A stretch of DNA of 64,000 nucleotides. It comes from a virus. Lineage: Duplodnaviria > Caudoviricetes. A program made the position numbers and the translations under genes. This document shows positions 1 through 64,000 of the stretch, piece by piece. The notes beneath the pieces were generated by a model. It had not been told where the DNA came from. It worked only from the letters and a program-made list of their open reading frames with translations, and made no database searches. Location: IMG/VR virus record IMGVR_UViG_2862465376_000001, positions 32,001 through 96,000 of that record, one strand, 5' to 3'. Every line of letters starts with the position of its first letter. The first letter of the stretch is position 1.

Positions 1-1152
1 GTCCGGCCGCTCGGCGAACGGCGGCTCCCCGGCAGCCTTGCGCTTCATGGCGGTACGCAGAAGGTAGGCGGGAACCGTGTGCCGGGGCAGGCCGAGGTCC
101 TGCACGACCGTTCCGGCACGCTCGTGCAGGTGCGGGGGGACGTACGGGCTCAGGTGCATGGAGACGTCGCAGATCTCGGTGATCCGCCTGCTGAGGCGCA
201 CGTCGAGGCGCTTCCAGTTCCAGAAGTCACGCAGGCGCCCGGCCAGCGGGACGAGGGGCGCGGGGAGCGTGCGCTGGCGGGGCTTGGTGTCGGCGTCCTC
301 GTAGATGACCGAGGGGACGGCGGTGGTCAGCCGGTTCCACATGGGCCAGAGGTCGTTGACGGCGCCGTGGGCCTTCACCCGCTGCTCCATGCGCTCCCAC
401 TTCGGTGCATTGGCGCCGCCGAGGACGAGGAGGAGGCACCCTGCGAGGCAGAAGTTGGAGGCCATGTCCACGAAGCCTTCGCCGCCGAGGAAGGGCCTGT
501 TGAACAAGCGGGCGATCAGGTAGCCGGAGCGGACGAAGCCGTACATCGAGCCGACGACGCACCCGAGGGACAGGACCTGCATGCCGTACCTGAAGGCTCC
601 CCCGGAGGAGGGCTCACGGGAGGCCGCCGCGCACATCATGGAGGCGCAGAGCAGGCCGAAGATCAGGTACGTGTAGAAGAGGAGGAGGTGCAGGCTCCCC
701 CAGAAGTGCCCTGCCTGGACGAAGATGAAGTCGCCGTCCTCGGCGCTGCCCTGGCGGCGCTGGGACTGCCAGAACGTGAAGAAGATGACGGCGACGGCGA
801 CCCAGGTGACGATGCGCCGGGGCCTGCTGCTGATGGCGCGCCGGTAGCTGGGTTCGCGCCTGCCGTCCTCTCGGCCGGGGACGACGCTGGTGACCCAGCG
901 CAGGAGTCCGGCGACGGCGGCCACGCCCATGAGGTGCTTGACGAGGGTGGCGATGTCGTTCCAGCCGGTGAGGTGGTGGAGGAAGTCGCCGACCCCCTGG
1001 ATCTTCTGGGCCATGGACACGTCGAGGGCGAAGAAGACCAGCCACAGGGTCCGGCCGCGCGGGTTGCGGATCGCGGCGGGGGCCCGTCGCAGGACCTCCA
1101 GCGTGAGGGCGATGACGATGGCCCAGGCGAACAGATCAGGTGTGGCGGTCAC
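1..1152 (-). CDS. MAB_1171c-family multi-pass membrane protein with DUF6545-like C-terminus (3' end runs off the window)
   Basis: Manual translation from GTG at 1152 (MTATPDLFAWAIVIALTLEVLRRAP...) gives several hydrophobic helices, then LWPMWNRLTTAVPSV...RRITEICD; it sits downstream of an XRE and a HEXXH gene, as is typical for this family. Confidence 0.75.
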   Translation of the reverse strand, partial: MTATPDLFAWAIVIALTLEVLRRAPAAIRNPRGRTLWLVFFALDVSMAQKIQGVGDFLHHLTGWNDIATLVKHLMGVAAVAGLLRWVTSVVPGREDGRREPSYRRAISSRPRRIVTWVAVAVIFFTFWQSQRRQGSAEDGDFIFVQAGHFWGSLHLLLFYTYLIFGLLCASMMCAAASREPSSGGAFRYGMQVLSLGCVVGSMYGFVRSGYLIARLFNRPFLGGEGFVDMASNFCLAGCLLLVLGGANAPKWERMEQRVKAHGAVNDLWPMWNRLTTAVPSVIYEDADTKPRQRTLPAPLVPLAGRLRDFWNWKRLDVRLSRRITEICDVSMHLSPYVPPHLHERAGTVVQDLGLPRHTVPAYLLRTAMKRKAAGEPPFAERPD

Positions 1153-1164
1153 CGGTACTCCAGG

Positions 1165-1704
1165 TCAGGGTTCGAGGCTCTGCCTCATGTTCGATACGAG
1201 CAGCGTGGCTCCGCGCGGGCTGTGGCGGGCTACCCAGCGTTCGGTGAAGTAGCCGAAGTCCTCGGCCTTCTGCTCGCGCTTGTCGGTGCTGGTGCTGTCG
1301 GCGCGGCACCGCCAGCCTCCCAGAGCGGCACGGGCGAGGCCGGATGTGTGGCTCAGCTGGAGGAGACGCACGGCGTCGCGGAGGTCGCGCTTCTCGGGCT
1401 CGTCTCCGTTCACCATGTGCCCGAGTTCGTGCCCCAGCACGTGGTCGAGCTGGACGCCTGTCGCGGCGGGGTGAGCCCAGACGATGTCCGTTTTGAGGCT
1501 GTCGAGGGGGATCCATGCTCCGCTCGGTCCCTCCGGTGAGGCCATGAAGGACTCACGACTCAGGACGAGTTGGTGCCCCCGGACCTGTTCCACGTACGCC
1601 CGCAGCAGCGCTTCCACGGTCCAAGGGGACGCGGGGAGCACCAGGGCCGACAGGGCCTGGTCCCACACATCCTTCAGACCGCCCCGGCGCAGCCTCATTC
1701 TCAT
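1165..1704 (-). CDS. ImmA/IrrE-like HEXXH metallopeptidase regulator component
   Basis: Motif DHVLGHELGHMV and C-terminal EQKAEDFG; position between the XRE gene and the MAB_1171c gene. Confidence 0.75.
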   Translation of the reverse strand: MRMRLRRGGLKDVWDQALSALVLPASPWTVEALLRAYVEQVRGHQLVLSRESFMASPEGPSGAWIPLDSLKTDIVWAHPAATGVQLDHVLGHELGHMVNGDEPEKRDLRDAVRLLQLSHTSGLARAALGGWRCRADSTSTDKREQKAEDFGYFTERWVARHSPRGATLLVSNMRQSLEP

Positions 1705-1775
1705 CTACTGCCCCCTGTGATCACTAACCTGTTCGAGTACGCCACTCAGCGTAATGCAAGGGGCTGACAACCGGA

Positions 1776-2336
1776 CTACGAGGACCGGTCTTTCCTGGGG
1801 TTCATCTTCATCGCGGCCAGGGTCATGCGGAGTACACCCATCACTGCCTGGGGGTCTTCCTCCTTCGCCCCTCGAAAGATGGCGGCGAGCAACTCGGTAC
1901 CCTCCTCACTCGCTTCGTCACCCTCTGTGTCTAGTTTTTCCTTCAACTCCCGCAAATCTGCGATGAGTTGTACCTCATTCTCCGCTGCACGGGTCTCTTC
2001 CGTCACCTCCGCACCGATGGCGAAGTACGCGGGAGACACCTCGAAGAAGAGGCTCAGCGCCTCGATCTTGTCGAAAGGAGGGTTCGTCCTCTTCCCGCTC
2101 AGCAGCTCACTGAGGAACTGGCGGTTGAGGACGTCCTTCTCCTCTCCGCCGCCCTCATCGTTCGCCAGAAGATTCTTCTTGGCCCGGTACAACCTTGAGG
2201 CCTCCCGAGCGATCTCAGCTAGGGGGTACTCACTCCCGTCGGGCTGGCGCTTCAGGTCGATCAGCCGCCGGATCTTGGTGGCGAGCGGCATGGGGTCACC
2301 TCCTCCTGGATGTGATGTTGAAAAATCTTCGCTCAT
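1776..2336 (-). CDS. XRE-family HTH regulator (EspR-like); start uncertain
   Basis: LNRQFLSELLSGKRTNPPFDKIEALSLFFEVSPAYF is a typical XRE HTH. Confidence 0.8.
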   Translation of the reverse strand: MSEDFSTSHPGGGDPMPLATKIRRLIDLKRQPDGSEYPLAEIAREASRLYRAKKNLLANDEGGGEEKDVLNRQFLSELLSGKRTNPPFDKIEALSLFFEVSPAYFAIGAEVTEETRAAENEVQLIADLRELKEKLDTEGDEASEEGTELLAAIFRGAKEEDPQAVMGVLRMTLAAMKMNPRKDRSS

Positions 2337-2355
2337 GCAGGGCATCCTAACGCGA

Positions 2356-2416
2356 GCGTCGACAATGTAGACGCGCGGAACCTTAAATCGGTCTCAAGCG
2401 TCGATTAAGTTGACAC
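2356..2416. promoter_or_regulatory. Two imperfect 19-bp palindromes (candidate XRE operators); the second overlaps a TTGACA -35-like box
   Basis: GCGTCGACAATGTAGACGC (2356-2374) and GCGTCGATTAAGTTGACAC (2398-2416), 42 bp apart, in the divergent intergenic region. Confidence 0.55.
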
Positions 2417-2483
2417 CATGGGTACTGAGCGTCATACGATCGGCGTAGCAACGTAACCAGGGTGACGACGGGAGGTGACCGGC

Positions 2484-2894
2484 ATGACTGCAGCCCAGGC
2501 GGCAGTGGTGCTGTCGGCCCGCGCGGAGTCACTGTCCAGGGCGGGAGTTCCGGCGGCAAGGGGCGAGAAGTCCCCGGCCCTAGGAGTCCAGGTGCCCAGT
2601 CCCGCTCTTCCCCGTACGGTCGTCCCGGCCGTCGTCGGTTACATCCTCGCGGCGCTCGCGTCGCACGGCGTCCAGGTGGACGGCACGGCGGAGAACCTTC
2701 TGACCGCTGGCCTCACCGGCATCCTGGGCGGTACGTACTACATCGTCGTCACGGCCGTGCAGTCGCGCTGGCCGCTGGCGGGAGTCCTCCTCGGCTCCAC
2801 CGCCGTCCCGACCTACGAAGGTCGGCATCGCAAGAAGACCATCCCCGGTCCGGCGACCGCCACGTCGGACTCCCCTCCGGAGGACCGGCTGTAG
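2484..2894 (+). CDS. Holin-like small membrane protein
   Basis: RTVVPAVVG...YYIVVTAVQSRWPLAGVLLG...PTY pattern with two hydrophobic segments and a charged tail; GGAGG RBS. Confidence 0.5.
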   Translation: MTAAQAAVVLSARAESLSRAGVPAARGEKSPALGVQVPSPALPRTVVPAVVGYILAALASHGVQVDGTAENLLTAGLTGILGGTYYIVVTAVQSRWPLAGVLLGSTAVPTYEGRHRKKTIPGPATATSDSPPEDRL

Positions 2895-2925
2895 ACCGCC
2901 AACTGCAGCTGACGTAGACCGGAGC

Positions 2926-2974
2926 AGACCCCGGCCGACCCACTTCCCTACCACAGGAAGGTCGGCCGGGGTCT
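2926..2974 (+). terminator. Stem-loop terminator
   Basis: AGACCCCGGCCGACC ... GGTCGGCCGGGGTCT, 15-bp inverted repeat. Confidence 0.7.
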
Positions 2975-3220
2975 CTGTGTTATGCGGTCTCAGGAACGCC
3001 CCCGCCTCTACAACGACGTTCTGCCTGAACGGTAGCGGCAAAATCTTTTCAAGTCTATTTGTCGGCAAAGGGAGAAACGCACTCCGGTTCAGAGCGCCCC
3101 CGCCGCCGGGATTCTGCCTCACCTTCACCACCCTGCTGCCCTCCTTCATCAGCTCCACACATCCCTGACGCCCAACCGTTGCCACCGCACCCTGAAAGGT
3201 TGCCGCCCACCCCTCCCTTC

Positions 3221-3256
3221 CTGTTCACCGCACCCCCTCCCTGCCCCAAGAGGCGA
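3221..3256 (+). promoter_or_regulatory. Candidate late promoter motif
   Basis: CTGTTC-N21-AAGAGGCGA. Confidence 0.5.
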
Positions 3257-3295
3257 GGGCGCACCACGCGCCGCCGCCCGACAGGAGGACCCGGT

Positions 3296-5470
3296 GTGCT
3301 GAAGTTCGCCACGGCCCAGATCATCGCCGCGTCGCTCGGCGACCAGCAGCAGCGCTTCTCCAAGGCGGCCCACCGCGCGGTCTTCCAGTACGAGGCGCGC
3401 CCCGGCTACCTGTACGTGCGCAGCAGGGCCATCAGCTCACGCACGAACGACAACCACGACGAGTTCCCCTCCGCCGAGATCGAGGCCGCGTACAAGACCT
3501 TCGTCGGCAAGCCGGTCTTCGTGAACCACGTCAACGACAACCACCGGCGCGCGCGCGGAGTCATCATCGACGCCGCCCTCCACCAGGACAAGAACCCCGA
3601 CGGCACCCCGGACACCTGGGCCGAAGTCCTCATGGAGATCGACGCCGTCCGCTTCCCGAAGCTGGCCAAGGCCATCCTCGCAGGCGAAGTCGACCGGACC
3701 TCCATGGGCTGCGACGTCGAGCGCTCCGTATGCTCCGCCTGCGGCAACGAGGCCCGCACCCCCGCCGAGTACTGCGCCCACATCCCCACCCTCAAGGGCA
3801 AGCGCATCTACCGGCGCACCGCGTCCGGCAAGAAGATCGGCGAGCTGGTCCGCGAGACCTGCTACGGCCTGTCCTTCTTCGAGAACAGCGTCCTCGTCGA
3901 ACCCCCGGCGGACCCGACGGCTCATTTTCTTGGCGTGGACGCCACCGGCATCGGCAAGGCCGCCTCCCAGCAGAAGGTGACCGTCGACCTCACCCCCAGC
4001 GCGCGCGACCTCCTGAACGTGGCCGCCGCGAAGACCGCCGAGTTCAACCCTGCCGACTTCGACTCCGACGACCCCGAAGCGGACGACGACGAGGACGGCA
4101 AGGACGGCGCCGCGCCCAAGCTCGCCGAGCCCGCCCGGCACCAGGCCCCGGCCGCACCCGCCGTACCCAAGGACGGCGCCCCCGCCGACCGCCAGCGCCG
4201 CCAGGACGCCGTCACCAAGACCAAGCCCTACACGCCGCTCAAGCCCAGCCTCAACAGCCTCCAGACCACGGCCAACGGCGACCTGCCCGTCGGCAGCCCC
4301 TTCTGCCGCACCTGCAACCAGGACCTGGAGCTGGTCCGCAACGGCCACAACGCGGCCTGGCAGCACGCGGGCGGTACCGCCACCGGTCACGAGCCGGTCC
4401 CGCACGACGGCCGCACCTTCAACCAGGAGGCGCACCGGCAGGACGAGGCGGCCATGTGGACGCGGCAGTACCCGATGTCCAGCACCGCGCAGCCGCCGCA
4501 CACGGCCAGCCTCATCGACTCCGTGCTCATCAACGCCGACGGCACGATCAGCGCCGTCGCCTACGGCGAGATCAAGGCACCCGCCGACGTTGACACTCTC
4601 CGCGAGCCGAACTGCCCCGTCTGCGGCGACATGGACACCTTCGACGGGCTCGCCTGCCAGGTCTGCGGCTTCATCTCCCCGCCCGAGCAGTTCCGCGACC
4701 CCGACCTCGACAAGGCCAAGACCAACGACCTGCGCAAGCAGATCGTCGACCCCACCCTGATCGACGACAACGGCGAACTCCAGCGCGTCGACCAGGACGG
4801 CACGGCCATGCCGCAGGACGGCCAGCCCGGCGACCCGGCACAGGACCCGAACGCGCCGCAGGACCCGTCCCAGCAGATGGTCGATCCCGACCAGCTCGAC
4901 GACAACGGGCTCCCCCCGTCCCCGTACGGCGACCAGGCCCTCGACGGCACCCAGACCGACGGCCCGGCCGTGTCCGACCGCAACGGCGACGGCATGATCC
5001 AGCCCAACGAGATCGACCCCGAGGGCAACGTCCCCGTCCAGCAGCAGGACATGGCCGACCCCGAACAGGGCGGCCAGGTCGGCCCGCGCGAACTGCCCGG
5101 CTGGGGCAAGGACCGTACCGGCGACCCGTTCACCCCCGGCCCCGACATGCCCTACCGGCCCGACCAGCCCGACGGCCCGGAAGAAAAGCTCGACCAGGAC
5201 GACGCCGACTCTCCCTACGGCATGGCCCCCGCCCCGATGCAGGGCCAGCCCGGCGACGGCCTCCCCGACCTGTTCTGCCCGTCCTGCGGCTACGGCGCCG
5301 ACGCCACACCGCCCCAGACCCAGGACATGGGCAACCCGGACGGCGCCACCGACGGCATCGTCTCCGGCGACGTCTGCCCCAGCTGCCAGCGCGCCCAGCT
5401 CCTCACCCCGGGCGAGATCAACTCCAACTACTCCAAGGCACCTGCTGTCGAAAAGCCCGCCTGGAGCTGA
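3296..5470 (+). CDS. Capsid maturation protease-like head protein with Zn-ribbons and an acidic Pro/Gln-rich region
   Basis: GTG start after AGGAGG; TFVGKPVFVNH, TSMGCDV..SVCSACGN, FFENSVLVEPPADPTA; several CxxC pairs; upstream of scaffold and capsid. Confidence 0.65.
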   Translation: MLKFATAQIIAASLGDQQQRFSKAAHRAVFQYEARPGYLYVRSRAISSRTNDNHDEFPSAEIEAAYKTFVGKPVFVNHVNDNHRRARGVIIDAALHQDKNPDGTPDTWAEVLMEIDAVRFPKLAKAILAGEVDRTSMGCDVERSVCSACGNEARTPAEYCAHIPTLKGKRIYRRTASGKKIGELVRETCYGLSFFENSVLVEPPADPTAHFLGVDATGIGKAASQQKVTVDLTPSARDLLNVAAAKTAEFNPADFDSDDPEADDDEDGKDGAAPKLAEPARHQAPAAPAVPKDGAPADRQRRQDAVTKTKPYTPLKPSLNSLQTTANGDLPVGSPFCRTCNQDLELVRNGHNAAWQHAGGTATGHEPVPHDGRTFNQEAHRQDEAAMWTRQYPMSSTAQPPHTASLIDSVLINADGTISAVAYGEIKAPADVDTLREPNCPVCGDMDTFDGLACQVCGFISPPEQFRDPDLDKAKTNDLRKQIVDPTLIDDNGELQRVDQDGTAMPQDGQPGDPAQDPNAPQDPSQQMVDPDQLDDNGLPPSPYGDQALDGTQTDGPAVSDRNGDGMIQPNEIDPEGNVPVQQQDMADPEQGGQVGPRELPGWGKDRTGDPFTPGPDMPYRPDQPDGPEEKLDQDDADSPYGMAPAPMQGQPGDGLPDLFCPSCGYGADATPPQTQDMGNPDGATDGIVSGDVCPSCQRAQLLTPGEINSNYSKAPAVEKPAWS

Positions 5471-5533
5471 CAAGAGACGAACACCGCCCACGGCAACCGT
5501 CGTGAGCGCCGAGGCTTTGAAGGAGTGCCCAGT

Positions 5534-6430
5534 ATGAGCCGACCGCTCATGACCGCCATGGCCGCGCAGCAGGCCGTCATCAACGACCAGCGCGAACAGC
5601 TGGCAAAGCAGGCCACCCAGCTGAAGGTGCAGGGCGAGCAGATCGCCCTGATCGCCCGCCTGGCCGGTGTCACCGACGAAGTCGCCGCCCTCGCCAAGAC
5701 CGCCGACATCGCCAACCCGGCCCAGCCCATCCCGGACCCCGCCCCGCAGGCCCCGTCCGAGACCACCGAGCAGGCCGCCACCCCCGAGACCAACGACGAC
5801 CCCCGCTCCCCGGGCCAGACTGGCAACTCCACCGCCGGAGTCCCGGCGGCCGCCACCGACACCGCCCTCACCCCGGGCGCCACCATCCCCACCCCGCCCT
5901 ACAACAACCTCGCCGACGTCACCGCGCCGGTCTCCGGCCACCTCGACGAGGCCCACACCCCGCCGGAGTCCCTCCGCATCGAGACCGACGTCCGCGTCGG
6001 CGACCCGATGCAGCCCGAGGTCGCCTTCCCCTGGACCATCAGCGACAACCAGTCCAACTCGGCCCCGCCGAAGGACGGCGAGATGTCCCAGACCGGCGGC
6101 GGCTCCGCTCCCAGCCCCAGCCGCACCCACGCCTGCCTGCGCCTGGCCCGCCTCCAGGTCCAGGCCGGACTGGCCAAGGGCGACGACCTCACCGTCGCCG
6201 CCAGCCTGGAGGCCGACACCAAGCTCAGCGACGCCATGATCAACTACGAGATCGGCGTCCTGGAGCGCGTCAAGACCGCCTCCCGCACCACCGCACCCAC
6301 CGGCAACGCCCGCGTCGCCTCGCGCGGCACCGAGCGCGTCGCCCCGTCCCTGGCCTCCCAGGTCACCGCCTCCGCCGCCTCCACGGCACCGGCGGGCAGC
6401 GAGCAGGAACTGACCGACCTGTTCGACTGA
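5534..6430 (+). CDS. Putative scaffolding protein
   Basis: N-terminal coiled coil, low-complexity Pro/Thr/Ala-rich body; lies between the protease and capsid genes. Confidence 0.5.
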   Translation: MSRPLMTAMAAQQAVINDQREQLAKQATQLKVQGEQIALIARLAGVTDEVAALAKTADIANPAQPIPDPAPQAPSETTEQAATPETNDDPRSPGQTGNSTAGVPAAATDTALTPGATIPTPPYNNLADVTAPVSGHLDEAHTPPESLRIETDVRVGDPMQPEVAFPWTISDNQSNSAPPKDGEMSQTGGGSAPSPSRTHACLRLARLQVQAGLAKGDDLTVAASLEADTKLSDAMINYEIGVLERVKTASRTTAPTGNARVASRGTERVAPSLASQVTASAASTAPAGSEQELTDLFD

Positions 6431-6442
6431 CACACCCCCGCA

Positions 6443-6479
6443 GACGAAGGGCCCGGACCTCCCCGCCGGGCCCTTCGTC
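6443..6479 (+). terminator. Stem-loop terminator
   Basis: GACGAAGGGCCCGG ... CCGGGCCCTTCGTC. Confidence 0.75.
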
Positions 6480-6512
6480 ACACCCACCAGAAAAATTCCT
6501 TGCCACCAGTCC

Positions 6513-6548
6513 CTGTCCCACTACCAGTTGCCCGCTCCTAGGGGGTGA
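6513..6548 (+). promoter_or_regulatory. Candidate late promoter motif
   Basis: CTGTCC-N21-AGGGGGTGA, directly after a terminator. Confidence 0.6.
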
Positions 6549-6602
6549 AGAAGGCCCGCCGGGATCGGCGGCCAGCCGAGACCCCAATGGAGGGCGGAAC
6601 AC

Positions 6603-7115
6603 ATGATCCGCGTGCGGGCCAACCTGGCGCACATCAAGAGGACCCTCCGTCCTCTCTACGCATGGACTCAGGCGACGCCCAAGTCCGTGTTCCTCGACCC
6701 GTCCTGGAACCGCAGCGTCCCGATCTACCCGGGCATGGTCCTCGCCCGTACCAGCGGCGAGCTGGTCACCCTCATCGGCCCCAACCAGGTCCCCTACGGC
6801 TTCGCGGCCGACTACGTCGGCGGCGACGGCTTCGACCCGCTCCTCGACGTCGGCGTCAACGCCACCGCCGTCTGGGTCCCCGGCGCCGACGCCGAGTTCG
6901 AGGTCCTCGCCCCCGCCTTCGACGACACCCAGGCCTGGGTCGACCCGGGCGACGGCACCGAGAAGCTCGTCTACGCAATCACCGCCGGAACCGGCCGGGG
7001 CAAGCTCGCCCTCGCCACCAACGGCTCCGTCGCCACCGCCATCTCCACCCAGGCTGTCGGCCGCCTGCTCAAGGTCAACAGCGCTTCCAAGATCACCGTC
7101 GGCGGCCTGCGCTAA
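6603..7115 (+). CDS. Capsid decoration / minor capsid protein
   Basis: 170 aa, beta-rich, immediately upstream of the major capsid gene; strong coding bias. Confidence 0.6.
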   Translation: MIRVRANLAHIKRTLRPLYAWTQATPKSVFLDPSWNRSVPIYPGMVLARTSGELVTLIGPNQVPYGFAADYVGGDGFDPLLDVGVNATAVWVPGADAEFEVLAPAFDDTQAWVDPGDGTEKLVYAITAGTGRGKLALATNGSVATAISTQAVGRLLKVNSASKITVGGLR

Positions 7116-7154
7116 GCGCGCCCGAGCCGAGCGAGAGGAACAAGGACCCACACC

Positions 7155-8144
7155 ATGACCGCAACGCTCACCACCGGGCACAAGGGCGGCGTCACCGCGA
7201 AGAAGTCGGACGACTACGTCTCCGAGATCCTCGCCCGCCGCGAGGCCCGTGGCGGCCAGCCGCTGACCTTCGAAGCCAAGCAGCAGCGCCTCCAGGCCGT
7301 CGCCTCCGACCAGGTCAACGGCATCAAGCGCCTCGGCGTCGGCATGATCGGCCCGATCCAGCTGAAGCTGCGCTACCAGGGCATCACCCGCAACGTCCTC
7401 GTCGAGGACCCCTGCACCCCCGGCACGCCGGTCGAGTACGACGTCTGGGACGACCTCGGACAGGCGTACATCATGTCCGGGACCGACGGCGAGGTCCGCA
7501 TCACCCCCTTCGAGGGCAAGCGGATCCAGGTGCGGTTCTTCCGCATCGCCTCCCGCCCGGCCATCCGCAAGGAAGACTTGCTCTACCTGCGGATCAACGC
7601 GGTCGAGCAGGCCCAGGACGAGACCAAGCAGGCCATCCTCAAGCAGGAGGACTCCCGCCTCGTCACCATCCTGCAGGCCGCGATCTCCGACTACGCGGGC
7701 CGCGCCGACCACACGGTCACCCCGAACCACGTGATCACGGAAGCGAGCGGCTACCTCACCCCGGGCTCGCTCTACAGCGCGGTCTCCATGACCGACATGC
7801 ACGAGCTGCAGTCCAGCCGGATCCTCATCAACCCGATGGACTACCGGGACATGTACAGGTGGGACATCAACCAAACCGGTTGGGCGTTCAAGGACCGCGT
7901 CGTCGCCGGTGAGACCATCACCAGCTTCGGCGAGTTCCAGCTGCAGCGCTCCATCGTCATCCCGCAGGGCCAGACCTTCCTGACGCCGGACCCGCAGTTC
8001 CTCGGCGTCTTCCCCGTCCTGTACAGCCTCGACGTGGAAGAGAACCACCGCGTCGAGAGCTTCTGGAAGGGCTGGGTCTTCGACGAGATGATCAGCATGC
8101 TGATCCTCAACCCGCGTGGGCTCGCACGGATCGACAAGTCGTAG
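7155..8144 (+). CDS. Major capsid protein (HK97 fold, Bxz1-like)
   Basis: MIGPIQLKLRYQGITRNVL, RITPFEGKRI, YRWDINQTGWAFKD, FLGVFPVLYSLDVEE and LNPRG match my recollection of cluster C mycobacteriophage capsids. Confidence 0.9.
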   Translation: MTATLTTGHKGGVTAKKSDDYVSEILARREARGGQPLTFEAKQQRLQAVASDQVNGIKRLGVGMIGPIQLKLRYQGITRNVLVEDPCTPGTPVEYDVWDDLGQAYIMSGTDGEVRITPFEGKRIQVRFFRIASRPAIRKEDLLYLRINAVEQAQDETKQAILKQEDSRLVTILQAAISDYAGRADHTVTPNHVITEASGYLTPGSLYSAVSMTDMHELQSSRILINPMDYRDMYRWDINQTGWAFKDRVVAGETITSFGEFQLQRSIVIPQGQTFLTPDPQFLGVFPVLYSLDVEENHRVESFWKGWVFDEMISMLILNPRGLARIDKS

Positions 8145-8189
8145 GGCGTGGCTGGGGATACCCCAGCCCTTCCCTTCTGGCATGATCGT

Positions 8190-8226
8190 CGAAGGCCCTC
8201 CCCATGTCGTCTGGGGAGGGCCTTCG
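8190..8226 (+). terminator. Stem-loop terminator after the capsid gene (a smaller hairpin at 8150-8168 precedes it)
   Basis: CGAAGGCCCTCCCCA ... TGGGGAGGGCCTTCG. Confidence 0.75.
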
Positions 8227-8461
8227 CGCTGCCCACGCTTCGGGAACTACCGCCAGGCGGCTCATGGCCTCGCTCGGTCGCGTGGGCTGGCGACCGGGGC
8301 CTGCGTGAGCCCTCGCCCCCGAAGGGGAACGAGGGTCACTGCCGCTGGCGTTCTCGGGTCATCTTGGCGGGTGACATATTCTCACCTTGGCAGAGTCTCA
8401 GCCCGGTGTGAAGTCGGTTCGGTGATTTTCCGGGTGCGGAGAGTAAATTCGGCCACTGCTG

Positions 8462-8496
8462 CTGTCCCCTGTCCCCACCCCGCCTGTAGGGGGTGA
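8462..8496 (+). promoter_or_regulatory. Candidate late promoter motif
   Basis: CTGTCC-N20-AGGGGGTGA. Confidence 0.55.
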
Positions 8497-8499
8497 GGG

Positions 8500-8578
8500 T
8501 TTGTGGTGGGCCCTCGTGCGGCTCCGTTCTCCGGCCGCCAGCTCGACCCCCGGGTTCCCCTTCCCGGGGGTCGAGTGC
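8500..8578 (+). ncRNA. Candidate small RNA with two hairpins carrying CU-rich loops
   Basis: Bounded by a promoter motif and a 13-bp hairpin (8542-8575); no convincing ORF. Confidence 0.3.
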
Positions 8579-8612
8579 TGTCTGGGGTGCGCCTGGCCTC
8601 CTCAAGGGGTGA
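8578..8612 (+). promoter_or_regulatory. Candidate late promoter motif
   Basis: CTGTCT-N20-AAGGGGTGA. Confidence 0.6.
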
Positions 8613-8645
8613 CGGAAGCTCCGTCCCCCTTTCTGAGGAGGCATC

Positions 8646-9029
8646 ATGCCGGTCCAGCAGCTCCAGGTTTCCAACCCGTCGAGCGGTGTCGTGGTCGTCA
8701 CTCCGGACGCCGACCGTCCGAAGTCGTACCTGCGCTTCGAGGCGAAGGGCGACGCGACGGGCGAGGACGTCAAGATCATCTCCCGCGAGACCGCGTTCCA
8801 GGCTCCGCTGGTCAAGGCGGTCAAGCGCGGCGTGCTGGTGATCGACGACGACATCTCGGGCGACGAGGAGCTGCAGCGCGTTCTGGGGACCGTGCAGAAG
8901 CGGCAGCCGGTCGGCGAGAAGCCGCTGACGGCGGTGCGGGTGGACTACGTGTACGACGAGGAGTCGAACTCCTACAACAAGGTGGACCGCGACGTGCGCG
9001 TGGTCATCGACCCGCTGCAGAAGGGCTGA
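8646..9029 (+). CDS. Hypothetical virion-module protein
   Basis: GAGGAGG RBS; high GC3. Confidence 0.75.
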   Translation: MPVQQLQVSNPSSGVVVVTPDADRPKSYLRFEAKGDATGEDVKIISRETAFQAPLVKAVKRGVLVIDDDISGDEELQRVLGTVQKRQPVGEKPLTAVRVDYVYDEESNSYNKVDRDVRVVIDPLQKG

Positions 9030-9042
9030 TTCTCCAGTGTCC

Positions 9043-9318
9043 ATGAGCGAGCACGAGCGGCGTCTGCTGCTCACCGGGACCCTCGACACCTCGGGTGTCG
9101 GCGGCAGCCCGTACGAGAGCCTCCACAACGTGGCGGTGGCCTTCGGGGCGCCGGTGGCGGAGGCCGTCGAGCCCGAGCCGGTTCCGGAGCCCGAGCCGGA
9201 GCCGGAGAAGGTGGCCGAAACCGATCCCTCGGTGGCCGAACAGGCGCCCGAGGAGAAGGCACCCCCGCGTAAGCGCGCGGCGAAGAAGACGCAGGCGTCC
9301 GCGCCTGCCGAGAAGTAG
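9043..9318 (+). CDS. Hypothetical protein with PE repeats
   Basis: High GC3; its GTLDTS motif recurs in the next protein. Confidence 0.65.
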   Translation: MSEHERRLLLTGTLDTSGVGGSPYESLHNVAVAFGAPVAEAVEPEPVPEPEPEPEKVAETDPSVAEQAPEEKAPPRKRAAKKTQASAPAEK

Positions 9319-9332
9319 GGAGACGGGCTGCG

Positions 9333-10337
9333 ATGGCCGCTACGGATGTGACCGGCACGTACGAGACCGACGCGGCGGTCGGCACCAAGGGTGAGCCGGG
9401 TTCGGGACCCGTGGCGGTCACGCAGCCCGACACCAGCGGTGCGGGCCTGGTGGACGCTCAGGGGTGGGAGCCGACGCCGACGCCGATCCTGGGGACGCGG
9501 GACACGCTGGCGGGCACCGTCAACGACGTGTACCCGGCGTACAAGCCGCCGTCGGGGCCGCCCCCGGCGAGCAACAAGGACACGACACTGACGGACTCGC
9601 CGGTCGGCAACGGCCTGGAAGAGCTGATCAACCCGGACCTGTGGATGGACGGCACGCTGGACACGTCGAACCTCGGCGCGGAGCCGGTCGGCAACACGGC
9701 CGTGCCGCTGAAGCCTGCCGCTCCGACGGCGGCGGCGGGCGACCGGTACATCCTGGTGTCCTGGACGCCGGTGCCGGATCCGTCCGACGCGGAAGTCCTC
9801 CAGTACGTGGTCGAGTCGGACACGGGCGGCCACTTCTACGCGGGGGCGGACAAGACCAGCCTGCGCTTCGAGAACGTGACGGGCGGCCTGGGCTACAGGT
9901 TCCGTGTGCGGGCGGGCAACGAGAACGGCACGGGGCCGTACTCGGACTGGTCGGCGGCCGTCAAGCCGTCGAACGAGGACCTGATCCGTCCGACGTCGCT
10001 GGCGCCGGACAACGCCGTCAACCCGATCTACCGGCAGGACGGCACGCTCGTGCCGGGCTCGTACGGTGCGCCGACGGCGCCGGGGAAGCCGACGGTGGCC
10101 GCCGAGGGGACGGCGGGGACGGCGAAGGTCACCTGGACGGCCCCTTCGTCGGGTCAGCCGTCGGGCGGCTATGACGTCAAGGCGTCGTCCGGGCAGAAGG
10201 TCCACGTCGGTCCGGCCGTGCTCACCGCGAACGTGCCGGGCCTGACGGTCGGTGCGAACGTGACCTTCACGGTCACCGCGATCGGCCAGCTGCAGAACGC
10301 CACTTCGCCCGCGTCCAACGCGTACACCGTGGTCTGA
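9333..10337 (+). CDS. Fibronectin type III domain virion protein (two FN3 domains)
   Basis: ILVSWTP...YRFRVRAGNENGTGPYS and AKVTWTAP...TFTVTA signatures. Confidence 0.8.
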   Translation: MAATDVTGTYETDAAVGTKGEPGSGPVAVTQPDTSGAGLVDAQGWEPTPTPILGTRDTLAGTVNDVYPAYKPPSGPPPASNKDTTLTDSPVGNGLEELINPDLWMDGTLDTSNLGAEPVGNTAVPLKPAAPTAAAGDRYILVSWTPVPDPSDAEVLQYVVESDTGGHFYAGADKTSLRFENVTGGLGYRFRVRAGNENGTGPYSDWSAAVKPSNEDLIRPTSLAPDNAVNPIYRQDGTLVPGSYGAPTAPGKPTVAAEGTAGTAKVTWTAPSSGQPSGGYDVKASSGQKVHVGPAVLTANVPGLTVGANVTFTVTAIGQLQNATSPASNAYTVV

Positions 10338-10350
10338 GTTCAGCTGGTCC

Positions 10351-10386
10351 AGCAGCCCCGTCCCGCGACTTCGGGACGGGGCTGCT
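10351..10386 (+). terminator. Stem-loop terminator
   Basis: AGCAGCCCCGTCCCG ... CGGGACGGGGCTGCT. Confidence 0.75.
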
Positions 10387-10388
10387 TG

Positions 10389-10423
10389 CTGTTCGTGCCC
10401 GGTCATCGGCCGCCAAGGGGCGA
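10389..10423 (+). promoter_or_regulatory. Candidate late promoter motif
   Basis: CTGTTC-N20-AAGGGGCGA. Confidence 0.55.
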
Positions 10424-10447
10424 AGGCGACCGAGGAGAGGGCATCCG

Positions 10448-11107
10448 ATGAGCGGTACGACACCACGGCTGGGGCTGAAGACTTTCGACCAGTCCGACCC
10501 CTTCCTGCGTGGCGACTTCAACGACAACAACGCGCGTCTGGACGCCTATCCGGGGCACTTCATCTGCACGTCGCAGTCGCGGCCCGCGTGGGGTCCGGCG
10601 CAGTCCGGGATGCGGATCTACGAGACGGACACGCGGCGGGAGCTGGAGTGGCGGGGGACGCAGTGGCGTGAGGTGCTGAGTGCGCCGCCGGTGTTCCCGG
10701 GGTACGCGCGGCCGAACATCACGCTGGGCCTGGACTCCCACGTCTACTACAAGCTGGGCACGTTCAACCTGAACCGGCCGGGGTCGCTGATGGTGAACCT
10801 GGCGGTCGAGGTCGCCGTCCAGTCGCTGTACACGATGAACCTCTACTTCCGCACGCAGATCGACGGCGCGGACGCGCTGCTGGGTGACGGCGGCTCCTAC
10901 ATCCGCGTGGAGCAGGTGCACACGTCGGGGTCCGGCTGGCAGAGGACGTACATGGTGCCGGTGATGGGCATGCGCTCGGTCAGCGCGGGCTCCCACAACT
11001 TCGGCATCCACATGTGGACCCAGCTGGGGTCGACGACGAAGACGGGGTCCGCGCGACTGGTGACGGCGCGCGGCACGGCGCTGCTCGTGAACTCGACGGA
11101 CACCTGA
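10448..11107 (+). CDS. Fibre/whisker-like virion protein
   Basis: N-terminal TTPRLGL..F...D.FLR.DFNDN..RLD and GMRIYETDT motifs resemble phage fibre N-termini. Confidence 0.55.
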   Translation: MSGTTPRLGLKTFDQSDPFLRGDFNDNNARLDAYPGHFICTSQSRPAWGPAQSGMRIYETDTRRELEWRGTQWREVLSAPPVFPGYARPNITLGLDSHVYYKLGTFNLNRPGSLMVNLAVEVAVQSLYTMNLYFRTQIDGADALLGDGGSYIRVEQVHTSGSGWQRTYMVPVMGMRSVSAGSHNFGIHMWTQLGSTTKTGSARLVTARGTALLVNSTDT

Positions 11108-11982
11108 TGGCGGCCGACGAGTACACGGACCGGGCCTACGTTTCCCGGTACGGGGCGGCGGAGTTCGGGCTGCAGGTCATGCGTCAGGGCTCGCCGGGGG
11201 ATGCGGACGGCCCGGTCACGGCGGCGCTGCTGCACGACGACGACGCGGCCACGCAGGTGTTCTCGCGGGCTGCGGACCATCCGGGGGCCGGGAAGTACTC
11301 GGTGCGTCTGTCGTCGAAGGAGACGGCCACTCCGGGCCCGTACGTGCTGGTGTGGACGTACACCGTGGGCGGGTCGGACGAGGAGTGGCGGGTCTGGCTG
11401 GAGGTCGGGAAGACCGCGCCGGAGTACGACGTCCTGGCGGACCCGATGAAGGGGATCATCGAGCAGACGTGGAACCGGTTCTCGGACCTGTTCGACTACG
11501 CCACCGAGGGCCCTCACCTACAGACCTACATCCAGTCGAACTTCGGGCGGAACCGGCTGGCGCAGCTGCTCAGGATCGCTGTCGGCCGCCTGAACACGAT
11601 GGCGCAGCCGTACCAGACCTACACGATCGACGGTGACGGCGGGGCTTCTTTCCCGGTGGCCAAGTGGGGGTCGCTGCTGGAGTCGGCGCTGTACGTGGAG
11701 TGCCTGCGGCACCTGATCCGCTCGTACGTCGAGCAGCCGGAAGTGCAGTCGGGCTCGGGTGTGTCGCGGCTGGACCGGCGGGACTACAAGGACCGCTGGG
11801 AGGAGGTCCTGGCGGTCGAGGAGCCGGTGCTGAAGCAGCAGCTCGACGTTTTCAAGATCTCTCACCTGGGCCTGGGGACCGCCCGGGTTCTGGTGAGTGG
11901 GGGCGCCTATGGCAGATACGGCCCAACTCGCCTACCTTTGTCCGAAGCTGCGCGACCTAGGTGGCTTACTCGTTTCCATTGA
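11107..11982 (+). CDS. Putative head-tail adaptor / neck protein
   Basis: TGATG coupling to the upstream gene; position in the head-tail region. Confidence 0.5.
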   Translation: MAADEYTDRAYVSRYGAAEFGLQVMRQGSPGDADGPVTAALLHDDDAATQVFSRAADHPGAGKYSVRLSSKETATPGPYVLVWTYTVGGSDEEWRVWLEVGKTAPEYDVLADPMKGIIEQTWNRFSDLFDYATEGPHLQTYIQSNFGRNRLAQLLRIAVGRLNTMAQPYQTYTIDGDGGASFPVAKWGSLLESALYVECLRHLIRSYVEQPEVQSGSGVSRLDRRDYKDRWEEVLAVEEPVLKQQLDVFKISHLGLGTARVLVSGGAYGRYGPTRLPLSEAARPRWLTRFH

Positions 11983-12014
11983 TTACTAGCCTGACCAGTG
12001 GATACCATTCCTCT

Positions 12015-12719
12015 GTGGCAGACAAGAAGATCAAAGGCGGGCGTCCTCCAGTCGAAGATCCAGTGGCCCACTTCTGGGCCCACGTGGACTCGTCGGGGGG
12101 CGCCGACGCATGCTGGCCGTGGACTCTCTCCGTCGTCAAGACGACTGGGTACGGCCAGTTCAACAACAGGGCGGCCGGACGCAATTCGTGCCACGTCTTC
12201 GCCTTCAAACTCGCCTATGGCCCTGTCCCTGACGGGCACGTCGTAGACCACACCTGCCACAACCGAGACACGACATGCCCTGGCGGCAAGACGTGTCTCC
12301 ACCGGCGGTGTTGCAACCCCGCTCATCTTGAGGCCGTGGACTCGCATCGCGAGAACGCCCGTAGGGCCAATGAGCCCCGCAAGCGGGCGGAGTTCGCTGA
12401 GTGCTGCGCGAATGGCCACCCCTGGAAGCCGGACAACGAGAAGTGGGTGACCAGCACCAGCGGCTACCGGACTCGCCAGTGCCGGGCGTGCAATCGCGAC
12501 CGGATGTACAAGAAGAGGACCGGTAGGGACCGCCCCGCACCCACTGACGTGTCGCTCTCCAGAGCAGGGTGCGAAACGTGCCGCCGGGGCCATAAGTACA
12601 CGCCCGAGAACACGAAGTACGACTCGACCACAGGGAAGCGTCGCTGCCGCGCCTGCGAGCGGATCAACGACCAGAACGCCAAGGCTCGCGCAAGAGCAAG
12701 AAAGGCTGCTGCCAAGTAG
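12015..12719 (+). CDS. HNH homing endonuclease with repeated C..GH / C..C zinc motifs
   Basis: CWPW, GYGQF, VVDHTC, CCNPAHLEAV..ENA; lower GC3 than its neighbours. Confidence 0.85.
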   Translation: MADKKIKGGRPPVEDPVAHFWAHVDSSGGADACWPWTLSVVKTTGYGQFNNRAAGRNSCHVFAFKLAYGPVPDGHVVDHTCHNRDTTCPGGKTCLHRRCCNPAHLEAVDSHRENARRANEPRKRAEFAECCANGHPWKPDNEKWVTSTSGYRTRQCRACNRDRMYKKRTGRDRPAPTDVSLSRAGCETCRRGHKYTPENTKYDSTTGKRRCRACERINDQNAKARARARKAAAK

Positions 12720-12743
12720 CGGTTCAGCAACGCCAAGGGGTGA
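12709..12743 (+). promoter_or_regulatory. Candidate late promoter motif
   Basis: CTGCCA-N20-AAGGGGTGA. Confidence 0.5.
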
Positions 12744-12760
12744 CCGGAAGGAGCCCCCCT

Positions 12761-14590
12761 TTGGCTGCGAACAAGATGCCGCTGGGCAGTGCGGGCCAGA
12801 CCCTCGCAGCGGGCCCCGTGTCGACGCTGATGCCAGGGGTGACCTACCAGGAACTCACCCAGGGGTACGCGTCGAACGTGTGGTCCGTGTGGGCCTGGCG
12901 TGTCGGCGGTCCTGAGACGTACGGCAATCAGGCGACCGCCCAGGCCCTGGTGACGGAGCTGAGCGGCCTGGGATTCGCCAGCCGTCTGGATACCCTCACC
13001 GCGTTCGCGGCTGCGGACACGGCGGGCGGCGTGATCGGCTACGCCGTCCGGGTGGGCAGTTTCGCCCCTCAGCAGATGAACGAGGCGGTCACGCTTCAGG
13101 CGTCGCTGGTCAGTGCGGGATACCAGGGCCGGGTGATCTACACGGCCGAGGACGGCGTTCCGTCGGAAGGACCCTGGGAGGTCCGGGTCGTACGTGTGGA
13201 CGCCGACGCTAAGGTGCGGCTCAAGGCGGTCCACGGCGCGCAGGTCAGCACGTCGAAGACGGTGCGTTCCATGGCCGTCGCGAGCAGGGCTCTGGTCGCG
13301 GTCAACGGCGGCGAGTTCGACATCAAGACCATGGCCGGGCACTCCGGCTACGAGGTCCCGCAGGGCCTGTACGTGCAGGACAACACGCTGCTCAGCGCCG
13401 CCAACAACGGGCGGACCGCCTTGCTGCTGGAGGGCGTCGGGCAGCGGGTCCGGGTCACAGAGGCGTCCTCGTCCTTGCGTATCAAGACCGTTGACGGGGC
13501 CGAGAGGGCCGTGGACGGTATCAACCGGGTGCCCAGCCGTGTCCTGGGCTGCGGCGGCGTCGGCGGCGACACGCTTGTGGTCGACGGTGTTGCCACTCCC
13601 ACGCTGAAGCCGTGGCGCAACCTGATCTGTACGGACCCCGACGAGGTCGTCATCTTCCGCCCGGAGTGGGGCGCCGCGACTCCTGCCCCCTGGCAGGGGG
13701 TGACCAACAGCGTCGATGTCGTCATGAACGGCAACTGGGTGGTGCAGGAGCTGCGTTCTCCGGCTGGCGGAGCCATCCCCACGGGCGGCCGGGTTCTGCA
13801 GGGGATCGGGACGGGCGCGGACTGGCTGCGGACGCACGCCAAGGTCGGGGAGATGGTCACGCCTACGGCGAGCATCACCGACGCGGCGGGGGCGGCGGTC
13901 ACAAGTCCCACGCTGTCGGGTGTGGCCGGAGGCGGCCCGGCTCTGGTCCGGGGAGGAGCGAAGTCGGTCAACATCGGTGCGAACGGCATGACGTCCTTCA
14001 CCGGTGCCCCAAACCTGTCGTCTGTCCAGCGGCATCCGCGCACTCTGGCCGGGGTGACCGCGTCCGGTCAGTTCCTGCTGGTGACGGTCGACGGCCGCAA
14101 TCCAGGGCGCAGTGTGGGGCTCACCTGGTCGGAGGCTGCCGACCTGATGCTCTGGCTCGGCGCGACGGAGGCTGTCGGGCTGGGCAGCGGCGGGGACACC
14201 GCCATGGTCGTCAGTAACGCGCTGAGCAACAGCCCCAGAGACACCTGGAACACGCAGGACACGATCCCGTACGAGCGGTCGGTGGCCACGGCTGTCGTCG
14301 TCGTCCCTGACGATGTGCAGCCCGCCCCGGTCTCCACGATCCCGGCCGGAATCTCGGGCTGGGACGCACCGCTCAACGAAGCCCTGGTCGGCCTGCAGAC
14401 GCAGATCAGCTACCTGACGGCGGCAACGGCTGCTGTGGTCGAGCAGCTCGGTGACGGGACCGGGCTGCCGCTGCAGAACGTCGCGGCCACCCCGGCCACC
14501 ACGCCCACGGGCGGGGTCCTGTACGTCGAGGCCGGGGTGCTGAAGTACCGGGGCGGCAAGGGAACCGTCACAACTCTGGGACCAGCGTAA
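12761..14590 (+). CDS. Phosphodiester glycosidase (NAGPA-family) protein with a fibre-like C-terminal tag
   Basis: AVNGGEF, GGGPALV, RHPRTLAGV, LLVTVDGR and LGSGGDTAMV motifs; TTG start after AAGGAG; no signal peptide. Confidence 0.8.
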   Translation: MAANKMPLGSAGQTLAAGPVSTLMPGVTYQELTQGYASNVWSVWAWRVGGPETYGNQATAQALVTELSGLGFASRLDTLTAFAAADTAGGVIGYAVRVGSFAPQQMNEAVTLQASLVSAGYQGRVIYTAEDGVPSEGPWEVRVVRVDADAKVRLKAVHGAQVSTSKTVRSMAVASRALVAVNGGEFDIKTMAGHSGYEVPQGLYVQDNTLLSAANNGRTALLLEGVGQRVRVTEASSSLRIKTVDGAERAVDGINRVPSRVLGCGGVGGDTLVVDGVATPTLKPWRNLICTDPDEVVIFRPEWGAATPAPWQGVTNSVDVVMNGNWVVQELRSPAGGAIPTGGRVLQGIGTGADWLRTHAKVGEMVTPTASITDAAGAAVTSPTLSGVAGGGPALVRGGAKSVNIGANGMTSFTGAPNLSSVQRHPRTLAGVTASGQFLLVTVDGRNPGRSVGLTWSEAADLMLWLGATEAVGLGSGGDTAMVVSNALSNSPRDTWNTQDTIPYERSVATAVVVVPDDVQPAPVSTIPAGISGWDAPLNEALVGLQTQISYLTAATAAVVEQLGDGTGLPLQNVAATPATTPTGGVLYVEAGVLKYRGGKGTVTTLGPA

Positions 14591-14599
14591 GGAGGAGCC

Positions 14600-14770
14600 A
14601 TGTCCGGTTGCGCCCACGAAGGCCCTGCACCATCCCGGGAGTTCGACCTGACGAACATCGAGGCGAACCAGGTGGTCTGCACGCATCGCGTCTGCAGCCA
14701 CGGCCAGACCGTCGTCTCCCTCTACGAGGCCGAGAAGTTCCGCATCCTGCACATCTGCCCCACCACCTGA
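14600..14770 (+). CDS. Small Cys/His-rich protein (56 aa, missing from the ORF track)
   Basis: AAGGAGGAG RBS; MSGCAHEGPAPSREFDLTNIEANQVVCTHRVCSHG...HICPTT. Confidence 0.6.
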   Translation: MSGCAHEGPAPSREFDLTNIEANQVVCTHRVCSHGQTVVSLYEAEKFRILHICPTT

Positions 14771-14783
14771 CAAGGAGTCACCC

Positions 14784-14966
14784 ATGGCGTACACCGTCAC
14801 ACTCAAGGCCGGTCTGCAGGACGTCGTACTGCCGAACGGCAGCCGATACCAGGGAGAGGACGTCGTCGTGCTCAGCGACGAGCACTACGGCGTCATCCCG
14901 GCCTCCACCCGGGCGGCCGTCTTCTCCGCCGAGGCTGTCGTCCCGGTCCCGGCTCCGGCGGCCTGA
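14784..14966 (+). CDS. Small hypothetical protein
   Basis: AAGGAG RBS; coupled to the next gene. Confidence 0.7.
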   Translation: MAYTVTLKAGLQDVVLPNGSRYQGEDVVVLSDEHYGVIPASTRAAVFSAEAVVPVPAPAA

Positions 14967-15631
14967 TGAGCACCGTCCGGGGCGAGTACGTCCGCTCGAA
15001 GCAGTCCTGGGCCGTCGACCAGGAACGGCTCAGGCACAGCCAGGCCCTGCACATGCTGGGTGAGAACGTCATGTTCTGCCTGCTGTGGACGGCGCGGGAC
15101 TACGAGAACCAGTTGGTCGGTCTGTGCACGGTGTGCGCCAGCGACCGTATCTCGAAGGCGTACGGGCAGGCGTCGCGGAACAAGTGCCCGTCCTGCTTCG
15201 GCACCCGCTTCGAGGGCGGCTACCGGGCGCTGATCGTGCGCCCGGCCATCTTCACGGACGCCGACGACTCCCAGTCCTTCACCGCGCGCGGCGTCGTCAC
15301 CCCGCAGGAGGTCCACCTGGAGACGACCAGCGACTTCCGGGTGCACAGCGGCGACTACGCGATGCGCGCCACGGGCGAGCGCCTGCAGCTGCGCGTGCCG
15401 CAGCGGACCACGCTGCGCACCGGCTTCGGTACGCCGTACCAGCGTGAGGCCGCCACGGCGTACAACCTGGCGCGCGCGGCCGTCGAGGACGAGGACTCGG
15501 TGGCCTACCTGATTCCTCCGGCCACTGAGCCGCTGATCGAGATCCTGTCCCGGACCGGGCACACGCCGCCGTCGTTCGATGACGTGGAAATAATTCGCGC
15601 TCCGCTGATCCCGCTGTACGAGCAAGACTGA
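14966..15631 (+). CDS. Putative head-closure / neck protein with CxxC...CxxC
   Basis: CTVC...CPSCFGTRFEGGY pattern as in myovirus head-completion proteins; synteny. Confidence 0.55.
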   Translation: MSTVRGEYVRSKQSWAVDQERLRHSQALHMLGENVMFCLLWTARDYENQLVGLCTVCASDRISKAYGQASRNKCPSCFGTRFEGGYRALIVRPAIFTDADDSQSFTARGVVTPQEVHLETTSDFRVHSGDYAMRATGERLQLRVPQRTTLRTGFGTPYQREAATAYNLARAAVEDEDSVAYLIPPATEPLIEILSRTGHTPPSFDDVEIIRAPLIPLYEQD

Positions 15632-15667
15632 CCTCGCCCGCCAAGACCACCACCCAGGGGTACCGCC

Positions 15668-16411
15668 ATGCCCGATAAGATCCTGCCACCCGACGAGACC
15701 ACGCCGTTCACCATCCGTAACGACGTCACTGTCGAGCTGGTCAAGCACGACGCGGCCGACTCCGACGTGGCCACTGCCGCCCGTGTATCCACCGTCGGAG
15801 AGAGCCACGAGCGGATCGTTGACCTGGCCAAGGACTCCGGCCTGATCAACTACCTCATGCGGGACCGGCACGGCAGCCCGTTCGAGCACAACTCGATGAC
15901 CTTCTTCGTCAGCGCCCCGATCTTCGTCTTCCGCGAGATGATGCGCCACAGGGTCGGCTGGTCGTACAACGAGGAGTCCGGCCGATACAAGGAGCTGGAG
16001 CCGGTCTTCTACGTGCCCGCATCGGACCGCAAGCTGGTCCAACAAGGGCGCCCTGGAAAGTACGAGTTCGTCGAGGGCACCGACGAGCAGATGAACCTCA
16101 CCAGGAACCTACTGGCGAGGAGCGCGCTGGAGTCATACGAGGTCTACCAGACCCTCCTGGAACAGGGCATCGCCCGCGAGGTGGCCCGCACGGTCCTGCC
16201 GCTGAACATCTACTCGTCGCTGTACGCCACCTGCAACGCGCGCTCGCTGATGCACTTCCTCGGGCTGCGCACGACGCACCCGGACGCCAAGGTGCCCTCC
16301 TTCCCGCAGCGGGAGATCGAGATGGTCGGCGAGAAGATGGAGGCGGAGTGGGCCCGGCTCATGCCGCTCACCTACGCTGCCTTCAACGCCAACGGCCGCG
16401 TCGCACCGTAG
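15668..16411 (+). CDS. thyX: FAD-dependent thymidylate synthase
   Basis: HGSPFEH and RHRVGWSYNEESGRY ThyX motifs. Confidence 0.95.
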   Translation: MPDKILPPDETTPFTIRNDVTVELVKHDAADSDVATAARVSTVGESHERIVDLAKDSGLINYLMRDRHGSPFEHNSMTFFVSAPIFVFREMMRHRVGWSYNEESGRYKELEPVFYVPASDRKLVQQGRPGKYEFVEGTDEQMNLTRNLLARSALESYEVYQTLLEQGIAREVARTVLPLNIYSSLYATCNARSLMHFLGLRTTHPDAKVPSFPQREIEMVGEKMEAEWARLMPLTYAAFNANGRVAP

Positions 16412-16415
16412 CCAG

Positions 16416-16464
16416 GCGCACAGCAGCCCGCCACCAGTCCAGACGGTGGCGGGCTGCTGTGCGC
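16416..16464. terminator. Bidirectional terminator between convergent thyX and the toxin gene
   Basis: 20-bp perfect inverted repeat GCGCACAGCAGCCCGCCACC. Confidence 0.8.
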
Positions 16465-16782
16465 TCAGGCGGGCCCAGGGACGAAGATCTCGTGCCCGCC
16501 GACCCGGCGCCAGACGACGTGCGGCTCACCTTCCCGGACCATCGGCCCGAACTGCCAGGTGGCCCGGCCGTCGGGGGCCCAGGTCATTTCCATGATGGGA
16601 CTCTCGCCCGCAGGGATGTTGACTCCCTGTACGGGCTTGACCCGGAGGCCGGGCCGGAACTGCCCTACCGCAACATCCGGAACGAACTTGTTCTGAATGA
16701 TGTCCTCGAAGCGCTTCTTGTCCTCGGGGCTGAGCCTCTTGAAGTCGCGCTTGAAGTGGGCAGCGGTCTCGAACGTTGGCAA
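16465..16782 (-). CDS. RelE/ParE-superfamily-like toxin
   Basis: MPTFETAAHFKRDFKRL...LRVKPVQG...EMTWAPDGRATW...WRRVGGHEIF; downstream of an AbrB antitoxin. Confidence 0.7.
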   Translation of the reverse strand: MPTFETAAHFKRDFKRLSPEDKKRFEDIIQNKFVPDVAVGQFRPGLRVKPVQGVNIPAGESPIMEMTWAPDGRATWQFGPMVREGEPHVVWRRVGGHEIFVPGPA

Positions 16783-16804
16783 TAGGGCCTCCGGATGCTA
16801 GGGG

Positions 16805-17098
16805 TCAGTCGTCTGCGTTGAGGTGCGCGAACATGTCGTCGGCACTCTCGTGGACGGTGGTGCGTCCGGCCGCGATGTCCTCGCTTGCCTGGCGCTCCCC
16901 CTCCTGCCACTCCTTGGTCCAGAACCAGGTCTGGTCGGAGCGGATCTTCTTCAGTCCGTGGACCTCGACGACACCTGCGTCGCTGACCTCGAACTCAAGC
17001 TCATCTCCTGGGGAGACCCCCAGTGCCTCACGCACGCGTACAGGCAGCGTCAGCTGGCCCTTTTCACGCACGCGAGTCCTGGACGTAGCCGTAGCCAT
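16805..17098 (-). CDS. AbrB/MazE/SpoVT-family antitoxin
   Basis: RVREKGQLTLPVRVREALGVSPGDELEF; C-terminal QTWFWTKEWQEGERQASEDIAAGR. Confidence 0.85.
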   Translation of the reverse strand: MATATSRTRVREKGQLTLPVRVREALGVSPGDELEFEVSDAGVVEVHGLKKIRSDQTWFWTKEWQEGERQASEDIAAGRTTVHESADDMFAHLNADD

Positions 17099-17224
17099 GG
17101 ATGTCCTCCCACTGTCACCTTCCATGTTTCCGTGCTACCAAGCTACCCCAGAACTAGTAACTATCAAACTCTCCTACATTCCAACTTTCTCACATTCTAC
17201 CATCGTCCTTAGTAGTCACCGGGG

Positions 17225-17259
17225 CTGTCCGCGCCTCCTCCGCCGCCCTCAAGGGGTGA
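17225..17259 (+). promoter_or_regulatory. Candidate late promoter motif
   Basis: CTGTCC-N20-AAGGGGTGA. Confidence 0.65.
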
Positions 17260-17274
17260 ACAGAGGAGGCACGC

Positions 17275-18000
17275 GTGCAGGCCGAGGTCCCCGAGGTCCA
17301 CCTGGTCGCCACCCCCGACCGGATGATCATGATCGAGAAGGGCCTGTCCCCGAAGCGGGCCCAGGCCGCCGCCCGGGAGGCGGTGCGGCAGGCCCGGCGC
17401 CGGATGCCGAAGATGAGCGGCGCGGCGGCGCGCGGGATGCAGCCGATCTACGGCAAGGGGTACTTCGGGATCTCGTGGGCGACGCAGGTGGTCTGGTACC
17501 AGGACCACGGCACGAAGGCCTTCACCATGCGGAACCTGGCTGGCAAGACGATCCCCATGTGGATCGACGACCCGACGGGCCAGGAGCGGCGGGACAACCC
17601 GAAGGCGAAGACCCGGGTCACGGAGTCCGGCAAGGTGCAGGTGCTGATCTTCCGGCGGGCGGCGAAGATCGGGCAGCGCAAGAAGGTCTACCGGCGGGAC
17701 CCGAAGACGGGCCTGAAGGTCGTCGTCTCCGACACCCCCGCGCACTACCCGGGCGCCCCGGGCCGGATCGGGTGGCGTGAGGCGAAGCAGCCGTGGACGC
17801 GGCCGGGCAAGCGCCCTGGAGCCATCCACCCCGGGAACATCGGCGTCTGGTGGCGGCACCCGGGCCTGAAGCCGCGCTCGTTCCTGAACACCTCCATGAC
17901 CCTGGCAGCGCAGAAGCACGGCCTGCTGGCCGGGCGGGTCTACGTGGCAGACAAGGGGTGGAGAAACTACGTACGCTTGCACGGCGAGGAGTTCAAATGA
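17275..18000 (+). CDS. Basic neck / tail-completion protein
   Basis: Very basic; WRHPGLKPRSFL motif resembling HK97 gp10-like proteins; synteny. Confidence 0.5.
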   Translation: MQAEVPEVHLVATPDRMIMIEKGLSPKRAQAAAREAVRQARRRMPKMSGAAARGMQPIYGKGYFGISWATQVVWYQDHGTKAFTMRNLAGKTIPMWIDDPTGQERRDNPKAKTRVTESGKVQVLIFRRAAKIGQRKKVYRRDPKTGLKVVVSDTPAHYPGAPGRIGWREAKQPWTRPGKRPGAIHPGNIGVWWRHPGLKPRSFLNTSMTLAAQKHGLLAGRVYVADKGWRNYVRLHGEEFK

Positions 18001-18707
18001 CACTGGTCTGGTCGGAGATCAACAAGTTGGGTAAGTGGGCGCCGGTCGACTCCGAGGAGCACATCGACCCCTCGGAACTGAATGTGGGTCACGCGTATGA
18101 CCGGCTGGACGACAGGCACGTGCGCAGGCTGACCGACTCGATCAGCCAGCACGGCTACAGTCCGGAGCAGCACGGCCAGCTTGGGCTGAACATCACCGAC
18201 CACGGCGAGAACATCTACCACCACGCCGACGGCTCGGAGACGCATCCCGAGGACCATCTGCACCATGCCCACTTGCTGAAGGCGTTGCAGAACATGGGTC
18301 ACGGCCCGGTGCCGGTGCACCTCCACGACCAGGCGTCCGACCCCGAGGGTGAGCCCGCGCCGAGGTACTGGCATGGCACCACGGTCAAGGACTTGGAGCA
18401 GGTACATCCGAACCACGGGACCAAGGGCAACTTCGGCAACAACCTCGGCGTCCACGAGCCCGGCTACGCGTACGCCACCAGCCGGAGAAGCGCGGAGCAC
18501 TACGCCGACCAGGCCGCGTTGACCCACGGCGGGCGCCCTCGCGTCTACGAAGTCCACCCCAACGGCCCGGTCGAGAAGGACCCGCAGTACGACGGCAACG
18601 GCAACCACCGGGGCAACAACGACGACGACGTCCGGTCCCGGCACGGCTTCACCGTGGTCGGTGAAGAGGACCTCGGACATCATGACAAAGACGACGACTG
18701 GCACTGA
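17997..18707 (+). CDS. Arr-type ADP-ribosyltransferase domain protein with a degenerate ParB-like N-terminus
   Basis: YWHGT...YAYAT...RPRVYEVHPNGPVEKDP...RSRHGFTVVGE parallels the rifampin ADP-ribosyltransferase motifs; ATGA coupling. Confidence 0.7.
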   Translation: MTLVWSEINKLGKWAPVDSEEHIDPSELNVGHAYDRLDDRHVRRLTDSISQHGYSPEQHGQLGLNITDHGENIYHHADGSETHPEDHLHHAHLLKALQNMGHGPVPVHLHDQASDPEGEPAPRYWHGTTVKDLEQVHPNHGTKGNFGNNLGVHEPGYAYATSRRSAEHYADQAALTHGGRPRVYEVHPNGPVEKDPQYDGNGNHRGNNDDDVRSRHGFTVVGEEDLGHHDKDDDWH

Positions 18708-18870
18708 CTCCGGGACAGCGGTCCATGCAGCCCTTCATCAGTGACTCTTTGCCCGGAGCCTGATGTCGAACTGCATGGACCATTTGTGAGAGAGCGCCTC
18801 ACACTTATAGGACGGCTGTCGGGGCGAAAGTACTTACTCTCTCCCCGGATCTTCTTCTGACACAGAGGGC

Positions 18871-18905
18871 CTGTCCGCCCCTCCTGCCGCGCCCTCAAGG
18901 GGTGA
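18871..18905 (+). promoter_or_regulatory. Candidate late promoter motif
   Basis: CTGTCC-N20-AAGGGGTGA. Confidence 0.65.
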
Positions 18906-18921
18906 CGGAGGAGGGGCGTAC

Positions 18922-19557
18922 GTGTACATCACCAGGGTCAAGGCGCTCGCGGTCGAGGCGCTGCAGGCGGTGTTCGACGACCAGTACCCCGTGACGGAGT
19001 TCCGGGGGCTGCGGTGCTCGCTGGAGTACCCGGTCGAGCAGATCCGGCTGCCGCAGGTGTGGGTGCGCTACTCGGACACGGGCCCGCTGAAGCAGGCCGG
19101 TGTGAAGCACACTGAGGACGTCGACCCGGTGACCGGCGGCCGGACGCACCCGTACACGCGCTTCAAATTCGAGGGGTCCTGGGAGTTCGTCATCGTCGCG
19201 CTGTCGAGCGTCGAGCGGGACCGGGTCTACGACGAGCTGATCGCGACGATCGCGTTCTCCGGGTTCGACACGGTGCGCAGCCGGTTCAGGGTCTACCTGG
19301 AGGCCAACGACCTGATCGACCTGACGCTGCGCACGGACGAGATCGAGTCGACCGGGGAGTCGGCCGAGCCGGGGACGCCGTGGGGCACGGACGAGGTGCT
19401 GTACGAGCGGACGCTGGCCGTGGACCTGATTGGGGACTTCGCGGCCGACCCGGAGACCGGTGTCATCGTGCCGCTGTCGAAGATCCAGATCACGCCCACG
19501 GTCGACCTCACCCTGGACAACGAGGCGCGCGGCGAGGGCTTCGACGTCTGGCACTAG
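18922..19557 (+). CDS. Putative tail terminator protein
   Basis: Acidic 211-aa protein; last plus-strand gene before the sheath; GGAGG RBS. Confidence 0.5.
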   Translation: MYITRVKALAVEALQAVFDDQYPVTEFRGLRCSLEYPVEQIRLPQVWVRYSDTGPLKQAGVKHTEDVDPVTGGRTHPYTRFKFEGSWEFVIVALSSVERDRVYDELIATIAFSGFDTVRSRFRVYLEANDLIDLTLRTDEIESTGESAEPGTPWGTDEVLYERTLAVDLIGDFAADPETGVIVPLSKIQITPTVDLTLDNEARGEGFDVWH

Positions 19558-20078
19558 GGCCAGAAAGTGCGCACGTTGTCGGCCAGTTCGCGCTTGAGGG
19601 CCGGGTTGACGATGGAGACGATCATCTCGACGTCCAGCTGGCCGACGGCGGGCCAGAGGAGTTCCCGGGCCTTGGAGTACTTCTCGGCGAGGCGCTGTCG
19701 CTTGTCCTCGGGAAGCTGGGCGGCACGGTCGGGACGGCTGTTGTGCGCGTTGTCGGCGACCTTGACCAGGGCGGCGGAGCGCTGCTTGGTGATGCGCCGG
19801 ATCTTCTCCTCGTAGGGCACGCCGGGCTGGTTGGTGACGGCCTCGACGATGCGGACGACATGCTCGGGAACTCCGGCCTTCACGAGGGCCTCGGCCGTCC
19901 AGTCCGTGTCCTCAATGATGTCGTGGAGCAGTCCTGCCCGCTCCAGGTCCTTGCCGAACGGCGCGAGCCCTTCGGCCACGGCCTCGACGTGCTCGATGTA
20001 CGGGACGCCGATCTTGTCGGCCTGGCCTGCGTGGGCGTCTCGGGCGAGGCGGTAGGTCTGAATGACGGTCAGCTCCAT
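19554..20078 (-). CDS. HD-domain protein (RelA/SpoT hydrolase-like, small alarmone hydrolase fold)
   Basis: AHAGQ.DK.G.PYIEH, LLHDIIEDT, VKVADNAHN. Confidence 0.85.
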   Translation of the reverse strand: MELTVIQTYRLARDAHAGQADKIGVPYIEHVEAVAEGLAPFGKDLERAGLLHDIIEDTDWTAEALVKAGVPEHVVRIVEAVTNQPGVPYEEKIRRITKQRSAALVKVADNAHNSRPDRAAQLPEDKRQRLAEKYSKARELLWPAVGQLDVEMIVSIVNPALKRELADNVRTFWP

Positions 20079-20161
20079 GGGGCCAATCCCACCACGAACT
20101 CCTACTGGAACTACTAGTTGACCTACTAATTTCTCCCAGATTAGTAGTTCGTGCGGTCTCG

Positions 20162-20196
20162 CTGTCCGTCGGCCTGCTGTCGCCCTCAAGGGGTGA
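20162..20196 (+). promoter_or_regulatory. Candidate late promoter motif
   Basis: CTGTCC-N20-AAGGGGTGA. Confidence 0.65.
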
Positions 20197-20224
20197 CAAC
20201 TGGCCGACGCGACTGGTGGGTGGC

Positions 20225-21754
20225 ATGCCCGATATCTCTTCTGCGACGTACACGCCGCCTGGCGTCTACGTCTCCGACGAATCGACTCCTACGGTCACCC
20301 CGCGTTCGGTGTCGACCTCGACCGTGACGCTGATCGGGCCCGCGCTGGGCTACGAGACGTTCTCCGAGGTGGTGACGGTCTACTCCGGCTCGGCGACGCC
20401 GCTGACGCAGAAGGGCGTCTACACGACGGCGGTGGTGGGGCCGCCCGCGATCGCGGCGCCGGTCGTCACGTCCCTGGCGGGCGTGGTGATGGAGTACAGC
20501 ACCGACTACACCTTCGAGGTCGTGGCCGGGTCCGGCGGCGCGCCGACGGCGATCACGCAGATCCGGCGACTGTCTGCGGACGAGGGCGACCTGACGCAGC
20601 CCAGTCCGAAGGGGCTGAAGGACGGCGACCAGGTCCGGGTCACGTACGCCTTCACGTCGGCGACGTACTACGAGCCGACGGTCTTCGAGGACTTCGACCA
20701 GGTGGTGGCCACGTACGGCCCATCGCTGGTATCGGTCGCGCCGACGGACCCGACGGCCTCGCAGGTGGCGTCGCCGCTGACGCTGGCGGCGAAGATCGCC
20801 CTGGAGAACGGCGCGTCGAGCGTGCTGTGCGTGGCGACGGACCCGACGGCCGGGGACTTCCAGGCGCAGCTGAAGGCGGCGTACAAGAAGCTGGAGACGG
20901 ACTACCGGGCTCAGCTCCTGGTGCCGCTGCTCGTGGACGGTGCGTACGACGCCCACACGCCGACGAACGTGGCGAACCTGCTGACGGACGTGAAGCTGCA
21001 TTGCGAGACGGCGGCGGCCGAGGGCTACGGCCGGATCGCCTTCACGGGCGTGGCGACCACGTACGACAACACGACCGGGCACGACCAGCTGGCGGTCCAG
21101 CAGAGCAGCAAGCGTCTCGCGCTGGTGTATCCGAACCGGCTGCTGGCGTTCAACTCGGCGGTCAACGCCTCCACCGAGATCGACGGGTTCTACCTGGCGG
21201 CCGCGATGGCCGGACGGCTGGCCCGCAACCCCGTCGCGCGCGGGCTGACGAACCAGTCGCTGACGTCGTTCACCGGCCTGCCCGCGACGATCGCCCAGGG
21301 CATGACCCGGACGTTCAAGAACAACCTGTCGAAGTCCGGCGTGGCGGTGGCGGAGATCAACCAGGCGTCGCAGCTGATCGTGCGGCACGGGGTGTCGACG
21401 CTGATGACGTCGGTGCTCACGCAGGAGATCTCGATGACCCGGGTCGGCGACACCCTGCTGCAGATGCTGCAGACGGGCATGCAGAACTCGGGGCTGATCG
21501 GTGAGCCGATCACGACGGAGATGACAATCAGCGTGAAGTCGTCGCTGATCGGTCTGCTGGAGCAGGCGGTGTCGGACGAGGTGATCGTCTCGTACGCCAA
21601 CGTGCAGGTGCGGCAGCTGTCGGCGGACCCGTCGATCATCGAGGGGACGTTCTCGTACAAGCCGCCGATCCCGATGAACTACATCGTGATCAAGTTCGCG
21701 GTCGACCTGTCGACCGGCGACACGACCACGGAGGCGACGGAGGAGGCGGCCTGA
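20225..21754 (+). CDS. Contractile tail sheath protein
   Basis: YTPPGVYV N-terminus; YLAAAMAGRLA and FSYKPPIPMNYIVIKF C-terminal sheath pattern. Confidence 0.9.
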   Translation: MPDISSATYTPPGVYVSDESTPTVTPRSVSTSTVTLIGPALGYETFSEVVTVYSGSATPLTQKGVYTTAVVGPPAIAAPVVTSLAGVVMEYSTDYTFEVVAGSGGAPTAITQIRRLSADEGDLTQPSPKGLKDGDQVRVTYAFTSATYYEPTVFEDFDQVVATYGPSLVSVAPTDPTASQVASPLTLAAKIALENGASSVLCVATDPTAGDFQAQLKAAYKKLETDYRAQLLVPLLVDGAYDAHTPTNVANLLTDVKLHCETAAAEGYGRIAFTGVATTYDNTTGHDQLAVQQSSKRLALVYPNRLLAFNSAVNASTEIDGFYLAAAMAGRLARNPVARGLTNQSLTSFTGLPATIAQGMTRTFKNNLSKSGVAVAEINQASQLIVRHGVSTLMTSVLTQEISMTRVGDTLLQMLQTGMQNSGLIGEPITTEMTISVKSSLIGLLEQAVSDEVIVSYANVQVRQLSADPSIIEGTFSYKPPIPMNYIVIKFAVDLSTGDTTTEATEEAA

Positions 21755-21758
21755 GCCC

Positions 21759-21832
21759 GCGCGGCAGGCGTCGTGACGGGCCCCTGCCGCGCTTTATGGA
21801 GGACCCCTGGTGTGAGGGCGCCGGGGGTCCTC
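21759..21832. terminator. Two tandem hairpins between convergent genes
   Basis: GCGCGGCAGG...CCTGCCGCGC and GAGGACCCC...GGGGTCCTC. Confidence 0.65.
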
Positions 21833-21837
21833 TGCTG

Positions 21838-22125
21838 TCAGTCCTTCAGGAGTCCGATCCGGGTGAACAGCTCGCGGTCGGCCAGGACCGCCGCACGGTC
21901 GGCGTAGTTCGCCGGGCGGCTGCGGGACCGCTTCCTGGCGACGTCGGCGAGGATGGCGAGGATGGCAGCACTGCCCTCGTCTGGAGCCTCGTCGTGCACC
22001 GCCTTGGCACGTTGATAGGCCGCTTCCAGACGTCTGCCTTCTTCCGACGGGACTCCTGGAAAGTGCTCGACGGCGCCCCAGGACCTCGCTGCCAGGTCTT
22101 GTGCTCTGACCATGGTTGTACGCAT
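21838..22125 (-). CDS. Small hypothetical accessory protein
   Basis: ORF fills the sheath-tube gap; a TACCGT -10-like box lies 6 nt before the ATG (leaderless pattern). Confidence 0.5.
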   Translation of the reverse strand: MRTTMVRAQDLAARSWGAVEHFPGVPSEEGRRLEAAYQRAKAVHDEAPDEGSAAILAILADVARKRSRSRPANYADRAAVLADRELFTRIGLLKD

Positions 22126-22150
22126 GGCCTCACGGTAGCGCGGCCCGCTG

Positions 22151-22185
22151 CTGTCCGTCGCCGCCCATCCCGCCCCAGTGGGTGA
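22151..22185 (+). promoter_or_regulatory. Candidate late promoter motif
   Basis: CTGTCC-N20-AGTGGGTGA. Confidence 0.55.
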
Positions 22186-22208
22186 GACCTACGGATGGGG
22201 TGGTGAGC

Positions 22209-22712
22209 GTGCCTGCAGGAAAGGTCCGCGTAACTGGAAGTGGATATTCCACTTTCGTCTATGCCGGTAAGCCGATCGCGTTCCTCAACTCGGTGGAGGA
22301 CGCCGGGCAGCGCGCCTGGTCGGACAAGGGCCAGCCCTACGCATTCATCCAGCCCCTCGGCGCGCGGACGCCGGTGGAGATCGCGACGTCCCGGGTTCTC
22401 GGTGGCGCCACCCTGCAGCTCACGATCCAGGAGCTGTGGAACCAGGCGCACTGGGAGCAGATGGCCGGGATGGCCGGGACCAACAACATCGTCGAGATTT
22501 TCGACCGGCTGTCCCGGACGGCGAACTACGTCACCGCGCAGACGATCATCAAGCCGCCGGGCACCGAGTCCAACCCCTCGCGCTGGCGCGGCAAGATCTA
22601 CCACAACGTCACGATCGTCGACATCATGGACGGCGACACCCTGACGGTCGGCGGCCTGGACGTCGCCAAGCCCGTGGTCTGCGCGTACACCCACTCCACC
22701 CGCCTGCGCTGA
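22209..22712 (+). CDS. Tail tube protein
   Basis: About 167 aa, beta-rich, between the sheath and chaperone genes. Confidence 0.75.
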   Translation: MPAGKVRVTGSGYSTFVYAGKPIAFLNSVEDAGQRAWSDKGQPYAFIQPLGARTPVEIATSRVLGGATLQLTIQELWNQAHWEQMAGMAGTNNIVEIFDRLSRTANYVTAQTIIKPPGTESNPSRWRGKIYHNVTIVDIMDGDTLTVGGLDVAKPVVCAYTHSTRLR

Positions 22713-22726
22713 CCAGGAGCACGACG

Positions 22727-23245
22727 ATGACGGACACCACCTACGGCACCTACGACCCCGCCGACCGGCCGGGCCGCAAGGCCACCACGCCGGAGCCGTC
22801 GGCCCCGCTGAAGGGCGCGGACGGCACGGACCTGCCGTCCTTCGACCAGGGCTACGCCGAGCCCTTCAAGGGCCTCACCTACCTGGGCGCGCTGACCAAG
22901 GAGTTCTCCTGGCTCGGCCACACCTTCGTCATCCGCACCCTGGGCCTGGACGACCAGCTCGCGATCGCCCAGGTCGCGGCGAAGTACAAGGACGGCGGCG
23001 AGCAGCTCGCGTACACCACGGCGGTCGTCGCGATGTGCGTGGACTCGGTCGACGGCGAGTCGCTGCCGTCCCCGTACGGCGAGGACCAGGACCTGGCCGA
23101 GTGGGCGCACCGGCGGTTCGGGTACGTCAAGGCGAACTGGTACCAGCCGACGATCAACCGCGTCTGGCAGGAGTACCTGGAGCTGGAGGACAAGGTGGCC
23201 GAGGTCGTCGAGGCCATGGGAAAAGCCTTCGGCCCGGCCGCGTAG
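22727..23245 (+). CDS. Tail assembly chaperone (gpG equivalent)
   Basis: AGGAG RBS; slippery G GGA AAA near the 3' end; synteny. Confidence 0.75.
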   Translation: MTDTTYGTYDPADRPGRKATTPEPSAPLKGADGTDLPSFDQGYAEPFKGLTYLGALTKEFSWLGHTFVIRTLGLDDQLAIAQVAAKYKDGGEQLAYTTAVVAMCVDSVDGESLPSPYGEDQDLAEWAHRRFGYVKANWYQPTINRVWQEYLELEDKVAEVVEAMGKAFGPAA

Positions 23246-23664
23246 ACCCGTGGCTGGAACGCCATCTGCGGATCGCTGAGCGGCGGGGCCTGCTCTCGGG
23301 GCGGCGCCTGTCCAGGGTGCAGCAGTTCGGCCTGGAGCTGCTCATCCTCGCGGACGGCTGGGCCGCCGGTGAGGACCAGGAGGAGCGGCTGCGGCTGGCG
23401 CTCGTCTCGGCCGGTCGCGACCCGCTGGAGGTTATCGAGCGGGAGCCGGACTCCGACGACGACTTCGATCCGGCGGCCGACGAGGACAGGGACTTCGACT
23501 ACTCCGCCGTCGACTGGCAGAGCGATGCGTCTGCAGACGACTGGGAGCGCATGCAGGAGGTCCTGTCCTCCTCGCGGGTCACGGTGTCTGGGGCCGGGCG
23601 CGCGGGTGCTGACGCCCCGCCGGTGCCGGACATGAGCGACGGATTCGATCGGGAGTGGCAGTAA
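22727..23664 (+). CDS. Tail assembly chaperone, -1 frameshift product (gpGT equivalent, about 312 aa)
   Basis: GGGAAAA at 23218-23224; the -1 frame is open to TAA 23664 with good codon bias and no RBS of its own. Confidence 0.75.
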
Positions 23665-25907
23665 TGGCGACGCCTCCGCCGCCCTCTGGGGACGGCAGCG
23701 CACCGCAGGGGCTCACGGGCTCCCTGCAGCGGCTGGTCATGCAGCTGCAGGCGCTCATGCACCAGAACCAGAGCCAGCAGAACCTGCCGTCGAGCGCGGC
23801 GACCGCGTTGCGTCAGGCCCGCCAGAACATCCTGAGCCCGCAGGCGCTCCTGGGCGGTCAGGTGCCGCCTGCGGTGGCCCCGACCGGGCAGTGGCTGCAG
23901 CAGCAGGCGGCGTCCTTCCTGAGCCAGGTCATCCTCGGCCAGCCCCAGCACCGGAGCGGCAACCCCGCTGGCCAGCCTCCGGCGCCGTCCGGGCCGACCT
24001 CTCCAGCCCCCGCGCCGGGTCCTCCGGCTGTTCCGCCGCCCGTTCCCGGCATGCCGTATCCGTACCCGTACGGCATGCCCTATGGCTCTCCCTACGGCAC
24101 CCCGTACGGGCCCACGCCGTACAACGGTCCCCAGCCCGGCCCGTACCCGGGGCCGATCGTCGCGCCCTCGCACCCTGGCGGAGGCGGAGGTGGCTCATCG
24201 ACCGGCGCGGGGTCCTGGACGCGGGCCATGCTGCCCGCCGTCGGCAGGCTGGCGTTCGGTCCGTGGGGCGCTGTGGCGGGCACCGCGCTGTCGGCCGCGA
24301 CCCAGATCCCGGCCGAGATCCGTTCCCAGCGCGATAAGAACGCCTACTACCAGTCCATCGAGGGCGGCTCGAACGTTGACGGCTTCGCCGAGCGGGCTCA
24401 CGAGGAGCTGTACCGCTGGTCGACGCCGATGGTGTTCTCGTCGGAGGAGGCCCGGAAGGCGTTCAAGGGCGTGACCAAGCTGGGCTACAACTCCAAGGTC
24501 GAGGACGGCATCGGCCGCCAGGACGCGCTGAACTTCCTGTACCACGGCAAGACCCGGCGCGGGCAGACTGTGGACGAGGGCCTGCAGCAGCTCCAGGTCA
24601 ACTCGAAGAACGCCCTGGGCAGCCTCAACGACCTCAACGACGCCCTGAACGCAGTCTCCGACAGCGCGGGCAAGGCCGGGATCAACGCTCAGATGCAGCG
24701 CGCCGAGTTCACCCAGCTCATGAACACGGCCATCAAGAACGGCTACGGCTCCTCCGCGACCGACGTGGCCTCGGCCGAGCAGCAGATCAAGATCGGGTAC
24801 GGGCGGTCGTTCCAGGACGTGGATGTCTCCCAGCGTCTGGGCCTGAACCGGGCCTATATGGCCTCCTCCACGACCGGCATGAGCGTGTCCGACTACCTGA
24901 CGGCCGGGGTGACGGGGAAGCTCGCGGCCGACGCGAAGCTGGACCAGACGATCGCCCGGACCGTGCTGAAGGCGGGCGTCGAGGCGTGGATCAAGGAGGA
25001 GATCTCCAAGGCGGGCGGCGCGGGCAACCTCTCCGAGGACGTTGTCCAGCAGATCGCCGAGGAGATGATCCGGAAGTTCTACCCGAACGACTCTCCGGCG
25101 CTCGCGCAGGCCGTCGCGACGCTCTCCGGTCTCCCGGACCTGGGCAGCGACCCGGTGAAGGCGGCCATGTGGCTGGTGCAGCAGTACAACGAGAAGGGCG
25201 CCGCCGCACAGTCGGAGAAGACGTCGGCCGAGGACAAGAAGAAGCAGAAGGAGACCAGCAAGAAGAACCAGGTCGCCACCGGCGTCGGCGAGCTGATGCG
25301 GGCGCCGCAGAACGACCGGGGGCCGGGCGCTGGCAAGAACGCGCTCGGCGGCGACCTGGACCGCGAGCACGAGGGCGGCTTCCTCGGCTTCGGCGGCCAC
25401 AACTCCGACGCCTACAACGCCTACCAGGCCTGGCACGACAAGAAGGGTGGCCAGGAGGACCCGGTCATCTACCACCTGCTGAACAAGATCAAGGGCGACA
25501 ACGACTCGAAGGTCGCTGTGTCGACAAAGGACGGCAAGAAGGTCATCCCGCTGGCCGACGCGATCAAGCGACACCGCAACGAGCTGGCGTCCGGCAAGGC
25601 CGTCGTCGTCGAGGGCGACCAGGCGGGCAAGACCGTCGAGGAGATCGTCGGTAAGGACAAGGTCGACCCGCTGCGGGACTTCTCCAAGGAGGCCAAGGCC
25701 ACGGAGAAGGAGGGCGAGTCGTACGCCCAGTGGGAGAAGAAGCACACCGAGAAGGACAAGAAGGGCCGGGAGAAGCTGGAGATCACGCTGTCGGCGGAGG
25801 CCCGGCGTCTGCTGACCGTCATGGACTCCACGGGTGTCAGCGGCTCGGCCGCGACCGCGCAGCCTCCGCTGAGCCCGTGGCCGTCGAACCCCAGCTACCA
25901 GGAGTAG
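23664..25907 (+). CDS. Tape measure protein
   Basis: Follows the frameshifted chaperone; Ala/Gln-rich and helical, with a Pro/Tyr/Gly-rich N-terminal segment. Confidence 0.7.
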   Translation: MATPPPPSGDGSAPQGLTGSLQRLVMQLQALMHQNQSQQNLPSSAATALRQARQNILSPQALLGGQVPPAVAPTGQWLQQQAASFLSQVILGQPQHRSGNPAGQPPAPSGPTSPAPAPGPPAVPPPVPGMPYPYPYGMPYGSPYGTPYGPTPYNGPQPGPYPGPIVAPSHPGGGGGGSSTGAGSWTRAMLPAVGRLAFGPWGAVAGTALSAATQIPAEIRSQRDKNAYYQSIEGGSNVDGFAERAHEELYRWSTPMVFSSEEARKAFKGVTKLGYNSKVEDGIGRQDALNFLYHGKTRRGQTVDEGLQQLQVNSKNALGSLNDLNDALNAVSDSAGKAGINAQMQRAEFTQLMNTAIKNGYGSSATDVASAEQQIKIGYGRSFQDVDVSQRLGLNRAYMASSTTGMSVSDYLTAGVTGKLAADAKLDQTIARTVLKAGVEAWIKEEISKAGGAGNLSEDVVQQIAEEMIRKFYPNDSPALAQAVATLSGLPDLGSDPVKAAMWLVQQYNEKGAAAQSEKTSAEDKKKQKETSKKNQVATGVGELMRAPQNDRGPGAGKNALGGDLDREHEGGFLGFGGHNSDAYNAYQAWHDKKGGQEDPVIYHLLNKIKGDNDSKVAVSTKDGKKVIPLADAIKRHRNELASGKAVVVEGDQAGKTVEEIVGKDKVDPLRDFSKEAKATEKEGESYAQWEKKHTEKDKKGREKLEITLSAEARRLLTVMDSTGVSGSAATAQPPLSPWPSNPSYQE

Positions 25908-25910
25908 GCC

Positions 25911-26564
25911 ATGGCGCTGGCATCCCTGGGCTTCGCCGGAGGCCCCCAGGTGACCTTCCGGATCAACCCCGACTCGATCGACTGGGGATTCGACATCCAC
26001 ACCACCGTCACGCAGACGGTCGGCGGCCGGGTCGTGCACGTCACCGGTGCGACCCTGCGCGACATCACGGTGGCCGGGCACCTCGGCGAGAACCGCAAGG
26101 CGGGACCGTCTCCCGACGGGAACACGGACCACGCCGGGGTCAGCTGGCGCCTGCACGAGGCGTTCGTCGCCAAGTGCCGGGCCATCATGGACTACCAGTC
26201 CAGGGACTCCCGGACCCTGGGGAAGATGCACGCCCCGGCCGTCTTCAACTACCCGCCGCACAACTGGCGCTGGAAGGTCTACCTGACCGAGGTCGCCGAC
26301 CTCGACGGCCAGGCCAGCATCGAGCACCGGACGGGCAAGTTCTCCCACGGCTACCGCATCCAGCTGTTCATCGTGCAGGCCGGAAGCGACTCGCTGGTCA
26401 AGGCGGGCTCGTCGAACAATGCGGTCGACGCCGCGCAGGAGAAGGCGATCTCCTCGTACATCGCCCGCATCAGCGAGGGCATCGGCTGGAAGCAGACCGA
26501 GTACAACGGCGGCCTCATCGACGGAAAGCCCGGCGAGGAGACCGACAAGGGGCAGGAGGAGTAG
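25911..26564 (+). CDS. Putative tail tube initiator / baseplate protein
   Basis: FRINPDSI...TQTVGGRVV pattern; follows the tape measure gene. Confidence 0.55.
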   Translation: MALASLGFAGGPQVTFRINPDSIDWGFDIHTTVTQTVGGRVVHVTGATLRDITVAGHLGENRKAGPSPDGNTDHAGVSWRLHEAFVAKCRAIMDYQSRDSRTLGKMHAPAVFNYPPHNWRWKVYLTEVADLDGQASIEHRTGKFSHGYRIQLFIVQAGSDSLVKAGSSNNAVDAAQEKAISSYIARISEGIGWKQTEYNGGLIDGKPGEETDKGQEE

Positions 26565-26813
26565 ATGGCGAACCAGTGGGGCTCCGACGTACCCGTGTCC
26601 ATGCCGCAGCCGCTCCCAGGCGACCTGAAGGGCATCGTGGACATGGGCGGCTTCACCATGACCGTGGACGGCCTCTTCCCGGACCTGTCGGCCGCCGACC
26701 ACGAGCGGCTGGCCACGCCCACCTACGCGCCCTTCAACCCGCTGGACCGGCGCGTGGAGACCGTCCCCGACCCCGAGGAGGACGAGTCGTGGCAGACGGA
26801 CGCAAGGGCCTGA
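26565..26813 (+). CDS. Small hypothetical tail-module protein
   Basis: AGGAGGAG RBS; high GC3. Confidence 0.65.
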   Translation: MANQWGSDVPVSMPQPLPGDLKGIVDMGGFTMTVDGLFPDLSAADHERLATPTYAPFNPLDRRVETVPDPEEDESWQTDARA

Positions 26814-27439
26814 ACTGCACCCTCACCTACCCCCGGGGCGGCGCCAACCAGGTCTTCCGGGCCCGGGTCGACGCCGTCGGCCACGGCATGGTGATGGTCG
26901 CCGACAGCTCCAGCGGCCGGAACTCCCGCGCCTACTACCCGCACCGCGCGACCCCGTCCCGCTTCTACCTGCGGGTCCTGCTCAAGGGGTACAGCGAGCG
27001 GAAGGCGTTCGCCGACTGGATGCAGCGCTACGCCGACTACGTCATGGACCCGGGCCTGCCCGCAGGAGACCGGTTCCCCGACATGCGAGTCCTGATCCCG
27101 GCGCGGAACTTCGACCGCGAGGGCGTGCCGCTGACGGGCTTCGAGTGGGGCGACCAGATCGGCGCGATGCTCTGGACGCCGACCATCACCTTCGAGACCA
27201 CCCGCGAGCCGCAGGACACCGAGAAGTGGGCCGCCAGCTCGTTCGTGGCGGCCGAGGACCCCGACATGAAGTACTTCTGGCCGATGGGCACCCAGCTCGG
27301 CGGCAACGCGGTGCCCTCCGGGAACTACCAGAACATCATCGATGGCAGCGACGGCGGCTCCGACCCGGGCCAGACACCGCCGAACATCGGGATGAACGAG
27401 GGCACCCTGCCGAGCGAGCGGTACGACTACGGGGAATGA
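26789..27439 (+). CDS. Hypothetical tail/baseplate protein
   Basis: GTG start (VADGRKGLNC...); strong coding bias only in this part of the listed 569-aa ORF. Confidence 0.65.
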   Translation: MADGRKGLNCTLTYPRGGANQVFRARVDAVGHGMVMVADSSSGRNSRAYYPHRATPSRFYLRVLLKGYSERKAFADWMQRYADYVMDPGLPAGDRFPDMRVLIPARNFDREGVPLTGFEWGDQIGAMLWTPTITFETTREPQDTEKWAASSFVAAEDPDMKYFWPMGTQLGGNAVPSGNYQNIIDGSDGGSDPGQTPPNIGMNEGTLPSERYDYGE

Positions 27440-27741
27440 GCGAAGCCGCCCCCTGAGTCTCTGGCCGGAGCGCGGGAGCGGCTTCTCTTCCAACAACGCG
27501 ACCAGCTGGGCCGGTCCTGGGGGCAAGGCTACGGGGTCTCGTACTGGTCTGTCAGCAGAATGACGCGGGGCCAGGCTCCCGGTCTGCCCCGGGTCACCTG
27601 GCCCCACTTGCAGCCGCCCACGGCAGCTGCCTCTGCTCTCATGGTAGCGGCCCGCCCTACGTTCTTCGGCACGGGCGGGCCGCTCAGCCGGACGAAGGCC
27701 GACTCCCAACGACGGGAAGCGCCCTCAGCGTAGCGGGGCTC

Positions 27742-27776
27742 GTGTCTCCTCGTCCGCCATTCGCCCCAAGGGGCGG
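27742..27776 (+). promoter_or_regulatory. Candidate late promoter motif
   Basis: GTGTCT-N20-AAGGGGCGG. Confidence 0.45.
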
Positions 27777-27778
27777 AG

Positions 27779-30259
27779 GTGGTCCTGATTCCGAACTTCG
27801 TGAGTGCGCCGGGCGTGAAGGTCTACATCGCGACGGAGAAGCACGGGATCATCGACGTCTCCGACGACCTGGTCGACGGTGAGCTGGTCCGTCGCTCCGA
27901 CGGCGTCTCCACGTTCCGGTTCGCCCTGCAGAACGCGCGCCGGAAGTACGACGGGGTGCTCACGCCGAACGACCGCATCAGCGTGCAGATGAAGCGGCTG
28001 AAGTGGGTCCAGGTCTTCACCGGCTACCTCAACAAAGTGCCGCTGGTGACCGCGTGGCCGCGCGTCGTCCACGTGACCGCCTCGTGCAGCCTCAAGCGCC
28101 TGCAGTACTGGTTCTGGGACTCTCACGCCGAGGCCTCGCAGGCCATGGTCCGCCAGGCCCTCTCGGACGCGGCCAAGGACAACACCATCTCCGACGGCGG
28201 CATGACCAACGTCGTCCTGACGATCCTGAAGAAGGTCGTCGGCTGGCCGGAGTCGAAGGTGCACATCGCCCGGATCCCCGGGAACTGGTACTCGGTCATC
28301 GAGGCCCTGGCCAAGCAGATCAACGCCGAGCTGGACGAGGCCGACGAGGTCGCGCGGACCCTCCTCGAATCGCTGGGCACCGCGTCCGTGGGAGCGGGGG
28401 GCGCCGACGCGTCCGCCCTGACGGGGACGTACGGCGGGTTCAACAGCTCCGAGCAGAAGTCGAACGCGGCGACGATCTACTCCGTCGGCAAGCAGCGCGG
28501 GGCGTCGACCCGGGACTGCATCATCGCGATCATGACGGCGATGCAGGAGTCCGGCCTGAACAACCTCACCCACGGCGACCGGGACTCCGTCGGCCTGTTC
28601 CAGCAGCGCCCGAGCCAGGGCTGGGGCACCCGGGAGCAGATCATGAACCCCGAGTACGCGGCGGGGAAGTTCTACGAGACACTCTTCAAGCTCAAGGGCC
28701 GCGACCGGCTGGAGATGTGGGAGGTCTGCCAGAAGGTCCAGCGCTCTGCCTTCCCCCGCGCGTACGAGAAGCATGAGAAGCCCGCGACCGCGATGGTCCG
28801 CGACCTGGAGAAGGGCGGCGGGTCGAAGGACGCCCTTGACTCGAAGCCGCAGGGCACCATCAGCGGTGTGGCCCTCGCGCAGCTCGCGGTGAACTTCTGC
28901 AAGAAGTACCCGTCGATCCCGTACACCCAGCAGTACGGCGGCACCCAGATGAGCATCCTGAAGGCCGAGCCGCCGCCCGGCCTGGACTGCTCCAGCTTCA
29001 TCCAGGCCATGTACCTGCGCGGGCTGGGGGCGCTGTACAACGTGCCGCGCGTCGCCTCCGCCCAGTACGCCTTCTGCAAAAAAATCTCGGTCAAGACGGC
29101 TCTGGACACGCCGGGCGCGCTCCTCTTCAAGGGCTCCAGCCCGAGCGGGATCCACCACGTCGAGATGAGCCTGGGCAACGGCAAGGACACGATCGGCGCG
29201 CACAGCAGGCGGGCCAACCCGAACGTCGGTGTCGGTCCGACCCTGCCTGCCTCGTACTGGGACTACGGCGGCTTCCTGCCGCGCATCTCCTACACCACCG
29301 GCGCGGGCGGGGTCATCTTCGGGGAGAACGACGGCGGCACCGAGATCCCGGAGCCGACCGACCCGGGCGTCGAGCTGGTCACCGGCGCCGACGCGCCCGG
29401 CTACAACCCGGACGACCCCTTCGACAAGATGTTCGGCGACAACGCGTGGCTGCCGATCAGCACCGCCGAGAACGACCCGAACTACTTCATCGCGCAGGCC
29501 CTGGTCGGTCCGCGCGCGCTCCTCAACGACCAGCCGCTGCTGCCGTACCTGAAGAACCTCTTCAACTCGACGATGCGCTCGTTCTGCTCGGCCCCGAACG
29601 GCGACCTGATCGCCTGGTACCCGGACTACTACGGGATGTGGGGCACGGCCGCGAAGATGGTGATCGAGCCGATCGAGGTCCAGGACTTCGAGGTGTCCTG
29701 GAGCGACGACTACATGGTCACGCACCAGTTCGCCGTGACGGCACCGCTGGGCGGCAACCTCTTCGACCCGGCGACCGGCACGGTGCAGAGTTCCGTCGGC
29801 GAGAGCTACCTGGCCCAGGCCGCCATCCTCACCAGCGGTGTGGTGACGATCGACTTCCCGGGCGTGTGGAAGGCCCTCTTCGGGATGGACATGTCCGAGA
29901 AGGAGGCGGAGGAGTACGCGAACTGGATCAAGCAGCGGTTCGGCGCCCGGCCGGACTACCAGCAGCTGCCCGGCCTGGTCGGCCCGAAGGCCCAGTTCTT
30001 CTCCGCCATCTTCCTGTTCCTGCGCCAGTTCGCCTACCAGTACAGCGCGTCGATCCCGCTGACGTGGATGCCGGAGGTGTGGCCGGGGATGCTGCTGCAG
30101 TTCCCCGCCTTCAACTTCCAGGCGTACGTGACGACGGTGACGCACTCCTTCAAGTTCGGCGAGAGCGGCTACTTCAACACCTCGGTCCAGGTGGCCGCTC
30201 CGGCCCGGCTCACGGGCGGCAAGAAGCTCCTCGGCCTGCCGATGGCGGGAGGCAACTGA
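27779..30259 (+). CDS. Baseplate hub protein with inserted lysozyme-like and NlpC/P60 domains
   Basis: AMQESGL...DSVGLFQQRPSQGWG...VQRSAFP (lysozyme-like) and GLDCSSF...HHVEM...IGAH (NlpC/P60). Confidence 0.85.
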   Translation: MVLIPNFVSAPGVKVYIATEKHGIIDVSDDLVDGELVRRSDGVSTFRFALQNARRKYDGVLTPNDRISVQMKRLKWVQVFTGYLNKVPLVTAWPRVVHVTASCSLKRLQYWFWDSHAEASQAMVRQALSDAAKDNTISDGGMTNVVLTILKKVVGWPESKVHIARIPGNWYSVIEALAKQINAELDEADEVARTLLESLGTASVGAGGADASALTGTYGGFNSSEQKSNAATIYSVGKQRGASTRDCIIAIMTAMQESGLNNLTHGDRDSVGLFQQRPSQGWGTREQIMNPEYAAGKFYETLFKLKGRDRLEMWEVCQKVQRSAFPRAYEKHEKPATAMVRDLEKGGGSKDALDSKPQGTISGVALAQLAVNFCKKYPSIPYTQQYGGTQMSILKAEPPPGLDCSSFIQAMYLRGLGALYNVPRVASAQYAFCKKISVKTALDTPGALLFKGSSPSGIHHVEMSLGNGKDTIGAHSRRANPNVGVGPTLPASYWDYGGFLPRISYTTGAGGVIFGENDGGTEIPEPTDPGVELVTGADAPGYNPDDPFDKMFGDNAWLPISTAENDPNYFIAQALVGPRALLNDQPLLPYLKNLFNSTMRSFCSAPNGDLIAWYPDYYGMWGTAAKMVIEPIEVQDFEVSWSDDYMVTHQFAVTAPLGGNLFDPATGTVQSSVGESYLAQAAILTSGVVTIDFPGVWKALFGMDMSEKEAEEYANWIKQRFGARPDYQQLPGLVGPKAQFFSAIFLFLRQFAYQYSASIPLTWMPEVWPGMLLQFPAFNFQAYVTTVTHSFKFGESGYFNTSVQVAAPARLTGGKKLLGLPMAGGN

Positions 30260-30507
30260 TGATGCCGATGCGCGGCCCCGGCAACGCGGCCTCCTACGGC
30301 CTGGGCTGGACCATCAAGCAGGTCAAGGTGAAGGAGATCCTCCCCGAGAAGCGGATGGCCATCTGCATCGACACCGAGGGCCAGTACCTGGAGGCCACCA
30401 CGGCCATCCACCGCACCGGCATCGAGCTGGAGGTCGGCCAGACCTGGGTCGTCGACCGGACCTACGGGGTCTGGTCCTTCGCCGCGAGGCTGGAGTTCGG
30501 GGCATAA
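30259..30507 (+). CDS. Small baseplate / spike-associated protein
   Basis: TGATG coupling to the hub gene; OB-fold-like beta pattern. Confidence 0.55.
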   Translation: MMPMRGPGNAASYGLGWTIKQVKVKEILPEKRMAICIDTEGQYLEATTAIHRTGIELEVGQTWVVDRTYGVWSFAARLEFGA

Positions 30508-30524
30508 GGAGGGGCGGCCGAATT

Positions 30525-30582
30525 CTGTGACATGCATGTCACAGTTTCCGACCGCCCCAGATCTGTGACATGCATGTCACAG
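30525..30582. repeat. Two identical perfect 20-bp palindromes (candidate centromere, parS)
   Basis: CTGTGACATGCATGTCACAG at 30525-30544 and 30563-30582, just downstream of the parA operon. Confidence 0.85.
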
Positions 30583-30589
30583 AATCAGG

Positions 30590-31477
30590 TCAGCCTCCGA
30601 GCAGCCCTTCGGCCTCGGCCACCCGCTTCTTCATCTCGTCCACGTACTCCTGCGCGGACTGCCGGTCGCCGACCTTCACCAGCTCCTTGAGCAGCCCCAA
30701 GTCGATCTTTCCTGCGGCGCGGGCCTCCCTGAGGCGTTCCGAGACGGGGCGCGGCTGGCGTCCTTCAATCGCCTTTGGCTCCTGAGCAGCGAGAGCAGTA
30801 GCGTCCATGAGGCGACGCAGGCTCTTCACGGCTCCCACGGTCACTGGCCCCTTGGCTGCCAACTCGACGTATTTCTCCCGCAGGAGGGCCGGGTCGTCCT
30901 TGCCCAGGGTGTAGAGCTGCTCCACGACCAGCTGGGCCAGAGGAGACTCAACAAGGCCTTCGAGTGCCGAGTAGACGACGTGATGCCGAATCGCGCGGTA
31001 GTAGATGTGCCGCTCGAACCCGATGGACTTGGCGAACTTCTCGACGGACTTGTGACCGCCCGCCTTGTAGCTCCCCTTCTTCTGGACCTCGGAGAACCAG
31101 CGCCCCGTGATGATCCAGTAGTTGGCCTCCAGCCGGGCAAACCTGTCTCCGGCTGCCTCACCGACCTTGCGGATCTGACGTTCCGCATAGGCAAGGTGCT
31201 GAAGGTCACTGATGTCCTTCGGCGCCGGAACGTACGTGAAGGGGTCCTCCGGCTCGGGATCGTGCACGATACCTTCGATCGGCGCCGGAGCAGCCGGGTT
31301 GGGCACCTGGGGCTCCTCGGCCGTGGCACCTGTTCCGGCGGTTTCGGAAGGCGCCTCTTCTCCACGCCGGGCGACCGGCTTTCCTGCGGCTCTGCGGGCG
31401 GCTGCGGCCTGGGCTCCCCGGCCGCCGAACTTGGCTGCGGCGGGACTCTTCCCGCCGCTCTTGGCTGCGGTACTCAC
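30590..31477 (-). CDS. ParA partner, putative centromere-binding protein
   Basis: GTGA overlap with the parA stop; basic disordered N-terminus and helical HTH-like core; no GxxR ParB motif. Confidence 0.65.
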   Translation of the reverse strand: MSTAAKSGGKSPAAAKFGGRGAQAAAARRAAGKPVARRGEEAPSETAGTGATAEEPQVPNPAAPAPIEGIVHDPEPEDPFTYVPAPKDISDLQHLAYAERQIRKVGEAAGDRFARLEANYWIITGRWFSEVQKKGSYKAGGHKSVEKFAKSIGFERHIYYRAIRHHVVYSALEGLVESPLAQLVVEQLYTLGKDDPALLREKYVELAAKGPVTVGAVKSLRRLMDATALAAQEPKAIEGRQPRPVSERLREARAAGKIDLGLLKELVKVGDRQSAQEYVDEMKKRVAEAEGLLGG

Positions 31478-32268
31478 GCGACCTCGTCCTCCTCTTCGAT
31501 GATGCCCTTCATGGCGTGACGGACCAGAAGTCCCCACTCCTCCAGATCGCCCCTCTTCGGCATAACGTTCCAGGACCGACCGTGGTGGGGGGCCTTGCTG
31601 ATGTCGAAGTAGGGGTCGAGGAAGGGCGGAGGCACGAAGTCCTCGTCCTCGTCACTGAGGTCCTCCGCCATCGCCTCACGCTCCTCCTCGGCGAGGGTGG
31701 AGGTGAAATCACACCTCGTGAAGAAGTTGTAGACCGAGAGGCCCTCCTGGTTGAGGATCGCCGCGCTGGCGGCCGTCTGCAGGGTCGCCTGAATGCGGTC
31801 GGTCTCCCACCCAGACGGCGCGCTGGGCATGAGCAGCAGGCGTGCCTGCGCGCACAGGTCGATGAAGGTCTCCTTGTCGCCTCCTCCGAGGTCGACAATG
31901 ACCACGTCGTGCTTCTCCCGGAGCGGCCGGAGTCGCTTCTTCAGGGAGATGGCATCCGGCCCCGTGGAAGGGTGCACCACCAGCTTGAACGGGATCTTGT
32001 CGCCCATCCTCTTGTGCATGGCGTACCAGCGGGCGATGGACTGCGAGTTGTCGTCGGTGTCGACCACGACCACGTCGAGGCCCAGCACCAGGGAGAAGTA
32101 GAGGGCGAGGTAGAGCACAGTGGTGCTCTTGCCAGTGCCGCCCTTCAAGATTCCGACGCCGATGACGAAGCCTCGGCGGGTCTTCACCCACTTCACGATG
32201 GCCTGGATGGGGGCGATGAGTCGGCGCAGTTCCTTCTCACTGTCCGGCTTGTGTCTCCAGTTGGACAT
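31474..32268 (-). CDS. parA: ParA-family partition ATPase
   Basis: Deviant Walker A LKGGTGKST, VVVVDTD, VVIVDLGG. Confidence 0.9.
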   Translation of the reverse strand: MSNWRHKPDSEKELRRLIAPIQAIVKWVKTRRGFVIGVGILKGGTGKSTTVLYLALYFSLVLGLDVVVVDTDDNSQSIARWYAMHKRMGDKIPFKLVVHPSTGPDAISLKKRLRPLREKHDVVIVDLGGGDKETFIDLCAQARLLLMPSAPSGWETDRIQATLQTAASAAILNQEGLSVYNFFTRCDFTSTLAEEEREAMAEDLSDEDEDFVPPPFLDPYFDISKAPHHGRSWNVMPKRGDLEEWGLLVRHAMKGIIEEEDEVA

Positions 32269-32339
32269 GTTTTCAACTCCTAGGCGGGATGACGCCCCAC
32301 ATCTTGCCGTACGGCACTGCGTCCGTGGGCCAGGAGGCC

Positions 32340-32374
32340 GTGTTTCGGGCCGGATCGGCGCCAGAAAGGGGTGA
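32340..32374 (+). promoter_or_regulatory. Candidate late promoter motif
   Basis: GTGTTT-N20-AAGGGGTGA. Confidence 0.55.
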
Positions 32375-32385
32375 GGAGGTGGCCC

Positions 32386-32814
32386 ATGAAGACGCTGGCG
32401 CTCGTTGGCGGAGACCTGGCCCTCGGTGAGGGCGGCTACCGGACGGTCACGGGTGCGCCCCGGATCCGGCAGGACCTGGGCCTGGCGCTTGCCGAGCCGT
32501 TCGGGCACGACCCGTACCACCCGGAGTTCGGCTCGGTGCTGGCCTCGCACATCGGTGAGCCGCTGACGGCCGAGCTGGAGCTGCTCGTGCGGTCGGAGAT
32601 CGTGCGGGTCATCCAGCAGTACGTGGACGCGCAGCAGGCGCAGATCGCGGCCGACGCGCTGTCCCGGTCACGGTCCCGGTTCAGCTACCAGGACGTGGTC
32701 AAGGAGGTCACGTCGATCAACACGGAGCTGCAGTACGACACGCTCAAGGTGACGATCGCGCTCAAGACCCAGTCCGGTGCGACGGTCAAGGTGCTTCGGA
32801 CGGTCACGACGTAG
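32386..32814 (+). CDS. Baseplate wedge protein (gp25/gpW-like)
   Basis: GHDPYHPEFGSVL motif; upstream of baseplate J. Confidence 0.8.
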   Translation: MKTLALVGGDLALGEGGYRTVTGAPRIRQDLGLALAEPFGHDPYHPEFGSVLASHIGEPLTAELELLVRSEIVRVIQQYVDAQQAQIAADALSRSRSRFSYQDVVKEVTSINTELQYDTLKVTIALKTQSGATVKVLRTVTT

Positions 32815-33205
32815 CCATGTCTCGCGCGAACCGCTCCAGCTCCTGCTCGGTGATCGGTTCGGGCCGGGGGCGGGCGATCACGTTCAGGGAGCCTGCCTGT
32901 TCCCCGCCGAGGATGTAGCCGTAGGCGACGAGGGCTGTGTCACGGGTCTCGTAGTGGCCGGGCAGGTACCCGTACCAGTCGCACGCCATGGTGAAGCTGT
33001 CGATCATGTCGCGGACACGGAGCTGGCCAAGGCGCGAAGAGGAAGCCGGGGAGTCCTCGTCGTCGCGCAGGTCTGGGCGCAGGAGGTCCTCCAGGTCGGC
33101 GACAGTGAGGGCCTCGCCGACGTAGGCGTCCAACGTGGCGCCTCCGCCTCCGAGACGGATACCGTGAGCGACCTTCTCGGCGTCGAAGTCTGCGTAGTCG
33201 GGCAT
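32804..33205 (-). CDS. Hypothetical accessory protein
   Basis: AAGGAG RBS; good codon bias. Confidence 0.65.
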   Translation of the reverse strand: MPDYADFDAEKVAHGIRLGGGGATLDAYVGEALTVADLEDLLRPDLRDDEDSPASSSRLGQLRVRDMIDSFTMACDWYGYLPGHYETRDTALVAYGYILGGEQAGSLNVIARPRPEPITEQELERFARDMATS

Positions 33206-33224
33206 GCTGCTGCTCCTTGTGAGG

Positions 33225-33286
33225 GGGGTCGGCGGGGACTCGAACCCCAGCTTGGTTTGATGCCATCGCCCGTATCTCCAGACCCC
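33225..33286 (-). ncRNA. tRNA-like element (degenerate: T-arm and acceptor stem present, D-arm absent)
   Basis: Minus strand GGGGTCTGG...TGG-CATCAAA-CCA-AGC-TGGGG-TTCGAGT-CCCCG-CCGACCCC. Confidence 0.5.
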
Positions 33287-33352
33287 ACGGTGGCGACCCG
33301 CAGGCGACCCATGAGCAACGTACGCGGCATCGGCCGCGTGGTCACGGAATTG

Positions 33353-33387
33353 CTGTGAGGAGCCTCCCGCTCGTCCTCAAGGGGTGA
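33353..33387 (+). promoter_or_regulatory. Candidate late promoter motif
   Basis: CTGTGA-N20-AAGGGGTGA. Confidence 0.6.
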
Positions 33388-33407
33388 CGAGAGGGAGGGC
33401 GCCGCGC

Positions 33408-35258
33408 ATGGGTGTTTCACGGGAGGACATCGTCACGCAGATGCGTGACGCGCTGCTGGTCTCCGACCCGGAGCTGGACACGTCCATCGGCACTCCGGCC
33501 CGGAAGATCCTGGACGCGGTCGCGGCCAGCCTGGCGGACGCCTACGTCGAGAACCACCTGCTGTCGTACGCCTACGACATCGACAGCAAGGTGGACCAGG
33601 ACTTGGACTCGTTCTGCCAGCTGTTCGGCATCGCCCGGATCCCGGCCCGGCGCGCGGTCGGCACGGTCACGTTCTCCCGGACCGGCGACCTGACCGCCAC
33701 GGTGTTCATCCCCGTGGGCACGGAGATCTCGTCGGCGGCGGACTCGGCGATCGTGGTCACCACGGTCACCGGCGGCACGCTCATGCCTGGGGTCACGTCG
33801 GTCACGGTGCCGGTCCAGGCGGTCACGGCCGGGCCGGAGGGCAACCTGGGGGCGGGGACGGCGACCCTGATCACGTCGCCGATCCAGGGGGTCAACTCGG
33901 TGGTCAACACGGCCGCCTTCACCGGGGGCACCTCGCGGGAGACCGACTCGGAGCTGCGGACCCGCTGGAAGTCCACGGTCTTCCGGTCGCTGGCCGGGAC
34001 CGAGCAGATGTACCGGGGCGTGGCCCTGGATGACACGGACTGCTACGCGGTGTCCGTGGTCGGCTCCTCCCGGACGCGGTCGGAGATCCTCCAGGTCCCG
34101 GTCAGCGGGGACGTGGTCTGCGAGATCGAGGACGCCCGGTACGTCTACTCGTCGCCGGTGCAGGTGACGAAGGCCGACGGCATCCCGCTGCTGAAGGACT
34201 ACGACTACGAGTGGATCCCGGCGAACCCGCCGCAGATCCGTGGGCTGTCGTCCACGTTCCCGGCGGCCGGTGAGCTGCTGACCGTGGACTACCAGTACCT
34301 GCCGGTGGTGAGCCGGAACGATCCGGACCAGAACATCACCAACCGGATCGACCTCTTCACCGGCGGCATCCGCGCGCAGGGGGCGCAGGCCAGCCTGGTC
34401 TTCCAGACCGAGAAGAAGTTCCAGACGGTGTCGACGCTGGACCTGTTCACCGGGGACTGGCTGCGCGCGGACCAGACGCGGCCGACGGCGGCCAACATCT
34501 TCGTGCCGCTGCCGTTCGGACCGATCCTGACGGTGCCGTCCACGCTGGTGGTCGGGGCGACGACGTACGGGCTGGCCACGAAGGCGAACCCGCTCGGGAC
34601 GATCGCGAACGGGGTGACGTACGCCTACCAGGTCGTGCACGAGGACACGGTGGAGGGCTGGACGCCGACGAGCCGGTTCGGTCTGGAGTGGCACCGTACC
34701 TACCTGCCCGCCGACGGCACGCCGCTGGCGGTGGGCAACGCGGGCGACTACACGTACAACGAGGTGCCCGCCTCGGTCCAGGACGCGGTCAACCGGTGGC
34801 GGCTGGTCGGGATCGACGCGAAGGTCCACCAGGCGAAGCAGCGGTGGCTCAGGTTCTCGCTCGGCGTGATGTACGCGGCGTCCTCCACGGGGGCGGTTGA
34901 CTCGGTCCAGGACTCGATCAGGACGGCCTTGAGTGACTACCTGAACCGGATGGACTTCAACTCCAGCATCCAGATCTCCGACGTCCTCGCGGTCATCCAC
35001 CAGGTGCCCGGGGTGGACAACGTCCGGCTGCTCCACGGCGGCGACGTGACCGGGTACAACCCGGCCAACCCGAACGCCTCGGTCGTCGGGATCCAGGAGA
35101 TCGTGCCGAACTCCTCCCCGGACTCGGCCGCGCTCAAGTCTCACGTCGAGGCGTCGACCGGCCGGGCCAAGGACGTCTACTTCCGCGACGACGAGCTGCC
35201 GGTCCTGGGCGGTATCGCCTTCAAGACCCTGGCCCGCAACAGCTTCGGAGTCCTGTGA
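33408..35258 (+). CDS. Baseplate J-like protein
   Basis: RAVGTVTFSR, VQAVTAGPEGN and FTGGTSRETDSELRTR motifs. Confidence 0.9.
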   Translation: MGVSREDIVTQMRDALLVSDPELDTSIGTPARKILDAVAASLADAYVENHLLSYAYDIDSKVDQDLDSFCQLFGIARIPARRAVGTVTFSRTGDLTATVFIPVGTEISSAADSAIVVTTVTGGTLMPGVTSVTVPVQAVTAGPEGNLGAGTATLITSPIQGVNSVVNTAAFTGGTSRETDSELRTRWKSTVFRSLAGTEQMYRGVALDDTDCYAVSVVGSSRTRSEILQVPVSGDVVCEIEDARYVYSSPVQVTKADGIPLLKDYDYEWIPANPPQIRGLSSTFPAAGELLTVDYQYLPVVSRNDPDQNITNRIDLFTGGIRAQGAQASLVFQTEKKFQTVSTLDLFTGDWLRADQTRPTAANIFVPLPFGPILTVPSTLVVGATTYGLATKANPLGTIANGVTYAYQVVHEDTVEGWTPTSRFGLEWHRTYLPADGTPLAVGNAGDYTYNEVPASVQDAVNRWRLVGIDAKVHQAKQRWLRFSLGVMYAASSTGAVDSVQDSIRTALSDYLNRMDFNSSIQISDVLAVIHQVPGVDNVRLLHGGDVTGYNPANPNASVVGIQEIVPNSSPDSAALKSHVEASTGRAKDVYFRDDELPVLGGIAFKTLARNSFGVL

Positions 35259-36595
35259 TGGCGACCGACGACCAGCTCCACCAGGGGCAGGGGAACTACG
35301 GCAGGGACGTGATCCCGGGCGGCCTGATCCCGCTCCAGGCCGACATCACCGTGCCGCAGTCCACGGCGCTGGCCAGCGGCACGGGCATGCTGGTGGCGGA
35401 CCTGGCCGTGTCCGAGCAGCTGCGGCACTTCCCGGAGGAGATCTACGACCTCCGGCCCACCTCGCACCTGGTGCGGCTGATGCAGGCCCTGCTCGGCGAC
35501 TCCGGTGTCGGGCAGCTCCGCAAGAGGCTTCTGATCGCGCAGCTGGAGAGCCTGTCGTCGTCCGGGGCCAGATTCTTTGATCTCGACCGGTTCTACGGTG
35601 CGCTGTTCGGTGCCACCAGGACCGGTGCTGAGCAGCTGCCGATCAACCCGATGGAGACGTCGACCGCCACGGCGGCGGAGTGGGACTCGATCGAGGCGGC
35701 CGACGCGAGCTTCCGGGACCGGATGACGGCGCTCGCGCACTCGATCGCCATGGGCGGGACGCTGCCGGGCCTGCAGGCGGCGGCCGAGGCCGTCACCGGT
35801 GTCGAGGCGGACATCTACGAGTCCTGGGCGCTGCTGGACGCTGCCGGGGACCCGGACGAGGCCGGGCACACCTGGGAGTGGATGGAGGGCGGCACCTGGG
35901 GCGAGTACGACGGCCAGATCTGGGGGACGCTGGAGGGCACGCCGTTCTACGGCCGGTCCGGTGTCCTGACCCGGTCGGAGGTCCTGGTCCGGGTCAACCG
36001 TGACTACGCGGCCACCCCGGCCGGACGGGCGCAGCGAGCGAGTGACGAGTCGGCCCTGGTGCGGGTCCTTGAGCGGGTCAAGCCCGCTCATGTCCTGCTC
36101 ACGGTCGACACTGACGGGGCTTCGGCGCTGGCGGCGCGGGGGATCGCCGGGGTGCGGGCCGACAGCGAGAACTGGGAGATCGTCACCCAGGTCACGCCCG
36201 GTCAAGTCCCCTTGGGCACGAACCCCTACCCGCTGTCGGCGGTGCAGGAGCAGGAGGGGGTTGACCCGGCCTCCGCGCGGGCGCTGCCGCGTCCGCCGCT
36301 GACGACGCGGCTGGGTGACGAGTGGTCGTACGGCTCGCAGATGCCAACCTGCCGTTCGTACGCGGTCAACCCTGATGACCCGACGAACTTCACCGAACCT
36401 GGAGCGGTCCCGGACCTCGGTCTTGACTCGCTTGACCAGACGGTGGTCTGGCGTGACGGGACGTCGACCGTCTACCGGGCGTCGCTGGGGGCCCTTGACC
36501 CGCTGCTGAGCCAGGCCGCGCGGGCGGGTGCCGACGGGGTGCTCGTCGCCAACGCCTACAGCGGCGACCGCCGCACTGTCCTTCCCACCGAGTAA
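35258..36595 (+). CDS. Baseplate wedge protein (gpI-like)
   Basis: GGTLPGLQAAAEAVTG and LERVKPAHV motifs; follows baseplate J. Confidence 0.7.
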   Translation: MATDDQLHQGQGNYGRDVIPGGLIPLQADITVPQSTALASGTGMLVADLAVSEQLRHFPEEIYDLRPTSHLVRLMQALLGDSGVGQLRKRLLIAQLESLSSSGARFFDLDRFYGALFGATRTGAEQLPINPMETSTATAAEWDSIEAADASFRDRMTALAHSIAMGGTLPGLQAAAEAVTGVEADIYESWALLDAAGDPDEAGHTWEWMEGGTWGEYDGQIWGTLEGTPFYGRSGVLTRSEVLVRVNRDYAATPAGRAQRASDESALVRVLERVKPAHVLLTVDTDGASALAARGIAGVRADSENWEIVTQVTPGQVPLGTNPYPLSAVQEQEGVDPASARALPRPPLTTRLGDEWSYGSQMPTCRSYAVNPDDPTNFTEPGAVPDLGLDSLDQTVVWRDGTSTVYRASLGALDPLLSQAARAGADGVLVANAYSGDRRTVLPTE

Positions 36596-36610
36596 GCCGT
36601 AGGGGATCTC

Positions 36611-39600
36611 ATGGCCGACCTGTATCCGGACTACGCCGCGCTGGCCGCCGCGCGGCAGATCGGCGTGGACTACCGGCTGCTGGTGCGTACTCCTCCGGGC
36701 TCCCGGCTGGCTCACATCGCAATCCACGGCGGCGGCATCGAGCCGGGCACGCTGGAGATCGCCGACTACCTGGCCGGGTCGGCCAGCCGCTTCTACGCGT
36801 TCGACGGCATGCTGACGTCGGGCAACTCCGACCTGTACATCACCTCGACCAACTACGACGAGCCGCAGGTCCTGGACCTCGTCGCGGCCAGCGACTACGT
36901 CATTTCCTGGCACGGAACGGCCGGGGACGAACAGGTGACGTACGTCGGGGGCCTGGACACCGAGATCGCGTCCCGGCTGCAGGACGAGCTGGCGCGGGCC
37001 GGGTTCGCGGTCGAGGCGGGCGACACGGAGCTGAACAGCTCGGACCCTGCGAACGTCGTGAACAAGGGCTCGCGCGCCAAGGGCGTGCAGCTGGAGCTGA
37101 CGGCCGCGCTGCGTGAGGCGTTCTTCGAGGACTTCAGCCGAGACGGCCGGGACAGCGGTCCCCGGACCGCCCTGTTCTACGCCTACGTCACGGCGGTCCA
37201 GACCGCGCTCAACGGACTGGACGTGCCGGTCAAGGCAGTGGGCACGTCGGCGCGCACCTCGGCTCGGCCGGTCAGTGCGACGGGCTCGGTCTCGGGCGAC
37301 TACGGAATCCCGGCGCTGGCGCCCTTGACCGTGGACGGCATGCCCCTTGACTCGCTCAAGGACGCGGTCAGGCTCGCCAGCAAGCGGCAGGTCAGCGCGG
37401 ACAATGAGCGGTTCTGGTCCAGCGCGCCCCGGCCCAACGGGGATCCGGTGCGGGAGGTCTTCGAGTTCGCTCTGGCCTCGGACCGGCCGGTCAACAGGGT
37501 GGCGTTCTCTCTGGCACGGTTCCCGCAGCGGGCCTGGGTGCAGTACCGGGACCGGGACGGCCTGTGGCACCCCCTGCTCCAGAAGGGCGGCGGTCCGGTC
37601 CAGATCAGCATCATGGACTCGGTCCCGGCGGTCATCCCGACCGGTGTGGCCGACGAGGTGAAGCTGCACCCGCAGCACTTCGGGGCCGGGCACTGGATGC
37701 CCCAGCTGGTCGACGTGGAGCCGGTGACCGCGAGCCGGTTCCGGATCGTCATGACCCGGCTGCCGTCGTCGTCGGCGCCGCGCGCCCTGGACGGGCAGAC
37801 GGTGCCCTACTCGCTCGGGGTCAAGGATGCTCTGGTGTCCTACCGGGCCGCGTCCCTGGCCGACCTGCCGTGGCTTCCCCAGGTCGACGCCGAGAACACG
37901 GTGCCGATCGCCGGGTCGACCGACATCCTCGGCTCGCAGGTCGACTACGTCCTGCGCCGGAACCGGGCGGCGAACCTGGTGCCGCCCGCGACCGGTATCT
38001 GGCGGTGTGCTCCGCAGCCGGTACCGAACGCCGTGGTGAGCCTGTACCTGGATCTGAGGACGTCCGAGGGCGCCGGTCAGGTCGTGGACCGGCTGTACGT
38101 TGACCCGGTCACCTCCGGGCCGTCGGTGAACCTGTACTACACGGACGAGACGGTGGTGCCGGACCGGTTCGTCCCGAGCGACACCCCGCTGACCCTGCCC
38201 CTGGTCCGGGCCGCGTCCGAGATGCCGACGGCGGACTCCGAGGGGCTGCTGTTCGAGACGTCCCGCTCGTACCTGGACATCGACAACCGGGCCTGCCAGT
38301 TCGATCCGGGTGAGCCGTTCCTGCTGGCCATGACGGTCCAGCCGCAGTTCACCTCGGACGAGACCGGTCAATGGACCATCCTGGACACGCCTGCACTCAC
38401 GGTCATGATCAGCGATGGCGTGCTGACCGTACGCCTGGGCGAGCGGACGGTGGAGCTGGACCGGGCCCTCTTCGGCTTCAATGCCCGCATCCCGCTTGCC
38501 GTCGCCTACGACGGCTCGACGCTGACCGTGCGCACCCCGTGGGACACGCGGATCCAGGAGCACACCCACGTCCAGGGCATGGCGCCGCCGAACATCATCC
38601 GCCTCGGCGGGCCGCTGCAGGGCGAAGGCGGTGCCATGCGGCTGGTCAACCTCTTCCTCGCGCGCGGCCGGGCCGCCGATGTCACCACGATCGAGGAGTA
38701 CTGGGATAGCCCGGCCGCCTACGCGCTGCCGCCGGGACACAACGTGGACCCCACCACGCACACCAGCGCCAGCGCGCTGCTGCGGATGGATCCGGTGCTC
38801 ATCACCCCGGGCGCCGACTCGGTGTGTCCGTGGGGGCTGATCGGTGGCCCTCCGGTCGCCACCGACGAGCTGGTGTGGACGCCGGTCCCGGGCGACTACA
38901 CCTTGCGCAAGGGGTTGCTGAAGTTCCGGCCGGTCAAGGCCCGGCACCTGAAGATGGAGTTCACCAACCTGCAGCCGATGGTGCTCACCCCGTCGCAGGC
39001 CTCGCCGCTGGTGGAGACGCAGCTGTTTCCTCCCGACAGCGGGCAGCCGTCCGGGGTGATGGCCACGGGCACGTCGGTGTCGGGTGCGGCCCCGGCCGGG
39101 GCGCGGGTGGCGACCGAGCAGGGGGCGGTCTACCAGTACATCGACGCGAACCGCATCGTCGGCGGCGCCGCCAGCGATGTGCCGTACAAGTCGACTGAGG
39201 CGCTGTACGCGCCGGACCCGCTCGCCGCCCAGCAGCTGCGGCGCTCGGGCCAGCGGTTCCCGTACATGCCGCTGCCGGGCACCCGCTCACCCCGGTTCAC
39301 CAGCACCGGCCGTCACCGGTACCAGACGATGCAGCTGGCCATGGATACGAAGGTCGGCTACACCGTGGCGATCAGCCAGGTGCTGGCCTACCTCGCCGAC
39401 CCGGTCGCCCAGCGGGACACCGAGCAGTACGTGGAGCTTTTCCACGACACCACGTACCTGACTGGGTACACCGACAGCGAGCAGGGCGGCTGGAAGCACA
39501 CCGGGTCCGCGATGGTCACGACTGGCCAGCCGCCGTGGACGGGCACCCGGATGACGTCGAAGGCGTTCATCTCCAAGCGCCGGGTGCTGGCGGTGCAGTT

Positions 39601-40789
39601 CGCGGCGCAGACCTCGGAGGCCCAGCAGCTGGTCGCCGACCCGGACTTCGACGACCCGAGCCTGCGGTACTGGCGGCCGGTCGGGGACGCCACCATCAAG
39701 TCCTCGGACCGGTACGCGTCCACCATCGGCCGGATGGCCGAGGTCGCGCGCGGGCACTCCGTGTCGTCCTGGGGAGCCCTGGAGTCCCGGTTCCCGACCT
39801 GGGGCGACTTCGAGGAGTCCAACCCCCTGCCCAACCGGCCTCTGTGGTGGGAGGTGGAGAACTCCACCAGCGAGGCGGACCTGGGCGGAATCGAGTCGCT
39901 GCAGCCCGTCCAGCCCGCGCCGGGCGGACGCCTGTACGGGGCAGCCCGCGTCTACACCACGGGGCCGCTGCAGCAGCCTCTCCTCCTGCAGCTGGTCAAC
40001 GGGGACGGCCGGGTCCTCGCGCAGGCATCCCAGACCATCAACGCCGCCCAGATCGCGGAGTGGTACGTCGGCGTGACCGTCCGCACCAGCGCTCCGTCCG
40101 GCTCGGTCACCTGGGACACGGTCTCCGCCAGCGGCACCCGCACCTGGGGCGGGGTGGAGGCCCTCGGCATGTGGGGCGACGTCACCCAGGACTGGGACGT
40201 CGACAACATCCATGACGTCCGGGTCCGGGTCATCCAGCAGGGAGAGGCGGGAACGGACGCCTGGCACACCGACAGCCTGGCCGTGTTCAACGACCCCATC
40301 ATCTGGGAGATCTCCCGCGACGGAGGCATCACCTGGTACGAGATGCTGAACATCCGCAACAACCCGCGCGGCGTGTTCCAGTTCCCCGAACTGCCCGCCG
40401 TCGACCGCTCCGGCGGCACCCAGCTCCGGTGGCGGGCCACCGGCTACGCCCCCGATCTGTCGGTGTCGTCGGTCGTCCTGCGCCCCTGGTACGCCACGCT
40501 GTCCGGCGCCGTCCCCTACCTCGACACGCTGCAGGCGGCGGGCTCGCCGTCGTCGCTCGCCGACTACTACCCGCCGGTGGAGGCCGACCCGCTGTTCCAG
40601 GGCTGGCAGCACCCCATCCCGCAGGACTGGTGGCTGGCCTCGCGCCAGTGGCTGCGGCAGACCGCCCCGAAGACCGACCCGCTGCCCGCAATCACCCTGC
40701 CCGAGGCCGTCGCCGAGGGAACAGACGAGGGCAACCCGCCGTCCCCGGCGAAGCGCTCCCTCACCGACGCGTTCGTCCTCAACCGCTAA
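36611..40789 (+). CDS. Large baseplate/tail protein with an N-terminal poly-gamma-glutamate hydrolase (PghP-like) domain
   Basis: IAIHGGGIEPGT, ITSTNYDEP, ISWHG and GVQLEL in the first ~205 aa; the rest is beta-rich and Trp-rich. Confidence 0.8.
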   Translation: MADLYPDYAALAAARQIGVDYRLLVRTPPGSRLAHIAIHGGGIEPGTLEIADYLAGSASRFYAFDGMLTSGNSDLYITSTNYDEPQVLDLVAASDYVISWHGTAGDEQVTYVGGLDTEIASRLQDELARAGFAVEAGDTELNSSDPANVVNKGSRAKGVQLELTAALREAFFEDFSRDGRDSGPRTALFYAYVTAVQTALNGLDVPVKAVGTSARTSARPVSATGSVSGDYGIPALAPLTVDGMPLDSLKDAVRLASKRQVSADNERFWSSAPRPNGDPVREVFEFALASDRPVNRVAFSLARFPQRAWVQYRDRDGLWHPLLQKGGGPVQISIMDSVPAVIPTGVADEVKLHPQHFGAGHWMPQLVDVEPVTASRFRIVMTRLPSSSAPRALDGQTVPYSLGVKDALVSYRAASLADLPWLPQVDAENTVPIAGSTDILGSQVDYVLRRNRAANLVPPATGIWRCAPQPVPNAVVSLYLDLRTSEGAGQVVDRLYVDPVTSGPSVNLYYTDETVVPDRFVPSDTPLTLPLVRAASEMPTADSEGLLFETSRSYLDIDNRACQFDPGEPFLLAMTVQPQFTSDETGQWTILDTPALTVMISDGVLTVRLGERTVELDRALFGFNARIPLAVAYDGSTLTVRTPWDTRIQEHTHVQGMAPPNIIRLGGPLQGEGGAMRLVNLFLARGRAADVTTIEEYWDSPAAYALPPGHNVDPTTHTSASALLRMDPVLITPGADSVCPWGLIGGPPVATDELVWTPVPGDYTLRKGLLKFRPVKARHLKMEFTNLQPMVLTPSQASPLVETQLFPPDSGQPSGVMATGTSVSGAAPAGARVATEQGAVYQYIDANRIVGGAASDVPYKSTEALYAPDPLAAQQLRRSGQRFPYMPLPGTRSPRFTSTGRHRYQTMQLAMDTKVGYTVAISQVLAYLADPVAQRDTEQYVELFHDTTYLTGYTDSEQGGWKHTGSAMVTTGQPPWTGTRMTSKAFISKRRVLAVQFAAQTSEAQQLVADPDFDDPSLRYWRPVGDATIKSSDRYASTIGRMAEVARGHSVSSWGALESRFPTWGDFEESNPLPNRPLWWEVENSTSEADLGGIESLQPVQPAPGGRLYGAARVYTTGPLQQPLLLQLVNGDGRVLAQASQTINAAQIAEWYVGVTVRTSAPSGSVTWDTVSASGTRTWGGVEALGMWGDVTQDWDVDNIHDVRVRVIQQGEAGTDAWHTDSLAVFNDPIIWEISRDGGITWYEMLNIRNNPRGVFQFPELPAVDRSGGTQLRWRATGYAPDLSVSSVVLRPWYATLSGAVPYLDTLQAAGSPSSLADYYPPVEADPLFQGWQHPIPQDWWLASRQWLRQTAPKTDPLPAITLPEAVAEGTDEGNPPSPAKRSLTDAFVLNR

Positions 40790-40798
40790 GGAGCCCCC

Positions 40799-41572
40799 GT
40801 GCGCGCCCACTTCAACCGTGCCCTCCTGGACAGGGAGGGCAACCAGGTCGACACGGCCACGATCCGGCTCCGCGTCGCCGGGAGCACCGACCTGCTCACC
40901 GACACCGTCTACACCAACGCCACCGGCGGCGCCACGTACACCAACCCGTGGGAGGCCGTCGGCGGCGAGGTCGACTTCTACCTCGACTCGCCGACCCGGC
41001 TGCAGATCGGTATCACGGTCGGCGCCGACCCCGAGCAGCTCTGGGACGACGTCGATGTCCTCGCGGTCGGCGCGGACTCCTCCCACCCGGGCACCGGAGC
41101 GGACTCCACCCAGGTCGGCGCGGACTCCCTGTCGTCCGGCCAGGGATCGACGTCCCTGGGCACCGGCGCGCAGGCCACTGCCGACCTCTCCACGGCTCTC
41201 GGATACCAGACGGCGACCAGCGAGGCCGGAAGCATCGCCGTAGGCTCCCAGGCGGCCGCCTCGCAGGCCGGGGCCATTGCGGTGGGCCAGTCGGCTCTGT
41301 CGTCCGGCGCCCAGGCCACCACGCTCGGCGATGCCGCCCAGGCCGTCTACGACCACTCCACGGCTATCGGCGCGGGCGCTGCGACCGACCGGCCCAACCA
41401 GGTCCGGCTCGGCACGGAGCAGGACCAGGTCGACATCCCCGGTACGGTCACCCTGCGCAGCCCAGGCGGAATCCCGTTCCTCCTCGGTGTCACCGACACG
41501 GGCATGCTGTTCACGCAGAAGCTGCCCCCGTACGTTCCGCCGACACCGCCCGACGAGGGCGGCGGAGAGTAG
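40799..41572 (+). CDS. Tail fibre-like protein with YadA-head-like repeats
   Basis: About 14-aa periodic STALG / SIAVG / AIAVG / STAIG repeats. Confidence 0.7.
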   Translation: MRAHFNRALLDREGNQVDTATIRLRVAGSTDLLTDTVYTNATGGATYTNPWEAVGGEVDFYLDSPTRLQIGITVGADPEQLWDDVDVLAVGADSSHPGTGADSTQVGADSLSSGQGSTSLGTGAQATADLSTALGYQTATSEAGSIAVGSQAAASQAGAIAVGQSALSSGAQATTLGDAAQAVYDHSTAIGAGAATDRPNQVRLGTEQDQVDIPGTVTLRSPGGIPFLLGVTDTGMLFTQKLPPYVPPTPPDEGGGE

Positions 41573-41580
41573 ACCGGTTG

Positions 41581-41616
41581 CTGTGTGCCTCCCCCTGTTC
41601 GCCCTCCAAGGAGTGA
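41581..41616 (+). promoter_or_regulatory. Candidate late promoter motif
   Basis: CTGTGT-N21-AAGGAGTGA. Confidence 0.5.
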
Positions 41617-41631
41617 GCAGAGGGAGGCATC

Positions 41632-43242
41632 GTGGCGCGAGCACACGTAATGCGGCCGATCATCGGCGAGAACGGAGACCTGCTGTACGGCGCGCAGATC
41701 ACGGTGCGCGAGGCGGGGCTGTCCGTGAAGCTCGCCCAGCCGATGTACAAGGGCCCCACCGGTGACGAGCGCCTGACCAATCCGTACGTCACGGCCAACG
41801 GCACGATCGACTTCTGGGTGGACACCCCTCAGCGGGTCTCCGTGCTCGTGGAGAGCGAGCAGCACTCCGACGTCCTGGTCTACCTCGACGCGGCTCCGCC
41901 GCCGGAGGAGACGACGCGCTCCGACTCTCCTCTGCTGATCACCGGCTCCCAGGTCCCAGGCAACGTGCTGCTGGCGGGCAACAGTCCAGGGGTCGCAGTC
42001 TGGGGCCCGGTGCCGTCGAACTCCGGCGTCACCCCGCAGGTCACCGTCATCGCCGAGGACTTCGCTCTGGGCCGGGACCCGGCGGGCTGGTCCTTCACCC
42101 AGGCGGCGACCAGCAAGCGGGGCTACGTCGCCGACGTACCCGCCGACCGGGGCTACACCTATGCACTGGAGGCCACACACACAGGGAATGCGGGCAGTCT
42201 TGTCCTCGTCTCCCCGGGCTTCACGTTCATCGAGCCAGGCTTCGTGTCGCTGTGGCTGCGCCCCACCCTGGCCGCTGGCGAGAGCGTCGTCGTCGCGGTC
42301 ACCAAGGACGGCACGAAGACCGTCCTGGAGACGCTGACCGCGACCCGGGGCTGGGGCTTCTACCGCTATCCGCTGGCCGCTGGCACCTACCAGTCCCTCT
42401 CGGTGGAATCCAAAGGGGCGGCCGTCTTCAGCGGCAGCACCGGCCACCAGGTCCGCATGACCGGGCTCAAGGCGATGTACGGCGGCCAGGTCCCCGCGCA
42501 CACCCACTCCGGTGCCGGAGCCCAGTCCGTCCTCCTGGGGGCCGCAGCCGACGCCTCGGGCGTTGCCTCGGTCGCCATGGGGGCCACGGCCAAGGCAACC
42601 GGTGGTGACGCAATCGCCATCGGACGCAGAGCCCAGGCCCTGGCCGACGACGCAATCGCCATCGGCGAGAACGCGAATTCGCCTTCGCAGGAGGCCATCT
42701 CCATCGGCGCCCGCTCCGGCGGTTCCCTGGCCGCAACCGGCTGGGCCGCTCTCGGGGCCGACGCCTATGTCGACTCCACCGACGGCACGGCCATCGGGCG
42801 GTCGGCCCAGGTCTACGGCGCCAACGGCACGGCCATCGGCTCCGCCGCCTACGTCGGGACCGGCGCGGCCAATGCCCTCGCGCTGGGCCGCAACGCGCAG
42901 GCCCTGGCACCGGGCGCCACGGCGCTGGGGCCGGACTCCGTGGTGGCGGCCACCCACTCCGGGTCCACGGCGGTCGGCAGCGGGACCAGGACAACCGGAG
43001 CCGAGCAGGTCATGATCGGCGACGCCGACTCTCCGATGCGTTCGGTCGTCATCGCGAACCGCCTGTACGCGCTGGCAGCCGTGAACCTGGGGACCGACGC
43101 CAGCAGCAGGCTGGGCTTCTTCGGCGCGGAAGGCACTGTGCGGCCGGTCGTCACCGGGTCGGACGGAGGCGTCCTCGCTCTGAGGAATCTGCTCGGCGCG
43201 CTGGCCGGGCTGGGTCTCATCACCAACAACACCACGAACTGA
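41632..43242 (+). CDS. Tail fibre-like protein with YadA-head-like repeats
   Basis: Repeated AIAIG / GTAIG / ALALG units; N-terminus paralogous to 40799 and 44567. Confidence 0.75.
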   Translation: MARAHVMRPIIGENGDLLYGAQITVREAGLSVKLAQPMYKGPTGDERLTNPYVTANGTIDFWVDTPQRVSVLVESEQHSDVLVYLDAAPPPEETTRSDSPLLITGSQVPGNVLLAGNSPGVAVWGPVPSNSGVTPQVTVIAEDFALGRDPAGWSFTQAATSKRGYVADVPADRGYTYALEATHTGNAGSLVLVSPGFTFIEPGFVSLWLRPTLAAGESVVVAVTKDGTKTVLETLTATRGWGFYRYPLAAGTYQSLSVESKGAAVFSGSTGHQVRMTGLKAMYGGQVPAHTHSGAGAQSVLLGAAADASGVASVAMGATAKATGGDAIAIGRRAQALADDAIAIGENANSPSQEAISIGARSGGSLAATGWAALGADAYVDSTDGTAIGRSAQVYGANGTAIGSAAYVGTGAANALALGRNAQALAPGATALGPDSVVAATHSGSTAVGSGTRTTGAEQVMIGDADSPMRSVVIANRLYALAAVNLGTDASSRLGFFGAEGTVRPVVTGSDGGVLALRNLLGALAGLGLITNNTTN

Positions 43243-43249
43243 GCAGCCC

Positions 43250-44557
43250 ATGCCTCTGACTTCTGTACCGGGCCAGGTCGCGGCAGGCCCCATCGACGGA
43301 TTCCTCCGCGACGACACCGAGGACGGCACGCTCGGCCTGCCCGACTATTCTCTCGTGCCGTACACCTATGCCCCGCTGCTGGGTGACACCGGGTCCTCGC
43401 CGCAGTGGGTCATCGACCAGTTCCGGTCCGACCAGTTTGCAGCGATCAAGGGCAGTCCTGACGGGTACGGCGTCCTGCGGTCGACCGGCGCAGACCGTGG
43501 CTCGGTCGGGCTCAGCGTCACCCTGCAGGAGTCCGGGACCCTGGCCGCGAACCCGGAGGGCGGCCGGAGCCCGGACTCCACCTGGGCGCCGCGCGACTTC
43601 GTCGTCCCGGTGCGGCATTCAGGCAGCGACGCCTGGACGGCTACCGACGTACGGTCGTACGTCGCATTCACCCAGGCGGGGAACTCCGTCGGCATGCGGC
43701 TCACGACTCCGGCCGCCGAGGGCCCGTGGGATGCCGAGCGCGCCGACTCGGCTGCCGTCCCGCTGCCTGCCGCCGTGAACCTGTGGGACGGAAACCCGCA
43801 CTCGGTCGCGGTCGCAGCCTTCGGCCAGAACGTCTTCTGCCTGGTGGACGGCACTGTCGGAATTCCGTTCCGGGCACCGCGCGCCTACCGCCGCGACCCT
43901 GCGGGCTGGATCGATACCTCGGTCTCCTCGAACCTGCCTGGCACCGGCCCATACATGGGCTACGACTGCCGGGGATCGGGGAACTGCCTCAACTCCTGGA
44001 CGGCACTGCAGCCCGCCAGCGGCGACTTCTTCTACTACGACATGGGTGCCCTGACGATCCAGACCCCACCGGCGACCACGTACACCCCGACCACCACCCC
44101 GTCAGGGGAGACGTGGGTGAAGACCGGGACGGTCACCGCCAGCAAGAACGGGCTGGCGATCACCGCCAGCGGGTCGGCAACGTTCGACGTGACCTGGCCC
44201 TACGGAGTGCTGTGCACCCGCTGGACCGGCGCCAGCGGAGCCGTGGTCTTCCGCCGCGTGGACGCCAACAACTACTACCAGCTGTCATCGGCTGGCATCT
44301 ACAAAAATGTCGCCGGGGTCCTCACCCGGTTCCATGTCTTCACCACGCCCCCTGCCGTCGGCGACCACATCGCCATACGCAACTGGGCCGACAGGATCCA
44401 GGTGTTCATCAACGGAGTGTCGGTCGCGTACTACAGCGTCGACTCGCACGCGGGCGGCAAGGGCATCGGCTTCCGCAGCTCCTCCGCCGGTTCCACGCAG
44501 TGGTCCTACATCGCCTTCCAGCCGATGGCATCCGACGCCGTCCTGCCCGCCGCCTGA
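43250..44557 (+). CDS. Putative receptor-binding / lectin-like tail protein
   Basis: Beta-rich; VVFRRVDANNYY...IQVFING..GIGF resembles a ConA-like fold; fibre cluster. Confidence 0.55.
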   Translation: MPLTSVPGQVAAGPIDGFLRDDTEDGTLGLPDYSLVPYTYAPLLGDTGSSPQWVIDQFRSDQFAAIKGSPDGYGVLRSTGADRGSVGLSVTLQESGTLAANPEGGRSPDSTWAPRDFVVPVRHSGSDAWTATDVRSYVAFTQAGNSVGMRLTTPAAEGPWDAERADSAAVPLPAAVNLWDGNPHSVAVAAFGQNVFCLVDGTVGIPFRAPRAYRRDPAGWIDTSVSSNLPGTGPYMGYDCRGSGNCLNSWTALQPASGDFFYYDMGALTIQTPPATTYTPTTTPSGETWVKTGTVTASKNGLAITASGSATFDVTWPYGVLCTRWTGASGAVVFRRVDANNYYQLSSAGIYKNVAGVLTRFHVFTTPPAVGDHIAIRNWADRIQVFINGVSVAYYSVDSHAGGKGIGFRSSSAGSTQWSYIAFQPMASDAVLPAA

Positions 44558-44566
44558 GAGGTAACC

Positions 44567-46162
44567 GTGGACCGCTGCCACCTGTACCTGCCGCTGATCG
44601 ACTCCTCCGGTGCCACCTATCCGTACGCGGAGGTGACGCTGCTGGATGCCGAGACCGGGGCTCCGGTCGACGATCCGGTGTACCTGCAGCCGACCGGTGG
44701 CGCTCCGCAGAAGTGGCCGCTCCTGATCAACCCGGCAGTCATCAACCTGTGGACCGAGACGCCCATGCGGATCACCGTGCAGGCGCTGCTGCCAGGTGGC
44801 ACCACCTTCACCCGCACCGGCGTGGACATTGCACCGGCGCCGGTGGACACGGTCCGCACGACGAGGCCCGTGCACATCAGCTCCTCCGCCGGACTCGACA
44901 GCTCGGCCATGCTCGTCGTGTCCCCTGGCGGCAAGGCGATCTGGCAGGTTCTCGACGCGCTCCGGTACCACCGGCACGAGGGCGACGCGCCGGAGTCGAC
45001 GATGCTGGGGATGACGAATCTGACCGACATCTACCCCGGCCAGACCTGGCTCGGCTCGGCCTTCGCCGGAGCCCAGGGCGAGGGCGCCACGGCGATCGCA
45101 CGGAACGCCGTACCCAACGGGCCCGGCGCAGCCGCCGTGGGCTCCGGTGCCGACGCGGCGGAGAACGGCGTCTCGGTCGGCAACTCCTCTGGCGCAGGAG
45201 GGTCCTCTGTAGCGCTTGGCGCTCGGGCCAAGGCGACTGCGACGGATCAGGTGGCCCTGGGCTCCGATGCCAGCGCCGCTGCGGCGCCCAGGGGTGCCGT
45301 CGTGATCGGTGCAGGAACCGTCGCCGCCGCCAGCGACATGGTGACCGTCGGCGGCGGCGCGCACATCACTGAGAGCGGGAACGTCGCCCTCGGCCGGGGC
45401 GCGCTGCCCGACCTGAGCTGGCTCGGCTCGGATCCGTACGTGGCCGTCCTGGGCAAGGCCGTCATCGGCCGGTTCCTCGGCGCCCGCGCCAGCGCGGTAC
45501 TCGGCGGTCCGCTCAGCACTGTCGGGGCGTTCGGCGCACCCGGGGGGCTGCAGCCCATGCTCAGTACCGCTGGAGTGTCAACCTCGACTCCGGGCCGCGC
45601 TGCGTTGCTCTCGCTGATGTCCGCCCTCGACCGGCTCGGCATGGTCTACCTGCTGGACGGGGCGGTCGACGACGAGCTGAGCGACTGGTCGAAGGCCTTC
45701 GCGCACGACGCGAACATGGGCCTGGAGACAGGCGACGACGGCTCGAAGGCAGGCGACCTGAACCGGGCCAAGCGCAACGCCATCGGCCCCGGGACCATCA
45801 CCTACCACCAGACCGAAGGGATCCGCGACTTCCGCATCAGGGCCTTCACCTGGTGGCAGGACTGGAACCCCGACAACCACGTCAACGAAATCACGGCGGC
45901 CGTCTCTCCAGACAACGCCGCCTGGACGCCCGTCCCCCTGGCATGGCAGCCGCTCAGCCCGACAGCGGACGACTGGAACCAGGCCTGGGCAGGCAACGCC
46001 CGCCCACTGCCTGCCGGAATGCAGTACCTGCGGATCACCCTCGACCTGAACAGCCAGGCGTGGACACCGCAGATCGGCCGGATCGTCGTCCGCCCGGTCG
46101 ACCCCACGTCCGTCACCGGCTTCGGACAGGGCAGCTTCGGCCAGGGCCCCTTCGGCGGTTAG
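44567..46162 (+). CDS. Tail fibre-like protein with YadA-like repeats and a distinct C-terminal domain
   Basis: Shared N-terminus; SVALG / QVALG repeats; ends GFGQGSFGQGPFGG. Confidence 0.7.
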   Translation: MDRCHLYLPLIDSSGATYPYAEVTLLDAETGAPVDDPVYLQPTGGAPQKWPLLINPAVINLWTETPMRITVQALLPGGTTFTRTGVDIAPAPVDTVRTTRPVHISSSAGLDSSAMLVVSPGGKAIWQVLDALRYHRHEGDAPESTMLGMTNLTDIYPGQTWLGSAFAGAQGEGATAIARNAVPNGPGAAAVGSGADAAENGVSVGNSSGAGGSSVALGARAKATATDQVALGSDASAAAAPRGAVVIGAGTVAAASDMVTVGGGAHITESGNVALGRGALPDLSWLGSDPYVAVLGKAVIGRFLGARASAVLGGPLSTVGAFGAPGGLQPMLSTAGVSTSTPGRAALLSLMSALDRLGMVYLLDGAVDDELSDWSKAFAHDANMGLETGDDGSKAGDLNRAKRNAIGPGTITYHQTEGIRDFRIRAFTWWQDWNPDNHVNEITAAVSPDNAAWTPVPLAWQPLSPTADDWNQAWAGNARPLPAGMQYLRITLDLNSQAWTPQIGRIVVRPVDPTSVTGFGQGSFGQGPFGG

Positions 46163-46256
46163 CACTGTCAGCATTTCGATTCTTTTCTCGACCAAGCGCG
46201 AAGTTGATAAATCTCCCAATCCACCTTTCACCCCACGAGTGGCTACGTTGACCTGC

Positions 46257-47810
46257 ATGGATGCGCCCGCCTTCCGCAGCCCGCGCGGGCTCTACCCGTG
46301 CCAGCAGGAAGGCACCGCGTTCGCCTACGTGCAGCGCTCCGGACTGCTGGTGGCCGACACCGGCATCGGCAAGAGCGTCATCGCCATGGCCCTCGCCGCC
46401 CTGCTCGCCGAGGACGGCGCCGAGGACCTGGTCCTCCTCGTCTGCAAGGCCAACAAGCTCACCGAGTGGCACGAGGACTTCGGCGCCCTTACCACGCTCC
46501 CGGCCGCCGTCCACCACGGCCCCTCCCGCATGAAGGCCCGCGAGCGCGACGGCCTGCCCCACGTCCTGATCTCCACGTACGAGACCCTGCGCGCCGACCT
46601 CACGCGCTTCGCCATCCCGCCCGGCAAGCGCACCAAGGTCCCCGCCCCCGGGCCGCTCCTGACCGCACTCCTCGACGCCCAGGCCCGGGGCCGCCGCGTC
46701 CTCGTGGTCTACGACGAGATGTCCGACAAGCTGCGCAACCGCTCCAGCCAGCTCTACAAGGCCCACCACTACGCCCTCGGCCAGCTGCGCCGCGTCCAGA
46801 AGGACCTGCGCGTCATCGGCCTGACCGCCACCCCGATCAGCCGGGACTACGAGGACGGCTTCAACCTGCTGCGCCTCGCGGTCCCGGCCGCCATGCCCAC
46901 GGTGAAGCAGTTCAACGACACCGTGATCAAGAGCCGGGACGACTACGGCCGCCCGCGCTACCGCGACACCGGCGTCGACTGGTTCATCGGGCTGGCCCGG
47001 CCGCACCTGTGGCGCAAGCGCAAGACCGACCCCGACGTCCGCGCCCTGTTCCCCAAGCGCATCGAGGAGTTCCGCACGCTGCGCATGGCGCCCGCCCAGG
47101 CCGCCTTCTACGACCAGGTCGCCTCGCTCCAGGGCGGCTCCCCGGAGCCCGTCCCCGGCCTCCACGCGGCCCTGCGGCAGATCGCCGCGCACCCGGCCGC
47201 CCTGGTCCACTCAGCCGTCCACGGAGACTCCCGGCTCGCCCGCGAGCTGCTCGGCGCCTTCGGAGAGGACCATCTGCGCTCGCTGCCCTCGGCCAAGACC
47301 GACGAACTTGTCGAGTACCTGTCACCCATCGTGCACGACCAGGGCGACAAGGCCGTCGTCTTCTCCGCCTTCGGCCCGTCCGTCCTGCCCCTGCTCGCCG
47401 AGGCCCTGCGCAGAAACGGCATCCGCAGCTACCTCTACACCGGCGCCATGGACGGCCCCGAGCGCGAGCGCGCCCGCCGCGAGTTCCGCGCCGACCCCGA
47501 GCCCTGCGTCTTCCTCACCTCCGACGCGGGCAAGGACGGCATCAACCTGCCCGAGGCCACCTACCTGGTCGAGTACGAGTCCGCCCTGACCTACGAGACC
47601 CGCACCCAGCGCCTGGGCCGCATCGACCGCATCACCTCGACCGCGCCCTCCATCACCTGCACCACGCTCGTCCTGCAGGGCACCGTGGAGGAGGCCATCG
47701 TCGACACCATGCTGAAGCGGAACGAGATGACCGAGCGGTTCCTGGGCGACGTCGGCTCGGACGGCTACGTGGCGGCTATGCAGCGGCGCCGGAGCTACCT
47801 GGTGGCCTAG
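46257..47810 (+). CDS. SNF2-family helicase/ATPase
   Basis: ADTGIGKS, DEMS (variant motif II), LTATP, AGKDGINL, QRLGRIDR. Confidence 0.9.
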   Translation: MDAPAFRSPRGLYPCQQEGTAFAYVQRSGLLVADTGIGKSVIAMALAALLAEDGAEDLVLLVCKANKLTEWHEDFGALTTLPAAVHHGPSRMKARERDGLPHVLISTYETLRADLTRFAIPPGKRTKVPAPGPLLTALLDAQARGRRVLVVYDEMSDKLRNRSSQLYKAHHYALGQLRRVQKDLRVIGLTATPISRDYEDGFNLLRLAVPAAMPTVKQFNDTVIKSRDDYGRPRYRDTGVDWFIGLARPHLWRKRKTDPDVRALFPKRIEEFRTLRMAPAQAAFYDQVASLQGGSPEPVPGLHAALRQIAAHPAALVHSAVHGDSRLARELLGAFGEDHLRSLPSAKTDELVEYLSPIVHDQGDKAVVFSAFGPSVLPLLAEALRRNGIRSYLYTGAMDGPERERARREFRADPEPCVFLTSDAGKDGINLPEATYLVEYESALTYETRTQRLGRIDRITSTAPSITCTTLVLQGTVEEAIVDTMLKRNEMTERFLGDVGSDGYVAAMQRRRSYLVA

Positions 47811-48002
47811 TTGATAACGCCCCCGCAACCTTCATCGCCTCTAGCCCAGGCTCAGGTCGACGGGGGCGTCTCTCAGTCGAGCCACTCAGGCAACGCGCAG
47901 CATATCCCTGTCTCAGCAACCGAACACCCCCAGGCGGGCGCAGCCTCCCCCCGCCCCTCGAATGTTCCAAAGATGAGACTGTGCAGGTCAGAAGCCCTGT
48001 GA

Positions 48003-48185
48003 TCAGTCAGAGTCCTGGTAGCCGGTGTACACCGCCCACCCGTCTCCGTACCGCTTGTAGGTCACTGACTGCCGGTCCGGAGCCTTGGTGAGCCCCAGAG
48101 CAGTGAATTCGCGGGCGAGTTTCGTGCACCGGCGCACGGCTTCCTCTTTGGACAGGGCATCGGTCTGTCGGCGGGCATCACGCAT
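48003..48185 (-). CDS. Small hypothetical protein
   Basis: AGGGG RBS-like site; 60-aa ORF downstream of the Rep-like gene. Confidence 0.4.
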   Translation of the reverse strand: MRDARRQTDALSKEEAVRRCTKLAREFTALGLTKAPDRQSVTYKRYGDGWAVYTGYQDSD

Positions 48186-48277
48186 GGCCCCTACCCTAGG
48201 TACTGGAGGGGCTGAAGAAAACAGGGATGTGCCGTCTGAGCTGGGAAAACAGTCCTACATGAAGGGTTACTGGAAAG

Positions 48278-49636
48278 TCAGGACGCGCAGGCCAGGGCAG
48301 CCCTGTGCACCAACTCGTCGTAGTCCAGCTCGGGTTCGACGACGATCAACCGGCCGTCCGAGGCGACCGCGAAGTCCTCCAGGACCTCACCGGTGACCGG
48401 GTCGACGACCATGCTGCCCCGGACGAGGTCGGCGGGAACCTCGTCACCCCGGACAGGCTGGACGTCGGGCATCCGGCGCTCGCGCAGCCGGGGGAGGACC
48501 TTCGTCAGCCAGGTGACCCGCTGCACCTTGTGCATGTCCACGCGGCGCTGAGCGGTCCCCTGGGTGCCCATCTCCTCGGCCGCCTGGTCGAACTCCGTCA
48601 CCTGCCCCGCGAGAGCCGTACGGGCCCGCTGGGACAGGTACCAGGCGCCGTCCAGGCCCTCCAGGAACCCGAAGCCCTCCAGCAGCTTCACGTGGCGGTA
48701 CGCGGTCGCCCGGCTCATGCACGTGGCGTCGGCCAGGTCGAGCAGGTCCTGCCCGTCCTCCAGGTTCAGAGCCGCGATGATCTTGAGGGAGGAGGAGCCG
48801 AGACCCCGGTGCGCGAACGCGTCCAGGCCCATCAGGCGGCCGACGACGGCCGCGTCGATCCCTCCGGCCTCCACCGCGCCCTTCGGCCCGTCAAGGAGCC
48901 TCCACGTCGTCCCGTGCTCGTCCGTCCCGGTCTTCACCTGCCGGATCCAGCCGCCCAGCCGCTTCGTGATGGCCTCGTACGCCGTACCGAGGGTGCACCC
49001 GGCGATCTCGGCGGCCTCCCGGAACGACAGCGTGTACGTGCGCCCCCCGGCCTTCCGGGCGGCCTCCCAGTGGGCCATCAGCAGCCGCAGAGCCGTGTTG
49101 CGGGACACCCCGCGCCAGGACAGGGAACCGATCCGATAGCGCAGCCGCACCAGGTCCTCGATGGCCCCGTGCCGGTCGGCGACAGGGTGCGCCGAGATGA
49201 ACTGCTGCGCACCCTCCCAGACCCGGTCCAGGTAGGGTTTGGCGCCCTTGTCGTAGCCCTTGCGGTGCGCCTTGTTCCGGACATGGTTGCCGCCCTTGGC
49301 GGTCGTCTCCAGCAGCGCCTTCTCGAACTGCAGGCCCGTCCAGCCGTACCGGGACGCGGCAGCGGCCAGCGCCCGGGTGATGGAGTGGCCGTGGACGTCG
49401 GAGAGGGACTTGTCGCGCCGCTTGCGTGCCGTGATGCCGTAGACGCCGTCCACGTCGCCCTCGATCAGCAACCTCTCCATGGAGGGTGAGAGAGCGGGGA
49501 ACTGGCGGATCCAGTGCTGGGGGTGCAGGGCGTCGCGCGAGGCGACAGTCAGTCCTGCAGATGAAGAAATGTGGCTGAGATGTTCACCACGGTTGGCGTG
49601 CGGCACGGGGGCGGGACCCGTAGACTGCTCTGGCAC
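48278..49636 (-). CDS. Putative plasmid-type replication initiator with two HTH regions
   Basis: LSFREAAEIAGCTLGTAYEAI and LLDLADATCMSRATAYRHV HTHs; isolated antisense gene flanked by long non-coding DNA. Confidence 0.5.
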   Translation of the reverse strand: MPEQSTGPAPVPHANRGEHLSHISSSAGLTVASRDALHPQHWIRQFPALSPSMERLLIEGDVDGVYGITARKRRDKSLSDVHGHSITRALAAAASRYGWTGLQFEKALLETTAKGGNHVRNKAHRKGYDKGAKPYLDRVWEGAQQFISAHPVADRHGAIEDLVRLRYRIGSLSWRGVSRNTALRLLMAHWEAARKAGGRTYTLSFREAAEIAGCTLGTAYEAITKRLGGWIRQVKTGTDEHGTTWRLLDGPKGAVEAGGIDAAVVGRLMGLDAFAHRGLGSSSLKIIAALNLEDGQDLLDLADATCMSRATAYRHVKLLEGFGFLEGLDGAWYLSQRARTALAGQVTEFDQAAEEMGTQGTAQRRVDMHKVQRVTWLTKVLPRLRERRMPDVQPVRGDEVPADLVRGSMVVDPVTGEVLEDFAVASDGRLIVVEPELDYDELVHRAALACAS

Positions 49637-50494
49637 GGCTGGCGAGGCCTTTCTATACCGTTCTGAGGTTGGGGCCCAGCCACCGTGAAGGCGATGGTCA
49701 GACCGAACAGGTCGCGTTGCCTGGCGGGGAATCTGAGAGTTCCCCAGAGGATCCGTTTCTTGGCGGAGAGGATCCTCGCTACCGCATCACGCGGTGAGGG
49801 GCGCCACGGAGTTGATGGACTCCAGGCGCCCCTCCGGCGTTTCCAGGACGTTCTTCACAGCAGCCAGCCCCCTTCGGCGGGTTCGGGCGCACGTGGGCCC
49901 GAGGGGAGTTCGTGGTGGTGGTGGACCAGGAGTGGCGGTCTCGGTCCGAAGGCCATTCAACATCATGCGAGGCCGAAACGGGGAGTCGGCACCCGAACGG
50001 ACTGCGGGCGCTGGCCTGCAGCGGCGTGTCGCTCGACCGGGTCTTGTACACCGGGAGCAGTTTTTGGGTAGGCTGGGTCATGCCAGCGACCTCCGGAGAA
50101 GCTGAACTTCGGACTTGGATATGAGGTTGTTGGCCCCACCGACAGAGACCGGCCAAAGTTTCCTGTCGGACGGCCGCCAAGGACCGGGATGGGGATCCCA
50201 GTCCGACCAGGCGGCCGTTGGTGTTTCTGGAGCCAGATGAAGCAGACGCGACCCGGGGGCGGGATACCTACGAAGGTCGCGTAGGTCACCCTAGTACCTC
50301 TGGTGGACCAAACGCACGGAACCGGTGCAGGAGACACGCGCGCGGGATCATCTGACGTCCTGTCGGCCCGGCCGGGAAATCCGCCGGAGCAAAAACGCGA
50401 CACTGCCCCTGGCCCTGTGTAGCGTCGCGACCACCGCCAAGGACCTTCACTGCTCACCGCCAAGAGCAGCATCACCACCCTCAAGGGGCCCTTC

Positions 50495-52600
50495 ATGACG
50501 TCCGCGCCGCCTGCGACCTTTCTGTCCCTCCAGGAGCTGTTCGCGAAGAACCTCCCGGGTTACCGCCGCCGCCCGCAGCAGGAACAGCTCGCGCAGGCCA
50601 TCGAGCTGACGTTCAGTCAGGACCTCGAAGAGAACGAGCCCATGCACCTGCTCGCCGAGGCGGGCACCGGCACCGGCAAGAGCTACGCAGCCCTGATCGC
50701 CGCGATCCTGGCCAGCCGCGCGGGAGACGAGCCCAAGCGGTACGTGGTCGCCACGGCGACCAACGCCCTCCTGGCGCAGTACGTCAAGAAGGACCTGCCG
50801 TGGCTGGAGGGCGTTCTGGGGCAGGCGGGCATCGACTTCACCTGGGCCCCGCTCAAGGGTGTCTCCAACTTCGCCTGCCTGGCCAAGCTCGCTGAGCGCC
50901 CGGCGATCGCCAACGTGCAGCAGCTCCTGGACGAGCTGGCCCCGGACAAGGACGGCACCTACCACCACACCGGCGACCGCGACGACGTTCAGACGCCTAT
51001 CGAGCAGCGCACCGAGTGGCACCTGGTCTCCTCGACCAGCGATGAGTGCCCCGGGCGCTCGAAGTGCTCCTTCGGGGAGCAGTGCTTCGCGATGAAGCAC
51101 AAGGACGCCGCCATGGAGGCCGACATCGTCGCGACCAACATGGCCATCCTCCTGACCGACACCAAGATTGCCCGCGAGACCGCCGGAGGGGACCCCGAGG
51201 CCGAACGCCGCCACCCCCTCCTCGGCCCGTACGACGGCCTGATCGTGGACGAGGCCCACGAGCTGGAGGAGCAGGCCACCAGCCACCTCGGCTTCGACAT
51301 CAAGCAGGGCGGCCTGCTCAAGTGGGCCGACCAGGCCGCCTCCTTCCTCGCCATCCACGAGGACGTCGATGAGCAGCGGCAGGGCGAGTCCCTCGCCGTG
51401 CACGAGCGCGTCACCGCCGCCGTCGAGGCCCTCACCCGGCCCATCGCCGACCACCTGGAGCACGACGACACCGGCGCCATCGACGCCGACTTCATCACCT
51501 ACTACGCCGACCTGTTCGTCACCCTCTACGACGCGCTGGAGACCCTCCGCACCCGCGTGAGCAAGCGCAAGATCGCCGACAGCTCCCACGTGGAGAAGGA
51601 GCAGGCGATCAAGGACCGGCTTCTGACCGTCGGGACCAACTTTCTGAAAGGCGTCAAGGCCGTCCTCCTCGCCGACCCGAACGAGATGGTCCGCTGGGCC
51701 GAGATGTACGGCCACGAGCGCATGCGCATCGGCAGGCGCTGGCTGATCAGGGCCGCCCCCATCGACGTCGGCCCCTACCTCCGCGAGGAGCTGTGGAGCC
51801 GCTACCCGGCCGTGCTGATGTCCGCCACCCTCAGCGCGGGCACCGGCCCAGGCCGCTTCGACTACCTCGCGCGCCGCCTCGGCCTGAAGGACACCGCCGC
51901 CACCCTCGACGTCGGCAGTCCCTTCGACTACCCGAAGCAGGCCCTGTTCTTCCACCCCGACTCCTCGGTGCCCGCCCCGGCCGGGAAGACCCGCAGCGAG
52001 TGGGAGACCTGGCTCCACGCCGCCACCCTCGAACTCGTCCGCGCAGCCGGGGGAGGGGCCATGCTCCTCTACACCTCCCGCAAGGCCATGAACGCCGCCC
52101 ACGACACCCTCGGCAGTCTGCTCCGGGCCGACGGCATCAACTCCTTCGTCCAGGGCGGCGACATGAGCGTCAAGGAGATCGCCGACCGCTTCCGCGAGGA
52201 CGAGAACAGCGTCCTGTTCGGCCTCCGGAGCTTCATGACCGGCATGGACTTCCCCGGGAACACGAACCGGCTTGTCGTCGTGGACAAGCTGCCCTTCGCC
52301 GTCCCCACCGACCCGATCCACAAGGCCCGCTCCGAGGCCATCGAGCGCCAGGGCGGCAGTGCCTTCAGCGACCTGGTCGTGCCGTCCATGACCCTGACGC
52401 TCCAGCAGGCGTTCGGCCGCCTCATCCGCAGCACGGAGGACTGGGGTGCCGTCGCGATCATGGACTCCCGCCTCGCCAGCAAGGGGTACGGCCGGAGCAT
52501 CGTCAAGGCCCTCCCGCCCGCCCGCGCGACCACGTCCCTGGCCGACGTCCGGGACTTCTTCTGGCAGCCCGACGGCAGCGGACTGCTTCCGGCGGCGTGA
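50495..52600 (+). CDS. dinG: DinG-family ATP-dependent helicase
   Basis: EAGTGTGKS, Fe-S cysteines, DEAH, SAT, SPFDY, KLPF, QAFGRLIR. Confidence 0.92.
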   Translation: MTSAPPATFLSLQELFAKNLPGYRRRPQQEQLAQAIELTFSQDLEENEPMHLLAEAGTGTGKSYAALIAAILASRAGDEPKRYVVATATNALLAQYVKKDLPWLEGVLGQAGIDFTWAPLKGVSNFACLAKLAERPAIANVQQLLDELAPDKDGTYHHTGDRDDVQTPIEQRTEWHLVSSTSDECPGRSKCSFGEQCFAMKHKDAAMEADIVATNMAILLTDTKIARETAGGDPEAERRHPLLGPYDGLIVDEAHELEEQATSHLGFDIKQGGLLKWADQAASFLAIHEDVDEQRQGESLAVHERVTAAVEALTRPIADHLEHDDTGAIDADFITYYADLFVTLYDALETLRTRVSKRKIADSSHVEKEQAIKDRLLTVGTNFLKGVKAVLLADPNEMVRWAEMYGHERMRIGRRWLIRAAPIDVGPYLREELWSRYPAVLMSATLSAGTGPGRFDYLARRLGLKDTAATLDVGSPFDYPKQALFFHPDSSVPAPAGKTRSEWETWLHAATLELVRAAGGGAMLLYTSRKAMNAAHDTLGSLLRADGINSFVQGGDMSVKEIADRFREDENSVLFGLRSFMTGMDFPGNTNRLVVVDKLPFAVPTDPIHKARSEAIERQGGSAFSDLVVPSMTLTLQQAFGRLIRSTEDWGAVAIMDSRLASKGYGRSIVKALPPARATTSLADVRDFFWQPDGSGLLPAA

Positions 52601-52613
52601 CGACCCCGTTGTC

Positions 52614-52637
52614 ACCTACCCCAAAGTTGGGGTAGGT
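52614..52637. promoter_or_regulatory. 24-bp palindrome (candidate operator) before the replication operon
   Basis: ACCTACCCCAA-AG-TTGGGGTAGGT. Confidence 0.55.
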
Positions 52638-52691
52638 TGTAACCACGTTCACCGCCAAGAACGACAAACCTCAGAACACAGGAGCACCATC

Positions 52692-53423
52692 GTGGCTACC
52701 GCCAAGACCACCGAGATCGTGCCGACCTTCGACTTCGCCGCCACCGAGGTCGAGCTGAAGGGCGACCCCAACCTCAGCCTCACTGACGTGCTGGCCAAGC
52801 TGGCCACCCTCCCCCCCACGGACCCGAAGAACCGGCCGAAGCCCGCCACCGCCGTCGAGCTGGTCACCGACGGCCTGATGAGCGCGATCCAGGCCATCCC
52901 CAAGGTCTTCGGCCAGATCAAGCCGCGCGGTCGCCGCCAGCTGACCAAGGCCGAACTGGTCAGCCTGAGGGACGAGAAGATCGAGATCGACACGGCCATC
53001 AAGGCGCTGACCAAGCGCAAGGACGAGATCCACAAGATGGTCTCGGTCCACTTCGACGTCCTCGCCGACAAGCAGAAGCGCGTCACGGAGCAGACGCGGC
53101 TGGACAAGAACGGCCACTACCTCCTGGCCTCCCCGGGCAACGCCGAGACCGCGCCGGTCGAGGGCAGTGGCCACTACTTCACCCGCGAGAAGGCCAGCGA
53201 CAAGGCTGTCCTCAACCTGGACAAGCTGCTCGCCCTGTACGAGGCGGGAGAGATCACCCGGGCCGAGCTGCTCGGCTTCACCACGACGACCCGCACCATC
53301 GACGAGACGAAGATCCGCCGTCAGCTCCTGAACAAGAACAAGCGCGAGCGCACCCAGGCGATTCTCGACAAGATCACCGAGATCAAGCCGGGCAACCTGA
53401 GCATCAACCTGCGCGGCAAGTAG
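52692..53423 (+). CDS. Hypothetical phage protein (coiled coil, basic)
   Basis: AGGAG RBS with GTG start; strong codon bias. Confidence 0.75.
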   Translation: MATAKTTEIVPTFDFAATEVELKGDPNLSLTDVLAKLATLPPTDPKNRPKPATAVELVTDGLMSAIQAIPKVFGQIKPRGRRQLTKAELVSLRDEKIEIDTAIKALTKRKDEIHKMVSVHFDVLADKQKRVTEQTRLDKNGHYLLASPGNAETAPVEGSGHYFTREKASDKAVLNLDKLLALYEAGEITRAELLGFTTTTRTIDETKIRRQLLNKNKRERTQAILDKITEIKPGNLSINLRGK

Positions 53424-53499
53424 TACCTCCGGCCAGAACATCACCGACAATACGAACGTCACAGCCTCCGCTCGGTATACCGGGCGGAGCTAGTGGCAT

Positions 53500-54006
53500 A
53501 TGGAAGGACGACCCGTGCCCCCTATCGCCGTGGAGCCGATCATCATGGACGCGCAAGGATCCGAGCGACCACCCACCGAGCCCAACCGTCGACGCAACTA
53601 CGAGCTGTACGACTACCAGTTCCCCGTCGAGGGCTCACCCAAGTACGCCGTGGCAGACCCGACCAACCCCCTGCGTGTCCCGCATTTCTCCGTCCAGGAC
53701 GTGGCCTGCTGGGTCTTTGCAGGCAGAGTGAGCTGGCTCCGGCACCAGCTCAAGGGGAAGCCGTGGAAGCCCATCAAGGGCGCCACGCGCACCACGCCCC
53801 TGCTGCTGAAGGGGAAGCGCCTGAAGTTCAGGCAGGTCGTCGGAGGACGCGGCGGCGAGCGACGCTTCACCCTGCCCGACATTGAGCGCCTCGCCTGGGC
53901 CCTGTACGAACGCAACGACATCGACGGCTACGACCTCCAGCGCATCTGCCGCATCCTCGCCGCCGTCGCCGACCAGTACAAGGCCCACCGCAAGGAAGGC
54001 GAGTGA
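53500..54006 (+). CDS. Putative HTH (MerR/excisionase-like) DNA-binding protein
   Basis: FSVQDVA...WLR...RRFTLPDIERL pattern. Confidence 0.55.
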   Translation: MEGRPVPPIAVEPIIMDAQGSERPPTEPNRRRNYELYDYQFPVEGSPKYAVADPTNPLRVPHFSVQDVACWVFAGRVSWLRHQLKGKPWKPIKGATRTTPLLLKGKRLKFRQVVGGRGGERRFTLPDIERLAWALYERNDIDGYDLQRICRILAAVADQYKAHRKEGE

Positions 54007-54884
54007 TGCGACCGACCCTGCTCATCGACGGCAACAACATCCTGATCCGCGCCGTCGAGGCCACCCGCCGCGCCGCCATGCACAGCGACGACGGCACCGA
54101 CACCAGCGCCCTGGTCGTCTTCATCAAAACGATCAGCCGCTACATCCGCGAGGAGAAGCCCTACCGCGTCATGGTCCTGTGGGACAGCGGTCCCGGCTGG
54201 CGCAACCAGATCTACCCCGCCTACAAGGCCAACCGCCCCCAGGTCGCCGACGAGTACCGCAGCACCACCCGCACCCTCGTGAAGGACTTCCTGGTCCGCT
54301 CCCGGATACCCCAGGGCCACCTCGACGGCTTCGAAGCCGACGACCTCATCGCCGCCCACTGGCGCCACGCCCACGAGCCGGTCGTCATCCTCTCCAGCGA
54401 CAAGGACATGCTCCAGCTCGTCGGCAAGACCCCGACCGGCCACCCCTGCACCCAGATCCGCATCTCCTCCTCCAACACCCCCACCGACCGCTGGGACGAG
54501 GAGAAGGTCACCAAGCACTACGGCTGCACCCCCGCCCAGCTCCCCGTCGTCATGTCCCTCACCGGCGACACCTCCGACGGCATCCCGGGCGTACGCGGCA
54601 TCGGCCCGAAGTTCGCCCTCAAGCACCTCACGGCCGCCGACTGGAAACTCGACGCGATCGAGCACCCCGCCATCGCCGAGGCCCGCGACAAGGGCGAGGT
54701 CAACACCTACCGCCAGCTCGTCGACCTCCGCGACGTCCCGTACGAGATGATCCCCACCGGCGTCGGCCCCTTCATGCCCGTCACGCCCGGCCCGGACGCC
54801 GCCTGGCACGGCCTGTGGAAGCTGCTCAGCGACCTGCAGCTCCGTGACATCGAGCGCCGCCTGCTGGCCGGAGAACTCTGGTAG
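54006..54884 (+). CDS. 5'-3' exonuclease (flap endonuclease, PolI N-terminal type)
   Basis: LLIDGNN, YKANR, EADDLIA, SSDKDMLQL, GDTSDGIPGVRGIGPK. Confidence 0.95.
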   Translation: MRPTLLIDGNNILIRAVEATRRAAMHSDDGTDTSALVVFIKTISRYIREEKPYRVMVLWDSGPGWRNQIYPAYKANRPQVADEYRSTTRTLVKDFLVRSRIPQGHLDGFEADDLIAAHWRHAHEPVVILSSDKDMLQLVGKTPTGHPCTQIRISSSNTPTDRWDEEKVTKHYGCTPAQLPVVMSLTGDTSDGIPGVRGIGPKFALKHLTAADWKLDAIEHPAIAEARDKGEVNTYRQLVDLRDVPYEMIPTGVGPFMPVTPGPDAAWHGLWKLLSDLQLRDIERRLLAGELW

Positions 54885-55005
54885 AGCGATTCCTTGCTCT
54901 GACCTGGCACCGACGGTTAGCGTCAAAACGCCTCCCGCCAGAGGCCCTCCCTCCACGGCAGACCGCCATCCGCCGTACCCAGCCACCGCCAGGTTGGAGA
55001 CCCCT

Positions 55006-55449
55006 GTGCTCGACTTCTCCGCTGCCGCCTACGGCAAGGCAGCTGTGCAGACCGTGTCTGTTCCCACGGCCGCTCCCGCCCGCGTTCATCCGATGCCCGG
55101 GGCGCCCTACGAGGTCGCCCAGACGCCTCCGGCCCACGTGCGCATCACCATGGCAGCCACCGACCTTCTCGACGCCCCCGCCGACTGGTCCTGGGAGCAG
55201 CTGCGCGACTACGTCATGCGCGCCGTCGCCGAACGCCACGGCCCCCAGCCCCGCCACGAGAGCGCCAAGGTCAACTCGATCTTCAAGTCCTTCGCCAGCC
55301 GTTGGGCCCGCCAGGCCGGGCCCATTGCCCGCTTCGCCTTCGAGCAGCAGGACGGCTTCTGGCGCTCGGCCCCGGTCGACATCCGCCGCTTCACGAAGGG
55401 CAACGACGACTACTTCGCCCGGCCCATCGCGGAGCGCCTCGGTGCCTGA
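55006..55449 (+). CDS. Hypothetical protein upstream of the DnaC-like gene
   Basis: GGAGA RBS with GTG start; good codon bias. Confidence 0.65.
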   Translation: MLDFSAAAYGKAAVQTVSVPTAAPARVHPMPGAPYEVAQTPPAHVRITMAATDLLDAPADWSWEQLRDYVMRAVAERHGPQPRHESAKVNSIFKSFASRWARQAGPIARFAFEQQDGFWRSAPVDIRRFTKGNDDYFARPIAERLGA

Positions 55450-55771
55450 GACCATCTTCGCGGCCGACGCCATCACGCCGCCCCAGAGTGAGCCCACCTG
55501 CTGTCCGGACGCCTACCTCTGCCTCACGGCCGAGGTCCCGGAGATCGAGTGCCCCCGCCACGGCGGCTTCGACGTCTGCTGTGCCCGGCCGGAGACCCAC
55601 GTGCCGCAGGATCGCCAAGCCTGGCACCGGCAGATGTACCGCTGGGAGCAGAGCCTGCTCGACGAGCACATCCGAACAGTGCTGCCGCCTGGAACCAGGT
55701 TGCCAGTCGTCGTGGACGTTCCGGTGAGGCTTCTCGTCCCGTCCGAGTACATCACCATCGAGTTCTCCTGA
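55442..55771 (+). CDS. Small Cys-rich hypothetical protein
   Basis: Overlaps the upstream stop; CC...C...CPRHGGFDVCC. Confidence 0.55.
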   Translation: MPETIFAADAITPPQSEPTCCPDAYLCLTAEVPEIECPRHGGFDVCCARPETHVPQDRQAWHRQMYRWEQSLLDEHIRTVLPPGTRLPVVVDVPVRLLVPSEYITIEFS

Positions 55772-55816
55772 ATCTCTCGCCCGGCCGCCACCGGGCCCTC
55801 ATCAAGGACCGCCACC

Positions 55817-56677
55817 TTGAAGCGACCCCCGCCCCCTCCGTCCTGCCACCCGCTGGCCGACGCCGACTTCCGGCGCCTCAAGGCCACCAGGCCCCGCCTG
55901 TGGACCGACCCCAAGAAGTCGTGCCTGACCTGCCTGAAGCGGGAAGGGCTGCAGGACTCGCAGACCTACCTCTGGTACGCCGACAACGCCACCGGCCGCC
56001 GCACCGATGAGATCGTCACCTACGAGTGCAACTGCCAGCAGCAGTGGCTCATGCACCTCTGGTTCCTCAACGCGGGCATCCCGCTGAACTACCAGCGCCT
56101 CGGCTGGGACGACGTCAAGTCCGTCCCCCAGCCCGTCGTCGACCAGGTCATGGGCTACGCCCTCCAGGCCGTCCGGAACATCGCCCTCGGGCGCAACCTC
56201 GTCCTGTGGTCCAAGAGCCCCGGCACCGGCAAGACGCTCCTGCTCGCCCTGCTCTCGAAGTTCCTCATGGCTAACGGCTTCCAGGTCCACTTCTCCCAGT
56301 TCAACGAGGTGATCGACCTCTTCACCTCCAGCTGGCGCGACAAGGACGAGCGCGAGCAGTGGACCCGCCGCGTACGCAACGTGGACGTCCTCGCCATCGA
56401 CGACTGGGGCAAGGAGAACAAGGGCCGCATCGAGATGGTTGAGTCCATGGTCGACCAGATCGTCCGCTCCCGCGTTGCCGACGCCGCCCCCACGATCTTC
56501 ACCACCAACCTCACCCCCGACGAGATCCAGCAGGGGTACGGCGTCTACGCGATGAGCCTGCTCACCGAGGCCGCCGACTTCATCGAGGTCACCGGCGCCG
56601 ACTTCCGGCCCGCACGACGCGAACTCTCACGCCAGGAAGCCGACCTCGGCCTGGCCCGACCCATCACGGCGGTATGA
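55817..56677 (+). CDS. DnaC/IstB-like AAA+ helicase loader
   Basis: Zn motif CxxC...CxC, PGTGKT, VLAIDDWGKE, TIFTTNL. Confidence 0.9.
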   Translation: MKRPPPPPSCHPLADADFRRLKATRPRLWTDPKKSCLTCLKREGLQDSQTYLWYADNATGRRTDEIVTYECNCQQQWLMHLWFLNAGIPLNYQRLGWDDVKSVPQPVVDQVMGYALQAVRNIALGRNLVLWSKSPGTGKTLLLALLSKFLMANGFQVHFSQFNEVIDLFTSSWRDKDEREQWTRRVRNVDVLAIDDWGKENKGRIEMVESMVDQIVRSRVADAAPTIFTTNLTPDEIQQGYGVYAMSLLTEAADFIEVTGADFRPARRELSRQEADLGLARPITAV

Positions 56678-56679
56678 CC

Positions 56680-57321
56680 ATGAGCGACCTGTACGACTTC
56701 ATCCCCGCAAGTGTCCCGCCGAGCGAGCTGCCGCCGTCAGATGACCCTCTGCCCGTCGCCTGGCAGGCCACCGCCGACAACACCGTCGACCGACAGTACG
56801 CCAGCGCCGCCGACAAGACGGCCTCCGAAGAGGCTGACAAGCTCCAGACGACCAAGGGAGCCCTACACGCGCTCCATACGCATCTGAGTGCATCTCAGCG
56901 CGTACTCAGCGAACTGGACCCGATCGTCCGCGATCTGATCCTTGACCTCCGTGCCCCCGCCAACGAGCTGGCTGTGGCCAGGGACGGTCTTGCGCACCTG
57001 CAGCGCCGTAACGCGTCGCTCATCAAGCAGTGCCAGATGTGGAAGCGGCGCACCGAGGAGGCCAAGACGAAGGCCGAGCAGTTTGAGGCCAAGCTGGCTG
57101 AGCTGAAGACCACGAAGCCCGAGGACACGGTGGCCGCCGGGACGGCTTCGCACATCCCCGTCGTGTTCACGCGCCGCTCTCCGGGCGACACCATCCGCTA
57201 CTTCTCTTCAGAGATCATGAAGCACGCGACGGACAACCTGGAGCTGGCTGGTCTTGCAATCGCCCTCCGCATGACCGCCGCCGAGATCGACAACATCCCC
57301 CAGGGCGACCATGCACGCTGA
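56680..57321 (+). CDS. Hypothetical coiled-coil protein
   Basis: Coupled ORF; weaker codon bias than its neighbours. Confidence 0.65.
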   Translation: MSDLYDFIPASVPPSELPPSDDPLPVAWQATADNTVDRQYASAADKTASEEADKLQTTKGALHALHTHLSASQRVLSELDPIVRDLILDLRAPANELAVARDGLAHLQRRNASLIKQCQMWKRRTEEAKTKAEQFEAKLAELKTTKPEDTVAAGTASHIPVVFTRRSPGDTIRYFSSEIMKHATDNLELAGLAIALRMTAAEIDNIPQGDHAR

Positions 57322-58603
57322 GACCGTCCTCTACGCCTCCCTCACCGAGGTCGACGCGCTGGAGGAGCTGGCCGACACCGGCCTCGACCCGGCCTGCATA
57401 CCCACCACCGGCATGCGCGACGTCGTCACCTGGGCCGTCGACTACTTCTACCGCTCCGGCCGGACCAAGGCGCCCTCGCGCGAGCTGCTCCAGGAGCAGT
57501 GGGGCCACCGGCTGGAGCAGTGCAACATCGAACTGCCCGACGAGGACCTGGAGATCGACGACGTCTGGTCGGCGATCGCCTACCTCCGCTCCCAGCACGT
57601 CCTCGCCGAGTCCCAGCGCCTCCAACGTGAGATCGCCGTCGCCATGGCCCAGGCCGAGCCCGGCGAACGCGTCGAGGCCGTCCACGAGGCCGCCGCCGCC
57701 TTCCACCAGCTGTCCATGTCCGTCCGCGACCGCTCCCAGGAAGTCGAGGGCATCCAGGGCCTCAAGGACTCCCTGGCCCGCTACGAGCAGCGCGCCGCCG
57801 CCCCGCAGACCGTCCGGGGCATGTCCGTCGGCATGAAGGAGGTCGACGAGCACACCCAGGGCATCCACGACGGCGAGATCGCCGTCTGGGCCGCCCCGCC
57901 CAAGGGCGCCAAGAGCTGGTCCGCCACCCACGTCAGCCACACCGAGTGGAAGCGCGGCCGGGTCACCGTCCTCTACACGCTGGAGAACAGCGTGAAGATG
58001 TCCTACGACCGGCTCGCCTGCCAGATCTGCTGCGTCGACTACCGCGAGTACCAGAAGGGCACCTGCAGCCCCGAGGAGATCGAACGCGTCCGCACCTGGC
58101 TCGCCCAGAACGAGGCCGAGCTGAAGGACGGCCTGCACATCCTCTCCCCGGAGGTGCGCACCCCGGCCGCCCTGATCCGCCAGGCCCAGTCCTACGGCGC
58201 CGACAGCGTGATCATCGACCAGCTCTCCCACATCCACCACCCGGCACCCAACGGCCGCCGACCCAAGCACGAGACGATCGCCGAGATCATGAACGAACTG
58301 TCCGAACTCATCACCACCGGCCGCCGCAACCCGCCGCTCTTCCTGAACGTCCAGATCAACCGCGAGGGCGAGGCCGCCGCGCAGAAGGCCGGAAAGCTCG
58401 AACTCCGGCACCTCGCCGACTCCTCGGCAATCGAACGCTGGGCCAGCTGGGTCTTCGGCCTGATCCGCTCCGAGACCGAGGTCGCCGCCGGAATGGCCAC
58501 CCTCCAGATGCTCGCCAGCCGACGCATGGACCTTAAGAACTGGCGAGCCGCCTGGGAGCCCTGGTACGGCACCCAGCAGGTCCTCAGCGAGGTGACCCTG
58601 TGA
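57311..58603 (+). CDS. DnaB-like replicative helicase
   Basis: Variant Walker A AAPPKGAKS, YTLE, VIIDQL, QINR, LADSSAIE. Confidence 0.85.
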   Translation: MHAETVLYASLTEVDALEELADTGLDPACIPTTGMRDVVTWAVDYFYRSGRTKAPSRELLQEQWGHRLEQCNIELPDEDLEIDDVWSAIAYLRSQHVLAESQRLQREIAVAMAQAEPGERVEAVHEAAAAFHQLSMSVRDRSQEVEGIQGLKDSLARYEQRAAAPQTVRGMSVGMKEVDEHTQGIHDGEIAVWAAPPKGAKSWSATHVSHTEWKRGRVTVLYTLENSVKMSYDRLACQICCVDYREYQKGTCSPEEIERVRTWLAQNEAELKDGLHILSPEVRTPAALIRQAQSYGADSVIIDQLSHIHHPAPNGRRPKHETIAEIMNELSELITTGRRNPPLFLNVQINREGEAAAQKAGKLELRHLADSSAIERWASWVFGLIRSETEVAAGMATLQMLASRRMDLKNWRAAWEPWYGTQQVLSEVTL

Positions 58604-58872
58604 CCACCCACGTCTCGTCCGCCCACACGATCGAGCTTCCGCAGCGGCTCATCGACGGGGACCCCAAGGACTTCCTTCGGGTCATGGTCCGGATACACGC
58701 CCTGCAGACCCTGGCCCGCGTCTACCCGTGCACCAGCAGGTCGGACTCACAGATCACCGTTGAGACGCGAGAAGAGTCGGACGCCTTCCAGCGCACAGAC
58801 ATCATCGGTACGGCATCGGCCCCCTGCGGCGCCCCCGAGACCTGCCCCGCGACCCGTAAGGCCCGCCCATGA
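58600..58872 (+). CDS. Small hypothetical protein
   Basis: GTGA and ATGA overlaps on both sides. Confidence 0.6.
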   Translation: MTTHVSSAHTIELPQRLIDGDPKDFLRVMVRIHALQTLARVYPCTSRSDSQITVETREESDAFQRTDIIGTASAPCGAPETCPATRKARP

Positions 58873-59438
58873 CCGCCTACGCCTTCCCCTGCGCAGCCAA
58901 GCCCCATCTGTTCGGCTCAGGCAAGGGCCGCAGCGTCAAGGCCGTCCGCGAAGCCCTGCGGATCTGCGCCAACTGCCCCGTCCAGCCCGCCTGCCGCCGC
59001 GCTGGCCGCGAGGGACACGAATTCGGCATCTGGGGTGGAGAGACCGAGCCCGAGCGTTTCGCCTACCTCGGCATCACCGAGGAAGACATCCTCCCGCCGG
59101 AGTGCGGCACCGAGAAGGCGTCCCGCCGCCACCGGGAGCTGGGTGAGGAGTGCGAGGAGTGCACCCTGGCCGACGAGAAGCGCCAGGAGGCCGAAGACGA
59201 AGCCGCTGCTGAGCGGCGCCGGAAGCGGCAAGAATACGAGGAGATCCCCGGCAGCCGGATCAACCCCCACCATGCCCCTCTCCGGACGATCTGCGGCACA
59301 TTTCGCGGCTACCGAGCCCACGAGAAGCGCACTGAACTACGGCTCGACCCCCACCCCGACTGCACCTGCAGAGAAGCCTGCCGCGCCTACCGCGCGGAAC
59401 AGCGCGCTACTGACAAGGAAGCGAAGGCAGGCGCATGA
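58869..59438 (+). CDS. WhiB-family regulator with a C-terminal Cys/His-rich extension
   Basis: C...CANCPVQPAC...GIWGG; two CGT...H...C..C repeats. Confidence 0.85.
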   Translation: MTAYAFPCAAKPHLFGSGKGRSVKAVREALRICANCPVQPACRRAGREGHEFGIWGGETEPERFAYLGITEEDILPPECGTEKASRRHRELGEECEECTLADEKRQEAEDEAAAERRRKRQEYEEIPGSRINPHHAPLRTICGTFRGYRAHEKRTELRLDPHPDCTCREACRAYRAEQRATDKEAKAGA

Positions 59439-59734
59439 CCGAGACCGCGCGGGGGCCCTGGCTCAGACGCTTCAGCGGCAGGCCGAAGCCTCGCTGTCCG
59501 AAGTGCCTGGCCAAGACGGTCCAGACCGAGCACCACGACACCGCCGTCGTCGGCATGTGCAAGGAACGCCGGGACGCGATCGTCGCCATGACCGAGACCC
59601 CGTGGGACGTCCCTGACGAGACGACCGAGCACCTGTGCCGAGGCTGCTTCTCCTGCGGATACACCTGGAGCGAGCGGGTGGCAGGCCCGGAGGACATGGC
59701 CCGCGTGATGGAGTCCGGCGACGATGACGACTGA
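59435..59734 (+). CDS. Small Zn-ribbon protein
   Basis: CPKC...CFSCGYTW; coupled ORF. Confidence 0.65.
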   Translation: MTETARGPWLRRFSGRPKPRCPKCLAKTVQTEHHDTAVVGMCKERRDAIVAMTETPWDVPDETTEHLCRGCFSCGYTWSERVAGPEDMARVMESGDDDD

Positions 59735-60815
59735 CCTCGACGAACTCGCCGCGCTGCCCGACGACCACAAGACCCAGCTCGCCAAGGAGGTCCTCGACGA
59801 GCTGGGTATCACGGTCAAGCGACAGATCCGCGACGAGCTGATCATCCCCTGCCCCGTCGGCGCCTTCCACAACGACCAGGAACGCAACCCCACGGCCGCC
59901 CTGTCGACCTCGAAGCTGCTGTTCAACTGCCTGGGATGCCAGGCCAGCGGCACCATTCTCTGGCTCATCGCCACGGTGCGCGGCGACACCACCGTCGAGC
60001 AGGCCCGCGACTGGCTCCACGGCGAAGCCGGACTCACCCGGGCCATGGAACTCCCGGCCCTCCTCCAGCTCTTCGACGCCCTCTACGCGAAGAAGGACAC
60101 CCGCCCGCCCATGCCGGTCTACAGCGACCGCATGCTGGAGCGCTGGGCGGAGATTCCGGACTACATCCTCGACGACCGCCAGATCCCCATCACCACGGCC
60201 GTGCACATGGGCATCGGCACCGACCCCGACGGATTCGTCGACCGGGTGCGCACCGGCCCGCGCGCCGTCATCCCGCACTGGTGGAAGGGCCAGCTCGTCG
60301 GCTGGCAGTCCCGCCGCCTGCCCAGCGCCGACCCTAGCGCGCCGAAGTACCTGTCCACCCCGGCCTTCCCCCGGGACGAGACGATCTTCGACTACCGCCC
60401 CTACCGGCGCGAGGTCGTCGTCGTTGAGTCGCCGATGAGCCAGCTCCGTCACCAGCACCACCTGGACATCGAGGCTACCTTCGGCTTCGTCGTCACCGAC
60501 CTGCAGATCCAGCACCTCGTCAAGGGCCGCCGCAAGCTCATCTGGTTCATGGACAACGACCAGGCCGGATGGCAGGCCGTCGAGGGCCGCACCCACAACG
60601 GCCGGTTCTTCCCCGGCGCCCCACAGCGGGCCTCCGCCTACTGCGACAACTGGGTCGTCGAGAACCCCTTCGACGCCGACCCCGCCGACATGCCGGACGA
60701 GATGGTCGACATCCTCATCAAGGACCGCGCGGTGCCCTGGCAGGTCTGGCAGCGCCCCAAGGTGCTCTATTGCGTCCGCTGTTTCAGGCCCGCCCACAAG
60801 GGGGCATGTCCATGA
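59724..60815 (+). CDS. DNA primase (Zn finger + TOPRIM)
   Basis: CP...H...FNCLGC, VVVES, MDNDQAG. Confidence 0.85.
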   Translation: MTTDLDELAALPDDHKTQLAKEVLDELGITVKRQIRDELIIPCPVGAFHNDQERNPTAALSTSKLLFNCLGCQASGTILWLIATVRGDTTVEQARDWLHGEAGLTRAMELPALLQLFDALYAKKDTRPPMPVYSDRMLERWAEIPDYILDDRQIPITTAVHMGIGTDPDGFVDRVRTGPRAVIPHWWKGQLVGWQSRRLPSADPSAPKYLSTPAFPRDETIFDYRPYRREVVVVESPMSQLRHQHHLDIEATFGFVVTDLQIQHLVKGRRKLIWFMDNDQAGWQAVEGRTHNGRFFPGAPQRASAYCDNWVVENPFDADPADMPDEMVDILIKDRAVPWQVWQRPKVLYCVRCFRPAHKGACP

Positions 60816-61213
60816 GCCACGAGACCGTCCCGATTGCCTGGACCTCCAACGTCAGCAACATTCTGCGCTGGCTCTACAGCCACAAGGCCAACTGGGAGCC
60901 GATGGCCCTCACCGACCCTCCCTACCGCTGGGGGATCGTCCAGCGCGGCCAGGAGCGCTTCGCCATGCAGCCCGAGGACACCCTGTGCTGGGACGGCAAT
61001 CGTGTCTGGCTGCACTCCTCTCACCGTCAAGAGGTAGAGACCTGCGAAGCCAAGGAGGCACGTATGCTCAAGAAGTTCGGCACCGGAACGATCACTGAAG
61101 CCACGGGCGGCACCGAGGAAGGGCTGACATCCCGCATCGGGAGCGCGCTCACCCCCGAGGAGTGGGCGTCCGTGCTCATCGAGGCCGAGGAGACGGACAG
61201 CGAGGAGGAGTAG
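60812..61213 (+). CDS. Hypothetical protein
   Basis: ATGA overlap with the primase stop. Confidence 0.6.
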   Translation: MSHETVPIAWTSNVSNILRWLYSHKANWEPMALTDPPYRWGIVQRGQERFAMQPEDTLCWDGNRVWLHSSHRQEVETCEAKEARMLKKFGTGTITEATGGTEEGLTSRIGSALTPEEWASVLIEAEETDSEEE

Positions 61214-61216
61214 AGG

Positions 61217-61963
61217 ATGCCGGGACTGCAGCTCGTCGGCCGTCCCGAACGCGCGATCCTCTCCATCAGTACCGCCCTCGTACCGGCCCCGCCCCGACCG
61301 GCGCCCGTCGTCCACGACGTCAACGGCTACTACGCCCGGCTCGGCGTGCCACCGACCGCGACCAAGCGGGAGATCCGCGAGGCGTACCAGGCCCGGGACG
61401 GCCAGAGCAGCGCCGAGCTGACCCGGATCTTCAAGACGCTCATCAACGCCGACCGGCGGGCCGCATACGACGCCAAGCAACCCGGCACGACCCACTTCGA
61501 CGCCTCCACCGTCGAGACGATCATGCGCTCCGCCGCCCTGCAGGCCGCCCGCCAGAACGCCGAATACGGCACCGAGACCACGGCCAGAGACATTCTTTCA
61601 ACTCTCACGGACGCCACCGGAAAACCGCTCCTCGAATTTCTTGCCTCCGACCCGGCGGACGGCTTTCATGATGACGAGACGAGGGACCGCCAACCCTCAT
61701 CCAGCCCCCCGGACACCTGGGCTTACTCCTACCTTCTCCTGGGCTCTACCTGCGACGACGTCGCCAGGCTCGCCCAGTGGCAGGAAGGACTCGCCCAGGC
61801 CCTGCGCGGACGGGAAATCAGCGGATTCACCGTTGGATTCCACGCCGCCGGGGACGCGCCGTTCCTTGTGGCGAAAGACCTCGGAACCCCCGTTTTCTTT
61901 CTCCACGAAGACCAGCCGGTGACCGAGGAGCTGATCGCGGCAGCCGCCACTGCCGCTGGCTGA
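61217..61963 (+). CDS. J-domain-like protein lacking HPD
   Basis: YYARLGVPPTATKREIREAY...L.NADRRAAYD. Confidence 0.7.
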   Translation: MPGLQLVGRPERAILSISTALVPAPPRPAPVVHDVNGYYARLGVPPTATKREIREAYQARDGQSSAELTRIFKTLINADRRAAYDAKQPGTTHFDASTVETIMRSAALQAARQNAEYGTETTARDILSTLTDATGKPLLEFLASDPADGFHDDETRDRQPSSSPPDTWAYSYLLLGSTCDDVARLAQWQEGLAQALRGREISGFTVGFHAAGDAPFLVAKDLGTPVFFLHEDQPVTEELIAAAATAAG

Positions 61964-61999
61964 CACCCATCAGCATCATCAAGATCATCAGGAGCCATC

Positions 62000-62977
62000 G
62001 TGACCGCCAACACGAGCCCCGCCATCAACTTCCGCCGAGGCGGATCCGCCGCAGCCCAGGCCGAGAAGGAAGACAACGTCTCCTCCTCCGGCCGCCGTGG
62101 CCCGGACTTCTTCGGCATCAAGGAGGACGGCGAGTCGCTCGTCGTGCGCCTCCTGACCGACCACGACGAGTGGATCTGGGTCAAGCAGCACTCCTTCGTC
62201 CCGACCAAGCCGGGCCCCAAGGACGCCGAGAAGTGGCCCGAGGCCATGACCAGCGTCTGCCGCTACGACGAAGCGTTCGGCGGTCACTACAAGGACTGCT
62301 ACATCTGCGACGCCAAGATCAAGAGCAAGTGGGGCAAGCTCGCCTCCTCCCGCGTCCGCGTCTGGGCCCTCGTCGTCGAGCGCGAACTGGTGCGCGGCGA
62401 CGGCAGCGAGGCCCTCGGCGGCCCCGCCAAGCAGGGCGTCGTCATCGGCGTCCGCGACAAGATCGACGAGATCGATGAACTGGACGCCGACGGCAAGCCC
62501 ACCGGCGTCAAGCTGAACTACCCCCGCATCCTGGTCATCAACCAGCCGATGAAGGGCTTCTTCAGCCACCTCAAGGCCATCCACGGCCTCAACGGCACCG
62601 TCGTCGACAGGGACTTCCAGATCACCCGCGACGGCAAGGGCACCGACACCGAGTACAAGTTCGCCGCGATCGACCCGATCCGTGACCCGGCCACCCAGCA
62701 GAACCTCATCGCCCCCGGCACCCCCGCCTGGGACAAGTACCTCCAGGCCGTCGCCGAGCGCGAGATCAGCCTGGACTCCATCGTCGCCGACAAGGCCAGC
62801 GACGCGTACTACGCGAGGTTCTTCGACCCGTCCAAGACGGTCGACAAGGAAGGCAACGTCGTCGCCGTCGCCGGGGGCGCCGTGGGCATGATCAACGTTC
62901 AGAGCACCGACGGCCCGGCCGACATCTCGGACGACCTGCGCGCGAAGATCGCCAACCTCGGCGCGCCCTCCGCCTGA
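62000..62977 (+). CDS. Putative single-stranded DNA-binding protein (gp32-like)
   Basis: VVRLL, H...C...CYIC, RDFQITRDGKGTDTEY; position before the polymerase. Confidence 0.6.
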   Translation: MTANTSPAINFRRGGSAAAQAEKEDNVSSSGRRGPDFFGIKEDGESLVVRLLTDHDEWIWVKQHSFVPTKPGPKDAEKWPEAMTSVCRYDEAFGGHYKDCYICDAKIKSKWGKLASSRVRVWALVVERELVRGDGSEALGGPAKQGVVIGVRDKIDEIDELDADGKPTGVKLNYPRILVINQPMKGFFSHLKAIHGLNGTVVDRDFQITRDGKGTDTEYKFAAIDPIRDPATQQNLIAPGTPAWDKYLQAVAEREISLDSIVADKASDAYYARFFDPSKTVDKEGNVVAVAGGAVGMINVQSTDGPADISDDLRAKIANLGAPSA

Positions 62978-63113
62978 TCCAGGCGCACACACGCCGGTCC
63001 GCCCCGGGTGGCCGTCAGATACGGCCCCCAGTCGCTCCGCCAAGCGGCTGGATTGTTCGCCCGGGGCGGCCCGGACCACCTTTCGCCACCCTTCACGCGC
63101 AAGGACCACCACC

Positions 63114-64000
63114 GTGCTGCGCCTCATTACCTCCTACGCACCCGCCGACGCTCCTTATGTGCAGGTCGGCGACCTTCGCACCACTGCACCGGCCCTCGTC
63201 GAGCATGACGGAGACGGCACCCGCTGGTTCCTGACGCCAGCAACGAACCCACTCGGCGCGAGGCTTCCGCTCTGGAACCGGGCTGAGCGCGATGGAGCGG
63301 CAGGCATCCTCATCCACCTGGTCAACGGCGTGCTGGCCGTCCCCGCGCACCTTGTCGAGGAGCACAGCGGAGCCCAGCCCGGACAGATCCTCGACCTCAG
63401 CAACGTGCCCACTGCCGCCTTCGAGGACGCGCCGACCTACCACGAGGTCCTGGACCAGCTCGAAGCCGCCCAGGACCCGCCCAAGACGTCCTCCGGGTTC
63501 GTGCACCTCCACACGCACAGCGAGTACAGCCCGCTCGACGGCCTGTCCCGCATGGACGAGATCCTCCGCGAGGTCACCCGCCACGGCCAGACCGCCGTCG
63601 CCATCACCGACCACGGCACCTGCGCCGGGCACCCCGAGCTGCAGCGCGCGGCCGACAAGGCCGGGGTCAAGCCGGTCTTCGGCATCGAGGCGTACCTGTG
63701 CGACGACCGCGTCATCCGCGCCGAGAAGGGCGACAAGGAGTTGCAGGACAAGCTCCGCAACGACTACTGGCACGTCTGCCTCTTCGCCGAGAACGAGACC
63801 GGCCTGCGCAACATCTGGGCCGCCAGCACCGAGTCCTTCCGCGACGGCTTCTACTTCCGGCCCCGCATGGACTGGGACACCCTCGGCCGCTTCAGCGAGG
63901 GCGTCATTGCCTCCACCGGCTGCCTGCGCGGCCCCGTCGCCGTCGCCATCAAGACCGGAGACATGGAGCTGGCCCGCCAGCGCCTGACCCGGCTCATGGA
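63114..64000 (+). CDS. dnaE: DNA polymerase III alpha subunit (runs off the window) with an N-terminal extension
   Basis: Manual translation: FVHLHTHSEYSPLDG, AITDHG, KPVFGIEAY, STGCLRG (PHP domain); GTG start after AAGGA. Confidence 0.92.
   Translation, partial: MLRLITSYAPADAPYVQVGDLRTTAPALVEHDGDGTRWFLTPATNPLGARLPLWNRAERDGAAGILIHLVNGVLAVPAHLVEEHSGAQPGQILDLSNVPTAAFEDAPTYHEVLDQLEAAQDPPKTSSGFVHLHTHSEYSPLDGLSRMDEILREVTRHGQTAVAITDHGTCAGHPELQRAADKAGVKPVFGIEAYLCDDRVIRAEKGDKELQDKLRNDYWHVCLFAENETGLRNIWAASTESFRDGFYFRPRMDWDTLGRFSEGVIASTGCLRGPVAVAIKTGDMELARQRLTRLM

Follow-up and report, generated by a model that had tools for sequence, protein, structure and literature searches.

Two-box motif in the virion block

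The window analysed here, a stretch of 64,000 nucleotides of phage DNA, covers the virion block and some of the replication block in the genome of a ~155 kb Streptomyces myovirus that has no cultured close relative. The phage is probably temperate, because an XRE regulator (1776–2291) and a ParA-like gene lie in the window and an integrase is present in the relatives. Fifteen copies of a signal made of two short boxes, (G)CTGTC(C) and C(C/T)CA(A/G)GGGG(T/C)GA, were located on the + strand. The boxes lie 26 bp apart from start to start (a 20-nt gap), and the right box lies 11–63 nt upstream of the start codon. Conservation is limited to these boxes, and the remainder of every copy is unique.

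The first copy (2532–2566, CTGTCC-N20-AAGGGGCGA; leave-one-out score 19.5 bits, rank 1) lies within an ORF at 2484–2894 or, alternatively, ahead of an internal GTG start (2592) served by an AGGAG Shine-Dalgarno (SD) sequence; its arms pair with −19.5 kcal/mol. A weak copy with one additional nucleotide of spacing (3221–3256, AAGAGGCGA; leave-one-out 9.4 bits) precedes the gene starting at 3296, which encodes 724 aa with a head-protease domain. The copy at 6513–6548, a weak one of the TAGGGGGTGA subtype, follows a terminator-like hairpin (6443–6479), precedes the cement-protein gene at 6603 and the major head protein gene at 7155, and has no sequestering hairpin. The copy at 8462–8496 has no ORF behind it and heads a conserved non-coding segment (8497–8577, +), a candidate late non-coding RNA of ~80 nt that is near-invariant in seven relatives and ends in a 13-bp hairpin (8542–8575, with one compensatory pair) followed by UGCUGUCU. 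Directly behind it, the copy and class-B hairpin at 8578–8650 serve gene 8646 (z −4.2); here the right box and CCUCCUC form a helix with CCCCUU...GAGGAGG, which holds the SD of this gene. The next copy (10389–10453), of the GGGGCGA subtype, lies between a 16-bp hairpin (10350–10386) and gene 10448, and the left box of the copy at 12709–12765, before a NAGPA-domain gene starting at about 12761, shares positions with the stop codon of the preceding gene.

The best copy (17225–17280) stands before the first + gene after a MazE-like antisense island, and the SD of gene 17275 is buried by the hairpin GCGCCUCCUC/GAGGAGGC. A 22-pair hairpin buries the SD of gene 18922 at the copy at 18871–18922 (z −5.0). 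The tail sheath gene, the first + gene after an HD-hydrolase antisense gene, is preceded by a copy with a hairpin at 20162–20217 (z −4.8), whose orthologous copies show compensatory changes. Another copy with a hairpin (22151–22212, AGTGGGTGA) precedes gene 22209, and a weak copy (27742–27784, GTGTCT...AAGGGGCGG) precedes the NlpC/P60 gene at 27779. At 32340–32385, a copy with the left box GTGTTT precedes the gp25-like gene at 32386, the first + gene after a ParA-like antisense gene. The copy at 33353–33408 follows the antisense gene 32804–33205, and its hairpin buries the SD of the baseplate-J gene, together with the AUG in the orthologs. The last copy (41581–41630, AAGGAGTGA, spacing +1) comes with a hairpin of 20 pairs in which the SD of the fibre gene at 41632 is buried (z −4.0).

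The first-pass annotation had listed 14 of these sites as candidate late promoters with fixed spacing, and every one was recovered at its position; the copy at 2532 was absent from that list. The pattern as originally written, read literally, occurs at seven places on the + strand and nowhere on the − strand. These are six of the 14 listed sites and the new copy at 2532, and the remaining eight listed sites deviate by one or two bases or by a 1-nt shift in spacing. With one mismatch allowed, (C/G)TGTC-N20/21-A(A/G)GGGG(T/C)GA matched the window 11 times, on the + strand only, with 0.24 expected, and the fixed-gap pattern CTGTY-N21-ARGGGGYGA, also with at most one mismatch, gave 11 matches on the + strand and none on the − strand, compared with 0.24 (maximum 2) in dinucleotide shuffles. 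AAGGGGTGA by itself occurred seven times on the + strand and never on the − strand (0.28 expected).

In a position weight matrix (PWM) search, the 15 sites scored 21–40 bits, whereas no other + position exceeded 11 bits and no − position exceeded 8 bits. In the leave-one-out version, 12 of the 15 sites still ranked first among all other positions on both strands. Four sites were weak alone (3221, which still ranked first, 6513, 27742 and 41581, each below 10 bits in leave-one-out) and rest on their context and on orthologous copies. Neither the PWM nor the fixed-gap pattern found a copy past 41.6 kb, in agreement with the earlier statement that the replication module has none. The spacing is also essentially as first described: across the window and relatives, the CTGT columns were in register in 57 of 63 distinct copies (~90%), and the others were shifted by 1 nt.

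The surroundings of the copies were likewise as reported. At all five real antisense islands, a copy precedes the first + gene after the island, and three copies follow long perfect GC-rich hairpins (6443–6479, 8542–8575 and 10350–10386). Such hairpins lie just upstream of copies 6513, 8578 and 10389 and of copy 113464 in G001, a complete relative. In the part of the late block that was surveyed, canonical intrinsic terminators were no more frequent than in shuffled sequence. The two boxes are unlike any known −35 or −10 element, and TANNNT does not recur at a fixed offset. The window contains hardly any sigma-A consensus promoters, and no core promoter was visible near the sites. The regions upstream of 22 copies shared no other motif, and no alternative promoter motif was found upstream of the copies, including those in short divergent regions or immediately behind terminator-like hairpins.

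Copies in relatives and in a Streptomyces assembly

The PWM trained on the window found 23 copies on the gene strand of G001 and none on the other strand. A looser fixed-gap search with at most two mismatches gave a weaker bias than the PWM (23:3 in G001 and 17:6 in a second relative, G002), with 1–5 matches for the reversed pattern as a control. Twenty of the G001 copies lie inside its 53 kb virion block. The ~100 kb of non-structural genes, which are equally + stranded, hold one strong copy, located with the full architecture directly before the distant large-terminase gene. About 20 copies of the two-box signal mark the virion and packaging genes of the phage, and its strand and gene-class specificity is strict. 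Orthologous copies are retained in phages whose sheath proteins are only ~80% identical.

In a Streptomyces assembly, all five perfect matches and 12 of the 24 matches with at most one mismatch fell on a 152.5 kb phage contig. The other 8 Mb of the assembly was at control level, with no enrichment in the host chromosome, indicating that this is not a host motif.

RNA hairpins over the start regions

A layer of RNA hairpins was overlooked in the first-pass annotation. The spacer or the right box pairs with the downstream SD or start region, which gives a sense-strand RNA hairpin with covarying arms, and in about two thirds of the copies the DNA between and including the boxes encodes the 5′ arm. 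The hairpins consist of 20–24 pairs with bulges, use G-U pairs, are intergenic and on the sense strand only, and often hold the SD. Arms paired better with their own partners than with arms swapped among copies (p = 5e-5 in the window; 24 of 30 ortholog groups, p = 2e-4). The sense fold was more stable than the antisense fold in 46 of 63 copies (p = 2e-6) versus 143 of 300 control windows, and compensatory changes were found among orthologous copies. From the covarying hairpins it follows that at least some RNAs contain the transcribed boxes and that selection acts on these at the RNA level.

The box spacing is constant, but the folds vary among the copies. Copies of class A fold the right box into an apical stem-loop, which showed no true covariation; in class B, the right box pairs with a downstream CCCCUU. 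No significant fold was present at copies 6513, 8462 and 32340, and an Rfam search of the window returned no known RNA family. The right box also pairs with the 16S 3′ tail at −11.3 kcal/mol, within the top 1.5% of random 14-mers and equal to real SDs, which could point to a ribosome-related RNA function instead. Given this complementarity and the RNA-level selection, the element is more than a simple two-box promoter.

Occlusion of the start regions was evident in computed folds. In read-through RNA, the unpaired fraction of the start region was 0.29 behind the motif and 0.43 in 27 control genes (p = 7e-4), and it rose to 0.52 when the RNA began at p+9, just after GTGA. All 14 copies gained accessibility, by more than the controls did (p = 0.0014), and six further copies in G001 followed the same pattern (0.19 to 0.55). 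A strong upstream hairpin tended to go with weak sequestration, as a trend only (rho −0.40, p = 0.08); a 4-versus-16 split for the same link gave p = 0.006, with the split chosen after seeing the data.

Proposed promoter function and alternative readings

The evidence tilts, by a modest degree, towards a novel class of late promoter built into hairpins that sequester ribosome-binding sites, as at the T4 genes e and soc. The earlier proposal of a late promoter is partly supported, by several independent lines: the gene-class specificity, the antisense and terminator context, the non-coding copy, the lack of another shared upstream motif, the constancy of the box spacing across different RNA folds and the lack of host enrichment. 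Promoter activity, however, is deduced from these features and the RNA layer had been missed. We infer from the sequence a late promoter of a class not described before. Host RNA polymerase, redirected by at least one phage factor, would read the boxes on double-stranded DNA and start transcription a few bases past GTGA. The 3′ arm of the hairpin is the SD or start-codon region of the downstream late gene; read-through transcripts from upstream would contain both arms and be locked for translation, and promoter-initiated transcripts would lack the 5′ arm and have an open start region. A start at p+9 would, however, leave very short leaders at 27742 (only 2 nt before GTG) and 32340 (about 10 nt), which counts against this reading. 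Other points against it are the boxes' lack of likeness to −35 and −10 elements, the RNA-level selection on them, the 16S complementarity of the right box, and the missing region 2 sigma factor and T7-type RNA polymerase in two complete relatives.

At the T4 genes e, soc, 49 and I-TevI, the SD or AUG is buried in a hairpin, and the DNA for the 5′ strand of this hairpin contains a late promoter as well, so that read-through transcripts are silent and promoter-initiated ones are translated (PMC3014915). The occlusion and release computed here match this design, and the same logic would apply at most late operons, in contrast to a few genes in T4. In T4, gp55/gp33 read one −10-type box (TATAAATA) as the late promoter, and the starts are mapped; here, two GC-rich boxes stand 26 bp apart, the starts are predicted from sequence, and the readers are candidates.

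Bipartite promoters read by recognisable phage sigma-family proteins are found in SPO1 (gp28, gp33/34) and in phages of the phiEco32 type. Like these, the present element has two boxes, is specific to a temporal class, differs from the host consensus and is repeated before many genes, middle or late in those phages; with a 20-nt gap (26 bp start to start), its boxes are more widely separated than by the usual 17–18 nt spacer, and no sigma factor with a Sigma70 region 2 was found in two complete relatives. A T7-type phage RNA polymerase was also not found in these two genomes. The only candidate reading factors are a WhiB-like (Wbl) protein of 189 aa with a Cys-rich C-terminal extension, encoded in the replication module (58869–59438, +) and conceivably a trans-factor, and a 128-aa sigma-region-4-type HTH protein encoded ~12 kb beyond the window, in relatives.

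A purely RNA-level element in late mRNA leaders and intercistronic regions, with the late promoters unrecognised, has a limited chance of being the correct explanation. A phage RNA-binding protein might use the left box, hairpin and right box as its operator, for instance a translational activator that opens the RBS hairpin in the manner of Mu Com at mom; alternatively, 30S subunits might dock there, at a ribosome standby or STAB-SD-like site, so that structured late mRNAs are stabilised or primed. The arm covariation, sense-strand folding preference and G-U pairs argue for it, as do the SD or start codon in the 3′ arm of most copies, the match of the right box to the anti-SD and the missing sigma factor and phage RNA polymerase. 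In the group of copy 8578, a conserved downstream CCCUUGA is the pairing partner of the right box, which places the box in a selected RNA. Against this, boxes and spacing stay constant, yet the right box lies in an apical stem-loop without true covariation at some copies and supplies the 5′ strand of a long helix at others, two presentations that are incompatible, and three copies lack a significant fold. T never occurs at p+9 and p+10, where a perfect SD would continue with U, and the upstream regions offer no alternative promoter motif. Copy 8462, which heads the near-invariant segment, lacks any RBS or ORF that it could regulate, so a purely translational role is a poor fit for it. A search for a Com-type zinc-ribbon protein found none.

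A DNA-binding site of a phage regulator, either an immunity-repressor roadblock resembling stoperators or an activator site beside weak, unrecognised promoters, is unlikely. The asymmetry and shared orientation of the sites, the probably temperate nature of the phage, the template-strand sequence of the left box and the region-4-type HTH protein of the relatives speak for it. Cluster A stoperators are single 13-bp boxes in both genome arms that are bound by the immunity repressor and have no associated RNA hairpin. The present sites resemble them in being numerous, asymmetric, oriented with transcription and located in short intergenic regions of a temperate actinophage; they are 35-bp two-box sites confined to late genes, in contrast to stoperators in early and late regions (PMC3203893 has a remark on these cluster A mycobacteriophage elements). 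In Streptomyces, a Wbl protein on sigma-A region 4 and WhiA, whose sigma-4-like HTH reads GACAC, activate promoters with the motif on either strand (PMC10243135). The template-strand left box is GACAG or GACAC, similar to the GACA read by sigma-4-type HTHs and WhiA (PMC10243135), and the phage encodes a Wbl protein, with the region-4-type HTH protein in relatives; those promoters have a normal −35/−10 and variable motif spacing, in contrast to the fixed spacing without a visible −10 here, and the comparison is only a lead. Neither a roadblock nor an activator site explains the hairpin covariation and RBS occlusion, and a core promoter is not visible near the sites.

An RNA processing or termination signal, namely a host RNase III cleavage hairpin like the T7 intergenic R sites, at which cutting may expose the RBS, or a U-less terminator or insulator between late units, is a poor candidate. 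The bulged, sense-strand, intergenic hairpins with an SD often inside would suit it, canonical terminators are not above shuffles in the surveyed late region, and U-less terminators have been reported for actinophage phiC31. For RNase III, however, a conserved single-stranded box at a constant distance of 26 nt would be unnecessary, several copies lack a significant hairpin, and much stronger separate perfect hairpins already stand upstream of some copies. The late-gene restriction also disagrees, and copies after antisense islands have no upstream sense transcript to process. T7 RNase III sites and lambda nut are likewise conserved intergenic sense-strand hairpins, and nut has a single-stranded box with a GCCCU...AGGGC-type stem-loop; nut, however, occurs once per operon, T7 sites need no fixed flanking box, and neither is limited to one temporal class. 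A selfish or neutral REP- or MITE-like repeat would be multi-copy, intergenic and partly palindromic as well, but is highly improbable given the conservation of two short boxes in otherwise unique copies, the retention of orthologous copies and the strict strand and gene-class specificity.

Other actinophages also have a short conserved motif that recurs in a defined orientation ahead of some of their gene starts: the SAS/ESAS elements of cluster K mycobacteriophages, with 11–19 copies, about half of which have an adjacent imperfect inverted repeat (PMC3203893, PMC12699233). SAS (GGGATAGGAGCCC) lies 3–8 nt from the start codon, contains the SD and belongs to the non-structural half of the genome, whereas the late-promoter candidate described here is unrelated in sequence, has its right box farther upstream and precedes virion and packaging genes.

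Distribution of the bipartite element

The first-pass annotation had described 14 plus-strand copies of a bipartite element, consisting of a left box (C/G)TGTC(C) and a right box A(A/G)GGGG(T/C)GA separated by 20 to 21 nt, as a candidate phage late promoter. All 14 sites were recovered, each copy being named here by its start position. Read literally, the annotated pattern matched at only 7 places, all of them on the plus strand. With a fixed gap and at most one mismatch, the window contained 11 matches, all on the plus strand (0.24 expected), and the nonamer AAGGGGTGA occurred 7 times on the plus strand and 0 times on the minus strand (0.28 expected). A position weight matrix (PWM) set 15 sites, the original 14 and one at 2532, apart from all other positions on both strands. 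The plus-only orientation held for all 15 copies, with none on the minus strand, and since they all lie within 2.5–41.6 kb of the window, the replication module is free of them, as had been claimed. In leave-one-out scoring, 12 of the 15 sites kept rank 1, and the own scores of sites 3221 (rank 1 kept), 6513, 27742, and 41581 fell below 10 bits. In the right box, A0 and G7 were invariant across 63 distinct copies collected from the window and from its relatives, with G2–G5 and A8 90–97% conserved, and C-T-G-T of the left box was 83–90% conserved; the two boxes stood in a common register in ~90% of these copies and were shifted by 1 nt in the others.

The window has a G+C content of 68%, and nearly all of its genes are on the plus strand. 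Pfam and PHROG matches delineated a myovirus virion block at ~3–46 kb, encoding a head-protease-domain protein (3296–5470), a cement protein (6603–7115), the major head protein (7155–8144), the tail sheath (about 20225–21754), NlpC/P60, gp25-like, and baseplate-J proteins, and long fibres, one with a poly-gamma-glutamate hydrolase domain. The replication block, from 46 kb, encodes SNF2, DinG-type, and DnaB-like helicases, a 5'-3' exonuclease, a WhiB-like protein, and a primase. A tRNA scan of the window gave no match. The structural block also holds a thyX (flavin-dependent thymidylate synthase) gene at 15668–16411 and a protein (17793–18707) with a C-terminal Arr-ms (rifampin ADP-ribosyltransferase-like) domain (E = 5e-7), which could be a virion-associated ADP-ribosyltransferase. 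The poly-gamma-glutamate hydrolase domain (E = 1e-54) is N-terminal in a 1392-aa fibre protein (36611–40789), and the adjacent fibre genes contain YadA-head repeats, which together point to a capsule- or polymer-degrading tail.

A megablast search of 50,697 deposited phage genomes found no close relative, and the group has no cultured representative in this collection. In a protein-level search, the nearest cultured phages were large actinophage myoviruses (Myrna; Gordonia and Rhodococcus phages), with sheaths ~30% identical. The sheath identity of uncultured IMG/VR relatives was 80–95%, and two of these genomes, 156 and 154 kb long, are complete. Whole-genome comparisons were made on the complete IMG/VR relatives and one Streptomyces assembly contig, NODE_19 of Streptomyces sp. 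A0642 (L038; 152,548 bp, equal in size to an entire phage genome, its stated coverage being high). The presence of this 152.5 kb relative inside a Streptomyces sp. assembly makes Streptomyces the likely host genus. A tyrosine integrase gene is present in the relatives, and the window carries genes for an XRE-type regulator, a ParA-like ATPase, and a MazE-like antitoxin, suggesting that the phage is probably temperate. With the ParA-like gene and the integrase of the relatives, the A0642 contig may represent an episome or an induced prophage.

One of the two complete relatives, G001, was scanned with the PWM built from the window only, giving 23 matches on the gene strand and 0 on the other. 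Twenty matches fell in a single 53 kb virion-gene block, and the other ~100 kb, transcribed in the same direction, held one strong and two marginal matches. Of the strong copies, 20 of 21 were in the virion block, and the single outlier directly precedes the large terminase gene (terL). Its layout is a stop codon, CTGTCC, an arm GCGCCCUCC, the right box, an arm GGAGGGCGC that is also the Shine-Dalgarno (SD) sequence, and ATG. This copy, with the whole architecture, indicates that the element tracks the late gene class and not the genomic neighbourhood. The copies were thus confined to, and co-oriented with, virion and packaging genes, as a late promoter should be. Within the Streptomyces assembly, the phage contig holds each of the five perfect matches and half of those with at most one mismatch, whereas the remaining 8 Mb was at the level of a scrambled-pattern control. 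The motif does not mark a host regulon.

Presumed restart of late transcription and known promoter types

The virion block is interrupted by five antisense gene islands on the minus strand (1–2291, 16465–17098, 19554–20078, 31474–32268, and 32804–33205); most have family matches, and credible SDs and start codons were present in all of them. A copy precedes the first plus-strand gene after each island (2532, 17225, 20162, 32340, and 33353, respectively), and several copies lie behind terminator-like hairpins, in agreement with the context first reported. Copies were therefore found wherever late transcription must restart. At several co-directional junctions, perfect GC-rich hairpins of 13–16 bp (−31 to −34 kcal/mol) lie just upstream of the left box (6443–6479, 8542–8575, and 10350–10386, with one more in G001). 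In a scan of the plus strand over the surveyed part of the late block, terminator-like sites were at shuffle level only, and a k-mer search of the 100 nt upstream of 22 copies found no second common motif. The moron-like islands encode a DUF6545 protein, an M48-like protein, an XRE regulator, a MazE-like antitoxin with a partner ORF, an HD phosphohydrolase, a ParA-like ATPase, and one unknown protein.

Neither box is similar to a known −35 or −10 element. The absence of HrdB-type matches was borne out by a TTGACA/16–19 nt/TANNNT consensus scan, which gave 0 sites in 2–22 kb; on the plus strand of the whole window, there were just two loose sigma-70/HrdB matches, neither at a copy. A-N3-T at a fixed offset was absent from the column composition of the copies. 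In SigB/SigF-type (group 3) promoters, a GTTT-like −35 element is followed 14–17 nt later by a GGGTA(T/C) −10 element. Although GGGTGA occurs in the right box, it lies 24 nt beyond the end of the left box, and there is no GTTT at −20 to −13. For sigma-54 and ECF-type promoters, both the box sequences and the spacing are unfitting. An N4-type hairpin promoter was rejected because there is no giant virion RNA polymerase and a template-strand hairpin would have A-C mismatches.

The best sigma-A-like promoter in the window (2405–2445; TTGACA at 2410–2415, a 19-nt spacer, TACGAT at 2435–2440) faces the divergent XRE regulator gene and is upstream of an ATG at 2484 with GGGAGGTGA as its SD. An immunity switch or an early switch may lie here. 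Next to antisense islands, the AT-rich divergent regions 17133–17219 and 20091–20157 have TTAGTAGT and ACTAGT in common, and 20108–20150 is a 10–12 bp inverted repeat (GAACTACTA...TAGTAGTTC). These regions may be operators or promoters of the antisense islands.

RNA hairpins over the start regions of late genes

In the usual fold of the RNA, the right box is at the top of a hairpin (CGCCCU-CAA-GGGGUG) and the inter-box spacer base-pairs with the immediately downstream sequence. In most copies, the partner of the spacer is the GGAGG SD, sometimes together with the start codon. Shuffle z-scores were −4 to −5 for four copies, near −2.2 for four, and not significant for some. The pairing of each copy's own arms was compared with that of arms swapped between copies, which controls for a C-rich spacer facing a G-rich SD. 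Own arms paired better in the window (−15.9 vs −11.6 kcal/mol, permutation p = 5e-5) and in 24 of 30 ortholog groups (p = 2e-4). The copies folded far more stably than random windows (p = 3e-18), and the sense fold was stabler than the antisense fold in 46 of 63 copies (p = 2e-6), compared with 143 of 300 control windows. Compensatory changes were found among orthologous copies: ahead of the sheath gene, for instance, the arms are GUCGGCC/GGCCGAC in the window and GCGUCGGUCAGC/GCUGACCGACGC in one relative. The central new finding is this double use of the promoter-like element, which at most late operons also supplies the anti-SD arm of a covarying hairpin.

The apical stem (CGCCCU/GGGGUG) had no true covariation, because both of its halves are nearly invariant. 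Swaps of its 5' half between copies were neutral (−5.88 vs −5.94 kcal/mol), so the evidence for this stem is its conserved complementary halves. When the 15 copies were aligned without gaps, RNAalifold returned no structure because the outer stems are in differing registers, and per-copy folds and the own-versus-swapped arm tests were used in its place. No Rfam family matched at the gathering threshold on either strand of the 64 kb window.

The SD-covering arm lies upstream of approximately p+9, the first base after the GTGA of the right box and the presumed late RNA start, in every copy. Accessibility was expressed as the unpaired probability averaged over the translation-initiation region (positions −14 to +2 about the start codon). 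In the read-through context, it was 0.29 for 14 motif genes and 0.43 for 27 motif-less genes (p = 7e-4). In RNA begun at p+9, motif genes reached 0.52, about the control level of 0.53. Truncation at p+9 gave a gain in 14 of 14 motif genes (p = 1e-4), which was larger than the gain of the controls (p = 0.0014), and six more copies from G001 followed the same pattern (0.19 to 0.55). The computed folds thus paired the SD or start codon with sequence upstream of the presumed late start, as in the T4 type of arrangement. The least sequestered copies were those behind very strong upstream hairpins, which is a trend only (rho = −0.40, p = 0.08); a 4-versus-16 split on upstream-hairpin strength gave p = 0.006, with the split picked after the data were seen. 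The SDs of motif-led genes were much stronger than those of other genes (−11.8 vs −6.1 kcal/mol with the 16S tail).

Readings of the element and candidate factors

The best-supported reading, although unproven, is that the element is a late promoter, for which we put the chances at slightly better than even. Its nearest model is in T4, where the late promoters of genes e, soc, 49, and I-TevI lie within the DNA for the 5' strand of an inhibitory hairpin, so that only transcripts from the late promoter are translated (PMC3014915). The computed folds follow the same logic here, but T4 uses it for a few genes, whereas here it would cover most late operons. As a phage-specific bipartite late promoter, the element would be alike in class to those of phages with their own sigma factors. 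The SAS/ESAS repeats of cluster K (GGGATAGGAGCCC) lie 3–8 nt upstream of start codons in the non-structural half of the genome (PMC3203893), and their function was still unknown in 2025 (PMC3203893, PMC12699233). They have a similar genomic look, being oriented, start-associated actinophage repeats with inverted repeats, but the present element has another sequence, lies 11–63 nt from the start, and has its copies in the structural block. Judged by its sequence or geometry, it is no member of the T4, sigma-phage, or SAS/ESAS systems.

The strongest rival places the function of the right box in RNA, as a ribosome standby or stabiliser site or as a protein operator. This rival is kept alive by complementarity to the 16S 3' tail, the sequence of which was confirmed in the Streptomyces assembly: the right box pairs with it much as real SDs do (−11.3 vs −11.8 kcal/mol), within the top 1.5% of random 14-mers. 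However, the box is presented inconsistently in RNA. In groups 8578 and 12709, it pairs instead with a conserved downstream CCCCUU/CCCUUGA, so that the RNA shows the box in differing ways, whereas the spacing in DNA is essentially fixed. There is also no other promoter candidate, and copy 8462 has no ORF behind it, leaving nothing there for a translational operator to act on. A repressor site, an RNase III site, or a U-less terminator explains fewer of the facts, and none of the motif hairpins is followed by the T run of an intrinsic terminator.

As regards the late-promoter reading, the initial proposal held for the motif, which was confirmed, extended, and found to be late-class specific; the sigma factor suggested to lie possibly outside the window was not found, as no Sigma70 region 2 was detected in the two complete relatives. 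Neither a Mu Com match nor a T7-type RNA polymerase was found in these genomes, the family used for the latter search having matched no control genome either. A sigma region-4-type HTH is present in a 128-aa protein of the relatives, whose gene lies ~12 kb past the window end and near packaging genes; this protein had no PDB sequence match, and its PHROG match is unannotated. The WhiB-family protein at 58869–59438 is genuine and has a Cys-rich C-terminal extension. Wbl proteins bind sigma-A region 4, and GACA(C) is read by sigma-4-type HTHs, including the WhiA C-terminal domain (PMC10243135). On the template strand, the left box is GACAG or GACAC. This correspondence is a lead and not a result.

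We consider improbable a joint scheme in which, with no phage sigma factor or polymerase, the WhiB-like and region-4-like proteins would re-target the host RNA polymerase and a lock would also act in RNA. The 58869–59438 protein would dock on host sigma-A region 4 at a two-box promoter lacking a canonical −10 element, and the same 35 bp would be read again in RNA as an anti-SD arm and SD-like decoy. Nearly all late operons would then be translationally locked on transcripts not begun at the late promoter. If this is true, T4 sigma appropriation would have a counterpart in actinobacteria.

If the element is a promoter, it represents a new class for Streptomyces phages, GC-rich, bipartite, and unlike any host consensus, and the switch of large actinophages to late transcription becomes directly testable. 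The systematic coupling of promoter and RBS hairpin would extend a few-gene T4 mechanism to most late operons of an unrelated phage, and suggests how near-unidirectional genomes with few canonical terminators might prevent late proteins from being made when early transcription reads through. An orthogonal promoter-factor pair with a built-in translational lock would also be a useful set of Streptomyces engineering parts.

Copy 8462 heads a segment of ~80 nt (8497–8577) that is nearly invariant in seven phages. It comprises two 5' stem-loops and the 13-bp terminal hairpin at 8542–8575, which has one compensatory A-U/G-C pair and lies directly before the next copy. We regard the segment as a candidate late small RNA, with a first loop, UGUGGUGG, complementary to the (A)CCGCCA loops of hairpins in early-gene leaders. 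These hairpins, which are small, lie on the sense strand, and combine an (A)CCGCCA(A) loop with varying stems, occur in leaders of early and replication genes (50457, 52652, 54986, 55785, 55809, 61687, 62004, and 63037) and also at 2857, 2896, and 15663, and are a second cis-element family, separate from the motif.
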